Source: Protoeuglena noctilucae (lineage: Eukaryota). Taken from it: a stretch of 64,000 nucleotides of DNA. This document shows, piece by piece, positions 1-64,000 of this stretch. The stretch spans positions 1,550,001 through 1,614,000 of the forward strand of contig OY253669.1 of NCBI GenBank assembly GCA_958009085.1, given 5' to 3'. Made by a program: the position numbers and the translations under genes. A model generated the notes under the pieces. That model was not told where the DNA came from. It saw only the letters and a program-made list of their open reading frames with translations, and did not search any database. The first letter of the stretch is position 1. Each line of letters begins with the position of its first letter.

Positions 1-231
1 CGTTCTGGTCGTGTCCGCCGGTGGGGTACGCGAGGGTCAAGGTGGATGCTCAACAGAAGGAGCCTGCCGGGAGCGCTTGAGTTTCCTGCACCGGCAGTCA
101 GACTCGCTGTTGGGGTGTTCCACGCTGGCCATCCGCGCTCCTCCGCACTCTCCCGCACCCGCGGCCATCGCAAGGCCGCAGCGGAGGTCCGAAATGCGCG
201 TCATGGCCAGCTGCGGCTGTGATTGAAGGCG

Positions 232-759
232 ATGGCGGACCGATGGACGGCCAAGCTCGCTGCGACAGCTATCGGCGTGTTCATCGCGGCCGGTGTGTGT
301 GAGATTGGCGGCGGCTACCTCGTCTGGCGAGCCCTGCGTGGGGGCACAAGCAAAGTCGAGCGAAAAGCCGCGCTCATCATTGGCGGCATCCTGGTCCTGG
401 GAGCCTATGGCGTCGTTCAGACACTCCAGCCCCCCGTCTCGGGAGGCTTTGGCAGGTGCGCTGAGCCGCGCGCGAAGGCTCGGCTTGCCCGGCGATGCAG
501 CAGCATCGATCGGCGCGTCTCTGAGCGCTGCCGTCGCTATTGCTCCAGAGTGTACGCCGTCTACGGAGGATTCTTCATCGTGATGAGCTACCTCTGGGCC
601 TGGGCGCTGGAGGGCGAGCGGCCGGACGTGGGCGACGCCGTCGGCGCGGCCATTGCAGTGGGAGGCGTCCTCGTCGCGCTCTTTTGGCCCCGCAAGCACG
701 GCTCGTCTTCATCGCCGCCGTCTACTAGCGCCAGCTCGCATGGCAGCGCGCCAGGCTGA
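232..759 (+). CDS. ynfA: YnfA/UPF0060 family small multi-pass membrane protein (2 exons; intron 456-548)
   Basis: Family-like motifs: AAGVCEIGGGYLVW, then after splicing GFGR|VYAVYGGFFIVMSYLWAWALEGERPD..D.VGA.IA..GV. Removing the 93-nt GT-AG intron restores the GRVYA.YGG motif. Confidence 0.88.
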   Translation: MADRWTAKLAATAIGVFIAAGVCEIGGGYLVWRALRGGTSKVERKAALIIGGILVLGAYGVVQTLQPPVSGGFGRCAEPRAKARLARRCSSIDRRVSERCRRYCSRVYAVYGGFFIVMSYLWAWALEGERPDVGDAVGAAIAVGGVLVALFWPRKHGSSSSPPSTSASSHGSAPG

Positions 760-803
760 TATTCTCGCGCGCCCCTCCAGGAGCTGCCCTCTTTGCGCCT
801 GCC

Positions 804-3800
804 TCAACCGTGGAAGAGCGCGGGGCGCGTTACGGCGTCCACGGCCGCGGCGACGGAGAGCTCGGGTCCCTTCTGAAGCATCTCGACCGTGGCCAAATGG
901 TGGGCCGTCTCTTGGAGTGACTTGGGGTCCAGGAACAGAGAGCCGCAGTGCGCCAGCAGCATCTGCGGAGGCCGGGCCAGCGCTAACAGGGTCGCTGCAG
1001 GTTCGCCGCAACAGATGCGTCGATGTGCAGCGTCTGACAAGGGACCCCGGCGTTAGGTGTGCACTCGAGCGAGGTGGGCCCGCGTGGGGTGTGGCGCGCC
1101 ACATCTCCCCTACGCTCGCCTGCATGTCCTTTTCGATGGGCGGGAACCGGTCTCCCCGGCACCGCTGGACAAACTCCTTGAGGAGCAGCTCGCAGTACTG
1201 CACCCGCTGCACGTGCGGGTTCTCAATGGACGAGCCCCCGCCCCACTCCTCGAGCCACGGCGCGCGGGGGCAGGCGACGCCCACGCCTTGCCGAAGGGAG
1301 AAGCCGATCTGCGTGGGCAAAGCAGGCGTGCGGTGAACGAGTGCACACCCCACTTACCCTGTGACAAGGTGCAGGGGCTGGCAGTGGCTGGAGGGTCGAT
1401 GGCATGTTAGTCTGACGCCTCGCCTTCACATCGTCCCTCTTCACGATGAGGGTGACCTTCCTGCCGGCACGCACGCGGACGATCCTGTCGAGGCTGTTCA
1501 GGCATTGGCCCCAGTGGCTCCCCGCTTGGCCCATCACATCCGGGGCGAGGTTGGGGCCATCCACCTCTGCACCTGCACGGGGGTTGGGGACCCATGAGGT
1601 GTCAGCCATTGCCTCCACTGCCCCTGCTGCACTCACTTCATCGCTGCTTCCTTGCACAGCCCTGTGTGACAGTTGGGTCATCCACAACTGGTGGGACTGC
1701 AGCCCTGCATAGCTCTCACCGCCTTGGGGCACCAGAGCCTTCGACTCGCACTCCTGGACCTCGCTCTCCTCCTCAACTGTGCCCTCGGCAGCCACCTCCT
1801 CGGCCCCATGGGACCCATCCCCCACTGCCACTGCCTCTGCTGGCGCGCCCGCCTTCCCTCCATCACTGGGGCTTTCTTCCGCGATGCTCTCAGCAGTGAC
1901 CTCCTCAACCGGCCCCGCCGGATCCGCCGCGTCGCCATCCTTGCAACCCTCGCCACCGCCCTCGCCCCAGTCCACCTCGTCGTCCAGTCTGACGCGCGTC
2001 ATTGCGTCAGGGTAGTACCCCAGGCCGAGGGGCCCCATCTGGAACACCATGCCGGGCCTGGCGCCCGCGAACGCCGGGCTGGGATCGAAAACCAGTGTCG
2101 CCGCGCCATCTGGACTGTCCTTGCGGGCAACGGTCCCGGCACCACCCGCTGCCACGCCCACCCCATCGCCCGAACCCACGCCCCTCACATCGCCACCCGC
2201 TGTCGCCCCGCCCACGGCCCCCGAGCCCTCCTCAGCCTCATCCACAGCACCAAGTTCCCCTCCGCGACACTCCTCGAGGTCTACCCCAGCGAGTGACAGG
2301 AAGCCCTCGGTGGCTGACGAGACGACCGTCTCCTCGTCCAGATACAAATCAAACCAGGTCACCACGGCGTTCAGGATGCCGTCCGCCACCACGTCGAGCC
2401 TGACGGCGGTCTGGCGACCCTTGCCGGCGCCGCCGTCCTCGAAAGAGATGTCGGCGACACGGCAGGGTCGCGTCAGGGGGCGCCAGTGCCCTGCGTGCGC
2501 CGCCAGGTCCATCGGGTAGCCCTGTGCGCCGAAGCGGTACTTGTCCATCTGCGAGAAGTCGAAACCCGCCACCCGACCCGTCAGCATCTGCGAGGGCGCA
2601 AGACAGGGGGCGTCTCTCACTGGTTGTGACATGGTGAGACGTGAAGGGCTCATGCGCAAGCAGACCGCCGCGGGGCGACGCGCCACCCCCGCGCCGGCTC
2701 GCCTCGATACCCATGCAGTACACCGCGGCCCTCTTGGGAATGACCGTCGCCCCCGGCTGCACGACCTTGCGCCTGGCCGCCTCGAGGATGGGCACGGCCG
2801 AGGCGCCCAGAAGGGAGTGGTCGAAGGAGTCGAGGATGACGAGGTTGACGCCGTGGACCCGCGTATCCTCTCCGCGCTCCAGCAGCCCCGCGTCCTTGTG
2901 GAGGGCCGTCACCTGCGGTGCGCGCGCAGAGTTGTGAGATGCGTGACAACACAGGTACAACTGCAGGTGCGGTCGCGGGCGCGAGCGAGGCTTCCGCACC
3001 TTGGTCAGCACTCCGTTCTGGGCCGCGACGCGCCTGGTCAGGTTGGCGCAGCTCTCGTTGATGTCCACAGCCACGACGGAGTCGGCCCCGTGTCTCGCCG
3101 CGAGGACCGACAGGGCCCCCGAGCCGCACCCGAGGTCCAGGACGTGCGCTTGGTGAGATGTCGACTCGACTGGACCCGTCTCGGGCTTGAGGCGCTTGAT
3201 GGCCCTCTCGATCGCCCGCTCGTACGCTTCCGTCAGGCCCGCGTCCCGCACCCTGCATGCGCCATGCCGAGCCAGGTCAGCTCCGGGGTTGAGCAAGATG
3301 TGGTGCTGTCATCTAGTGGTGCGTCGCTGAGAGGGCTGCTGGGTCGCATGAAACAAAGGGGGCCATCGGGCAGCAGAGATCGTTGGCACGGTCTGGGGAC
3401 AAGCAAGCTATGGCACGGCACCCCACCTCGCGAGCAGGGCCTCGGGGAACGTGTAGATGGCCTTGCATGCCCGGATGAAGTCCGCAGAGTCCAGGTCGAA
3501 CCGCATGCGCACCGTGTTGTGGGAGCAGCGGAGGGGCAGCACCTCGCCCAGGTGCACCCGCGCCTCGCCGGGCAGGTGCTGGAGCGCCGGGCCGAGCCAG
3601 CCGCGGTGCTCGGGGCCCGTGACAACGTGCACATCGCCGTAGAGGTGCATGTCCAGCCAGAAGAGGACGGCGTTGGCGTTGCGGTCAGCGGTGACGGTCA
3701 GGTCGACCTCTCGCGTCTCCGAACTTTGGGGCGGGTCCAGCAGAGAGAAGGTCCAGACCTGCACGGGGTCAGCCAGCGGCCTCCAGGCGTCCCGGCTGAG

Positions 3801-5848
3801 GGGTTTGTGGGACACGTGGGACGGTAGCCACCGGTGGGCGTCCACAGCGTCCATCCGTACGCCCGCCGGCGAAGGCGTCTTGACCTCCACCATCTGCGGG
3901 TTGCGGGCATCGAGATATTCCAGGTCATGAAACACTTCTAAAGGAACATTCCCGCGGGGGCGAGCTGGTCGACGTGTCTACTGCCGGAGCTCGCCTGGGC
4001 GTAGACGGTGACTGATGCGGGTATGCAGACGGGGTCGTCGTCGATAAGAAAGCTGCGGACGTGCCTGGCCGCCGGGACCGCGCCGGACATGAGCAGGCCG
4101 CTCTCCACCATGTCCATGATCAGCACGTTGCAGGGCCCGGGGACGTCGCCACGCAGGGCCAGGTCGGTGGGGCGCTTGTAGACGACCTTGAACCTGCACA
4201 GGTAACAGCTGACATTGAATTGCATCTTTCCTTGCCATGTGCGCACCTCCAGCCACGTCGTGACACGCCTGGACACGGCTGGGCGCTGTCGGGCCCTGAC
4301 GATGTTGGGCTCCTGACGCCCAGTAAGTCCCCCTAAAACAGCTCGGCGGAGTCAGCCCCAAAGCTGTCACCTCTCGTCCGCAATGCCGTTCGCCTTCAGG
4401 ACCTCCTTGCACGAGGTGGCCAGGTACAGCCACCGCTCGGTGCAGGTCACGTGGCGCGCCCCCGCCTCCAGAGCCATCAGGGCGTGCATGCCACCGCCGG
4501 CACCCACGTTGAGCACCCGGCAATCCATGTCGCGGGATTCGATCGCTTGGACGGCCGCGTGGATGGCCTGGCGGTAGCGCGCGTGGGCAGCCACGTCTTC
4601 CAGATAGCCGTCCAGGTACCGCCGAGGCATGTCCACATCGGCCATCACTGTCACGTACATGTAAGCGTCCTTGATGTCCAGCTCGCTCTCGGCCTGGAAG
4701 GGGGTGAGCAGGCGGGTAGGCAGGACGTCGCCGGTGCGGATCTGGTGCAGAGGGGCCGCGTGAGGGTGGTACGTGATGCGCTGCACCGGCGGGGGCGCCT
4801 CCAGCAACATCTGCTCCCGGTCCTCTCCGCTGCATAGAGCGGAACGAAGGTGGGCAAGTCAGGGCTGGGTGCCATGGCAACACCATGCGTCGACACAGGC
4901 TAGGTGGGCAGACGCGGCTTGCAGAGACGCATGGGACTTGGATCACCTAAGGACGTCGGCGAGGGTCTTTTGCGTCGATATCTCGAGCCCCCGGCGGCTG
5001 TCGAGGTGGAAGGGATCGATTTTGAGGGCCTCCGTGAAGGCCGCGCTCGCTTGCCGGTGCATGTCCATGGCGGCAAAGGCGTCGCCCTTCCGACACAGGG
5101 CCTTGACGAGGCTTGCAACCGCCTGCGGATGAGCGACAGAGTCTCTGTTCTTGCCGCTCCGTGGCAACTAGGCGGGCAGGGTACCCCAAGTTGCGATGGG
5201 AAGACCGAGGCAAAGCTCGAGCGCACCTGCTTGTCGACCAGGAGGTTGCCTTCGGCCAGCTGCGCAGCCCGGGTGGCGTGCTTTAGCGCCTCGTCGTGCA
5301 GGCCGAGTCGCATGCTCGCGGCCGCCATGTTGTTGTAGCTCACGTGCAAGGTCGGGTGCGTGAGGTTCATCGCGCCGACCTTGGCGCACAGCTTGCCGTA
5401 CGCCGCCAGGCAACCCACTGCGTGGGCGGGACGGGTTGCGCAATTCAAAATGTGCTTGCGATCTCCGAGCAAGCGAACAGCCTCACACCCCAGAACTGCT
5501 CACCGAGGTCGCCCTTTTTGTACAGCTCGACGGCCTCCGCGTTGAGGGTCGCCAGGGACTTTCTGCAAGCGCAGTGCATTGGGTCACTCCTCATCGTTGG
5601 ATGCGAGGCGCATCGCGCGTCGTCCTCGCTTCCCACGCCCGGCCTCGCCTCATGAAGTCAGGGTCGTCCTCCATCGCCCTGCGCCTCGCATCCTCCAGCG
5701 CGCTCTGCACATCCTCGATGTTATCGCCATCGGAAGGTGACATTGCGTCAGCATCCGTGTCCTTAACGGCTGCGCACTTCCCACTGCACGCACCCTCGCC
5801 GGGGACGCTGTCTGGGCTGCTGACGCCCTCCTGGGTCGTCGACACCAT
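804..5848 (-). CDS. TPR-containing protein arginine methyltransferase with two PRMT modules (PRMT7/PRMT9-like), about 12 exons
   Basis: N-terminal TPR-like helices (SYNNMAAASMRLGLHDEALKHA; KALCRKGDAFAAM..FTEALKIDP). Module 1 has VLNVGAGGGMHALMALEAGA and NAVLFWLDMHL. Module 2 has VLDLGCGSGALSVLAARHGA, NAVVTWFDLYL and SHWGQ. Exons join in frame through GT-AG and GC-AG introns. Confidence 0.85.
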
Positions 5849-6348
5849 CTCACACTTCTTCAATTGATGCAAGACTTGCAAGAGGATGCGGAGGCTCGAC
5901 GTAACAGCGCAGGAGCCTCGAATCCAGAGCTCCCGGTCCCGCAGAAGCGTGAAGGGCGAGGAACGAACTGGGAGCTGTAGGAGGCTCACGGCCACGTGAT
6001 TTGCGGTTCGAGGCACGTACTGTAACGCAGAAAACTAGCATATGGGCGAAGGATGCAGCGCGGTCACCCTCAGCGACGCAGAGGGGTCAGTGACTCTTTG
6101 TCTTCTCTGGCGCCTGCGTCAGTAACACGGGGCCTGCTCCGTCTCTTCGTCACCGGCAGCAAAGTCTACACGCTCTGAATAAATCGGCCACGGCAGCGCT
6201 TCCCGCGCCGGGGGCTGGGTGCGGAGTCCAAAGCCCGTGCCCGACCTTGGCTCCCAATCTCATCCAATCCCGACGTCCGCCATGACCTATTACTGCTAAC
6301 GTTGCCACGCTGGGAACGCAGCCCGCATCGGTTGGTCGAACAGCACGC

Positions 6349-7002
6349 CATGGCTGCGGCATCTTTCTTCCTCGCGTGGACCGCGCTCTTCGGAGGCGCG
6401 ATCCTGGCCTTCGGGGCGCCGGTCATGCCTGTATGGAAGACAGCCGCTGCTGCGGGGATCCTCACGGCGCTCACTTGGCTCCCTACGCTCCTGGCGTTCC
6501 CTGCCAAGGCGGGCCAGGTGGGCACGGCATTCCGGCCCCCTGGCGCGATCGCAGCTGTGCTGCGGCACGTGTGCATTGCCTGCACGGATCTGTCTGTCCA
6601 GCGTGACTCCTGGATGAGGTGCAGGCGCGCGCAGGTACAGGGACGGTGCGCTCGTTGTGGCATCCGCCCGTTGACTGGGAACGGGTGGAGGCCGCGATGT
6701 TATTCTGGCGATGCAAGACGCGAGCGGAGGTCGTGGCCGTCTGGCAGGTCCACTGTACCGTGGCTGGGCTGGTGGCAGGTGGGGCCAGGGTACTGCCCAG
6801 AGACAGCAGCACTGATGCTCGCCATGTGAAAGCATCCAACCGTGCTCAGCATGACATCGCGCGTTGCGCTCTCGCAGGCGCAGCGGCCATGGCCCTGGAC
6901 TGGCAGCAGTGGTGGCAGGCATGGCCGCTTTCGGTGGTCGCCGGCAGCATGGCAGGATTCGCTGCAGGGTCCGTGGCTGGCCTCCTCGCCCCTGCAGCGT
7001 GA
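6349..7002 (+). CDS. PIGF: GPI ethanolamine-phosphate transferase accessory subunit PIG-F/GPI11 (spliced; true start may be upstream)
   Basis: Hydrophobic protein with ILAFGAP and the C-terminal PIG-F signature AAAMALDWQQWWQAWPLS..G...G. Confidence 0.8.
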
Positions 7003-7015
7003 CTGCCGTTTCTTG

Positions 7016-7020
7016 TTACA
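7016..7020 (-). promoter_or_regulatory. Candidate chlorophyte-type UGUAA polyadenylation signal for PAN3
   Basis: TTACA on the + strand (TGTAA on -), about 155 nt downstream of the PAN3 stop. A similar site at 17743 follows KEA1, but I did not find one after most other genes I checked. Confidence 0.3.
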
Positions 7021-7174
7021 GCTATCGGCGATGCTCAGGCCTTGCTAAAGGCTCCCAGCGCGCCTTCCTTTGCCGCCCAGCATCATTCCCACACCGATCC
7101 GTAGCTCACTCCCCTCGAAGAGCACTATGTTCAAAGACACCTGCCGAATTCCTGCTTTCGCCTACCCCGTCGTC

Positions 7175-9973
7175 TTAGGAATAGCCGTGGGAGCTCGCCG
7201 TGTCCATCCGCCGTCGCCCCGCCGCCGCGGCTTGCATCAGGCTGTGGTAGCACCCCTCGACGGCCCTCCTCAGCTGCGCGTAGGACGCCACCACGAGCGT
7301 GCGCTCGTCCCGCGGGATCGTCGTGACGCGCTCCGGCACCCCGGCGTCCAGCTTGCCCAGCGCCTCGATGACGTGGCCCCACTCCATCGCAGGCGCACCC
7401 TGGTCCGACACCTGCCCGAACAAGAAGTCCCTCAGCAGGCCCGCCAGGTACAAGTCCCCGGCCTCGACGCGCATTCCGAGGTCCGAGGGCGGCCGGGAGG
7501 TCACGAAACCCAGCTTGACCAGCAGCCGCGCCATGCGCCCGTTCTCGAGCTCCCGCTGCGGGCGGCGCAGGCGGGGCGAGTCACGCCAGAGGATCGCGAG
7601 CAGCGCACACGCATCTGTGGCGTCTTTTTGCTGCGCGCGCGTCTCGCCTCGAGGTCCGCCAGCACCCGGTCAAGGCCGACGCCCACGGCGCCAAACTCCA
7701 CGCACATCCGCCCGGCCATGGCCGTCACGAGCTGCTCGGCCGAGTTGATCCCGCGCTCCCCGGGGCCCTCCATCAGGTTCACGGCGAGCATGACGAGCTC
7801 CCGAGTGAAGTGCTGGGCCGCGAACTCCACCGACGGGGTCTGCACCGTCCCCGCGCACATGAGGGCGAGGAGCAGGTGTCCGAGGGCCGCGAGGTCTTGC
7901 GAGAAGAGATGCGCCTGCTGCGGGCCCGGCGGCGGGGGCGCCTCGCCCCGTAGCACGTCCAGGACCCCCAGGGACCCGATGCGCACGCGGCCCATGACGG
8001 TCAGCAGGACCTTTGACGGGTCCAGGCACCCTGCGAGGAGGCGCAGGCGCAGGCGGTTACTCGCGGGGAGGGGTAATGCGCGGCAGGGGTCACGGGGAGA
8101 ACAGCGGGCGCATCGCACCGGGACGGACGGGCAGGCCGTGGCTGTGGGCGGCGTGCAGGGCGGCGGCGAGCTGGGTGGCGTAGGACCATATCTGCTGCTC
8201 GCTGGGCGTGTGGCGAACGATGGCGCCCGTGGCGGGGTCGGAGACGGGCCGCATGTGCGCGGCCTCGAGGGAGGTGGCCCCACCGTGGAGGTCGTGGACA
8301 AAGACGAGGGACGGAACCGCGTCACGGTCGGAGGTGATGAGGACGTGGCGGGGGACCACGAGGCCCGGGTGCTGCCCTAGGGGACGCCACCGCTCCGTAA
8401 TCTGGGCCCCGACCTGCGCCATCTCCTGCGACGGCACCACCTGCCGCCCGTTGACCCGGCGCAAAGCGTAGGGCAGGCCGTCCACGCTGGACACGGCCTT
8501 GAGGACGACGGAGTAGATGCCCAGGGACGTGGAGGGACCCTCCTCCGCGGCGCTCAGGTCCTCCAGCGGCCAGAAAGAGTGGAAGCCCTCGACCACCTCC
8601 CCCGCGATGCCCGCCTGAGTCAGCTCGTCCGGCAGCATCTGCGGGGCGGGCGAGCGGCCAGGAGATTTCGGTCTAAAAGCGAAAGGACCCTTGAAGCGAG
8701 GCAGGTCGGCAAACACTAGGCCTGCGCATTTGGCAGTACGACGTGGGGCTGTTACGCGGCATGACCCACGTCACGCACCTGAGCGTGAGCCAAGACGCGT
8801 CTCTGCTGCAGCTCCTGACGGAGGTTCTCATCCACGAACTGGGACGCAAACTGCGCGCGCCCCGCGCCGGCCAGGAAGGGCGAGGGCGAGATCATGTGCC
8901 CACCGCCCCGCCCGCGCCCGCGCCCCCGAGCCCCCAACGCCTCTCCTCTTCCCGGGCCCCTGCCCCCACGGCCCCCGGGACCCGCCGGTGGGTTGCCCGG
9001 AGGGACGGAGGGGGGCGGGACTGCCGCCACTGGCTGCCCCGTGCTAGACCTGCGCAAACGGGCATTATGGGCGGGACGCTGTTCCACTGTGGCACTGCGC
9101 ACCCGGAAACCCTTGCAACTGCAGCACCAGAATCAGCATTGGCTAAGAAGCACCAAAGCACCCGTGTGTCAAGGACACGAGGCATGCGGAGTCACGGGGT
9201 GTGTAAGCACACCCAGCCACTGCGTAGATACTCTCATCTTGGCTCGGTGCTTACCTGGGGATGAAGGCCCCGGTTCCATGGGGGCGCATCGTGGGGATGG
9301 GTGCCGAGGCCGGGCCACTGTCTTCCATCCATGGGGCTGTCGGCTGGGATGCCTGCAAGCAAGCGGCGAGCTGCGCTCATGCCGGCGCGGGCGACTCGCG
9401 AGGTGCGTTCGATCCCATATCGGAAATGTCAGCGTCAGCCATCGATCCTCGCCTGGCCCACCGGGGCGGTCTGCGCTCCCCCGGGGACGAACACCGCTGC
9501 CGACGCCGCCTGTGCGAGGTTGGGGGCCTTGTGCCCGGCCGTGGGCCGGAACTCAACCGCCGCGGCGCTGAAGGTGACGCTTTCCTTGGCACCGGCCGTG
9601 CTCTGCAGCGAAGTGTCGCAACGCAGGGGACGATTGGATTCATTTGCAGAAAGATCGTTCCAGCCTGGCCCTCGCGATGAAGACGATACGGTCTTCCGCT
9701 GATCACCTTGCTGGGCGATGAGGGCGTAAACGTCTTGGCCGCGAGGCTGAGGGAGGTCTTCAGCTTCGCCTCCAAACTCTGCTCCCCTCCCTTGGCCTGG
9801 GCGGCGACGGGCACGAAAGGCTGCGGGATGCGACGACTTACAATCTCAACAACCCGATTATAACGACGGATGGCGCATGGGACCCCAGGGCGCCCACGGG
9901 GGACATCCGCCCAGCAGTGAATCCTCACCGCCGCGTTGACGTTCGGGCCCTGGCTCCCATCTCCTCGCCTCAT
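7175..9973 (-). CDS. PAN3: PAN2-PAN3 deadenylase subunit PAN3 (PAM2 motifs, pseudokinase, C-terminal knob domain)
   Basis: FHSFWPLE, VLKAVSSVDGLPYALRRV, IWSYATQLAAALHAAHSHGL, CLDPSKVLL, QDLAALG, RELENGRMARLLVKLGFV, GDLYLAGLLRDFLFGQV, HVIEALGKLDAG. Confidence 0.93.
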
Positions 9974-10442
9974 TACGACGCAACTGTAATGCGGTCGGCA
10001 ACGGCGTCTAAGGGCCGGAGAGGGCCACTGGCCCCCCGGGCCAACAGCGCTCGCTCTTGTCGCTGGTCAACGGCAGCGGGCAAGCGGATTCGCCAAGATC
10101 CGGGCCTCGTTGGGTGCAGCTGACGTGTGCGATCTCGCGATCTTCAAGCGGGGCGTGCCGGTGCGAGAACCTCGATGCAGCGATGGAACTGGCGTCGCAC
10201 TGGAGCGAGCATTGACAACAGCCGAGGCCGGCGAGGATGCACCTGCTCCAACCCAGCATGTCGCTGTGTCCTCTGTCGACCGCCAACCTGGATCGACGCG
10301 TTCCCGCTCACCCTTAGTTTTGCTACTGGACGCAGGGCGTGCTGACCACGTTGCCTGAGCAGAGACCCGCTCTTGGCCTGAGAGAGAGGCGGGCCGTGGA
10401 AGCAGTGGCCTCGCGGCGGGGGGCTGGGAGGGCGTGAGCGCG

Positions 10443-11219
10443 ATGCACAGCCTCTTTCAGCGCGTCAGCTCGCTGCTGTGAGGATGCTCGCGCGCCGCGC
10501 TCGCGATGCAGCCGATCCGCTGCACGGTGTCGAGAGCCTTCGGTGACCGTCCTCCTCGAGCCCCCCTGCCCTCAGGACGGTGGCCCTTTCGACGCTGATG
10601 GTGATGGCCGCAGTCACGGACATTGTCAGCAGCCTCCACATGGGCCAGCCCCGCGTGCAAGCACTCGTCATGAACACCAAGTTGCGACCAACGCCCTACG
10701 GGACCGAGGACGGGCTCGTGTACAGCTACCTGGACGCTGACTTTTCCAAGGTCGGGTCGTGCGCGTTCCCGTGGCACCCCTAGGGAAGCGCCTGCGCCGC
10801 GAGCGAGTCGTGGAGTCCCCTTGGCTTCGCAGGTGTTCACATGGAACACGAAGCAGGTGTTTTTGTACGTCTTCGTCGAGTACGAGGACGAGGCCCGGGG
10901 CCGGCAGGAGCACGTCGTGTGGAATCACATCATCAAGCGGGAGAACAAGGATCATCACGCCATCACATCAGGTGCGTGGTGGCTTGCTGTCGCGAGCGCG
11001 GCCAACACGGTGGCGCCCCCACGCGATGCTGGGGAACAAGCGGTAGGGGTCATCGTCATCGCAGGCATCGGGTCCTTCTACCCTGTGACTGACCGCCTCG
11101 GGAGCCTGGGGGGCAAGCCTTTCCAGATCGCTGTTGGCTGGGACATCATGCCCTACGTGGGACGGCTCCAGTCCGGTCGGAAGTCCTTCCCGGGCAGCGT
11201 CTTCCCCAGCAGCGTGTGA
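10443..11219 (+). CDS. SPCS3: Signal peptidase complex subunit 3 (SPC22/23)
   Basis: Exon 1 MHSLFQRVSSLL, then LDADFSK|VFTWNTKQVFLYVFVEY..EHVVWNHII and VGWDIMPYVG, all SPC22 signatures. Confidence 0.92.
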
Positions 11220-11497
11220 CGCGTGCGACAGTGAAACGCTGCGGTCTGCCTTCCTCCATGAGATGAGATGAGATGGCCGGCTTGCAACATGGCCCTCGCT
11301 TGGCCCGCCGTGCGGCTCTCCTCAGATTTGTGCTGCACCATGGCTGGGGCCCTGACAGTTATGTCGCCAGGACTAGTAGTCTTTCCTCCCCTCCAACTCC
11401 TTCCGCATGCTGTTCGCACGTCAGATGCGTGCTTGAAATCTCATTTAGCGAGGGGGAGGTGCGACTGGGGCCAGGCCCCTCAATTGCTCAAGCAGAA

Positions 11498-14040
11498 ATG
11501 CGTCTCTGGGGCCACATTGCGCGCCGCACATCAGGGTTATCTATCCGTGAAGTGGCTGCGTGTCGGTCGACGAGGGCATCGCGCCTCTCGCTCGGCTCCA
11601 GGGGTGCATCCTTCGCCCCTTCCTCGAGGCCCGAGGGTGGCATGTATGGACTTTTCGGCGCCAGCAGGTGACAGCTTTGTTGCGGATGGAGTCAGGGTTG
11701 TCACGCGGGCAAGCATCAGGGCCACCGCGGCTTTCGCCGGCCCCGCGTTCAGCCTGTGGCTGTCCTTGGCGCAGGTCGGGAACTCGCGGCGCCAATTCGG
11801 GCCGAACGCTTTTAGGAAGCATGGTTGCAGCGTTCGCGGCCGTGGCCTTCGGACCCGATAGCCGGGGCGACGAGCCCGGCGCCCCGCAAGTGGCGATCGT
11901 GACGACCGTCGGTTGCAAGTACTGCATCAAGACGAAGGCTGCGCTGCGTGACCAGGGCATTCCTTACCTGGAGATAGACCTGGACAAGTACCCGCGCGTC
12001 CTGAGCGCAGTCAAGGAGGCCACAGGGCTGCTAACTGTGCCCCAGGTAAGCGGCCCTGCCGCATCGCGCTCCCGGGTCGACCTCCCGGGCTCTGTGCGGA
12101 ACGCTTGACGCGTAAGCAATCTGTGCGTCTTCCGCAAGGTGTTTGTCAGCGGGCAGCTGGTGGGAGGGGCGGACGACACGCTCCAGGAGATCGAGAGCGG
12201 CGCGTTCAAGCAGCGCCTGGCCGGCGCCCGGCCGGATCCGCTGCCACCGGCAGTGCGACGAGTGTTGGAGGAGATGCAGGCCATGCCCACGGTGAGCCGC
12301 CTTCGAGAGAACGCCGCGGGCGGGGAGATGTTCTCATTCGCCATGTATTTGCCCGCCCCGCCGCCCCGCAGCCCACGGGCGAGGCGCCCCCGGGCCCGCT
12401 GTCGGATCCTGCAAAGACGCGGACGATGCTGGCGGCCAAGCAGGCCATCCGCGAAGGCTCGCTCGTCAGGGACGTTGCCCAGGGAGGGGGCGGGCTCTGG
12501 GGGCGTGGAGTGGTCCACACCAAATGCTTCCGGGCCTCAGAGGCCGCCAAACGACTCATCACGGCGCTTCCAGAGGTGAGCCCCGAGCTGCATGCGCCAC
12601 TTCCCCCGTGCCCCCGCGCTGGGCGACCATGGGACGATCCCCGCTGCCTGTGCTTGCAGGCGGTGCGGAGTGCTGAGGACGGGCTGGCGGTAATTGGGGA
12701 CATGTTGAAGGGGCGCATGCTCCAGGTGGTCGACAGGGGCAGCGGGCCGCGGGGAGGCGACGTGGGCGGCTACCTCTTGCGCTTTGCCGAGGACGCCCCT
12801 CCGCCCCAGCTGGGCGAGCCGCTCAATGCGCCCTTCACCTTCTCCACCGCCGCGCGCCCGGCCGTGCAAGTCTCCCAGGACCTCCGTCGGCAGGTCCTCA
12901 AGCTGTACGGGAAGTTCCTTTCGGAGGATGGCCGCAAGGGTGAGGCATGTGCACGGGACCTCGCCTGCCGCGTCGCACATCGCACACTCAGCCTGACGCT
13001 GGGTGACGTTGGGCGCAGCTCCCCTCGAGAAGCGAACGCGTATGCGCTAAATGCGTGTTCCATCGTGTCCCGCAGTCGACTACGCCGGGATGGGTCGTTC
13101 CCAGGAGTTTGCCGATTTTGTGGAGGCGTCTGCGGAGTTGCAGGCGGTGGACCCGTCGGGCCTGCCCGAGAACGAGCGAAAGGCCTTCTTCATCAACCTC
13201 TACAACATCATGATCGTGCACGCCAACGTGGTGATCGGGGCACCAAAGACGGCGTCGGACCGAATGCGCTTCTTCCCTGGAGTCAAGTACAACGTGGGTG
13301 GTCTGGTGTACTCTGCGGACGACATCGAACACGGCATCCTCCGATGCAACAGGCCCACGCCCGCCTCTCTGGTGAGGTCGCTCGCTGGATGGCACACAGG
13401 CCGCGCCAGCCTCACCCCCCGACCCCACGCTTGCCTACCGCCCCCGCACACGCACTCGCTCACCCCTGCGCGCAGTGGGCCCTGTTGGGCATGCCCCAAC
13501 GTGCGCGCCCGCTGCTGCCGCCAGGCGACCGCCGCTTGCACTGCATGCTGCACGCGCCCGTTGACCCTCGTATCCACTTCGCCCTGGTGTGCGGCGCCAA
13601 GAGCTGCCCGCCCATCCGGGTCTTCGACGGCGGCAACGTGGACCGCGCCCTCGCCGCGGCTGCCGAGGGGTTCTTGGAGAACGAAACGCAAGTGGACGAG
13701 CGCGCCGGGGTCGTCACCACGAGCATGATCCTCAAGGCGAGAGCCGCGTCGCACATGACTCACCTCACATTTCTCAGGGCATCCGTATGGTTTCGACTGG
13801 TCGTGAGTGCCGTCCGCTCACCCCATGCGCCATTGCTCGCGGCCCACCCCACCCCTGTCTCTATTGCCTGCGCAGTGGTATGGGTTCGACTTTGGGCAGA
13901 CGAAGGAGGAGGTGCTGCGGGCCATGGCCAAGCTCATGCGCGAGGGATCGGAGAAGCGCGCGGCGCTGGAGAGGATGCTGGCGAACAAGACCAACGTGAC
14001 CCTCAAGCACGCACCGTACGACTGGGGCGTCAACTCATGA
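11498..14040 (+). CDS. Glutaredoxin + DEP-like region + DUF547 domain protein, with a possible organellar presequence
   Basis: Grx motifs GCKYC and TVPQ|VFVSGQLVGGADD. DUF547 motifs ERKAFFINLYN, YSADDIEHGILRCN, DPRIHFALVCGAKSCPPI, SMILK|WYGFDFG and YDWGVN. The start is approximate. Confidence 0.85.
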
Positions 14041-14169
14041 GCCGTCGCGGTGTCCCTGTGCTGTCTGTCCCCGTGCTGTCTAGAGTCGCTGTGTTGAACA
14101 GCTTCAAGTGCCGTTGAACACCACGAGACGCCCGCCAAGCCGCGCGGGCATCAGACAGGGCAGGGCAAA

Positions 14170-15623
14170 TCAACTGGCGGTGGGGAAAAGAGCCTCGACA
14201 AAGGCCTCAGGGTCAAAGAGCTGCAGATCCTCAATGCCCTCCCCCACGCCCACGAACTTCACGGGCACGCCCAGCTGGTCCACCACAGACACCACCGCGC
14301 CGCCCCTGGCCGTGCCGTCCAGCTTGGTCAGAACCAGGCCGGTCAGGCCGACCGCCTCGTGGAACTCCTTCGCCTGGTTGATCATGTTGAGCCCCGTGGT
14401 GCCGTCCAGCACGAGCAGCACCTCCTCCGGCGCCCCGTCCTGCGCCCGCCCGATGGCGCGCTTGCACCCCGTCAGCTCGCTCATGAGCCCCTCGTTCGTG
14501 TGCAGGCGCCCAGACGTGTCGCACACCACCACGTCCACCTTGTCCGCCTGCGCCTTCTTGACCGCGTCAAACATCACCCCGCTCGGCTTCGTCCCCGGCT
14601 TGTACTCGGCCATCACCGCCCCTGCCCGATCGGCCCATGTCTTGAGCTGCTCCGCCGCGGCAGCACGGAACGTGTCGCCTGGCACCACCATCACCGACGC
14701 CCCCGAAGCCACGAGACGACTCGCCAGCTTTCCGATCGTCGTGGTCTTGCCGCCCCTGCGGCAGCCAGGGCAACAGGGCAACATAGGACGGACCGGCAGC
14801 CCCATCCCGCCTACCCAGTACCCGCATTAAGAGGCACCCGGCGCTCACCCGTTGACCCCCACGACGAAGACGATTCCGGGGCTCTGCGTCAGCTGCAGGT
14901 CCGAGGAGCTCTTGGCGCTCCGCAGCACGTCCACAATCGACGCCTTCAGTGCCGTCTTAATCGCCTCCCCCGTCTTTAGCTTCCCCGACAGAACCTCTTC
15001 CCGAATGCCGTCCACGATCTGCAGATGCAAACTGCATTGCGTCTCGCCCCGCATCTCGGGGCGGCCAACGTCGCGCGCTTGTGGGAGAGGTCGGCTCGCC
15101 TTGAGTGCCGTGGTCGGCCCAAAGTCCGCCGTGATGAGCGCATCCTCGAGCTCCTCCAGGGTGTCGTCCGCGTCCTCCAGAGTCCAATACGCGAGGAGCT
15201 CGTCCACTACCGACAGTCTCTCGCGCGTCTTCTCGGTTCCACCCACTGCAGTGAGGCACGCTTGGTCGATCGCATCACCCGTCTCGTCCCGGCTTGGGCG
15301 CTATTCTTCCGGAACGCGCTGGGTCACCTAGCCTGCTGAAGTCCCTCTGAGCCTTCTCCTTGAGCGTTCGCGTGATCTTCTGGAAGATATTTGCAGACCC
15401 CGCCTGCGTCTGGGCGCGGCAGACCACCCGGCCGGAACTAGCCGCCCTCCCCCGCCCCTGTGGAAGCATCAACACGGATATGCTCATAAACGTGACAGTG
15501 CGAGCCCGATTGCAGCGTACAGGTGGAACACAGCGTCCCGGCGCGGCTGGGATCGCCTACACAGCAATCAAAGGCAGAGGAGCGGCCAGGGGCAACCAAT
15601 GCGATTTGATTGCGTGAACTCAT
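14170..15623 (-). CDS. ftsY: Chloroplast SRP receptor cpFtsY
   Basis: ELEDALITADFGP, VGVNG|GGKTTTIGKLA, GDTFRAAA, DTSGRLHTN, LDGTTGLN, TKLDGTARGG and GVGEGIEDLQLFD. The N-terminus is transit-peptide-like (VVCRA). Exon 1 is approximate. Confidence 0.95.
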
Positions 15624-16094
15624 GCATAGTGAGTCAATGATGCAATGGGTGCCGGGGGAGTATCGCTTGGAGACACGCCGAGGTCGCGACGGGGCGCTGA
15701 TATCCGGTTAGCTGCGGAACAGGCCTGCCGGTGCGATGCTGGGGAGACGCACCTGCAGTTGGGCGCGAAGCGCATGCGACATGGTCGAACACGACGCCGA
15801 CATGGTTTCGGCCCTTGTGTGCGCTCGCGCGCAGAGGCCCGTCGCTGCAAAGCAAGACCTTGTTTTCTAGAGGAACGAAACAGCGATGACCTGTGCCTCG
15901 CTGTCGCAACGGTCCAGATGCTCGTTGTCGACGCGACGCGCTGCATTTGAACGGTCGGCGGCGAGCGTAAGGGCGTGCCAGACATAGCTGTGTCACCGCC
16001 CCCACAATTTGCTGAATGCGCGACATACGAAGGCAAAGAGGCTTTGCGCAGCGTCATGAGGAGACTGTGAATATCGGGAGCTCGGGGGCCGGCC

Positions 16095-17638
16095 ATGTCG
16101 GTGCGCACATGCGCCGCACTGGCCGGACTTCACTTCGCGAGAGTGCCGTTGCGCTGCCGAGGGCTCCTCGGCTGGCCCTCCCTGTTCCAGACGCTCAGAG
16201 AGCGCATCTCAAAGCGCGCACTTAGTGGCGACGACGCCCCATCCACGAGCACGGAGGGCGACGATGCGCCGGGGGTCACGGTCGTCCATCTCGACTCTCT
16301 CACTATCCGGTGCGTCCTGGACGCCGCCATGCCGCTGGCGAATGCACTGCGTAAAGTGTAACGCACTGAGATGCATTGGGACGATTAGCTCCCCCTGCAT
16401 TCCGCAGCATCAACCGGGAGAGCCTGCCGCCGGGCTTGTACGTGGTGGGAACTCCCATAGGCAACCTGGCTGACATATCTCTACGGGCCCTGTGCATTCT
16501 CAAGTCCTGCGACGTCATCCTGGCCGAGGACACGAGGCACAGCAGGAAGCTCCTCAACCGCTACGGCATTCGCGCGGAGGTGGTGTCCTTCCACGAGCAC
16601 AACAAGCATGCCCGGGAGGCACCGGTCATCCAGCGCCTCCAGGCGGGCCAGGCGGCAGGTGACAAAGCTGCTTTTAGTGAATAACAGGCAGCTCCCTTGA
16701 GCAGAGGTGTTGCACGGCCTGGTGCCGTCTCTGTCGTCTCTGCCTGGCCCTCCCTTGCGGCCCTGACCAGGTCCCGACACCCCGCCCGCAGCCCTGATCA
16801 GCGACGCCGGGATGCCGGGCATCAGCGACCCCGGGAGCTCCCTCGTGGCCGCGTGCGTGCTGCACGGCATCGACGTCGTCCCCATCCCCGGCCCCTGCGC
16901 CGCCGTCGCCGCCCTCGTCGCCTCGGGCCTTCCCACGGACGACTTTCGCTTCGTCGGGTTCCTCCCCGCCAAGTCCCCCGCGCGCCGCAAGGCCCTCGGG
17001 GCCCTCCGGCAGGACCCCGCCACTCTCGTCGTGTACGTCTCACCCCACTCGGCTCTTGCCGTGCTCGCGGACGTGGCTGCGGAGCTGGGGGCGGATCGCA
17101 GGGTGTCGCTGGGGAGGGAGCTGACGAAGGTGCACGAAACGCACGTGCGGGGGACGGTGGCGGACGTGCTGCAGAGGCTGCAGGACGGTGGTGACGTCAA
17201 GGTGAGGTGCACGGATGCATGGCGCGTGGTCATGGGACGGGGCACAGGGCTGTGGTAGGCAAGCGCATGCATGTGAGACATGGCTGACGTTGCAATCGCT
17301 CCCAGGGAGAGCTGACGCTGGTGGTGGAGGGCGCACCTCGCGACGAGGCAGGCGGTGCGGGCATGACGCAGGAAGAGCGAGAGGCGGCGCTGGCGGCCCA
17401 AATAAGGCGAGAGTGGGCACGGGTCGCGGCAGCCATGTGCAGGGCGGCCCGAGTCGCAGCCACATGGGGTGGCATGTTCGACTGACCGTGCCGTGCATCG
17501 GTCGCTTGCAGGGCCGCATTGGAGTCCGGGCAGTCGCCTTCCGCTGCCGCCAAGTCCGCGGCGCGAGAGCTGCCGTGGGCCAAGCGCAACCACGCGTACG
17601 AGACGGCCGTGCGGCTGTCTCAGGAGCAGCCCAGCTGA
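16095..17638 (+). CDS. rsmI: Organellar 16S rRNA (cytidine1402-2'-O)-methyltransferase RsmI/YraL
   Basis: LYVVGTPIGNLADISLRA, ILAEDTRHS, ALISDAGMPGISDPG, PIPGPCA, GRELTKVHE and K|GELTLVVEG, plus an N-terminal presequence. Confidence 0.93.
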
Positions 17639-18015
17639 CGCACGGGATCTGGCGTTTGAAACGGAGCCGGGGCTCACGGTCGCCAGAGAGCGAGGGCTGC
17701 GCGGCGGCGCTGACTCGGCCCGCGTGCGCAGGAGCCGGGCGCTTACAGACGATGCCGCAAGGATGGAGCTTTGTAGGGACTAGCAAGGCATTCGGGGCGA
17801 AGCGTGGCCCCGTGCTGTGAACGGACCTATCACGACGGCTGGCCTCTGAGCTGGTAAAGAAGAACCCCTGAAAAGAGGCGGGAGCGGGCCTTTGTAGCTT
17901 GCGCTGCATGGACGGGGGCAGGCCTGCAGTCCGCCTTTGAAAAAGCGAACGAGGGCGGCGTGCGTCCTCTTGATGGGTGTGACGGCCCATCCGCAGCTGC
18001 GTGGATGACCGTTCC

Positions 18016-21000
18016 TTAGGCCGGGGCCGGGATGGGCAGAGACGCCAGGGAGCTGTCGCCTGCCTCGGCCGCCAGCGTCTGCGGCAAGGGTGGAGAAGAA
18101 GCGTGTCGGGTGGGTGGGTGGCGTAGGGAACAGAAAAGCAGCACAGGGCACGTCACGTGTCCGCGTGAGCAACAAAAACCGTTCTCTTTCATGCAAGCTG
18201 CATGCGGGGCAGTGAGCCTCCCTGGGCTCAGCCGCACCCGTGCGTAACTGCCAATGGTTCCCCGCCCCTTGTCAGGCTCTCACCTTGGCCTCCTTCTTGA
18301 TGGCTCGCGACAGGATAGGATCCTCGTGGTGCGTCAGCTCCTTGATGTGCTGCCTGCGGAATGCGTCCATGGTCGCCGCGACCTCGTCGGCCGGCATGGA
18401 CAGCTCACGCAGCACCGCCGCCGCCAGCTGCAGCGACGGCTCCAAAGTCTCCGGGACCACCGCGGAGGCGCCGGCCTTCTCGAGGATGACGCCGTGGTCG
18501 ACGTCGCGGGCCCGGACGTACGTCTTGATCTTGGGGAAATTCTTGGCGAGCGTGTAGACGGTCCGGTAGTTGGCGCCGGGGCTGTCGAGCGCCACGACCG
18601 CGCACGCGGCGCGCTCCCCGCCGACGGCGTGCAGCACCGCGGCGCTGCCGGCGTCGCCGAAGTAGACGGGCAGGTCGAGCTGGCGGCCGGCGGCGACGCG
18701 GTCGGAGCGGACGTCGAGCGCCACGAACGGGATGAGGCGCTCCGAGAGCACCTGGGCGATGATCTGGCCGATGCGGCCGAACCCGCAGATGATGACGTGG
18801 TTGGTCAGGTCGTTCGTCTCCGACTCGCTCGGCTGGAGGTCCTTGACGTCCGACTTGGTCTCGAAACGGTCGGCGATCATGCCCCCGACGGCCGCGATGT
18901 AGGGCGTGATGGCCATGGAGAGCGCCGTGACGCAGAAGAGGATGTTGGAGATCTCCGGGGCCAGGATGCCGCGCGCCACGGCGTCGCCCAGGGCCACGAA
19001 GGCGAACTCGCCCCCGGGGCCGAGGTACGTGCCGGCCCGGAAGGCAGCGAGCTTGGACATGCCGACGGCCGGGGCGATGGCGACCATGACGGCCACCTTG
19101 CCGACGACGAGCGCGGCGACGCCGCCGAGGACCGTGGCCCACTTGGCGGCCAGCAGCCGCGGGGGTATCTCCATGCCGACCGTCATGAAGAAGAGTCCAA
19201 GGAGGAGGCCGCGGTACGGGGCGATGTCCGACTCGACCTGGAGCGAGTACTCGGTCTCGGCGAGGAGGAGCCCCGCGAGGAAAGCCCCGAGGGCCAGCGA
19301 GAGGCCGAACATCTGCGTGAGCTCGGCCGTGCCCAGGCAGACCAGGAGCGTCGTGGCGGCGAAGATCTCCGCGTTGCCGGTCGAGGCGATGGCGCGGTAG
19401 AGCGGACGCATCAGGAGGCGGCCGCCGGCGATGATGGCGGCGATGCAGACCATGGCCTTGAGGGTGGCGACCCCCAGGGCGCTGGCAATCTTGGTCAGCG
19501 GCACGGCGCCGCCCCCGGGCTGGGGCGCCAGGAGCGGGATGAGCATCAGGATCATCACCACGGCCAGGTCCTGCAGCAGAAGCACCGAGAAGGTGGCGCG
19601 GCCGTGCTTGGCACCTGCACAGAGCGGGGGACAGAGAGGGGGTGTGAGTGGGGGCTACCGACGCGTGCTGTGCTAGCTCATGCGTCTGGAAGGTGCAGAG
19701 AAGGCGGTGGTCAGGGATGCGAGCGGCAGGGCAGCCGCGTAGGTGGAGCGATGGTGCATGTGAGCGTTGGCTGGCAGTGACACGGCCAGGCGGCTCACCC
19801 GACTCCCCGCGGTCTTGGAGGACCTGGAGGGCGATGGCCGTGGAGGAGAGCGCGAGCGCGGAACCCACGACGATAGACGCCGGGCCGCTGACGGCGCCAG
19901 CGCTCGCGAGCGTGACGGCCACGGCAATGGCCGCCGTGGAGATGGCGACCTGCAGGGACCCGAGCCCGAAGACGAACTTGCCCATGGACTGCAGGCGCTC
20001 CAGTGAAAGCTCGAGGCCGATGTGGAAGAGGAGGAACACGACACCGAGCTCCGCGATGTGCTTGGTGACGTGGACGTGCGAGACCATGCCGGTGCTGTAG
20101 GGCCCGATGAGGGCGCCGCCCAGGAGGAATCCGAGCACCGGGGATCCCCCGGGGATCTTGGTCATCAAGGGCACGGTGAGGATGGACGTGGCCAGGAGGA
20201 CCAGGACGTCGCGGAATCCCGACTCGATGACGGGGATCGGCACGCGCGCCACGACGCCGGCCGCGCGCGTCGCGAGCTCGGAGAAGGCGGCGCCCAGGCC
20301 GGAGAACCAGTGGGCGCGCTGCGCAAGCACCGCGAACCCCAGCATGGCCACCGCGGACGCCACCGCCACCAGCCACCGGTTCCGCGCGAACCACGCGGCG
20401 ACAGCCTCGAAGGCGTCCTCGACGTCACCGCCCTGCCCGCTCGAGAAGAAGCTCGCCGCCATATACCGGGAGCTCTTGGGCGCCTGGGCCATCTTGCCCG
20501 ACGGCGTCGGGGACGGGGACGTTGGCAACTCCACGTCACCGTCCACCCGGTCCGCGGAGCCCTCGCCCGCGCGCTGCGGAGTTAAAGGATAGGACGGGGC
20601 AGGTGAGCACACAGGGCAGCGCGTGGAGCGGCGCAGGTGCGGACCCGCCCGCCCCACGTCATCCGCCCGTGCGACTTTCTTGCTTTGACTCTCACCTCTT
20701 CTGCCACGCTCTGCGCCGCGGCGGATGGCGTCTCCACCTCCCTCCCCTGCCCCTGCCCCGCCTGCAGCTTCGCCATGATCGCCTGTGCCTGTTCCAAGTC
20801 CTCCCTCACTTCCCAGGCCTTCGTCTGCGCCGCCAACTCCGCCGCGACGGCGTTCTCGGTGGCCTTCATGGCGGCCGCCGCCATCTCGTCCACTTTGCTG
20901 GCCGACGCTGCGAGGGTGCGAGGGAGCAGCAGTTGCACACCGAACCGCGCTTTCACGACCAACAGGGCCAAGCCATCGTGCGGAAAGCGAGCACATATCA

Positions 21001-22571
21001 TCGTGTCCGAAGCGCAGTCGACTCACAGCTCCGCTCCGCTCCCCGCAGTCAGCTTTGATTACGGTAAAGGTTGCCGACCACCCAGCACAGCATCCCTCAC
21101 CTGATGCTGCGTCCACCCACGCCTCCAGCTCCCGGATCCGGCCCTCTGCCTCCTCCTTCCGCCTCGACAACGCCTCCAGCCGGTCCTGCGAGCGCAGAGC
21201 CAACCATGTCGCTCCCTTAACACCTACCCCACCCAGCGCACCTGCGCTGCCGCGTGGCATGGCTGGCCGCGCACCAGCCCCTCGGACAGCTCCCTCTCGC
21301 ACTCGGCGATCGCCGCGGTCATCGCGTCCACTTCAACCGTCTTTGGCTCCCACTCTTCCTCCTTAGACCCCTCGCCCTTGCCCCCCGCCCCCGCCTGCGT
21401 CGCTGTCGACTCCGCCTGCTTCCCATCCGCATCCTTCTCCTTCTCCCTCTCCTTCTCCCTCTCTTGCAACTGCTGCAGCTGCTGCTCCTTCTGCGACCAG
21501 TGGGGCAGCACAGGCCGTCCTGCCCACGCCCTCCCTGCCTAGCGCAATGTGTAGCACCAATGCAACGTCGGCCCGCCCCCCAGCTTGCCTTGGCGAGCGC
21601 GGCTCGGGCCTTGGAGAGGCGTAACGGCAGCTTCTGCACCTCCGCTTCCGTAGCCACCTCCTCATCGCAGAGCTGCTTGAATGCTGCCCGCGCCTCCTCC
21701 AGCTGCCGCACCACGGCGTCGCGCGCTTCCAAAGCCTCCACGGCTCTGCGTTGGATCACAAAAGCCCGCTCGCGCGAGCCTCGCTCCGCGCGGGAAGCAG
21801 CCATGGGCTCCATCTGCCGCCGCCCTCACCTCTGCGCCACCTCCTGCGCCTCCGCCTCCAGCGCTTCCCGAAGCCCCGCGGCCTCTTCCACCGACCTCTC
21901 CGACACAAGCAGGTTCTCCTCCAGGCCCGCGATGCGCTTCTCGAGCTTGGCAATCAAGTCGCTGCGCGTCGCCGAGTCCTGCGCACCGAGAAAGGTTCTA
22001 GGTGGGCGGAGGAGGTCCGTCGCGTGTTTATTATAGCATCCATAACATGCAGGTGGAACATTCCATGCGTCGACCTCGCTGCGGGGGCCCCCTTGGGGAA
22101 GCAGGCATCACGGCACTGCGTGGTCCACAATTTGCGTCCCCGAGCATCTTTCGGCCGTTGGATGCACAGGACCTGTCGCTTCCATCCCGATGTCCGTCAC
22201 CTTGGAGTCCTCCTCGATGACTTGGATCAGGGGCAGCGGTTCCACCTCGTGCGCCTCGCCACCGTCCCCCTCGGCGTGCGCGACGCGACCGCGCCGCAGG
22301 GGGGGCATCCTGCAGAGTCACGCACATACGTACGGCGTCACGGGCAAATGCGGCCCCTGCTCTGACTTTGATGCGGCGCCACGCCCCCCGCCGCGAGATG
22401 CCCGCAGCGCCTGTGTGCTCACCTCCACGAGGGGCAGCATGGCTGGTTCCGCGATGCATCCCTGACAACTCCATGAAGCGGCTGGGGCCGCTGGCTCCGA
22501 ACAACGGCCCGCCGCCTCGCGCTGGCGGTCAGGGGCGCCGGGAGGCCGGCGCCCCTCGCAAAGCGCTGCAT
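18016..22571 (-). CDS. KEA1: Chloroplast envelope K+/H+ efflux antiporter KEA1/KEA2-like (coiled coil, CPA2 domain, KTN domain)
   Basis: Long coiled-coil N-terminus, then IPGGSPVLGFLLGG, AELGVVFLLFHIGLELSLERL, LLLQDLAVV, QVESDIAPYRGLLLGLFFMTVG and HVIICGFGRIGQ (KTN). The start is approximate. Confidence 0.94.
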
Positions 22572-22856
22572 CCTGTCAAGCCAACGCAGCGCGTCGCATG
22601 AGGGAGGTATCAAAAGGGTAGTTCTCTCGATGGATTGCTGTGGGGGATGGCGGACCGTGAAGATCGCTGGAGTCTGGCGCGGCCGGTCAGTCTGACACAC
22701 CGTGGGACACACGGCCTGCGCCCTGCCTCGCGGGTTCGCTTAATTCGTCGCCAACACGCAGCGTCGTCGCGACCGGGGGTCCCCTGCATCGTCATCCGAG
22801 CTGGTCCTTGATCCCCGCGACTCCAGCGCAACACGTCCGCTGCACTTCATCCTGAG

Positions 22857-23506
22857 ATGGCGTTCGGCATTCGCGCTCCTCTCTGTAAGGGCCCGGGGAC
22901 GAGGGCAAGGACGGTGCGGTGTTCAGCAGGTGAAGCCCACGCGGCGTCACGAACTCCTCCCTTCACGCGAGCGGGAGCGTGGTGGACGCTCGTCTGTAAG
23001 CCCATTGTTCGCGATCGCTCCTCCTCCTGCTCGGCAACTGCTCTGGCAGCCCCGCACGGCGCCGCAGGGACGATTGGCCCCGGGGCAAAGGTGCGGGTCA
23101 CGTCGCCGACCACCGTGTTCCACGTGCCCAAGCAAAAGAGCGGACTGCAACTCGAGGTGAGATGCGTCTGTGGCCGCGTCCATCGGCCGCCTCGCCCCGC
23201 CCCTGCCGCGCGGGAGGCCCCTGGATGTTTCGCGGCGCCGTCACGGATGGACACCGCGACTCCGCAGGGGATGGTCGGGGAGGTCGTGGAGCGAGCGGAC
23301 CTGTACGATGGCAAGCAGCTGTCTGCAAATCTGCCCTTGAAGGTGCACGCGGGGCCCCGAGCAGCACAGTAGTGCCAGGGCCCAACTGCGGGGACTGAAA
23401 CGCGCTCGGGAGTGGGTCCTCGCAGGTTTCTTTCGAGTTTGACGACGGCGGCAAGAAGATCAAGTTCATCGCGCACGTGGCTGAGCACGAAGTCGAGCTG
23501 TGCTAG
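22857..23506 (+). CDS. ftrV: Ferredoxin-thioredoxin reductase variable chain (4 exons)
   Basis: Transit peptide ending VRCSA, then GAKVRVTSPTTVFHVPK, LE|GMVGEV, SANLPLK|VSF and KFIAHVAEHEVEL*. Confidence 0.9.
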
Positions 23507-23597
23507 TGTGTCTTCCCGGTTCTTCCCCACCCTGCCTACGGCGCGCCCGGCGCTGCGGCGATCGCCCTGCATTCAATGGTCTCGCTCCCCGTCAACG

Positions 23598-26494
23598 TCA
23601 CAATCTCGGCCGGGCCTCGCCCACCAGGTGCTCCCGCAGCACCGCGTCCCAGGCCGGCCCCTCCTCGGTGTCGTTCAGCGGCGAGCTCTTTGCCGCCTCG
23701 TACAGCGCCCGGTAGACATCCCCGTCCTCCCTGCACATCAGCGTTCGCGCACACGCGTCAAAAGCACGTCTTGCGCGGCCTCCATCCATCCCCTGCCCCC
23801 CCCGGGCACTCGCACCACGCACCTGCCGATGGCAGAGTTGAGCAGGTAGTCCTCGTGGGCAAAAGAGTCCACCAGGGGCACCGCATCCGCGCGCACCTCG
23901 CGCACCAGCGCCTCCTGCATTGCGCACGGCGCGAGGTCAGCTCGCTTCCTGCTGCCAGCCACGCACAGAGAGCCAGAGTGCATCCCCAAATGGCACTCCT
24001 CTCCGCTCACCTCGCGCTCCACCAGCGCCGCTGCAGCGGGCCCCGTCACCAGCGCCGACGCCAGGAGCACCGCCAGGCTCTCACGGACCATGTCCGAGAC
24101 GAACAGGTGCGCCAGCCTCCCCAGCACATGCACGTTCGTGTCCGCAAGCGTCCCCCGCTGTCCCTCCACCGCCCGCAGGAAGGTCTCCGCGAGCACGACG
24201 CGGCAGTGGGCCTTGGCGGCGTCGATCAGCGACACCGTGTTGCCGTTCCACCGCGGCCCCTCCACGGTCGGCTCCGCACCCGCGCCGTCCCGCAGCCTCG
24301 CCACGGCCGACCGGGACGAAGCCGCCGATGCCGCCTGCAGCGCCCGCAGGAGGTCGCTGGGCGTGTCCAGCGGCAGCTGCCCCGTCCACTTGCTCGCGAA
24401 GTAGGCGCACTGCCCCCCTGGGGCCTTCCCCGCCTCCGCCCGGTGCATCTGCTTGACCAGGAAGCGCGCCATCTGCAGAGCCATCACGTTGTTGTCACCC
24501 TCCCACGTGCAGTTCTGCACGTACGAGGCCAGCAGCGTGGGGAGACCCGACAGCACGCTGTAGCCCTGCCCCCCGCAACACCGCCGGCACTCCTCAATCC
24601 CCTCTGCCGCCATCCAGGACGCCACGGCCTTCAGGCCGCTCGAAAGCGGGTGCAGCTGTGTGGATAAAGAGCACAGGGGCATTTGAGACGCCCCGGCGTG
24701 AAGTCTGATCCTGGGAGAGCAGGGCACCACGGCTGCACACATAATGGGGGGTTGGGCAGACCTCAACACCTCGGCACCCCGCTGCCGCACCTCGGGCAGT
24801 GCGCGGAAGTCGCCACGCTCCCGGTCGGCCTCGAAGCGGTGATACGCCGCCATCATGTCAGCGCCCATGAAGTGCAGCGCGTAGGCCGCAGCCAGGGTGC
24901 GCATCAGGGTCCACTGGGTGTTCTGGTAGTCCAGCACCTGGAGCTCCTTCTCGCCTGGCCGAGGAGCCGTCTGCCGCCGCACCGCGCAGTACCTGCAACG
25001 CATGACAGGTCCGCATGGCGCTATGCCGGGAGAACAGACACCATACCGACGACAATGATGCCACCGCTAAGCACGCTCCCAGGGCCCCTCACCTCACGGC
25101 AATGGTGAGCCCGCGTGATAGGTAGTGCCCTGCCCCCTCGACGATGGTGGCGCGGATGTACATCATCGTAGCATAGGACGCCCGGGCGTTGTCCGGCGGA
25201 GGGGGCACGTACTTTGCCGTCGCGCGTCACTTGCGAGTAGCGTGCCAGCAAGTGGCTTCGGGGGATGCGCACGTGGTTGAACCGCAGGAAACCGTTGTCC
25301 ACGCCGTTGTATCCCAGCTTGGGTCCGATGTCCCCTACCACGACGCCGGGCAGGGGCCGGTGCGTCTCCATGCACCGCAGCTGCATTACGAACGGGTGAG
25401 GGCCGTAGTCCTGCGGGGAGCGCGGTCGACATATGGTCAAGATGCGTGGGGAGCGTTGCTAACGCTGGCCACATTCACATTGAGACTTCGGCAGAGACAT
25501 GGTCGTGGACCATGGCATGACGACAGGTCAGGCACGCTCGCCTTCCCGTCAAGGACCAGGCGCGCCATGACCACCGCGTGCGTGGCCGTCTTGCCGAGGC
25601 CCCCGGGCCACCACTTGGTCGCCGTCAGCGTGGGCGAGTGCACGATGAACTCGTCCGTCTGGGCATCGAAGGTCGCGGTCGTCTCCAGGCCCCGGATGAA
25701 CGTCCCGTGCCCCAGCTCCGTCTGGGCGTACGTGCCAATCTCCTGGAAGCGGAGCGCCGGCCTGCGGGTGGCGGAAGGGACGTCGGGTCGCTCAGCCTAT
25801 GCCGGTCAGTGGGCCTGCAAGCTCCAGCCTCTTGCCACGCACCGCAAGAAGCGCTGCTTCTGCTCGTCGGTCGCCATCGACTGGATGGTGGGGATGTACA
25901 TGCCGAAGTGCAGCTCCAGCCCTCCGGGGAAGTCCAGGAGCTGGCGCAGGACGAGGCCATCATCCATGCTGAGTTTGTGCTCGCGCATGAGGCGCAGCAC
26001 GCCGAACCCACACGCCAGCGCCTGCACGTACGTCTCCGTGCGAGACATGAAGTAGCGAGGGAGCTTGGTCGCCCAGGGCTGCTGCTGGAGGAGCATGGAG
26101 AGGTAACGGCGGCGCTCGAGCTTCTCCTGCGAGCGACGGGGATCTCGGCCTGCCTTTCGTGACTCTCGGGGCGCAGAAGCGCGGTAGCACCGACAACATC
26201 GCAATCAGCACGCACCTTGCCCCCGTTCAGCAGGTGCGACATGGCTTCCACGTCGAAGGACGCCTTCTTTCGCTCGGCGAGGAGGTCCTCTCTTGGAGAC
26301 GAGCTGGCCGCGAGGATCAGCCGCGTCGCGGGGCCCTGCGCGCCGCGGAAGATAGATAACAGTCTGTTGCGACGTATGACGGTGGAACTGCGCACGCTCG
26401 CCCACGGGATTGCCCGGTGCACCTGAAGGTTGCGCGTGCGGGCGTCCACCGCATCGACGCTCTCCTGCCCCGCGTGATGCGGGAGGATCGTCAT
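23598..26494 (-). CDS. ACX: Peroxisomal acyl-CoA oxidase (ACX1-like), with an apparent 1-nt frameshift near 25214
   Basis: [83 protein letters not shown] and [10 protein letters not shown]. The C-terminus is a PTS1-type PRL*. Confidence 0.93.
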
Positions 26495-26842
26495 GACCGA
26501 CCTTTCTTGAACTCCTCGTCACAGGCAGAGTCTAAGAAACTGCTCGGAACGGACGAATGGCTGGCTGGAGCCCGCGCAGATGATCTCGATCGTCAGTCGC
26601 GCTACCTGTCCCTCAGCACCATCTGCACATGTGACTGCTGTGCTTTTTCTTGGGAACTCCTTACGGCCTTTTGACTTTCTCGGTGTCGCACGCCGCGGAA
26701 AGGGTAGGGTCCTGAGCGCGCCCTACCCGTCTTTCCGTCATCCTTCTCTAGCACGAAAGAAAGCCACCCGGGAAGTGCCATCTCGCAAAGTTCAGACGAC
26801 ACGTATCTGCTTGACGCCGCGATCGAGAGCATTGGGGCGCCC

Positions 26843-27938
26843 ATGTCGTCGCTGCGGGCGGGCTTTTTGCCACCTGCGGTGGCCGGGGTGCAGAAGCCCT
26901 GCGCGTCCTCGCGCGTTGCCTGTGCGTCAGTGAGCAGGAGGCATGTGATGCAGACGGTGGCGACGGTGACCGCCGGCATGGTGGCGCTCAGGTGATGTCG
27001 TGGCTGGGGGACAGCGGCTGGATTACCGGCCCCGAGCAGCGTTTTGGCAGATGGACTTGCCACCGACGCATGCGATCCGGATGCGTGATACCCATCGCGG
27101 TATGCAAGGTGGAATGTAAGATCAAACGCCCTCGCATCCTGCCGCAGGGACGTGCCCGCTGGTGCCGTGGCCCCGGCCGCTCCCGCGGGCCCCATCGTGT
27201 CGAGCCTCGTCTCCGCTGAGGTCGCGCAGGTATGTAAATAAACGAACCAATGCTCAGCAGCGTTGGCCTGCCCTGCGATGCGATACGCGCCACGCTAGCC
27301 CATCCCGCGCATGCTGCAGAAGATCGAGAGCGGTGAGCTCAAGCGGCAGCAGGGCCCTGACGGCCTTGAGTACGTGGACATTGTCGAGGGGAACGGCGCA
27401 ACTCCCCAAGTGGGTTTCCAGGTCGTCGCGAGCTACGTCGCCATGGTGCGTCCCTCGCCTGCCCAGAGAGTGCGGGCGCCTAGCTCCAAGTGAGGCTCCC
27501 CGCTCCCGCCAACCTCGCGCAATCCTCGTGCCGCAGACCAAGGAGGGCCGTGCCTTTGATGACTCGATCGACAAGAAGCAGCTCTACGACTTCCGGGTCG
27601 GGTCAGGCGCGGTCGTGCCCGGGTTGGACATTGGGATCCGCACCATGAAGTCGGGCGGTGAGCGCCGCACGCTGCCTTTGGACAGCGCGATTAGAGATTG
27701 CACGGTTACATTGGTTCTCTCAACACCTGCGTCCGTGCGTCCACACCAAGTCCCATCTCGTGCCCGATCCATGTCTTCTGCCTCATCAATCGCAGGGATC
27801 CGCCGTCTGTACATCCCTGGTAACCTCTCCTTCCCCAACGGCCTGCCGTCCGGGCCAGGGCGCCCCCGGGTGCCCCCGAACAGCCCGCTGATTTGGGACG
27901 TGCAGCTGCTGCTGGTCCCGGGCCTCGACGACGAGTGA
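26843..27938 (+). CDS. FKBP16-3: Thylakoid-lumen FKBP-type PPIase (FKBP16-3-like)
   Basis: Bipartite presequence with a twin-Arg (SRRHVM) and an A-G-A cleavage site. Then DGLEYVDIVEGNG, YDFRVGSGAVVPGLDIGI, RRLYIPGNLSFP and GRPRVPPNSPLIWDVQLLLVPGLDDE*. Confidence 0.9.
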
Positions 27939-28055
27939 TGGTTCTGGCGACGAGACTGGCGACAGGCTGCCGTGCGTGGCTTACCGCTGCAGCTGTAGCT
28001 GTTCAAACCTGCCTCCTGCACCTAGCACACGCATCCGCCACGTCATCCGCTGCTT

Positions 28056-31000
28056 TCACATGAAGTCAGCCGCCTTGGACCGACGCAGCAGCGCCGGGCT
28101 CACGGGCTTGAGCTTGCGGGCGGTCGGGGAAGGCGCTGCCTGGGCCTCGCTGCGCTTCTGCGAGGTCCAAAGAGGAAACTGGTTGCTCCCCTGTGCAGCA
28201 AGCCTCACTCTGCGGGCAGCCGCTCCCCCAGGCATCCCACGAGCGACATGCCACGCCATGCAACCACCGTCGCATTCCGCCGTGCCCGACCACCCAGCCC
28301 GGCGCTAGCTCACCATCTTGGCGGGAGCGGTGGCCGGCGCTGCCGGTGTGGCGCCCTTGGCCTTGCCAGCGCCCCCCGGCGGTGGAGTCGTGAGCACCGA
28401 CCGGACCTTGGCCTTGCCAGCGCCCCCCGGCGGTGGAGTCGTGAGCACCGACCGGACCTTGAGTGCCGGGCCCCTGGGCCTCGCCCGCGGCGGGGTCCTC
28501 ACTTCCGGGTCTGGGATCTTGTCCTTCACGTTGTGATATTAGTTCTTGTCCAGGCTGAACCGGACCCTCTGCGAGAGAAAGCAGTTGCCACGTCAAGATG
28601 ACCCTCGCTATACAAGAGGACACCAAGCAACGGAGAGAACTGCAGCGCCAGCATGCTTTCACTACACTCCTCGACTGCCGGCCCCGGACCCACCTTGGTC
28701 GTGCTCTCCGGGGTCCTCTCCGCGCCAGAGACGGCCGCAAAGCCCTGGGCCAGGAGGGCCGAGGCCTCCGGCCCCAGCGCCGCGCTTGGCCCCTTGGCTG
28801 GCCCCTTCGCCGCCCCGTTGGCCCCCCGCTGCGGCGTGACTGGACGCTTGGTGTGCTTCTTCGCCAAGAACGCCATCAACTGGCCGTTGCGCTCCATCTC
28901 CTGCATCTCCTCCCATTCGCCATTGCGCTTCATCTCTTGCAAACCCCGCTGGATAGCCGGAAGCTGCTCATGGGGGAGCGCCGCGGTCTTCCCAGGCTCC
29001 GGAGTCACCGACACCCGCCCTCCCTTGCCGTCCCTGTCCCTGCCCTTCCCCGCCACCGCCCCCGACCCCGCACCCTTCCCACCGCCCTCCTTCCCCGCAC
29101 CCCGCTTGCCAGGCGTGGCACCGTCCGCACTGCCCCGCCCATCCACCACAGCCGGCGACGCCCCGCCCTTGGCCCCCCGCACAGGCGCACCCTTCCCCGC
29201 CAACTTCGCTTTTTTGACGGGCCTCTCTGCCTCCCCACCCGAATCCTCGCCCCCACCCTCGCCCTCCCCCACAGCCCGCTTCCTCTTGCCTGCGCCCTTC
29301 CCAGCGCCCTTCCCGGCCCCTTGCAGCCCCGCCCCAGACTGAGGCTTCTCAGACACCCTTCTCTTCTTCCCACAACTGGGCTCCTCGTCGCCAGCCCCGT
29401 CGTCGCTCGACCCCTCCTCGCTCGCATCCCCCTTCAGCTCGCCCCGGTCGAACGCCCGGCGGAAATCCGCCGCGCTTGTCAACCGGAGACCTCCTGCATC
29501 CCCACCCTGGTCGCTGTCTGCATCCGATGACCCCTGCGACCCATCACTCCGACCCCCGCCCCCGACACCCCACTTGTCCCCCTCGTCCCCATCGCTCGTG
29601 CTCTCCGTCGCGTCGCCATCTCCATCGCTGTCCTCGAATATCGGATTCGTAATCCACGCCCTCCCTTCCTGCTCCTTCCCCACTCCCCCAGCCCCCGCAC
29701 CCTCCCCCGCCCTCCCAGCCCGCAGCCGTGGGGTCTCCACCTCCCCACTCCACCCGTCCCGGAACGCAAACTCCTCTCCGTCCTTCTCTTCCTCCTCGTC
29801 CCCTGCATCCTCGCTTGACTCTGACCCACTCGTACCCTCCTGTGAATCGTCGCCGTTTTGTTCCCCAGGCGAGGCTTCGTCTGCCCCAACCACGCCGCCT
29901 GCTCCCGGGTCGGCGAGGGGCCGGTCCAGGTCCGTCTCGACGCCCGCGACGTCCCCGAACTCCGACGCCCTCCTCTCGATCGCACGCTCCAGGGCCCCGT
30001 GCACGTCGAACAGCTCCCGCCTCGCGCTGCCGCTCACGTCCTCGCGCCCCGCGACGCCCAGCACCCACGCGGCCAGCTTCGGGACGCTCAGGTGCGCCAG
30101 GGCTCCGGAGGCGAGGTCCTCCGTGGTCGCATAGACCTCCGCAAGCCTGGGGAGCGCGATGAGCGATGGAGGGGTTTAGGCCGTCATTTGCAGCACCAGT
30201 GGGTGAACGCAGCACAAGAGATAGGGACTCGGCACCCAGATGGCGATGCGTTCCGCGCCTTACCTGCCAAACACGCCCTCCTTCACTTGCTCGACCAGTG
30301 CGCGACGGCTGGTCTTGGAAGTCAGCAGGGCGTCCACGAAGGGCTGCAGGGCGACTTCCCAGGCGCTCTCTGGCGGGGCTGCGTGTCACGTCAGGTCAGG
30401 ATGCCTCCGCTAAGCGAGCTGCTGGCTAGACTGCACGTCAATGCGTGCGCGTCCCCTGCCCTTACCGAGGTTGCCCGTGCACGCGGAGAGGAGCTCGTCG
30501 ACGAAGACGTCGCACACGTGGAAAGTGAGGGAGGGCGCCATCCACTCCTCCCGCATCACGACGAGCTCTTGGCCTAGGAAGGACGAGAGGGCCTCCGAGA
30601 AATCGTCGTCCCAGCCCTGGCGCGCGGCCACGACCAGCGCCGCGCGGATCAGCTTGCGCACGAGCATCAGGAACTTGTCCATCCGGAGGCGGTCTGCGAA
30701 AGCGAGGGCCCGCGGTTGGAGAAGGAGGCCCGGCAGCGCAAGGAGTGCTGCTGGGCGCCAGCACGCCCGGCGTGCGCTCACCGATGCCGAACCACTCCCT
30801 GCGCAGCGTCAACATCGCCACGCGGAAGTACTGCTCCGCGATGTGGGGCCTGCTGCTCAGGAAGTCGCGGCCGGTGGGGTGACCAGCCGCACCTTGCGCC
30901 CCAGGGCGCCTGGGACCCCTACGCGGAGTGCGCCGCTCTCACCTGACGTCCACCATGATGTTCGCGAGCTTCTCCGCCAAATCAGCCTGGACCGGGGCCG

Positions 31001-31441
31001 TGTCGCTGTGCCAGAAGCAGTAGAAGACCCCCTTCCAAATTTTCATCAAGTCGGCCTCGTCCACCGACGGCCTCGCGTTCAGGAAACGCACAAGGGCATC
31101 CACGCCCTGCTGCCGGGTCAGCGGATCGTTTGACCCCAGGGCCCGCGCGAACTTGCTGTTGCCTGCGTGGCGAGCGGCGGCTTGCGTGTGTCGCCGCGCC
31201 TTGGACCAGGGCGTCACCACCAGCCACGGCGCTCTCCTACTTTCAGGCACACAAGCAATGCGCGGCGCCCGTAACCGCGGGAAACGGGGGCGCCGCGCCG
31301 CCGGGATGCCGCACTCACGCCGCAGCGACGCGGGAACCAGCCGCAGAGCTCACCAGCATCGTCCTCGTTCACGCGCTCAATGACTTTCTGCTTGGCCTTC
31401 CTCCTGGCCTTCTTCTCCTCCTTCGACAGCGGCCCGGCCAT
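28056..31441 (-). CDS. RRP1: Ribosomal RNA processing protein RRP1/Nop52-like, with a long acidic/basic low-complexity tail
   Basis: FARALGSND, LMKIWKGVFYCFWHSD..PVQ, REWFGI|DRLRMDKFLMLVRK and FHVCDVFVDEL. The C-terminus is RSKAADFM*. Confidence 0.9.
28355..28461. repeat. Perfect 51-bp tandem duplication (two copies plus a partial) in an RRP1 exon, encoding KVRSVLTTPPPGGAGKA x2
   Basis: Unit ccttggccttgccagcgccccccggcggtggagtcgtgagcaccgaccgga at 28355-28405 and 28406-28456. Confidence 0.95.
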
Positions 31442-31751
31442 GGCGGCCAGCGCACTTGCACAAGCCGGCACGGTCCGTGCGACTGAGACGTCACCTGGGG
31501 CCAAGCGAGGCCACCAGACGCACACCGGATCCCAGTTGTCGAGACCAAGACACCGCCTGGCCGAAGGACCGCGCGAGCGATGAAGGGGCAGTTGCGCTGG
31601 CACGACGGCGGTGGTGTGCTGCAGTCGCGGTCGATCCCCAGTCGACCGTACCTGTTGCTGTTTGGTTCTGCGGGCCACACTGCGGACTCTGCCGCGTCAG
31701 GCAGTGGAGCCGCGGCGGTCAACCCGCGGCAGAGGCGCAAGGGACGCAACG

Positions 31752-34700
31752 ATGAAGGTCATCGCGCTCGTGAGCGGCGGGAAGGACTCCTGCTTCAGCA
31801 TGATGGAGTGCATCAGGTGCTTTTCTAGACTCAGCACTCACATCGCGCGGCTTCTCCGGAATCGGTGCAGGGGCCGTCGCGAGGTGCTTGCCGAAGGCCG
31901 CCTCGCGTCGCTTGTGCCCCCGACGCCCGTTCCGCCCGCTTCATCGCGCAGGTTCGGCCACGAGATCGTGTGCCTCGCGAATCTGCTGCCGGCGCAGGAC
32001 GAGGACCGCGACATCGACTCGTGGATGTACCAGACGGTCGGGCACGGCCTGCTCGGCGCCTACGCGGCATGCACTGGCCTGCCCCTCCTGCGGCGGCGCA
32101 TCCGGGGCGCCTCCGTGCGTCGCGAGATGGCCTACGAGCCCACGGAGGGTGACGAGGTCGAGGACCTGCACGTGCTTCTGCGCCACGCGTTGCGCCTCTT
32201 CCCCGACGCCAAGGCCGTGTGTTCCGGGGCCATCGCCAGCGACTACCAGCGGCTGCGCGTCGAGCAGGTGTGCGCGAGACTGGGCCTCGTGTCCCTCGCG
32301 TACCTGTGGCGCCGGCCCCAGGTGGCCCTTCTGCGCGACATCGTGGAGGCGGGGGTGCATGCGGTCCTCTTCAAGACGGCAGCCATGGGCCTCTCTCCCA
32401 CAAAGCACCTGGGGAAGACGCTTGCTGAGGCTGAGGCGGACCTGTACCGCCTGCGGAAAGGTGCGCACTTGTCAACATGGCGTCGCGCCCTTGTACGCTG
32501 CTGCAACGTTCAGGTAGCCGTAGCGATGGGCTTGGACTGCTTGCCGCCCCCGGTCGCAGAGTACGGCAACAACGTATGCGGAGAGGGTGGGGAGTTCGAG
32601 ACGCTGGTTCTCGACGCCCCAGTGTTCCCTCTCGCCAAGCTGAGGGTGCAGCGGAGCGCGACGGTCCTGCACTCGCCGGACCCCGTCTGCCCCGTCGGGC
32701 TGCTGCACGTCGAGGAATATGAAGTGGTGCCCAAGGCAGGTGCCGGGGGGCACGCCGAGGGCGGAGGGGCAGCCGGCAGTGGCCAGGATGCACCCAGGGG
32801 GGGTGCGGTGGTGTGGGTGGAGGGCGAGGAGGGTGAGGTGGGAGACGGAGGGCAGAGCGGGAAGCCCGGGTCGGAAGCGAACGATAACGAGGGAGTTCCC
32901 GCTCCTCATTTCCGGTGCGCGTTGAGGCATGGGGCCGGGGGTGGCATCGTGCACGCCTCAGCAACGGTGTGGTGCGAGGGCGACCGTGGAGGCGAGGGCG
33001 AGGAGGGCAAGGAAGTCGTCGGCGGTGTTTCCCTTGCTAGTGCTAAGCAGTGCTTGCCATCGGAGGACGTGGCAAAGGCGGTGCAGTGTGCGCTGGAGGC
33101 GCTTCGTGGGCTCTTGTCAGGAACATGGACGGGAGCACCGGCATGGCCAGAGGGGCAGGGAGAGCCTCCTGCTGCTGCTGAAAGCACTGCAGGGGGACCA
33201 CAGGACACTGCGGGTCCACTGAGCCAGGCGGGGCTGCTCCACGTGTACCTTAGGGACATGGCCGCGTTCGGGGCAGCGAACGAGGCGTATGTGCGCGTGC
33301 TTCCGCTGAGGAACCCGCCGTCGCGGGCCTGCGTGCAGCCTGCGCTAAAGGCTCTCGACATGGCGAGGTCCTTGCCTGACCAGGTGAGCTGTTGGCATTA
33401 CCAATGGCAACCCAGGCATCGTCACGAGGTGAGGGCACGTGGGACAGGGGCACTGTCACAGGGCCATGACGCGCGCAGCGACGGGTGCATGGACAGGAGA
33501 CGAGCATGTTAGGCGACCGCTAGTGCTTGCGAAGCCCCCTGCATTGACGTCTGGCGCCCATCTCCGCCCGCAGGCAGGCGGCGAGGGTGTCGACCTGCTC
33601 GCGTGCTGCCAGGTCGATGTCATCCTCTGCGCCGCGTCCGTCGATCCGCGTTCCGACGCCGCGGCGCCGGGCTCTCATTCGTGGTCCCCAGAGGATCGCG
33701 TGGTGGAGCATGTGCAGAGCATCTCCACATGGGCTCCGGCATGCATTGGGCCCTACTCCCAGGCCACTGCTCTCGGTGAATGCCGCCTGCGAGCTGCAGT
33801 CAGAGCTAACAGCGTCTGGTAGCGTCCGGCATCGCCCCGGCTGCTCACCGGTCGAGCTGCGGCTGTGCTGCATGTCGGCCCACTTCAACGATTACTCCGA
33901 CTCCCCAACTGCCTCGCAGGTCCCTTGGTCCACTTCGCCGGGCAGATCGGCCTCGACCCGCCCACCATGACCCTCGTGGACGCCCAGCATCGCCGGCCTT
34001 CTGCCGCTTGGCTCCGCGCCGCCACTGCAGCCGCTGCCGGGGACGTCCCACCACCAGATGAGACACCGCCAGAGTCCCTGTCCAGCGAGGCGACCTCCGC
34101 ACAGACGCAGGCGCAGATGCTGGTGGAGCTGGAGCGGTGCTTGCTCAGTTGCCACGCGGTGGCGCTGGGTGCATCGGCGCCCTTGGAGCAATCGATGCTG
34201 TGGTGCACGGTGTACCATACGGGTGCCGAGGTCGACATGAGAGGAGTGCTGAGCATTGGTGAAGCGGATGACATGAGAGGTGCACTGAGCAGTGGCACAA
34301 GTGGACTCGAGTGTCATCCAGCGTGGGACGTGGCAGCGGTGCTGAGGGGTGCGGTGCGCACGCTGATGCGTGGCAACGTGGCATCGCTGTCGGAGATGAG
34401 TCCGCTGGACAGTTACCGGCAGTGGCGGCGGAGGGAGAGCGAGGGGGGTGACAGCGAGCAGGTGAGGTCGACAGCATGGGGACAGCTGGGCTCGTACCTG
34501 TGTTGATGTCTGGCTGGGATGCGATGGTTGCCGGCCGGGCTTGGGTTTCAGTAGCATTGTGTCGTTGCCGTGCTGCAGTCGAGTGATGAGGAGGCAGAGT
34601 GCCTGGGGGGGAGCGGGGCGAAGTGGGCGACGGCGGGGGCGGGGGCGGGTCCCGCGCAGGCGATGGAGGACGACCGGGTGAGTGGCATCGCACAGGTGCT

Positions 34701-35771
34701 GCTGGGTTAGCCCTGCAGTTGCTTCAGGAGAAACACACGAAGAGATGCCGGGACTACTACTCCATCATGCCTCGCCGCAGAGGTGGCGCTTGATGGAGGA
34801 GCTGGGGATCGAATCTGACAGGGAGGAGTTCTGGCGAGCGCAGGAATCACAGGCGAGGGCCAGGCCTGAGCACGTCGTGGGTGATGCACGTCAGACTCTC
34901 TTCACTACTTCGGCACGTTGCTTTTGAGGTTGCTAGCCGACGGCTAACCCTCAGCAGTCGGTGCAGCAAAGGCGGCCCTGTTCACTTCCCTTCCGCAGCG
35001 CTCCAGGTCATGGAGGCCCCTGGAGATCTGGGTGCGGTGCAAGGGGCTTCCCAGGGGCGCCAGGGTCGAGGTGCAGCCCGTGTCTGCCAACCTGCCGCTC
35101 TTGCGTCGGCTCATGGCCGAACAACGTGACTCACACAGGTGCCATGCGGTGGGCGCGGTGCAGTGCAGGTCGTTGGATGTTCTTTGTGCATTATCACTGC
35201 TCTCTCTTTGCGCTTTTGCAGCGCACTGCCACCCTTGTCGCACCTCGCACACCAGCACATTGACCCACCTGAGGACCATGCTCTGGGTGGCCCCTCCCGC
35301 AGCCCGCGTGGGAGTTCGTCTGGCCCCGGCTTCCTGCACGACGTGGTCTTCGCGGATGGCGCATTCGAGTCCTGCGGGCTCCGGCTGCACGTGCAGAGCC
35401 TGGCGTGCCGTGCGGCGGGCGAGGGCTCTGGGCTGGTGAAGGTGCACGTGGGCATAGAGGGCCTCGCGGTGCAAGGCGAGTCGCATCCGGTGGCGCAAGT
35501 GGAGGCGCCGCTGCAGGCGGCCATGGCAGCTGTGCGGGGAGTGGGTCTGGATGTAGAGAACGTGCTGCTTGTGCGGTGGTACGCCTGCGTGCCGCGTCAC
35601 CAAGCAGGGTCTCTGGGGTGGCTCCAGCGCACGGCTAGCGCTTGGGTCTCTGGCCACAGCGACTGCCGGGCGTCTGTTGTGGTTGTCCCGGTGATGGGTG
35701 CAGCGCTGGGGCCCGACAGTACCACCGGGGACGTTGTGGAGGTGCTGGCCCTGGGACCTGCCTCGCAGTGA
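31752..35771 (+). CDS. DPH6: Diphthine-ammonia ligase with C-terminal RidA/YjgF-like domains
   Basis: MKVIALVSGGKDSC, DSWMYQTVG, GDEVEDL, SGAIASDYQRLRVE, NVCGEGGEFETLVLDAP, HVQSISTWAPACIGPYSQA, AGQIGLDP and LPRGARVE. Confidence 0.93.
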
Positions 35772-36080
35772 CCATGACTTTTGACATGGCAACGATGTTC
35801 AGCGATGAGTGTTGCAATTGACGGACATTCAGCCAGTTGCGTGCCAGCACCTCTTGGCCGAGCAGAGTTGGTGCGCTTGAATGAATGCTATGACCCGTTG
35901 CCGCACGAGCCACACTCCATCTAGCTCGGACCAGGAAACAAGGCCACAGCAGCTTGACACTGTGCGTCACCCGCAGCCGCGCGAGCGCCCTTGCACGGAC
36001 CCGCTGGCTCCATGACAGGTCCCCGCCCAGCGTGGGCAGAGGAACGTCGATGAGACGCAAAGGCCCTCTCTCTGCCGGCT

Positions 36081-37821
36081 TCAGATGCTCCCCAGCAGCC
36101 CCTTCCGCTTCTGCGACACCTGCGCCTGCGCCTGAGCCTGCGAACAGCTCAAGAACAGTCGCATGTACCTGCCATAAAGTGTGTGCAGCAACTGCGCATG
36201 GCTCACCGCCCTACCAGCCCCAGCGCCCTCACCTGCGCGCGGGCCCTCTCCTTGAATGCCGTCGGAAGGTCCTTGCCCCGGTACACGCGCGCCGTCTCGC
36301 GGACGTCCGGGATGTCGCTCTGCACGATCATCTGCAGCACGGGGATCATGTCGAGCAGCTGCGTGTCGTTCGGGTCGCCCTCCCACTTGCGCACGCGGAC
36401 CACGTTGTCCGGTTGCATCTCCCCAGTCTTCTCGTCCCACGTCATGTACAGCACCTGCCGAAGGTCCCTGCGAGACGGTGGACAAAGCCCTGATGTCCCA
36501 GGCCGTCTCGTCGCGCAGCGCCCCGTCACCGCAACAGCACCAAGTGAGCGAAATGCGCCCCACACGGGACTGCCCGCTTGCCCATACTTCCCACCCCACC
36601 CATCCACATCCGCAGCCCCACCCCTCGCACGCCCTCGCACCTGTTGAGGCGGGACAGGTCCCGAACGTGCGTACCCTGCTTGAAGATGCCCCCGGTGTAC
36701 AGCGTGCTGTCCCGGTAGAGCCGGAAGGCCACGTACTTGCGCCCCGGGTCCAGGCTCTCCATCACTGGCTCCGCCGTGAGGTGGTCCTGGTCCGTGTACA
36801 GCACCACCTCCCACCCGAGGTTCCACGCCGCGCTCAGGAACTCCTGCACCCCCGGACGCTTGAATGTAATCCATCCGCGGTCGCGGCGGTACTCTGCGGT
36901 GCGGCGGACGGTCGCGGCGGTGAACTGCATCATTGCCGTTGCGGATGCAGCACACGGCCCCTGCGCCCCGCGCGCCGCGCACCCGAGTGCACGATGGTAT
37001 CCTCGAAGTCAATTACCAGCGTCCGGATGTACCGAATCATGTTCGGAGGGTAGAGGACCTCGGTGGCTGGGAGCAACTGGTCGGACGTCGGGTTCGAGTA
37101 GGTCGCCATCGTCTCGTCGACCGACCTCCGAGCGCGAAGGTACTGCGCGCGACTCCAGCAGCGGATCAGTTCCCATCCCTGAGCGGCGCGGGGGCGGGCG
37201 CGGGCGGCTCCCGCGCTGCACGCAGGCGGGCGGCCCACCTGCTCCCCGACCGTGTCCGCGAGCATCGCCATCGCGCCGCCCTGCTCCCGCCATTTCTCCA
37301 CAACGCTCTCGCATTCCTTGGTCGTGTAGTTCACCGCCAAGTAGGTTGCGAAGGCACCCCCGCCGAAAATCGACAAAAGGATGGCATCCCTGCGACCCAC
37401 AGCGTCGCGTCGCCTCTCTCGAGCATCCGGCCATGCAGATCGCTGCGGGTGAATCCATGGAACCGCGGCATGCCTCTCACCGGGCGAAACCCAGCGCCCT
37501 GCCGATCTTGGTGTCCTTCAGGACGTCCCCCGTTAAGGCCGCGTCCTTGACGTGCGGGGCCTCCAATGCAAAGCGTCGCCACGCCGGCTTTGAAGGATCA
37601 TGACCCCTCCATCCCCTCGTCCACGCAGATGTGGAAGGCGCCCCCGCCTGGCTTGCGGCGGTGCCCCCCACGGCCCCGCAGGCCTCCCGAGTCGCCCTGG
37701 CCTGCGCCGCCAGCGATGACGCGGCCCTCCCGACCCCTTGCTCTCCAATAGAAACGAGCTCCGCGACGCCGGCCCCGGCTGCTTGCCACAGCTGGGCGGC
37801 GCCCAGCACTGCCCGACGCAT
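36081..37821 (-). CDS. TIM50: Mitochondrial inner-membrane translocase subunit TIM50 (NIF/FCP1-like domain)
   Basis: Presequence and one TM segment, then PTSDQLLP, RTLVIDFEDTIVHS|EYRRDRGWITFKRPG, HVRDLSRLN|RDLRQV, QPDN, WEGDPNDTQLLD and DVR. Confidence 0.9.
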
Positions 37822-38068
37822 TCCCTCCCCTCCCGCAGCAGAGCGAGGAAAAGCCGACTGGCGGCCACTCGACAGGGGCCACGTCGCGTGTGTGGGCCGA
37901 ACGGATCGGTGCCGCCCCCATCGACGCGCGCGGCCGGTTGTTTCACCCTTGTGCCAGCGACACGAGAGGGGAATGCCCAGGGACGCCGCTCAGCGCTGCA
38001 AACGGAAAGTGAGCCACTTCTACGCAACGCTTTGACTAAATTATCTTCATAGGTGGTCTTAGGCCCCT

Positions 38069-40998
38069 CTAGGACGCGGCGTTGAGGCGATCGGCACTGG
38101 CGTCGACTGGATACAGACAAAGTTTGTCTCTCTGGGTCAAGTACGCGTACCCATACAGCTCCCAGTTGCACACGTGCATGTGCCACGGCGGCTCGAGCTG
38201 CGGGTGGGCGTGAGGCCCCAGCATGAGGAGGCGGAAGTGGCGGAAGGGCATGCGGCTCGCTGCGCCCGTGACAGGGAACGACGCGAACTGCCCCTTGACG
38301 CAGATGGTCCCGTCGTCCACGTGCTGCCGCAGCGTCGTCCAAACGACGCGGTCGTTCGAGCCCTGGAGGCACCAGCTCCGCAGATACCCGTCGGACTCGT
38401 CGTGCCTGCGGGAGAAACCACAAGAGGGCCCCATCATCCCTCGCACCCTCACACCCTTACATGGGAAGGTCTCACTCATCATGAGCAACAGGCGAGCAAT
38501 TGGTACAACAGGTCGCCGCTGGTCACCGTATCGTGTAGCAGTTGCACGCCAGCCGCGTGTTCTGCCCCAGGTCCAGCGCCCACCACGTCTCGCTGCTGCC
38601 GCCCACCACCCGCGGCCCCGCCGACAGCTGCCGAGCGAAGTTCCTGCTCACGAGCGCCTTGTAGTCCGTCAGCCGCGACTGGGGCGACGACGCCGACACC
38701 GCAATGCGCCCCGTCACGGCCGGGTTGATGAAAGGCCCACGGCCGCAGGAGGTGCCCAGGAACGCCACCACTCCATTCATGTCCCCTGCGGACAGCCGAA
38801 GCCGGCGAACCTCGCTGCAGGCCACGGGCATGGGCGTGCGCGGGGCGCGGGACGTGCGAAGAAAGCGGCACGACCGTCGCGAAGCTCACCGTCGTGGATG
38901 TATAACAGCTCCACCATGCCGGGCAGCAGCCGCTTGCGGCGCCGCAGCGCCGACGGCTTGTCGGGATCGTCGTCCACCTCAACCATCCAAGGGCCTTGCC
39001 GGGCACCCTCCCGCACTGGCGCGCCCGCCAGCACCGCTGCGTCTCTGCCGGACGTGCCAGCTGTCGCCGTCCTATCGCGGGACTCCCCTGCACCCGGCCC
39101 ACCCGCAGCCATCCCACTGGACCCCACACCGCAGCCTGGAGAGGCGACTCCCCCCAATGACGCCGTGCCTGCACAGTCGGCACCTGCCTCAGCGAGCAAG
39201 TCGCGGAGGGCCGCGGAGACTTGTGCCAGCGGCGACGCCGCGAGGCTCTGGAGCTCTGCTTCGTCCATCTGAGGGAACCTGACGTACTGCAATGCCGCCG
39301 TCACTTCAGCCTCGGGCCGCGCGAACGCGGGGCCCTCCGCTCCGCCACACGCCCACTGCGCGCACGAAACGACGAACGGGGTGAGGGTCGGCATGTGTAG
39401 CAGAGGGTGACGGCGGCTTGGGCGGCGCGGGAGGCGTGGCGAGCTCACCACCACCACCGCCCAAAAGACGCCCATCTCGGGGCACGTGACGTCCGGATGG
39501 CGCAGCACGTGAAGCACGACGTCGGAGGGCAGGGCGGCCCACCCGACGGGGTCCTCCGCGACGACCTGCGGGTGTGCACACTACGGCCACCCTCGCATGG
39601 AGCGGGGACAGGCACTGCGGCCACGCTTGCAAGGGTTGGCAGGCGCCCGATAGATTGAACGTGCACATGGCGTAGGTTTGGCGGGCTCGCCTGGGGGAGG
39701 TAGGTGGCGGCAAACGTGCTGAGGCTGGAGAGGAGGCTCTGGGTGACGGGGAGCATCGCTGCCGCCACATCGAGGATGCCAGCCACGGTGGCCGGGGATA
39801 CGTGCTGCGGGCGAGGGAAGTATGATTGATGAACGAAGACGCAGCTGGTTGGCAGGATGACCCTGCGTCGGGTGCTGGGAGCTGGGTGGTGTGGGCACAA
39901 TGCTGTGCCCCAGCACGTCTCGGTGCAAGCCCAGGGACTCATCGAGCTCGCGTGCGCTTGCCTTGGCGATAGACCGCGCCGCCAGATCGAAGAGCGAGTG
40001 CGGTCCGGCTTCCCCGTGAGCGAGGCTGGCGCGCACCCCACCGGTGGGCGCGGAGGGGTGGAACCGGATGCGTTTGAAGGCCATGTGAGAGTCCCACGCA
40101 GCCAGCCCGCAGCTCCGAAGGCCTGCGCGTATGCACAGCCGCAGGTCGCTGCGCTGCGGGTGCCTGCAGCGCTGCAGCGGGCCTGCAAGGGTGTGGCTCA
40201 CCTTGCAATGGCTCGGGGTCCCGATAAACACAGAGGGCTTCGGCGTCGTTCGAGTCCGGGCGCCCTATTCCCACCGCAAGCGTCCCGGCCTCCAAGGAAA
40301 CCCAATAGCTCTTGAAGCACGCGGGGCTCAGCTTGTCTGCCTCACGACGCCAGGGCACGCTCAGGGTGTCCCGCCCGTTCCGCTCAATCTTGATGCGAGA
40401 GTTCCTGCGAACGGTCGCGAACGAGGACGACAGTGGATTACATGCTCACAAAGAGCGCGGACGTCTCCAGGCCGCCGCAGCGACGCCCGGCTGGCGGGTG
40501 AAGCAACGCTCGTGTTTTCCCACCTGTGGCTCCCGATGACGACCAGATAGCCCGGCTCCGTAGACACAGCCCCGCAGGATTCGTCGAATGACGCACTCTC
40601 GAAGGTCGCGGCAGCCGCTGCTCTGAAGACGTGCTCGTACTCAGGCCGCGCGGGGCCGGCCCCGCGCGAGGGGCTCGTCTTCTGCAGCTCCTGCGCCGGA
40701 ACCCGCACCGACACGGAAATCGCTGAACGACTCAAGTAACTTCCCGATGACAGCACGAGGTCCCCGGTCGGGATCTCGCACAGCGCGTGGTTGGGCTACC
40801 AACTGCACTGCGGCCGCCCCTCCGCGCCCTCGCCTGCCATCGCTTCGACCCTGGCTCCGGCTTGAAAAGCACGCATGCGTCCGTGTCTGTCTTGACATCG
40901 AAGGAGAGGCAGAAGCGCCCCTGCTGGTTGTCCTGGGAGAGCCACACCGCTTGCATGGGCGGGACGACGACGATGGAGTTGGACTGGTACTGCAGCAT
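38069..40998 (-). CDS. Protein with a farnesoic-acid-O-methyltransferase-like beta domain, BACK-like helices and a C-terminal galactose-binding/discoidin-like domain
   Basis: N-terminus YLVVIGSHR|NSRIKIE and FKSYWVS..G.LAVG.G. Middle VLRHPDVTCPEMGVFWAV..W and LQYVRFPQM. C-terminus YIHDG|DMNGVVAFLGT, WWALDLG..RLACNCYTIR, LRSWCLQGS..W..LRQH and ELYG. Confidence 0.75.
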
Positions 40999-41251
40999 CG
41001 TTCCTCCCACGCAACTCTTCCTCAGTTATCAATCCAAAGGGTCTCTCTTCATTGAACCACGCTACTAGCGACGCGAGCATATGCACGCATCGCTGGCCGC
41101 TAAACAGCTCGCAATCGCGAGTTCTCACGACTCCGGACTGTGCACTTCAACGTCTCTGCCGCTCTGCCGGACGGCTATGCCCTAGAAGGAGGCGACAGCC
41201 GTCGCACAGTGTCAGTGGAGTGCCAGCGACACAGAGGAGCAGGCAATCGAC

Positions 41252-43993
<2,742 letters not shown>

Positions 43994-44146
43994 GGTGCCG
44001 CGCGGGAAAAGGGGACCGGACGGGGGGACCCGCAGTCGACACAGTCGTTCCAGCGCCTTCAACCCGTCCAATGAAGGCGCGTTGTGGTGCGATTGCAAGC
44101 GTGCCGCCCGCGGAGCGCTAGAGATCGACCGTCAGACCTGGCGGTG

Positions 44147-46746
44147 TCACCGCTGGATGTCCTGCAGCTTGCGAATCAGGTCCTGGATGGAGTCCTGCGG
44201 TGGCTCCTGAGACGCAGCTGGCCGTGCGGGAACTGCGCTCGACGCGCTGTCCGTCTGCAGGGGCGCACGGCAGGGGAACGGGTCAGAGACTCGCAGCCAC
44301 GCTTTCCACGAGCAGCAGCGGGAACCAAGGCCCCTACCAGTCACCTGGAACACCCCGTCTATGCTGGTGCTCACGACGCTCTCCCAAAAAGCCTGCTTCT
44401 GCCGCCGCGTGCCCGGGCTCCCTGCTGCAGGCGCACCCTGCTCCCCGCTCGTGCGCAGGGTCGGCTCCCGGCCCCAGGTTTCGGCCAGCGGCCTCCCCGG
44501 CGACCCGACTCCGCCGCCGCGCGTCGAAGGCCCGGCGTCAGGCACATCCTTCCCTGCATCCGCGCCCTCCAGCACCTCGATGCCCCAAACATTCGAGGTA
44601 TGCAGCGGTGCCTCCGCGGCCCCTGCGGACGCGACTCGATTGGAAATGAGAGGACGCAGATCCTGTGTCCTTGCTGCTAGACACCATCGCACGCCCACCT
44701 TGGTTTTGGCTTGGTGCGGCGCCCACACCAGCGCCACGGTTCTTAGACCCCCCCTTGGCCGCCTCCCTCGCTTGGGCCGCGCGGCACTCCTCGCTGCGGC
44801 ACTCGGGGTTCGGCCGGCACTCCACGTGGGAGGAGAAGTCGGAGAGCGAGGCATAGGTCCAGCAGGAGGCGACGGACCCGAACCCTAGGAGAAACTTGAG
44901 AGCATTCTGGGCCAGCACACCGGCAATGATGCCCATGGTCGTCGGCAGCGACGCAGCGCACACGCCCTCGCGGCGGATCTTCGACTCGTCCATCCCTGTG
45001 GCCAGCAGAGGAGCCACGCGGGCTAGCACAGCTGACGCCCGCAAGGCGATGCACCGACCCACGCTATGCAGGCCTCACCGGTGGCCACGGCGAGAGGCGG
45101 CATGCACTCGTAGCAGGCGGTGCGGCCGGGCAGCATGTGCTGGACGTGCCCACTGAGGGCGTCCTCAGAGACTCCGCTCTCGAGCCAGGGAAGGCCCAGC
45201 CGCAGGCACGCCCGGTTGACCGTGATGCGGGCAGTGTAGTTGTCCACGCAGCAGAGGACGAGGTCCACGGCTTGCCCGTCCGACAGCGCGTCGCCCCCAT
45301 CTACCACCCCTCCTCGAGACGACAGGGTGGCTTCGAGGCGACTCGCACCCTCCACTGCAGACGCAGGGGGCGGGTCAGGGTCTCTTGCCTCAGGCACTCA
45401 CAATACCGTGGCTGGCTGCGTAAGCGTAGCTGTTTGCCTTGGCACTCCAGCGTTGCCTCACCCGTGGTGACGTCCATGTAGTACGATGTCACGGCCACGT
45501 CCGGGTTAATGCTCTGCAGCACGTCCTGGGCCGCTCGCGTCTTGGGGAGGCCCACGTGCTCGGGGCGGAAGAAAAGGCGGTTCATGTTGGCCATCTCGAC
45601 CCTGTCGCAATCGTACAGCAGCAGCTCCCCGACTCCACACCGCGTCAGCATCTCTGCCGCCACGCTGCCCACGCCGCCCACGCCCACCACCGCGACTCTC
45701 TGCGAGGCATGGGGATGCTGACGACAGCTCAAACCACCTGCGATATATGTACATCAACGAAGCGACACCGATGGTGTTGCCTGTCCATGGCCCCACCAAG
45801 TCACCCACCTTGTCACGGATGTCCTCGTAGTTGGGTACAACCCCCATGATCTTGAGGGCCATGAGCCGGCTGTATGGATTGTCGGATGACACTTCCGATG
45901 GCATCTTCGTCGTCACCCATCGCTGCGGGGAGCGTCGCCCGCCAATCAGCACCCACCAGTTGCGCCAGCGGCTCAATCAGTGGCAGCCCTGGGCTCACCG
46001 GGGCGGGCAGGCCCTGCCTCGAGGATCCGGGAGACGACACGTCGTCACCGGTCAAGGAGGGGGCGGACGAAGCTGCATGACTCCCGGCCGCAGCACGTCT
46101 CACGCGCTCTGTTATGTGCTCCACCTGGCCCTTCAGCGCCGCCACTGCCTCCCCGACGTACCCAGGCGCCAGCCGCCGCAGCTGTGACGCTGCGAGAGCC
46201 GCGAGGAGATGCGTCCGCCGAGGCTGGTCTGCGTTTCAGGGTCCCCATGACGAGCACCCGCGCTCTCACCCAGCAGCATCAGCTCCCTCTGCAGGTCCCC
46301 AGCTATGTACGTGTCGCCCTCTTTCGCAGCGGACGCCCTTGTTACCTTTCGTCGCGGTCCCACGCTCTCACGCAGCGCGCGCCCCGTCCCGTCGCCCTGC
46401 GTGCGCTGCGAAGCCCATCGCAGGTTTGCCTCCAGCCGGCATCGCACAGTCACGTCCATCCCCGTCGATTCTCCTACCTGATCCACAAGCGAGGTGCTGC
46501 GTGCGCGGCCACAGGACGGCGCTGCGGTGCTCTGGGCCGACGCGTACCCCACGGATCGTGGAGCGGCCTGGGGGCAGGAGTTCAGGAGGCCATTCGCGCG
46601 AGCCGATCGCAGCGATGTACTTGGCATCGCAACAGGTGCAGCAAGGGCCTCACAGTGCTCGTCGAGGCGGCGCCCCGGTCGGCCTCGGCGCTGCGGAGCT
46701 CGCTCTCGCGCTTCTGCGCCATGAGGTGCCGCTGCCTGTACGACAT
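44147..46746 (-). CDS. UBA5: UFM1-activating enzyme UBA5, with an apparent N-terminal extension
   Basis: [78 protein letters not shown] and a terminal [13 protein letters not shown] helix. The start is uncertain. Confidence 0.93.
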
Positions 46747-47440
46747 GTTGATGGCGCGTGATTCAGTTGGCAGAAAGGTTTGCTGGCCGGCACTCCATCA
46801 CGGCCCCCGGCGCCCCCGTTGTCGAGGATTTACGAATGCGCCGATGCTTTTCGCCACCCCGTGCGTCAGCCAGCGCCGATGAGATGGCTCCCCATTCCCC
46901 GCGTGCTAGCGCGTCTGAAGATAACTGTGAACGCGCGGGCACAATACATCGGCGCCGAATTCGAGTTGGTGTCAGCGATTTCGCCAGTCTCCCGTCCTCA
47001 CCTCGTCTTGGCGCGGGGTGGAGCATTCAGCCTCTCCAATTGTGACGTCTCCTGCCAGTGCATTATCGGCAGGAGATCCGTGAGATGTGAGTGACCATGG
47101 CAGCGGCCAGGGAGACAAACAGGAGACGCAAGCCCCCATCCAAGGCAGGTCGCGCTGCTCAGGCAGGAGCCGCCCGAGTAGAATGTGTTAATGCGAGGAG
47201 ATGCGTGTCCTGCGCACGCATGCAACTGGCTCAGCGCCTGAACATCACGCGCAGAGATGGGGGTTTCGCCGCATCATGCGGCTTCTCATCTATGTGGTAC
47301 TCGCATGCGGCGGCGCGCTGGCACACCTTTACGTGGTGAGGGCCGCGAGAAGACAATGTTGTTGCACGTTCATTAGCTGAGCTGAACTTAGCTGAGAGCC
47401 AGGACATCCACTGACCGCTGACCCATCTCCACGCAGAGCT

Positions 47441-50400
47441 ATGGGGAGGACGCGCTGTGGGGACTGGCGGACGCGGTCGTCACTGCAATCGGGGCTGGTG
47501 AGTACCCGCAGCGGGCGGCGGGCGGCTTGCGCCTTCACTGCATCGGCGTGGGCGTGCATCACCATCCCACCAGCACCGGCCACCGCAGGGACTCACCGCA
47601 TCCCCGGCTGCCTGCGGTTCCTCGACGGGCCCCGGATGACAGAATTGGGGATATTCCGGGGTAAATATCGTGACGAGATGCTGTGGGGCACGTACCGACC
47701 CGCCAGCTTCCTGGGCCTGCGCACGCGTGTCCATCGTGGGATGGTGGCGGGGCTGATGTGGTTCAGCGCGTCGCGGTGAGGAGGCATGAGCGTTTCAGAG
47801 CGCTAGCACCGAGCTCTACATGTGCACGTGGGGCCACACCCACCGGCACTGCGTCTCGTACGCAGCACACCCGCGGAGCAGTTTGCCACGCTGCGGCACA
47901 GCGTCAGTGACGCGCCGGATGCCCATTACACGTGGACTTGCCACGACGGCTCGACGCTCGGCGAGCAGACGATCGTGGATGGCGACTTAACCTTGCACAC
48001 GACGTTCGTCAAACGACCCAGCCTCTCTGCTGGCCCCGGGTGCGGCTGCTACATCGGCATGCACCCTCGTTGCACTTTCACTGAGAGCTTGGGACTGGCT
48101 GGACTGGGCTGCGCGTGGTGTGGAGGCTAGCAGCATTCGCAGGCGCGCCAGCACAAGCACAGGTCCACTACAAGCAACCGGCCTCGCTGCCGCAGGGGTG
48201 ACTGGGCGGTGCGCGTGCGGGCGGAGAGTTCTGGGACCGGCCGAGATGCCGAGGGAGGCTACCCTGGCCCCGTGTCGCTGCTGTTCTACGTGATGGTCGA
48301 GATGGAGGGCAAGAAGCTGCCGGAGGGAGAGGGGCTGACGGTGGTGCCCTGGGGCAAACCCAGGGTGGACGGGGACGTGGTCATGTCGGGGCTAGGCCCG
48401 GACGTGGGCTCGTGGGACTTGCACGTGTTTGCCGGGGCCGACACGCTGCCCTCGCTGCGGTACGCGGGAGGCTTGATGGCAGAGGAGGTGGACGTCGCAG
48501 GGCTGACGGCCATGACGATGCTGACGCGGCAGAAAGAGGCACTCGCCGAGACCGGTGAGTGGTTTGCGGGAGAAGGTGCTGTGGGTTGTGCTGTGCTGTG
48601 CATCGGCTCTTCAGTTGCTTCAGCCACGAAGCTTGCTTAGAAGAAGAAGTTGCTAGATCAGACGGGATGCGCATTGAGGAGACAAGGCTTTGCTTGCGTT
48701 ATGACGCATGCGCCTGTTGATGGCTCGCAGGTGTGGAGCCCCCCGTGCTGCTCCTGCCGGACACGGGCGACGTGGAGGGGGTGAACTACGGGGTCGTGCA
48801 GCTGATCGTGCCGCTGGGCGTCGACGTCGATTTGGTGTTCCTGTCCCACGGCTGGGTCGGCAAGGGTGCAGGCGCCAAGGGCAAGAGGGCCGCGTGGGCC
48901 CAGGACCTGGAGTGGAGGGGCGCAGCGCTGGAGGTGAGACCGAGCCGAGCGCCGCTCCTGCGCATTCGGACGTGACCTGGCGCTCTGACGTGCTTGGTAA
49001 ACCACTGGACTTGCAAATTCGCTCGTCCACTCGGCGCAGCATGAGGATGCCGACTTGCGGCTTGCGCAACTGTCGAGAGAAGGACTGTCCCGGCGTATTG
49101 GGGAGCTACGAGAAGCATTCGATGCGCGGTTCGACGAGACCTTCCTCACAGCCGGAAGAGATGCTATCGGTGCGTCCATGCAACAGGCGCGGCGTCCTGG
49201 CCATTGACACTTCCCTGACTGCCTCTTCGCAAGTCGCAAAGCATTCTACCTTTGGCTGCTCCCTGCAGGTGCCGAGGCATCGGAAGCGGCACGGGTGGCC
49301 GTCGCCAACCTCCTCAGCAGCCTGAGCTATGCGGCAGGGAGCCTCCGGGTGCGCCTGCCAGCGTCCGGTCCCGACAGCGGCTACCTCAGGCGGCACGTCA
49401 TGCGCCAGGTACGGTCATCTGCAATGCTCAGCAGCCATCCTGCACGCCCATGCTCTGCCGTTCCCTCGCACGGCCCTCACAGCTGCTGTCGTGATGACAT
49501 TATCCGTGTCACCCGCAGTGCAACCTAGCCAAGGACCTGCGGGGCCGATTCCCCCACGACTGCGCCAACGCGACCGCGCGTGGCGTCCAGGGGAGCTGGG
49601 CGGTGCTGCTCTCTGAGCTGGTCGGGGAGACGGACCCTCGCCCCGCCTTCGGTGCCGTCCTGGACCGCCGAGTTGCCCCCTGGGGCGTCGCCCCGGACCA
49701 AGCGGCGTCTCTGCTCGTGCTGGTCAGGTGAGGGCAGCGTGCAGGTCATGGGGTGCCCATCACCTGTGCAGCGTGCCGACAGACGGCTTCGCTGCTTTGG
49801 GCAACGCGGCAGCGGTCATGAGGCGTGTGTGTAGACTATAGACTGTCCTGCGCGGTGCGGTGAGGTGCAGATGGGACGCGAACATGGCGCGGGACGTCCT
49901 GGCGCACTGGTTGGACTTCGTCACGGCCTCCGGGTGGCTGCCGCGTGACTTGCCCTTGGGAAGCGGGGCACTGGCGAGGACCCAGGGGAAGGGGCGGAGC
50001 GTAGACCAGCCTGCGGTCGGATTCCTGGTCGAGACGGCGCTGTCGAGGCGGCAAGCGGCCGATACGCTTGCCCTGCTCGGGTCGGGTGCCGACGGACAGG
50101 CGAGGGTGCCGGGGCATGAGGGCATCGTGCATCTAGAGATGCGCTGCTGACTCAGTGGCCCATCTGACGGCATCTGAGCTATGGATTCGAGTTATGTGGC
50201 ACCACAAATGCAACGATGCTGGATCTCTCGTGTTAGCCCTTCACTACCAAGCAGGTCTTTGCTAAGGCGTTGGAGCAGAGGTTGGGTGCGTGGAGGGAGG
50301 CGCTGGCGAGACAGGGCGAGGAGAGGCCGGGCGAGGAGCTTCAGGGTTTCGCGGGCTTGCTCGGATGGGCCCGCGCTGTGGCCGAGGGTTCAGCCGGGCT

Positions 50401-50581
50401 GCTGACGCGTTTGGCGACGCGGGGGAGGGTGTCAGGAGACATTGCGCCGATGCCCCTGGCCGAGGCGGAGAGGCTGCTGGGAGAAGAATTGACTGCCCGC
50501 GTGATGCGCGATCAACCCCACTCCGAGGGTGCCCTCCGGACCAGCAATGGGCGTGAGGCATTGGCACTGCTCTTCACTTAG
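47441..50581 (+). CDS. Divergent, C-terminally truncated GH63 mannosyl-oligosaccharide glucosidase I (GCS1/MOGS)-like protein, probably inactive
   Basis: MLWGTYRP..FLGLRTR....AGLMWF, LRH, YTWTCHDG..GEQTIVD..L.T.FVK, GDWAVRV, ANLL and WD..ARDVLAHWLD....GWLPRD..LG. The catalytic-domain motifs are degenerate or absent. Confidence 0.75.
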
Positions 50582-50733
50582 ACAAACTGCACTGCAACGT
50601 AGCCCAATGCGGTGTTCAACTGGCGCCGAGGTCTAGCTTCGCACGTCGCCCGTCATAGCCCCTCCCGCTTGCCCCATTCTGCAATGCTTGATGGGCGTCT
50701 CGGAGGCGACCAGGAGTGCCTGGGCTGCACCCA

Positions 50734-51571
50734 TCAGCCCGTGATGCCCGGCAGAGCACCCTTCTGCAGAGACGGCACCCTTGTACGATCACAACCATCA
50801 CATAGATGATGGACTCCTCCCCAAGGCCCCTTGCGGCGCTGGTGACCACGAAGCCCTTCTCACCTCGAAGAACGTCTTCCCAAAGGCCACCAAGGCCCCC
50901 AGCAGAGAGAAATAGCTCAGCCCCTCCGCTCCGCCCAGCAGCCCAGCCGGGCCCGGCGGGAGCCCTGCAGGTGCGACAACCGCCGCAGCCTCATCACACC
51001 TAGCCCCAGACCTGTCGGGATGCAGCACGTCTCCTACGAGCCTGCGTCTGCAGCGCCCTCGCGCTCTACAGGCTTGCCTGTCCCGGTGGAGACCTTGGTC
51101 TTGATCGACCATCCCACGATCCCCACCACAGCGAGGTACCCAATGCCCTCCGCGGCCCCGAGGAGCCCGGCGGGGCCCGGGGGAAGGCCTGGGGGCATCG
51201 AGGAGGCGCGAGTCGCGGGTTACAGGTGCGGGTGATGGCGCAAAGTGTTCGTTTAGGTGGTAGCAAAGCAAGTGCGTACCCGAGCCGGTCGTCGCGAGCA
51301 CGTACTCCGACCAGAGGACGATCCCATTCAGCAGGCAGCCCCCTGCTCCGATCGCCCCTTCGACCGCGGAGCTGCTCCCAGCATCGGAGGAGGGCGTCGA
51401 GGCCTTGCCCTTGGATGAGGGCGTCGAAGCCTTGCCCGTCTTCTTGGAGGCGAGGCAGCGCACACTCGCGCGCGTGGGCCGAGCGAGGGTCCTGACCCGC
51501 GTATCCGCGAGCCTGCGGGCGGAATGTCGTTCGCGGCACCATCGATCGAGGGTTGGCACGGCCAAACTCAT
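50734..51571 (-). CDS. Small predicted plastid membrane protein with a duplicated GLPPGPAGLLGxAEG.(S/G)Y motif; function unknown
   Basis: Transit-peptide-like N-terminus. The spliced product is WSEYVLATTGS|GLPPGPAGLLGAAEGIGYLAVVGIVGWSIKTKVSTGT|GLPPGPAGLLGGAEGLSYF..., with last exon KGALPGITG*. Confidence 0.75.
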
Positions 51572-51963
51572 GGTCACAAAACTTCGCCCCCTGTTTTACC
51601 TCACAGAGGCCGCGGCAGTACGCGCTGTCGTCTGCATGGATCACTCAAGCGCGCTCCTGTGAGAACACCGTTGAGTCATCGTCGCGAGGGGCGGAGGACT
51701 GCACACATTCGGGCTGCGCTTGGGGCAAGCCCTACTGGCACAGCCTGAAGCGTAGGCCCGCTGGCTCAACAGATGGTGGAGGGCAGCCAGATTGCCATTG
51801 CACGCGTGCTTACCTCTGGCTCCTCTCTTAGGACAGCGATCAGGGTCCAGGGCCTTAGCGTGTTTTGGCCCGCTGCTGATCAACACGTGGGTTTTCAACA
51901 TCTGCCCATCGTGCTTGCCTTTCAATGAAGCTCTGAGCTGCGGACATCTAGATGCAGCCGGAC

Positions 51964-54900
51964 ATGACGCGCCCCGCGTCGCCCGTTGACGCGGGGCCGG
52001 GGCCGCTAGGTGAGCAGAGTGGGCGCACAGGGCCGGCAGACGCAGCGACCGTCGCCGAGGTTGCTTCCAGCACGCGGAGCCTGGCGTGGGACCTGCCGAC
52101 CTGTTCATGCGGGGCCGGAGGAGGATTCTCTTGGCCCAACTTGTCGCCATGGCATCCATCTGAATCGCAGACGTGATTGAGGATGCCATCCGCGCGTTCG
52201 AAGCTCGTCCATGCGAAGAATCGGCGTCGCAGATTTCCTCCGCCATCGCCTGCCTGCGCACCGTCGGAGCGGAGCCGGGGAATGCAGAGGCCGTGGCGGC
52301 CATCATCAGGAGCATCGGTGACACCCTCGTCCGCGCCGGCAGTCCCGATCTCTTGCTTTTGAGTTTGTCATGGCCGTGCCGTCGGAGATTGCGGCATGCA
52401 TCCCTGTCCCGGCCCACGCAGGCCCCATCTGCGCACAGTATCCCGGGGTGCTCTCCGCGGCCTCGGGACCCGTCCGCGCGGTCGCGGAGGCCGCCCTCAC
52501 GAGCATGTCCGGCACGAGCGGGTCCGCAGCACCCAGCTCCGCAGCTCCTGCGCTCGCGATCGCGCAGTCGCTCCATGTGCTCAGCCTGGAGGATGTGTCC
52601 CAGGTCCCACTGCGCGCGGGGGACGCGCAGGCTCTGCTGGCGGTCGCCTGCCGAGCTGCATCAAGTGCTGACGCGCATTCTCAGCAGTCCCAGGCCGCGC
52701 TGCGCGCCATCGCCGCCGCCAGCGTTCACCTCGTGACGACGGGCGTCGTGTCCAACATGCTGGGCGTCCTCGCCGACGTCGCGCGCGAGCCGATGGACGC
52801 GTCCCGCGCGTCGCTTGTCGCCCATCTCGAGTGAGTCCCGCCTTGCTTCCTACCACCCCCGTCCCACGCCGCCTGCACCCGCCATGCAGCGCAGCCGCCA
52901 TCATGCCGCTGCCAACTCCGCGCCCCGCCCTCGTGACTCCGCAGGAAAGTCCGGGCCTCCGATGCGGGTGCGGCGGATGGCGCGGAGGCAACCGCTGCGG
53001 CGGTGGAGGCCCTGGCGGGCCTCATGGCCCTGTCAGCTGCGGCATCCAAGGGGCACATGAGCCTTCCCCCGTGGCTCTCTCGCCTCCTGGGCTTCACGCA
53101 GGAAGACGCCCTCCTCTCCACCGTCAGGTCCGCGCGCCCCGCCCCACCCTGCCGCCCCAGCCACCGCCAGCTGCGACACAACCCATTCGCTCCTCAGTCT
53201 CACCTGCCCTTGTCGCACCCCGCGCACACAGCCAGATGTCGGAGCTCGCCGTGGCATCGATGCCCCTCGTGCACGCGCGGAGCCCGGTCGCGGCAGCCCA
53301 CGGCGCCGTCTGCGTCTCTTGCGCACGCGCGCTCTCTTCTCTGGTGCTGGCGTCCATTTACCAGGGCCGGCCCCCGTCCCTCGTGACCTCCGAGCTGCGC
53401 CGCCTGCTGTCGGAGGCCGCGGCCGTCGCGGGCCCCTCGGCCGCCACCGTGGCCACCGCCAACCACTCTCCCTGGCAGTGGCTGCGCGCCCTGCACCCTC
53501 GCGGGGCTGCGGTGCTCGCGTGCGGGCGCTGGTGCGGCATCCGCGAGCCCACCGCCGTGGACCCCCGGGGCCGCCCCGCGTGGCGCGTCCTGCAGGAGGT
53601 GGTCGACGCCACGCGTCGCGCCGTGCTGGCCTCCTTCGACCGGGGCCTGGAGGAACCCTCGGCCTCCGCCATGCTCACCGTGGCCGCCGCCCTCGCCGAC
53701 GTCAGCGGGGAGGGCCGCAGCGGCTGGGAGGCCCAGGCCTGGGGCGCGCTGCTGTGCTCGGCAGGGGCCGCCCTGGTCCGCCGGGGATGCCTCCGATGCG
53801 CCCGGCCCCTCGTGGGCATCCTGCTGGACGCCCTCGCGCAGGTCGACGCCCCGCACCCGCCCCAGCGCGACGACCTCGCCGCGTCGTGCGTGGCCGTGGC
53901 CGGGGTCGTCACGGCGCACCTCGCCTGGGCCCGCGCCTGGGGCGGCGCCAAGGCTGTTTCTGACGCCAGGGACCTGCTCCGCCGCACCCTGGACGTCCCG
54001 GGCGCCGTCTACCTCTCCCTCCACGTCGGCGGCGCCCGCCGCGGCATCGCTGTCGGGCTGGCGCACCTGGCCTACGAGTCGCTCGCGCTCGGCGGTGAAG
54101 CGGTGAGGCGTTGCTGCCCGCCTAGGCTCTGCGAGGAGCCGGATGGCAGCGGGGCTGAACCCTCCGCGCCCGTTTCCCTCGCAGGTGGAGCTGGTGGCGT
54201 CCAAGCTGCTGAGGCTGATGCAGGACACGTGTTGGGACTGCAAGTTCGACGTGTCGCGCGCCCCATCCCTCTCCCGCCTGCTCTCCTGCGGAGCCCCCCG
54301 CGCCCCGGTGCTCCCACTGGTGTCCGGCGACGTCGTCGCTCTCCTCCCGGCTCTCTCCCTGACTGTCGGGGCCTGGCTGCGGGCGGGGCGAGACGCTGCG
54401 TACGACGCCGAGTGCCCGGCGTGGTGCTCCGTGGCAGCCCAGGCCCATGCCGTGTCTGTCCTGGGCTCGGAGGTGAGAGACAGAGTCGCAGTGCATGTCA
54501 TGAGCGTGCGTATGGGTTCGAGTCTGTTGTCTATTGCTCGTCAGTGCTGTTGGCAGCCGTGGGGTGACCAAGGCTCACTTCGACCCCTGGTCCCGTGCAG
54601 CCGTGGACGTACGGCGAGGCTCTCAAAGCCCTGGACGCCCCCGGAGTGAGCGAGCTGGTCCGGGCGCTGCTGTCGGCCTTCTTGGCCCTCGTGCTCGCGC
54701 GTGCGGAGCGTGGCATCGAGGGCGTGGCAGGCACGTACCTGGGCCTCCCGGAGCTCTGCGAGGCGGCGCCCGCGCTCGTGCTCAAGCCCGGGTACCAGCG
54801 GGACGAGGCGCGCATGGACGCGCGGATCCTCCTCGAGCGCATCGTCGGCACGGCCAACCTCGCGCGGGCGTTCCGGGGCCTCCGGGCGGGGGCGCCCAGT

Positions 54901-57900
54901 TCCGTCTTCCAGAACCCCAAAGTCAGGTCAGGCGAATGAAGAAGGTTGCGCTTGCTTGCATATGCTGTTGTACAACAGCTGGGGGCTCTGTGCTGGGCAG
55001 CAGGGCGGAGGAGGGGCAAAGTGCGGCAACCCTGGCTTGGTCTGTCCTTGCAGGCGTGCGATGCGGTCAATGGACCCTCGGGACGTGGCGATCATGGCGG
55101 TGGTGGACCTGGTGAACGCGGGGCGGTGCGTCCTGCTGCAGGGCACGTCGGACGTGCCCGACGCACGGATCCTGGCGGCGGGCATGGCGCAGCTGCACCT
55201 GGCGGACCGCAGCGAGGTGCCCGTGGCCGAGGCGCTGCAGGAGGAGGTGAGCGAGATGACCTCTGGCCGTGGCGCTGGCTGTGCCATGGCGTTATGTTGG
55301 GCGACGCTGCTGACCTGCAGCGCAGGGCATCCATCGAGCCATCTACCCCCACAGAGTCTCATATAGCTATCATGTAATATTGCTGTACTCACGGACTGCT
55401 CTTCACCCGCGCCCGCGCCCGCAGCTGGTGGGGAGCTTCTGCCAGTCGCTGTCGGGGGCGCAGCGGTCGGACCAGGCCCCGCAGGGCGCGGGGTGGGCGG
55501 AGCGCTTGCGCGGCGCGGCCAAGATCGCGGCGCTGCTGATGATATCGCAGCTGCAGGATAAGTCGTCGCTGGTGGCTCCCGGGGAGGAGAACACCACCGC
55601 CCCGCCCCCAGAGCACAGCGCAGTGGCCATCGTTCGGGGTGCCGCAGAGACCATGGCCAGGAACACCCTCATGCGCATTGTCAACGCCTACCCCGCGGTG
55701 CTCTTCTCCCAGAGCTGCCTGGGGTCCCTCCTGCAAATGAGCGTCGACACCAAGCGACCCCTAACAGCCAAGGGCGTCAAGGCGAGTGACGCACGAGTGC
55801 TCGGCTCCATCGGGCTCGGCTGATGCGTCTGCATGTCGCGGCCAAACTGCTGTGTGTGTACAAAAGCACGCGTGGTTTTCGTTGGGGCTGCTGAGGGCGA
55901 TGCCAGTGCCACCGCAGCCACCTCGTCCACACCAGCCCATCGCCAATCCGTAGTCACCCGTGCCATTAACGCAGAAGCTCGTCCAGCACCTGCCCAAGCT
56001 GGTCCGGGCGGGGCAGTCCCCCACCGCCCAGCGGCTCCTGGAGGGCTGGGTCGAGAGGTCCGCGCACTTCGCCCCGGCGGCCATGGAGGCCTCGGTTCAC
56101 CAGATGCTCCTCGGATACGCAGCGGGGGTCGGCGTAGCGGAGAACGCAGAGCTCATGCGCCACGCGTCGCGGGTGCGTGCGTTTGGGCGTGGTTGCAGAC
56201 GGCGCAAGTGTGATGTGATAGGACCGAGGCGGCCCGTCAGCTCGTGGGCTGCATCAAACCTATGTAGACTCTGTCTCTGCGCTTTTTCTGGACCGCATCG
56301 CCGCAACGTTCTGCGATTACTGATGGCTGACTGGCGCCCACCTCTCATGCCAGCGTACGACGGACCGCGTCTTCATTACCTTGGACCCCCACAGGTGCTG
56401 GAGCTGTGCACGGCGGCCAAGCGCACCGCGGCGTCCCTTAGCGGCCTCTTCTCCGGCGCGTCGTCAGGCACGGCCTCCTCCTTCACGCTCCTCAACACCA
56501 AGGCCATGTACCTGGGCCGGGCACGCGGGCGGCTGCACGAGCTCAGCAAGCGCCTGGGACGCGACGCCGCGCTGGAGCGACTGACGCGAGAGGCGTGCGC
56601 CTCCGCGGGACGCGGGCAGGCGAGCGGGGTGCGTGTTGGGCCTGGGAATGGGCTGGCGACGCGCTGACGGGGACCGTGCTTGGGCCGTCCTTTGGTGGCG
56701 CATGGTCCTTGCCGGCGCCGGTCTCACATGTTTGGCCTTGTATCATGGGAACCTGCTAGCGGGAACCAGTCTCAGTCAGGGCCCATAGGAACCGCACCCC
56801 ATGAGTCTGGCTGGGCACATACGCCTGCGCCACATCCGCCCAGCCCCGACGCCACCCCGCGGACCCCACCGCTCCGCAGGGCGACTTGGACGCCCTCCGC
56901 GACGACGTGATGCTCCTCGCGGCGCTGCTGACCCTGAGCGCGTCAGAAGACGCCACGTCCTCTTCCCTCACCGATGCCACCCTGGGCCTCGCGATTCAAG
57001 CCGCTGTGGCCCGCCCCATGGAGTGCCTGCGCACGGCGGTCGTGACCAGCGCCGTGGTGGCGTGGTCCTGGATCTGCTCGGCCATCCCCAAGGTCGCGGA
57101 GACGCGGGTGGTGCAGGAGGTCGCTGCGGCGCTGCTGTGAGTGCCTGGTCACGCGAGCGGCTGCGTCGACGATACTTAGAGATACTGGGCTTGACGTGCG
57201 ATGACAACTGTTGTACTGAGTACCGTTTTGCCTCACTAGAAGCCTTAGTAAGTTTTGGCCATAATGCGCGTGACTTGCTGCCAGCCTTCTCTTGACACTC
57301 GCAGGGCGTCGGCAGTGGCGCGCAAGGGCATGTTCGCATGGGAGACGCGCGGCAATGCGGACGAGGAGGAGGAGGGCGGTGGGACGGTGCTGGAGGCGGT
57401 GCGGTGCCAGCAGGCGTGCGTCAGGCGAGTGGGAGCGGCGGGGTGTCAGCAGACATGCACATCAGCCCCCGCCCAATGCACACTGCACACAGCTGCCGCT
57501 ATCCCCCAGCCCCCCTGCCCCTTTCTCGCAGTTTCTTGATCGAGCACATGGGCATCCATTACCAGGAGGGCACCCGAGGGGCAGTGGCGGTGCGTGCCTC
57601 CGTCCTCACCATGTGCCAGGACCTGCTGCCCCATCTGGCCAACGACCCAAGGGACCACTCGCCCCGCCCCGCCGTCACCGTCCACGCGCGCCTCCAGATC
57701 ATGTTTCTCCTGGCAGAGTCCGCGAGGAGGGCCGCGGGAGACCGCACCCCGGCTGCAGCACGTGAGGCGGCTCACTCAGTGCTAGAGACCGGCACATGCG
57801 CACGGTTAGCAGTCTAGGGCCCAAGCGACAGCCCCATGACGAGGAGTCGCAGAACGCCAGTCTGCATGATGCAGCAGCTTCCACAGACTGGGTGCTCTGA

Positions 57901-60900
57901 CCCCGCTAGCTCTCATGACACCCCACTCTGATAGCCCGGCCCCGCCCCCGCCCCCGCAGTGCGTGCGACGGTGTCGGCGCTTCGCTCGGTGTGCCGCGCG
58001 ACGGCCCTCATCCTCGCCGAGGACCCCGCGCCCTGGTGCAACCTCTGGACCCCCACGGAGTCCCGCCTCCACATCGCTGCTGTGCTGCAGCTCGCGTCGT
58101 CCGTCACGGCCCTCCGCGACGCCCTGCGCGCCGCCCCCGCCGCGGCCCGCGCCGCCGCGAAGGTCGACGAGGAGGCTGCGTGGGCCTCGGAGGAAGCGGA
58201 GGTGGTCGAGTTTGCGCTCGAGCTGGAGGCGGACCGGCTCAGGTGCGCCACGCTTTGCTTTGGGAGCAGTGCATGGGTGGCACAGGTAGCAACAGGTTAC
58301 AGGAGGGGTGAGGTGGGCGTATACAGAGCTAGGAACGCAGCAACTCAGCGTCCGCGACCCTCCGCCCCGCACAGGCTGTGGGTGGAGCCGACGGGCCGCG
58401 GCCTGGGCCGTGTTTCTGACGACGACTCGATTCCTGAGGTCAAGGACGCCCACCCGACCAGCATGAGCGACCTGGGGCTCCTCTTCCGCCTCAAGACCCT
58501 CCCGCGACTGGGGGCCGTCGCCTGGCAGCTGTCGCCCAAGCTGGCCGTCCGCCTGCTCATCGCCCACGAGGGCCGGCGCGAGTTCACGGGGAGGTGAGCG
58601 GGGCGGGTGCCCTCCAATCTTGCTTGGGAGCCTTCTTCGGTTTCTGTTCCACAGCCCTCACCATGCCCTGTGCCCTTGACTAACTGAAGCCCAGCACCCC
58701 TCACCCACCCACACCAACGCCCCACAGCCCTCACCGACCTGGCACCACTCCGCCCCTCCCCCGCAGCATCCTGGCGGGCATCTCCGCGGATCTCCGCAGC
58801 GGCTGCGAGTTCCTGGCGGCGGTGCCGATGGCTGCCCCCGTGGTGCTGAGACGGGAGGCGGAGCTGGGCGTGAGCAGTGCCGAGGTGGCGGAGCTGTTCG
58901 GGCGCTTACCCCCGGGGTCGCTGGAGGACGCGATGCAGATGCTCGCTGAGGCCGGGGCGCGGCTTTACGTCCGCATGTACGCCGTGCGGTGCCTCGAGGT
59001 CCGGACGAGGGGCGGGGAGTGTTTCGTGCGTGTTTGGGACGCCGCTTAGGGCCGAGGCCCGCCCTCAGCAACCTCTGCCCCTTCTGTGTTGTTCTCGCAG
59101 GCCCAGGACTCCGAGGCCATCATGTTCTACATGCCCCAGATGGTGCAGACGCTGCGGCACGAGGGCAACCCCGAAACGCCAGACGACGAGAAGCCGGTAA
59201 CGTCGTTCCTGGTCGAGAGGTCCGCCGCGTCGGATGCCTTCGCGCACCGAATCTTCTGGCTCCTCCGCAGCGAGGGGACGCCGCCAGGTGGGATGCTGAG
59301 CCAGGGCATGCAGGTGCACAGGGCGTTGTCACACTCCACCCACCCCGCACTGCACTGCGCTGCACTTGCACGCTCCCAGTTGCACCGCGAAACTTCCAAC
59401 TTCGCTTATCCGCAGAGGAGGCTTTCAACCCTGAGATCAAGAGGTCCGGCTGGAAACCTCCCCAGGACTCTGGGCTGTGGGCGATTGCCGACGCAGTTAG
59501 GGGGCGGATCGTGGGGGCCATGTCACCCCGGGTGAGGGCAAGCACGGGCAGCATGAACATTGACGGAAGGTGCAAGCTGCCTTTGCAGAGCGGCCGTCAT
59601 ACAGATGATTGCGTTGTATGATTGCTTCGTAGCGGTGACGGTGCGGTTGGTGGGAAGTGTTTTGGTGGGAAGTGTTTGGTACGGCATCCCCGCAGGCGCG
59701 GCAGTTCTTGGATCGGGAGGATGGCTTCTTCGGTGAGATCAATGGGATGAGCGGGAAGATGAAGCCCATTCCGCCAACGATGCGCAAGGCGAGGATGCGC
59801 CATAGGTGCACCCAGCTTTCACCCATGCCTGTAGCCACACCCACACTGCTACCCACACCCACACTGCTACCCACACCCACACTGCTACCCACACTCACAG
59901 GCCAAGCTGTCCGAGATGATTGAGGAGGCAAACCGCACCTACGACCGTGACCTGTCGGCCTCGGCCAAGCTGGCGCGGGGGGGCACGGCCGGGCGTTCCG
60001 AGACGCTCCTCTACATGCCCCTGGACCCCCACAAGAAGGTCCTTCGCGCCGTGCCCGGGAAGGGCAACGTGATGCCCAGCGCCGCCAAGTTTCCCGTGAT
60101 GGTCTTTTTCGAGACGATTGCCACGCGGGACGGGCGCGACGGGCGGTGCCGGCCCGTCAAGCCCGTGGTGCCCAAGCAGCTCGCCTACATCTTCAAGGTC
60201 GGGGACGACGTGCGGCAGGTGAGGCCGTGTGGTGGGATGATGCGCGGCAGGGGAGGGATGCGCTGGCTACCCCTGCCGATTTGGCTACCCCTGCCACCTC
60301 GTCTACCCCCGTCACCTTGGCTACCCCCGTCACCTCCGCCGCCCACATCCCAGCACCCACCCCTGCCCCCAGGACGTGCTGGCTCTCCAGGTCATCGACC
60401 TGGTCCAGAAGGCCTTCCAGCGCGCGGGCCTCGAGGCGAACCTTTTCCCGTACGGCGCCATCCCCACGGCCTACGAGCAGGGCATCATCGAGGTGGTGCC
60501 CGACTGCCAAAGCCGCACCGCCCTGGGAGAGGTGGCAGACGGCGGTTTGTACGACATCTTCATGCGCGAGTACGGCGCGCCGGGGTCGCCCGCGTTCGAG
60601 TCCGCGCGGCAGAACTTCCTGAGGTCGTGCGCGGGGTACGCGGTGGCGACCTACCTCCTGCAGGCTAAGGACCGCCACAACGGCAACCTGCTCATCCGCA
60701 AGGACGGCAGCCTCGTGCACATCGACTTCGGGTTCATCCTGGAGATCTCGCCGGGCGGCAACATGAAGTTCGAGAGCGCGGGGTTCAAGCTCTCCCACGA
60801 CATGACGCAGCTCATCGACCCAGGTGCGCCGTGCTGGGCTAGTGTGCGCAGAGGTAGCGACCCAGGACGGGGCTCCCGGCCCCTTCCAGCTACGCAAGCA

Positions 60901-61335
60901 CTGCTTACGGGCTTGCGATTCGACTTCACGGCCTTCCGCGCCGCCTCTGTGCGTGCAGGGCGCCGCCACAAGAGCCCCGAGTATCACCAGTTCCTGGACT
61001 TGTGCGTGCGGGGCTACCTGGTGGCGCGCTCGATCGCGGAAGACATCATCGCCGTCGTCGGGCTCATGCAGCACTCGGGGCTCCCCTGCTTCGGGCACGG
61101 CAAGGTGCGGGAGCGAGTGCAGCTGACCGTTCCGCCCCGCCTCGCTCGCCCCCCGGCGCACTGGCCCGGTCCTCGCCCGCAGCCCATGCCCAACCTGCGA
61201 AAGCGCTTCCGGCTGGACCTCTCCAACCGCCAGGCCGCCCAGTTCTTCAAGCGGGTCGTGCAGGACGCGTACGACAAGACTTCCACCAAATACTACGACA
61301 TCATCCAGCAGCTCCAGAACGGCTACCCCCACTGA
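51964..61335 (+). CDS. PI4KA: Phosphatidylinositol 4-kinase type III alpha (PI4KA/STT4-like), many exons
   Basis: Long helical N-terminus and PIK domain (VRMYAVRCLE, FYMPQMVQTLR, FAHRIFW). Kinase motifs SAAKFP, IFKVGDDVRQ|DVLALQ, GIIEVVP, SCAGYAVATYLLQAKDRHNGN, HIDFGF and FESAGFKLS. C-terminus YYDIIQQLQNGYPH*. The start is approximate. Confidence 0.92.
59836..59895. repeat. Intronic 18-bp minisatellite (cacacccacactgctacc, about 3 copies)
   Basis: Direct tandem copies visible inside PI4KA intron 59789-59900. Confidence 0.85.
60263..60336. repeat. Intronic degenerate 18-bp minisatellite (tggctacccc[tc]g[ct]cacct-like, about 4 copies)
   Basis: Repeated ctacccc-core units at 18-nt spacing in the PI4KA kinase-domain intron. 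Confidence 0.7.
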
Positions 61336-62205
61336 TGACTCCCTCGATGCCCTGCGAAGCCTAGCGGAGGTGCTGTGGCCCAGGAGCCTGAGGAGGCTCC
61401 CCACACAGTCCAGTCAGACTGGCCTGAATTGACAGCTGCGCCGCGGCGTGGATGTACGGCTCGACCTGCCCCGCTGGCATCGTTGATTCATGTCTTGAAT
61501 CGCGCAGATAGCCTAGAGGGGCCGCGGCCCGACATTTCTGTGCATGTCGAGGTACCCGCGCGAGGCCAATTGTTTAATGCTCGACAAGGCCTAAGGCAGG
61601 AGGCACGCATATTGTTCCGAAGATGGAGGGCGTCCTCTAGGGCTTAAGAGGTGGGTCGTGGGAGGAAAACTCGTCCCTCGCGAGTTGTCCGGCCTCCCGC
61701 CCTCCCAACGCCGCTTCCGGGCGTCGGCTTGTCACAAAATTTCCATTGCTGGTCAGTCGCGGCGGTGCACTGTGGCCTCGGCGGCGAGGGCGTTGGCAAT
61801 GCCGCACTTCTCCTGCGGCATTCGCTCCTCTGCCCTCCCCATCTCGCATATTATCAAACATTTTGCCGGTTGATGTGCCCGGGTCCTTGGTATCGCCCCC
61901 CCGCGGCGAGTGACGCTTTGCTGCATGTGGAGACCCCGGCTTTCCAGCGCGTTCGGCGCAGGGGTTTGACTCCCCGGGGGTTCTGTTATTCGTGAGATTT
62001 CTCGTGCCACGCCGCAGCCCTCCGAGCCCGGCACCCGCCGGGCGCGTTGTCAGCAGCGTGCAGGTTGGCGCGAACGCGGCGTTTCCTCCCCCTCCGTCCT
62101 GCGCTTAGCGCCTGATCATCCAACGTCCCAATCTCTTGCAGATACGCAAACCACCCCGGGGATCGTGAGTGCGGGCGCCCGGCAGGTCCCGGCGCGATCC
62201 CCGCC

Positions 62206-64000
62206 ATGGCGGGGCGCCATGCCATCGAGCGCCCCGCTGCGGCTCCGGGTTGGTCGAGCGATGAGATTGCGGCTGCCCGCGACCTGGACCTGGACGTCCA
62301 TGGCATGCGCGACCTGGCCCGGTTCGGCTGGATTGGTGAGTCGCCGCAGACGAAAGCGCAGCAGACGAAAGGGCAGCCCAGTCCACCACTGCGCCCGATG
62401 GCTCGCCCCGCCTCTTCTTCTCGCTTATGGGAGATCGCACTCCGCTCGCGCTCGCAGCGAGGGAACTCGCCGGCGCCCCGCTGCCGCACGGCTGGAGCTG
62501 CGAGCGAGGGCTGGATGGGAGCCGCTGCTTTGCTCTGAAGGGCCGGCTGCGGAAGGCGCATCCGTTGTTGGACGTTTTCCGAGGCGTCCTCGAGGCGGTG
62601 CGGGAGCGGGAAGAGCTGAACGAGTTCCTCGCGGTGGCCGTCGGCGCCCTCTGCCGCACATGCCGTCGCCTGTGGGGCGATAGCGAGCTGGCGTCGTGGG
62701 TGTTTGGGCAGATCGGCCAGGCGCACAGGGCGATGGAGCAGGTCCAGCCGGATCAGGTGCTGGAGATGGCGCGGTACATGCACATCGACGAGATCGAGGA
62801 GCGGGAGCTGACGTGGGTGGCGCTGTGGGCGGTGCCCTTCACGCTGCCGCCCGACTGGGAGGAGTGGGAGGACGACCGCGGCAGGCCGTACTACTACCAT
62901 CGGGGCACGCGCGTGTCCACGTACGACCACCCGCTCGACGCCTTCTTTGCTCGCCTCCTGGAGGTGAGTGCACAGATGGATGCTTTGCATGGACCGCACG
63001 CCGCCCCCTGCCATGGCCAGCCGACCCCGTTGCTCACGCCAACCCCGGCCTTCATTGCCCAGGGAGAGCGGACGGAGCTGGCGCGGGCGAGGGCGCGAGA
63101 GAAGGCCACGGGCCCCGTCACGCGCCTCCGGCAGCGGTCGGCCGTGGCGGGCGGGCAGGGGCTCCTTCCCTTCTTCGACGAGCAGCGCCGCGTCTACTTC
63201 GCGGACATCCTGGCACCCGAACGGCGCGTCTATTTCTCCGACGCATGCGACATGCACCAGCGGTGCGTGCCTGCCTGTCGCAGCTGTGTGCGCACCACCC
63301 TATGCGTTGATGAGGTCGACCGCATGCACGCTGGTCGACCCACACTGTCGAATAAACCGTCTCATTTCATTCCGCCGCATCCACGCTCGCAGTGCCGCCC
63401 GGACCATCCAGCGCGCCGTGCGACGACGCTCCCAGCGAGCGCGTGCCGCCCAGGCACCCGAGCTCCCCAAGCGCCTCGACTCCCCTGGCTTCTCCTGCGG
63501 CGAGAGCGTCCCTTACCACGCCCCGTCCGAGTCCCACGACGTCCGCCTGCCACCAGGCCTCGCCGTCCGCGCGAGCGTCCCGGAGCTGCATGGGTCCTTC
63601 CGATCGACGTCCCCATCCGAGGACCCTCGCGCCGCGGTGTCGGCATCCTACTCGGAGGAAGGGACGTCGTTAAGGGACCCTGCGGGGCCGCGGGGGCGGG
63701 ACGGCGGGAGGGCCCCGCCGGCCATATCAGTGCCGGCCGCCGCGCCCGCCGACGTCGTCCCGGCACAGTCGGGGCGGCCCGGGACCTCGGGATCCGGGCA
63801 GGTCGACGACGCGACGTCGTCGCCGCGGCGATCGAGCAGCGTGGCGCCCACGGAGCACCTGGACGCGGTGCTGGCGCCGACGGCGGTGGTCAGGCACGCC
63901 GCGTTTGGGGAGGTGCCCCGGCCCCGGACGGCGGGGTGGGGGGACCTGGGCGAGGCGGGCGGGGGCAAGCCGACGCGCGTGGCGTGGCAGACAGCGCGGG
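62206..64000 (+). CDS. WW-domain protein with a CEP164-like N-terminal module; partial, runs off the window end
   Basis: Exon around 62540-62963 reads VLEMARYMHIDEIEERELTWVALWAVPFTLPPDWEEWEDDRGRPYYYHRGTRVSTYDHPLDAFF. This frame is absent from the ORF track, probably because no stop is reached inside the window. The start is uncertain. Confidence 0.7.

Follow-up and report, generated by a model that had tools for sequence, protein, structure and literature searches.

Introns that begin with GC and end with AG account for about 1% of introns in animals and plants. The rest of their donor consensus is stronger, as Burset et al. 2000 and Thanaraj & Clark 2001 are said to have found. For plants the share has been put at 1.2% (PMC6310983). 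Some algae carry far more: GC-AG fractions of 39.6% in Aureococcus anophagefferens, 22.2% in Micromonas pusilla and 7.7% in Chlorella sp. were reported and tied to G+C content (Iwata & Gotoh 2011, PMC3033335), although G+C is insufficient alone, Micromonas RCC299 having 2.7% GC-AG introns at 64% G+C in the same work. In the haptophyte Emiliania huxleyi (65% G+C), GC donors form the majority (~60%) and were confirmed with RNA data and RT-PCR (Feldmesser et al. 2014, PMC4028052), and the ~14-17% of predicted GC-AG introns in the pelagophytes Aureococcus and Pelagomonas were ascribed to high G+C (bioRxiv 10.1101/2024.10.30.620910). Abundant GC-AG introns in GC-rich algae are already published, and the alga analysed here is a further, intron-rich green case.

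We analysed a 64-kb stretch of DNA of Protoeuglena noctilucae (hereafter the window), the G+C content of which is 67.1%. An ab initio gene model predicted ~145 introns in it, 119 with GT and 26 with GC donors. Twenty-two of these GC donors are credible, all in the context AG/GCRAG (the slash marks the junction): the 20 of the original prediction plus those at 9452 (minus strand) and 34853 (plus strand). The other four are weak, and at least one of them is an artefact. The resulting share, ~15%, is that of this 64-kb window alone, and its denominator is a predicted total.

The host resembles the algae of PMC3033335 in combining a nuclear genome of ~65-70% G+C with GC-AG introns amounting to many per cent, the host values being those of the window; M. 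pusilla and Chlorella are green algae, as is the host, and Aureococcus is not. Unlike these algae, the host is much more intron-rich (~6-7 introns per gene in the model). Its GC-AG fraction in the window is similar to that of the pelagophytes, which, however, belong to the stramenopiles and are intron-poor (0.19-0.92 per gene). It shares with E. huxleyi a high G+C content, a marine habitat and the mis-annotation of genes by GT-only predictors, but there GC donors prevail, whereas in the green host they are a 15% minority at consensus donors only. Compared with animal and plant GC-AG introns, those of the window have the same dinucleotides, the same AG acceptor and the same compensating consensus at −2, −1 and +3 to +5, but are more than ten times as frequent. 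The GC-donor frequency is unusual against a norm of ~1%, as originally proposed, with precedent in GC-rich algae (PMC3033335, PMC4028052). Even in the most conserved kinase exon, host proteins reach at most ~73% identity to named chlorophytes; the host forms its own long branch.

GC-AG introns of the window

The abundant GC-AG introns in the window are real. At all 20 sites of the original prediction, the strand proposed has AG at the exon end, and the intron opens with GCGAG in 17 and with GCAAG in 3; RNA contigs splice at five, homology in the form of protein continuity fixes seven more, support is weak at two, six come from the gene model alone, and none was refuted. The borders are GC...AG in 22/22 credible cases, and the last three bases are CAG in 143 of the 145 predicted introns. 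The credible introns are as follows.

963..1119, minus strand: GC-AG intron (cag/GCGAGC...CGCAG) of a PRMT9-like gene; RNA joint 962->1120 in run X2, and gene model
1309..1423, minus strand: GC-AG intron (aag/GCGAGG); RNA joint in runs X2 and X3
2588..2702, minus strand: predicted GC-AG intron (gag/GCGAGC); gene model, PDB matches of the flanking exons very weak
3894..3994, minus strand: predicted GC-AG intron (cag/GCGAGC); gene model, retention would give an in-frame stop
5563..5648, minus strand: predicted GC-AG intron (gag/GCGAGG); gene model, retention would give an in-frame stop
7556..7647, minus strand: GC-AG intron of PAN3 (ADLE/RELENG); RNA joint in runs X2, X3 and X4
9353..9452, minus strand: predicted GC-AG intron (cag/GCGAGG) outside the original set, in the poorly conserved N-terminal part of PAN3; gene model
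13737..13875, plus strand: GC-AG intron (ILK/WYG) of a glutaredoxin-DUF547 gene; RNA joint in runs X2, X3 and X4, cut at shift +2
15019..15099, minus strand: GC-AG intron of chloroplast FtsY (TALK/IVD); flanking exons aligned to 4ak9_A
17407..17511, plus strand: GC-AG intron of an RsmI-like methyltransferase gene; deduced from record 12 of the X2 contigs rather than from a listed joint
21491..21588, minus strand: predicted GC-AG intron (aag/GCAAGC) in the coiled-coil N-terminus of a KEA-type K+/H+ antiporter; gene model
25411..25541, minus strand: GC-AG intron of acyl-CoA oxidase (ACX; DGK/DYGPHPF); HMM of 57 homologues
34853..34998, plus strand: predicted GC-AG intron (cag/GCGAGG) outside the original set; gene model, retention would give a stop
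39566..39690, minus strand: GC-AG intron of a BACK/discoidin-like gene; +11.8 bits, gapless against P0237
39805..39961, minus strand: GC-AG intron (aag/GCAAGC) of the BACK/discoidin-like gene; +13.0 bits, gapless against P0237, retention would give four stops
40691..40833, minus strand: probable GC-AG intron of the BACK/discoidin-like gene; +3.1 bits, gapless against P0237 (KRWQ/ELQ versus RRWQDLS), weak
42378..42509, minus strand: GC-AG intron of a papain-granulin protease; continuity of the Peptidase_C1 profile
50965..51077, minus strand: predicted GC-AG intron (cag/GCAAGC); gene model, gene score 18, the least certain
55782..55974, plus strand: predicted GC-AG intron of PI4K-alpha; gene model, in a poorly conserved region
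56620..56879, plus strand: ambiguous intron of PI4K-alpha, either GC-AG or GT-AG from 56629; HMM tie
57425..57531, plus strand: GC-AG intron of PI4K-alpha (QQACV/SFLIEH); exceeds the GT alternative by 10.9 bits, no gap against L003
59789..59900, plus strand: GC-AG intron of PI4K-alpha (PTMRK/AKLSEM); exceeds the GT alternative by 24.2 bits, no gap against L003

The RNA evidence consisted of contigs assembled from the marine metatranscriptomes of a single study (two or three samples), which were compared with positions 1-20000 of the window. Once cut ambiguity had been resolved, the 15 of 34 joints listed comprised 11 GT-AG and four GC-AG introns, the latter at 963-1119, 1309-1423 and 7556-7647 (minus strand) and at 13737-13875 (plus strand). 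Contig pieces directly add the GT-AG intron 18079-18283 (minus strand), and the arithmetic of one record adds two on the plus strand, GT-AG 17202-17305 and GC-AG 17407-17511: in record 12 of run X2, 101 letters separate a piece that ends at 17199 from one that starts at 17510, and they equal exon 17306-17406 when an ambiguity of 2 nt is allowed at either cut. RNA is spliced exactly at 5/9 of the originally predicted GC sites in positions 1-20000, and sites 2702, 3994, 5648 and 15099 are not among the 15 of 34 joints listed. GC donors begin 5/18 RNA-backed introns, the same 18 that trained our splice matrices. Three runs share a loose RNA end at 3877, 16 nt inside the exon adjoining the predicted 3894-3994 intron; this end has no match elsewhere in the window. 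Run X1 yielded no joints; its contig 7196-7591 is unspliced over the RNA-backed acceptor 7556, and its contig 3287-3695 over the predicted acceptor near 3427. Of the motifs that the original prediction described as restored by splicing, ILK/WYG (DUF547) and ADLE/RELENG (PAN3) were borne out by RNA joints, and TALK/IVD (FtsY) and DGK/DYGPHPF (ACX) by homology. The PAN3 exon downstream of the 7556-7647 intron begins at position 32 of the Pan3_PK profile.

Protein comparisons bear on other junctions. The chloroplast FtsY exons flanking 15099 align to residues 22-68 and 69-125 of 4ak9_A, with none missing and none added. ACX joined at the 25541 GC donor scored 882.7 bits, versus 822.6 for the GT-only model, with a gap-free junction. 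In the protease, the match to Peptidase_C1 positions 1-106 stops three residues short of the end of the exon upstream of the 42509 junction, and residue 2 of the next exon is position 111; four residues lie in between, and the continuity is exact. Bit gains in the BACK/discoidin-like gene compare the GC junction with its GT alternative under an HMM of 13 homologues. At the 59789 junction of PI4K-alpha, the intronless relative L003 reads PTMRKAKLAEM uninterrupted. The donors at 56620 and 56629 scored 896.2 and 896.3, respectively; the GT rival, in frame and 9 nt downstream (ggg/GTGCGT), has a flank score of 0.0 versus 5.4 for the GC donor, and the L003 alignment slightly favours the shorter GC form. 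Without the 55782 intron PI4K-alpha meets a stop at 55823 and falls into two parts.

The gene model used all 20 originally predicted sites with a GC prior from 0.5 down to 0.02; when its donor matrix was trained solely on GT introns, it used 19/20. With a prior equal to that of GC, decoy donors were chosen 3-5 times (GG) and 3 times (GA), as against 25-26 times for GC, and forbidding GC donors cost the model 178 score units. On the GT-trained matrix, flanks of GC donors scored 4.0-6.3 and those of RNA-backed GT donors 1.6-6.3; in-frame GT alternatives up to 45 nt away scored at most 2.0, and none lies within 45 nt of the 21588 donor. Retention of the predicted GC introns would give a stop or frameshift in 23/26. 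The heptamer on its own is weak evidence for donor use: AGGCRAG occurs in 46 copies over the two strands where a second-order Markov model predicts 34.1 ± 5.4, and AGGTRAG in 34 where it predicts 11.1 ± 3.3. Among the 145 predicted introns, none has a U12-type RTATCC donor and one has a TCCTTRAY branch-like match.

Donor context and the origin of GC donors

GC and GT donors differ sharply in context. Perfect AG/GYRAG donors comprise 22 GT and 22 GC, and imperfect ones 97 GT and four doubtful GC (Fisher p = 2.5e-10); among RNA-backed introns, perfect donors comprise 5 GC and 4 GT, and imperfect ones 0 GC and 9 GT (p = 0.03). All 22 credible GC donors have the enhanced consensus AG/GCRAG, whereas GT donors have A at −2 in 62%, A at +4 in 58% (C in 30%) and G at +5 in 83%. 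Such a strict rule, measured here, does not appear in the parts of PMC3033335 available to us. The distribution fits the original suggestion that strong donors tolerate GC-biased conversion of their GT to GC. The accompanying suggestion of relaxed or shifted 5′ splice-site recognition found no support: were C at +2 recognised as well as T, GC donors would be expected in imperfect contexts too, where GT donors are common.

These are probably ordinary U2-type GC-AG introns at a high share, T-to-C changes at +2 being tolerated at perfect donors under GC-biased pressure. The canonical 5′ end of U1 snRNA is AUACUUACCUG. A C at +2 would lose one base pair with it, and credible GC donors are confined to sites where every other key position (A−2, G−1, G+1, R+3, A+4 and G+5) would pair. 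Strong GC-biased mutation or gene conversion may push the +2 T to C, while selection would purge the C from weaker donors and let drift act at perfect ones. Such a bias is also visible in a GC3 of 0.87 in exons and an intronic C/(C+T) of 0.63; in-frame GC3 within introns is 0.65. At perfect donors C makes up 0.50 of the +2 bases, less than its intronic share of 0.63, so strict neutrality at these donors is not established. The presumed T-to-C direction could be polarised by introns orthologous to those of the window, which are absent from the relatives found. A GC:GT ratio of 50:50 at perfect donors, with essentially no GC elsewhere, favours a model in which U1 pairing sets a threshold while GC-biased pressure acts; the pattern raises no new question.

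It is unlikely that the splicing machinery is instead altered so as to recognise GC nearly like GT, be it by a U1 variant opposite +2, by base modification or by U1 snRNP, U6 or Prp8 contacts. Such a change would suit a GC share more than ten times that plant average of 1.2% (PMC6310983), and base modification or U1 snRNP proteins were suggested for Aureococcus and M. pusilla, whose difference from Micromonas RCC299 is not accounted for by G+C alone (PMC3033335). However, the same source reports canonical U1 5′ ends for these two algae, which have exceptional GC-AG abundance, and full compensation would be needless were C at +2 accepted. GC donors are found in the perfect context alone, while GT donors tolerate many deviations such as the C at +4. 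The 64-kb window contains no snRNA genes.

Neither did the GC donors, very probably, exist from the birth of the introns, through large-scale gain from elements or duplicated sites supplying AG/GC. Gain of this kind would agree with the nearly intronless PI4K-alpha of the closest metagenomic relatives: L003 aligns in one piece to residues 435-1940, where the modelled window gene has 19 introns, and the single intron of L001 and L002 there is GC-AG (aag/GCGAGC) at a site that is intron-free in the window gene. Intron loss in the relatives, however, fits this pattern equally well, and GC and GT introns are alike in length (p = 0.14) and acceptor strength (p = 0.49). All-against-all blastn-short (E ≤ 1e-3) gave 0 similar pairs among the 145 predicted introns, and because no two are detectably similar, the window holds no introner-like intron family. 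We consider it improbable that this chlorophyte lineage underwent recent large-scale intron gain, with many GC donors created with the intron and not by GT decay; if it did, it would offer a natural system for seeing how non-canonical donors are gained by new introns or are there from the start.

That the exons were misjoined, and true transcripts use neighbouring GT donors or keep the sequence, is extremely unlikely, even though the heptamer is common by chance with 24/46 copies unused as donors, a plausible GT lies close to site 56620 and the two X1 contigs run unspliced over acceptors, because splicing exactly at GC in RNA contigs and protein continuity refute it for 12 sites (five and seven, respectively) and retention would so often disrupt the reading frame.

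Consequences for annotation

At least one credible GC donor is present in 12/22 gene models, so annotation restricted to GT donors would break or distort about one gene in two in the window. Indeed, as had been anticipated for standard predictors, a GT-only run mis-annotated genes: it cut PI4K-alpha in two and gave acyl-CoA oxidase a false 21-residue insertion. An intron-rich green alga hereby joins the few high-G+C algae in which GC-AG introns are known to be abundant.

The donor motif and its use in RNA

The original prediction held that 20 introns of the window begin with GC in an AG|GCRAG context, and the sequence agreed: at 20 of 20 coordinates, on the strands claimed, exonic AG is followed by GCGAG (17 sites) or GCAAG (3). 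By itself the heptamer proves little in DNA this GC-rich (67.1% G+C). Counting both strands, AGGCRAG has 46 copies where a second-order Markov model predicts 34.1±5.4, and AGGTRAG has 34 where it predicts 11.1±3.3. What matters is therefore whether the copies serve as donor sites.

Splicing was checked against four runs (X1-X4) from a single marine metatranscriptome study, taken as assembled contigs, not raw reads. These contain 23-37% of sampled words from window positions 1000-9000, and a further four, labelled with one organism, contain 100% of sampled words from the same interval. Contigs placed on positions 1-20000 gave 34 joints. Among the 15 of these 34 that are listed, 4 are GC-AG and 11 GT-AG once cut ambiguity is resolved.

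Introns seen in RNA contigs (the four GC-AG introns and one GT-AG intron)
963-1119, minus strand: GC-AG intron, contig joint exact at the claimed donor
1309-1423, minus strand: GC-AG intron, contig joint exact at the claimed donor
7556-7647, minus strand: GC-AG intron, contig joint exact at the claimed donor
13737-13875, plus strand: GC-AG intron, contig joint exact at the claimed donor
18079-18283, minus strand: GT-AG intron, from contig pieces

In addition, two pieces of one X2 contig, the first reaching 17199 and the second resuming at 17510, are separated by 101 letters. That is the length of exon 17306-17406, allowing 2 nt of cut ambiguity per end, and therefore implies introns 17202-17305 (GT-AG) and 17407-17511 (GC-AG). 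Taking listed joints and contig pieces together, GC-AG introns make up 5 of the 18 with RNA backing. Of the nine donors claimed in the first 20 kb, five are backed by RNA contigs as spliced exactly at GC. The sites at 2702, 3994, 5648 and 15099 are not among the joints listed (15 of 34), and RNA depth is low over 2-6 kb.

No joints came from run X1, labelled as RNA, and two of its contigs run unspliced over an acceptor (7196-7591, over the RNA-backed 7556, and 3287-3695, over a predicted one near 3427); X1 therefore represents genomic DNA or pre-mRNA/unspliced RNA of the organism. RNA contigs depart from the window sequence, for up to 255 letters more, at 3877 (16 nt inside the exon adjoining the predicted GC-AG intron 3894-3994), 7449, 7940, 14713, 15441 and 17174. 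The continuations at 3877, 7940, 14713, 15441 and 17174 matched nothing anywhere in the 64 kb and added no joints; departing ends may be paralogues, other strains or chimeric contigs.

Single RNA contigs span convergent, opposite-strand genes at 1-1308 and 16788-19611: one covers GT-AG intron 456-548 (plus strand) together with introns 963-1119 and 1309-1423 (both minus strand), and the other covers plus-strand introns at about 17.2-17.5 kb along with minus-strand intron 18079-18283. Neighbouring genes here therefore overlap or abut at their 3' ends. RNA contigs carry poly(A) tails at 241, where a plus-strand transcript ends, and at 11451, 232 nt past the stop (11219) of the SPC22 signal-peptidase subunit gene.

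Support from gene modelling and protein homology

The ab initio gene finder written for the window scored coding sequence with a three-periodic Markov model and splice sites with matrices built from the 18 RNA-backed introns, and ran dynamic programming strand by strand. The resulting 22 genes have 145 introns (median length 107 nt) and include 17 of the 18 RNA-backed introns, the same 18 that had trained the matrices. All 20 claimed GC donors were used. They were kept 20 of 20 at each GC prior (0.5, 0.3, 0.1 or 0.02), and 19 of 20 were used with matrices from the 13 GT introns alone. Decoy donors given the prior of GC were used 3-5 times (GG) or 3 times (GA), as opposed to 25-26 times for GC. 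Forbidding GC donors cost 178 score units, left 12 of the 18 RNA-backed introns found and split one gene in two, in keeping with the earlier warning that GT-based prediction would mis-annotate such genes. G+C at third codon positions was 0.87 in exons versus 0.65 at in-frame third positions within introns, and retention would bring a stop or frameshift for 23 of the model's 26 GC introns.

Twenty-two of these 26 donors lie in AG|GCRAG, namely the 20 claimed, 9452 (minus strand) and 34853 (plus strand). The weak ones, GCGCGA at 25225, GCCACT at 33763, GCGGGG at 37647 and GCAACA at 49180, are not credible and were left uncounted: intron 24993-25225 is a model artefact that skirts what looks like a one-base frameshift in the gene for acyl-CoA oxidase (ACX), and the number of the other three resembles the decoy rate of 3-5. 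At 25206-25221 (minus strand) ACX homologues read DG(K)YVPPP and the window needs +1 at a GGCAAAG run; a mis-assembled short run of A, variation between strains and a genuine lesion are all possible causes.

Pfam profiles were matched to 134 exons taken one at a time. In the papain-type protease, the Peptidase_C1 profile passes from position 106 to 111 across junction 42509 with exactly four residues between, and the exons flanking 15099 in chloroplast FtsY match residues 22-68 and 69-125 of PDB chain 4ak9_A. The ACX model with GC donor 25541 scored 882.7 bits against 822.6 for the GT-only model (HMM of 57 homologues), and its junction, DGK|DYGPHPF, aligns without a gap. PI4K-alpha forms one domain of 1940 residues in the GC model (HMM of 19 full-length homologues), and is split in the GT-only model. 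At 57425, exchanging the junction for its best GT alternative cost 10.9 bits, and at 59789 the cost was 24.2 bits; at 56620 the two tied (896.2 and 896.3), because an in-frame GTGCGT sits 9 nt downstream. The metagenomic contig L003, from a relative, which encodes PI4K-alpha residues 435-1940 without introns, reads straight across the 57425 and 59789 junctions, slightly prefers GC at 56620 and is uninformative at 55782. In the BACK/discoidin-like gene (HMM of 13 homologues), GC junctions were favoured by 13.0 bits at 39961, 11.8 at 39690 and 3.1 at 40833.

The PRMT9-like gene (804-5848, minus strand) has 13 exons encoding TPR repeats and two PRMT7/PRMT9-like methyltransferase modules; 5 of its 12 introns are GC-AG, the highest share among the window's genes. 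PDB queries with four of its exons gave matches too weak, or on different chains, to bear on junctions 2702 and 3994, and no longer proteins turned up when the 289 residues of exon 1721-2587 were used as a protein query. Overall, RNA backs 5 of the 20 claimed sites, strong homology 7, weak homology 2 and the gene model only 6; none was refuted, and use of GC donors is confirmed as a whole. The eight lacking firm support are 2702, 3994, 5648, 21588, 40833, 51077, 55782 and 56620.

A context rule for GC donors

Predicted donors with the perfect context, AG|GYRAG, are divided equally, 22 GT and 22 GC, whereas imperfect donors number 97 GT against 4 GC, all four doubtful (Fisher p=2.5e-10). The RNA-backed subset follows the same pattern (4 GT and 5 GC in perfect context, 9 GT and 0 GC elsewhere; p=0.03). 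Deviation is accepted at GT donors, with A at -2 in 62% and C at +4 in 30% (the frequent GTGCG type). Scored on a GT-only matrix, the flanks of GC donors reach 4.0-6.3 compared with 1.6-6.3 for RNA-backed GT donors, and in-frame GT alternatives at most 45 nt away score 2.0 or less. GC and GT introns did not differ in length (p=0.14) or acceptor strength (p=0.49).

The GC-AG introns of the window are most likely U2-type. None of the 145 predicted introns has a U12-like donor, and 143 of 145 end in CAG; within introns, C/(C+T) is 0.63. Splice signals are stereotyped, with GTGAG and GTGCG the dominant donors of the whole window; a CTRAY branch-like motif occurs within the last 60 nt of only 21 of 145 introns. 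An Rfam scan of the window gave no matches.

The canonical 5' end of U1 snRNA is AUACUUACCUG, and in its pairing register at the donor a C at +2 removes one pair. Such a C is probably tolerated only where all other donor positions pair fully with U1, and strong GC-biased pressure would then let T-to-C changes at +2 drift to about half of perfect donors; both the T-to-C direction and the role of U1 are what we infer. Burset et al. in 2000 and Thanaraj and Clark in 2001 are said to have described a stronger remaining consensus at GC donors. The original prediction offered, besides GC tolerance at strong donors under GC bias, a shift in splice-site recognition. The counts (22:22 in perfect context and 97:4 elsewhere) support tolerance and not a shift; the strict dependence of GC donors on context makes an altered recognition machinery the less probable reading. 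The main weight of the finding lies in annotation, and the window also illustrates the context rule cleanly.

Published comparisons and relatives

Abundant GC-AG introns in GC-rich algae are already known, and the window adds a further case. Reported GC-AG shares are 39.6% in A. anophagefferens, 22.2% in M. pusilla, 7.7% in Chlorella sp. and 2.7% in Micromonas RCC299, the first two species having a canonical U1 5' end, according to PMC3033335. E. huxleyi is described as having about 60% GC donors, which GT-based predictors mis-annotate (Feldmesser et al. 2014, PMC4028052), and values given elsewhere are 14-17% GC-AG for pelagophytes (2024 preprint, 10.1101/2024.10.30.620910) and 1.2% for the plant average (PMC6310983). 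Literature queries combining GC-AG with green-algal names returned nothing on this organism, which may nonetheless have been described.

The best named protein matches of the window are chlorophyte green algae, and its PI4K-alpha forms a long branch in a core-chlorophyte polytomy, beside an unnamed sequence. Among metagenomic sequences, the nearest relatives share 79-85% identity with it over the kinase exon, at 64-72% G+C; other window genes were found on none of the 80 loci. No similarity was detected among the 145 predicted introns, and so nothing in the window points to an introner family.

PI4K-alpha of the relatives is nearly intronless (L003, 71-4747), as against 19 modelled introns in the window gene over the same residues, and the metagenomic PI4K-alpha genes lack orthologous introns by which GT-to-GC changes could be polarised. 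The gene model is unreliable on contigs of other organisms, calling introns in L003 despite one uninterrupted tblastn match; for the relatives, the one intron relied on is that of L001 and L002, which homology backs. This single PI4K-alpha intron (487-607 in L001), AAG|GCGAGC...CAG, lies where the window gene has none. The neighbourhood of this lineage therefore has GC-AG introns that share the consensus, and intron content differs sharply.
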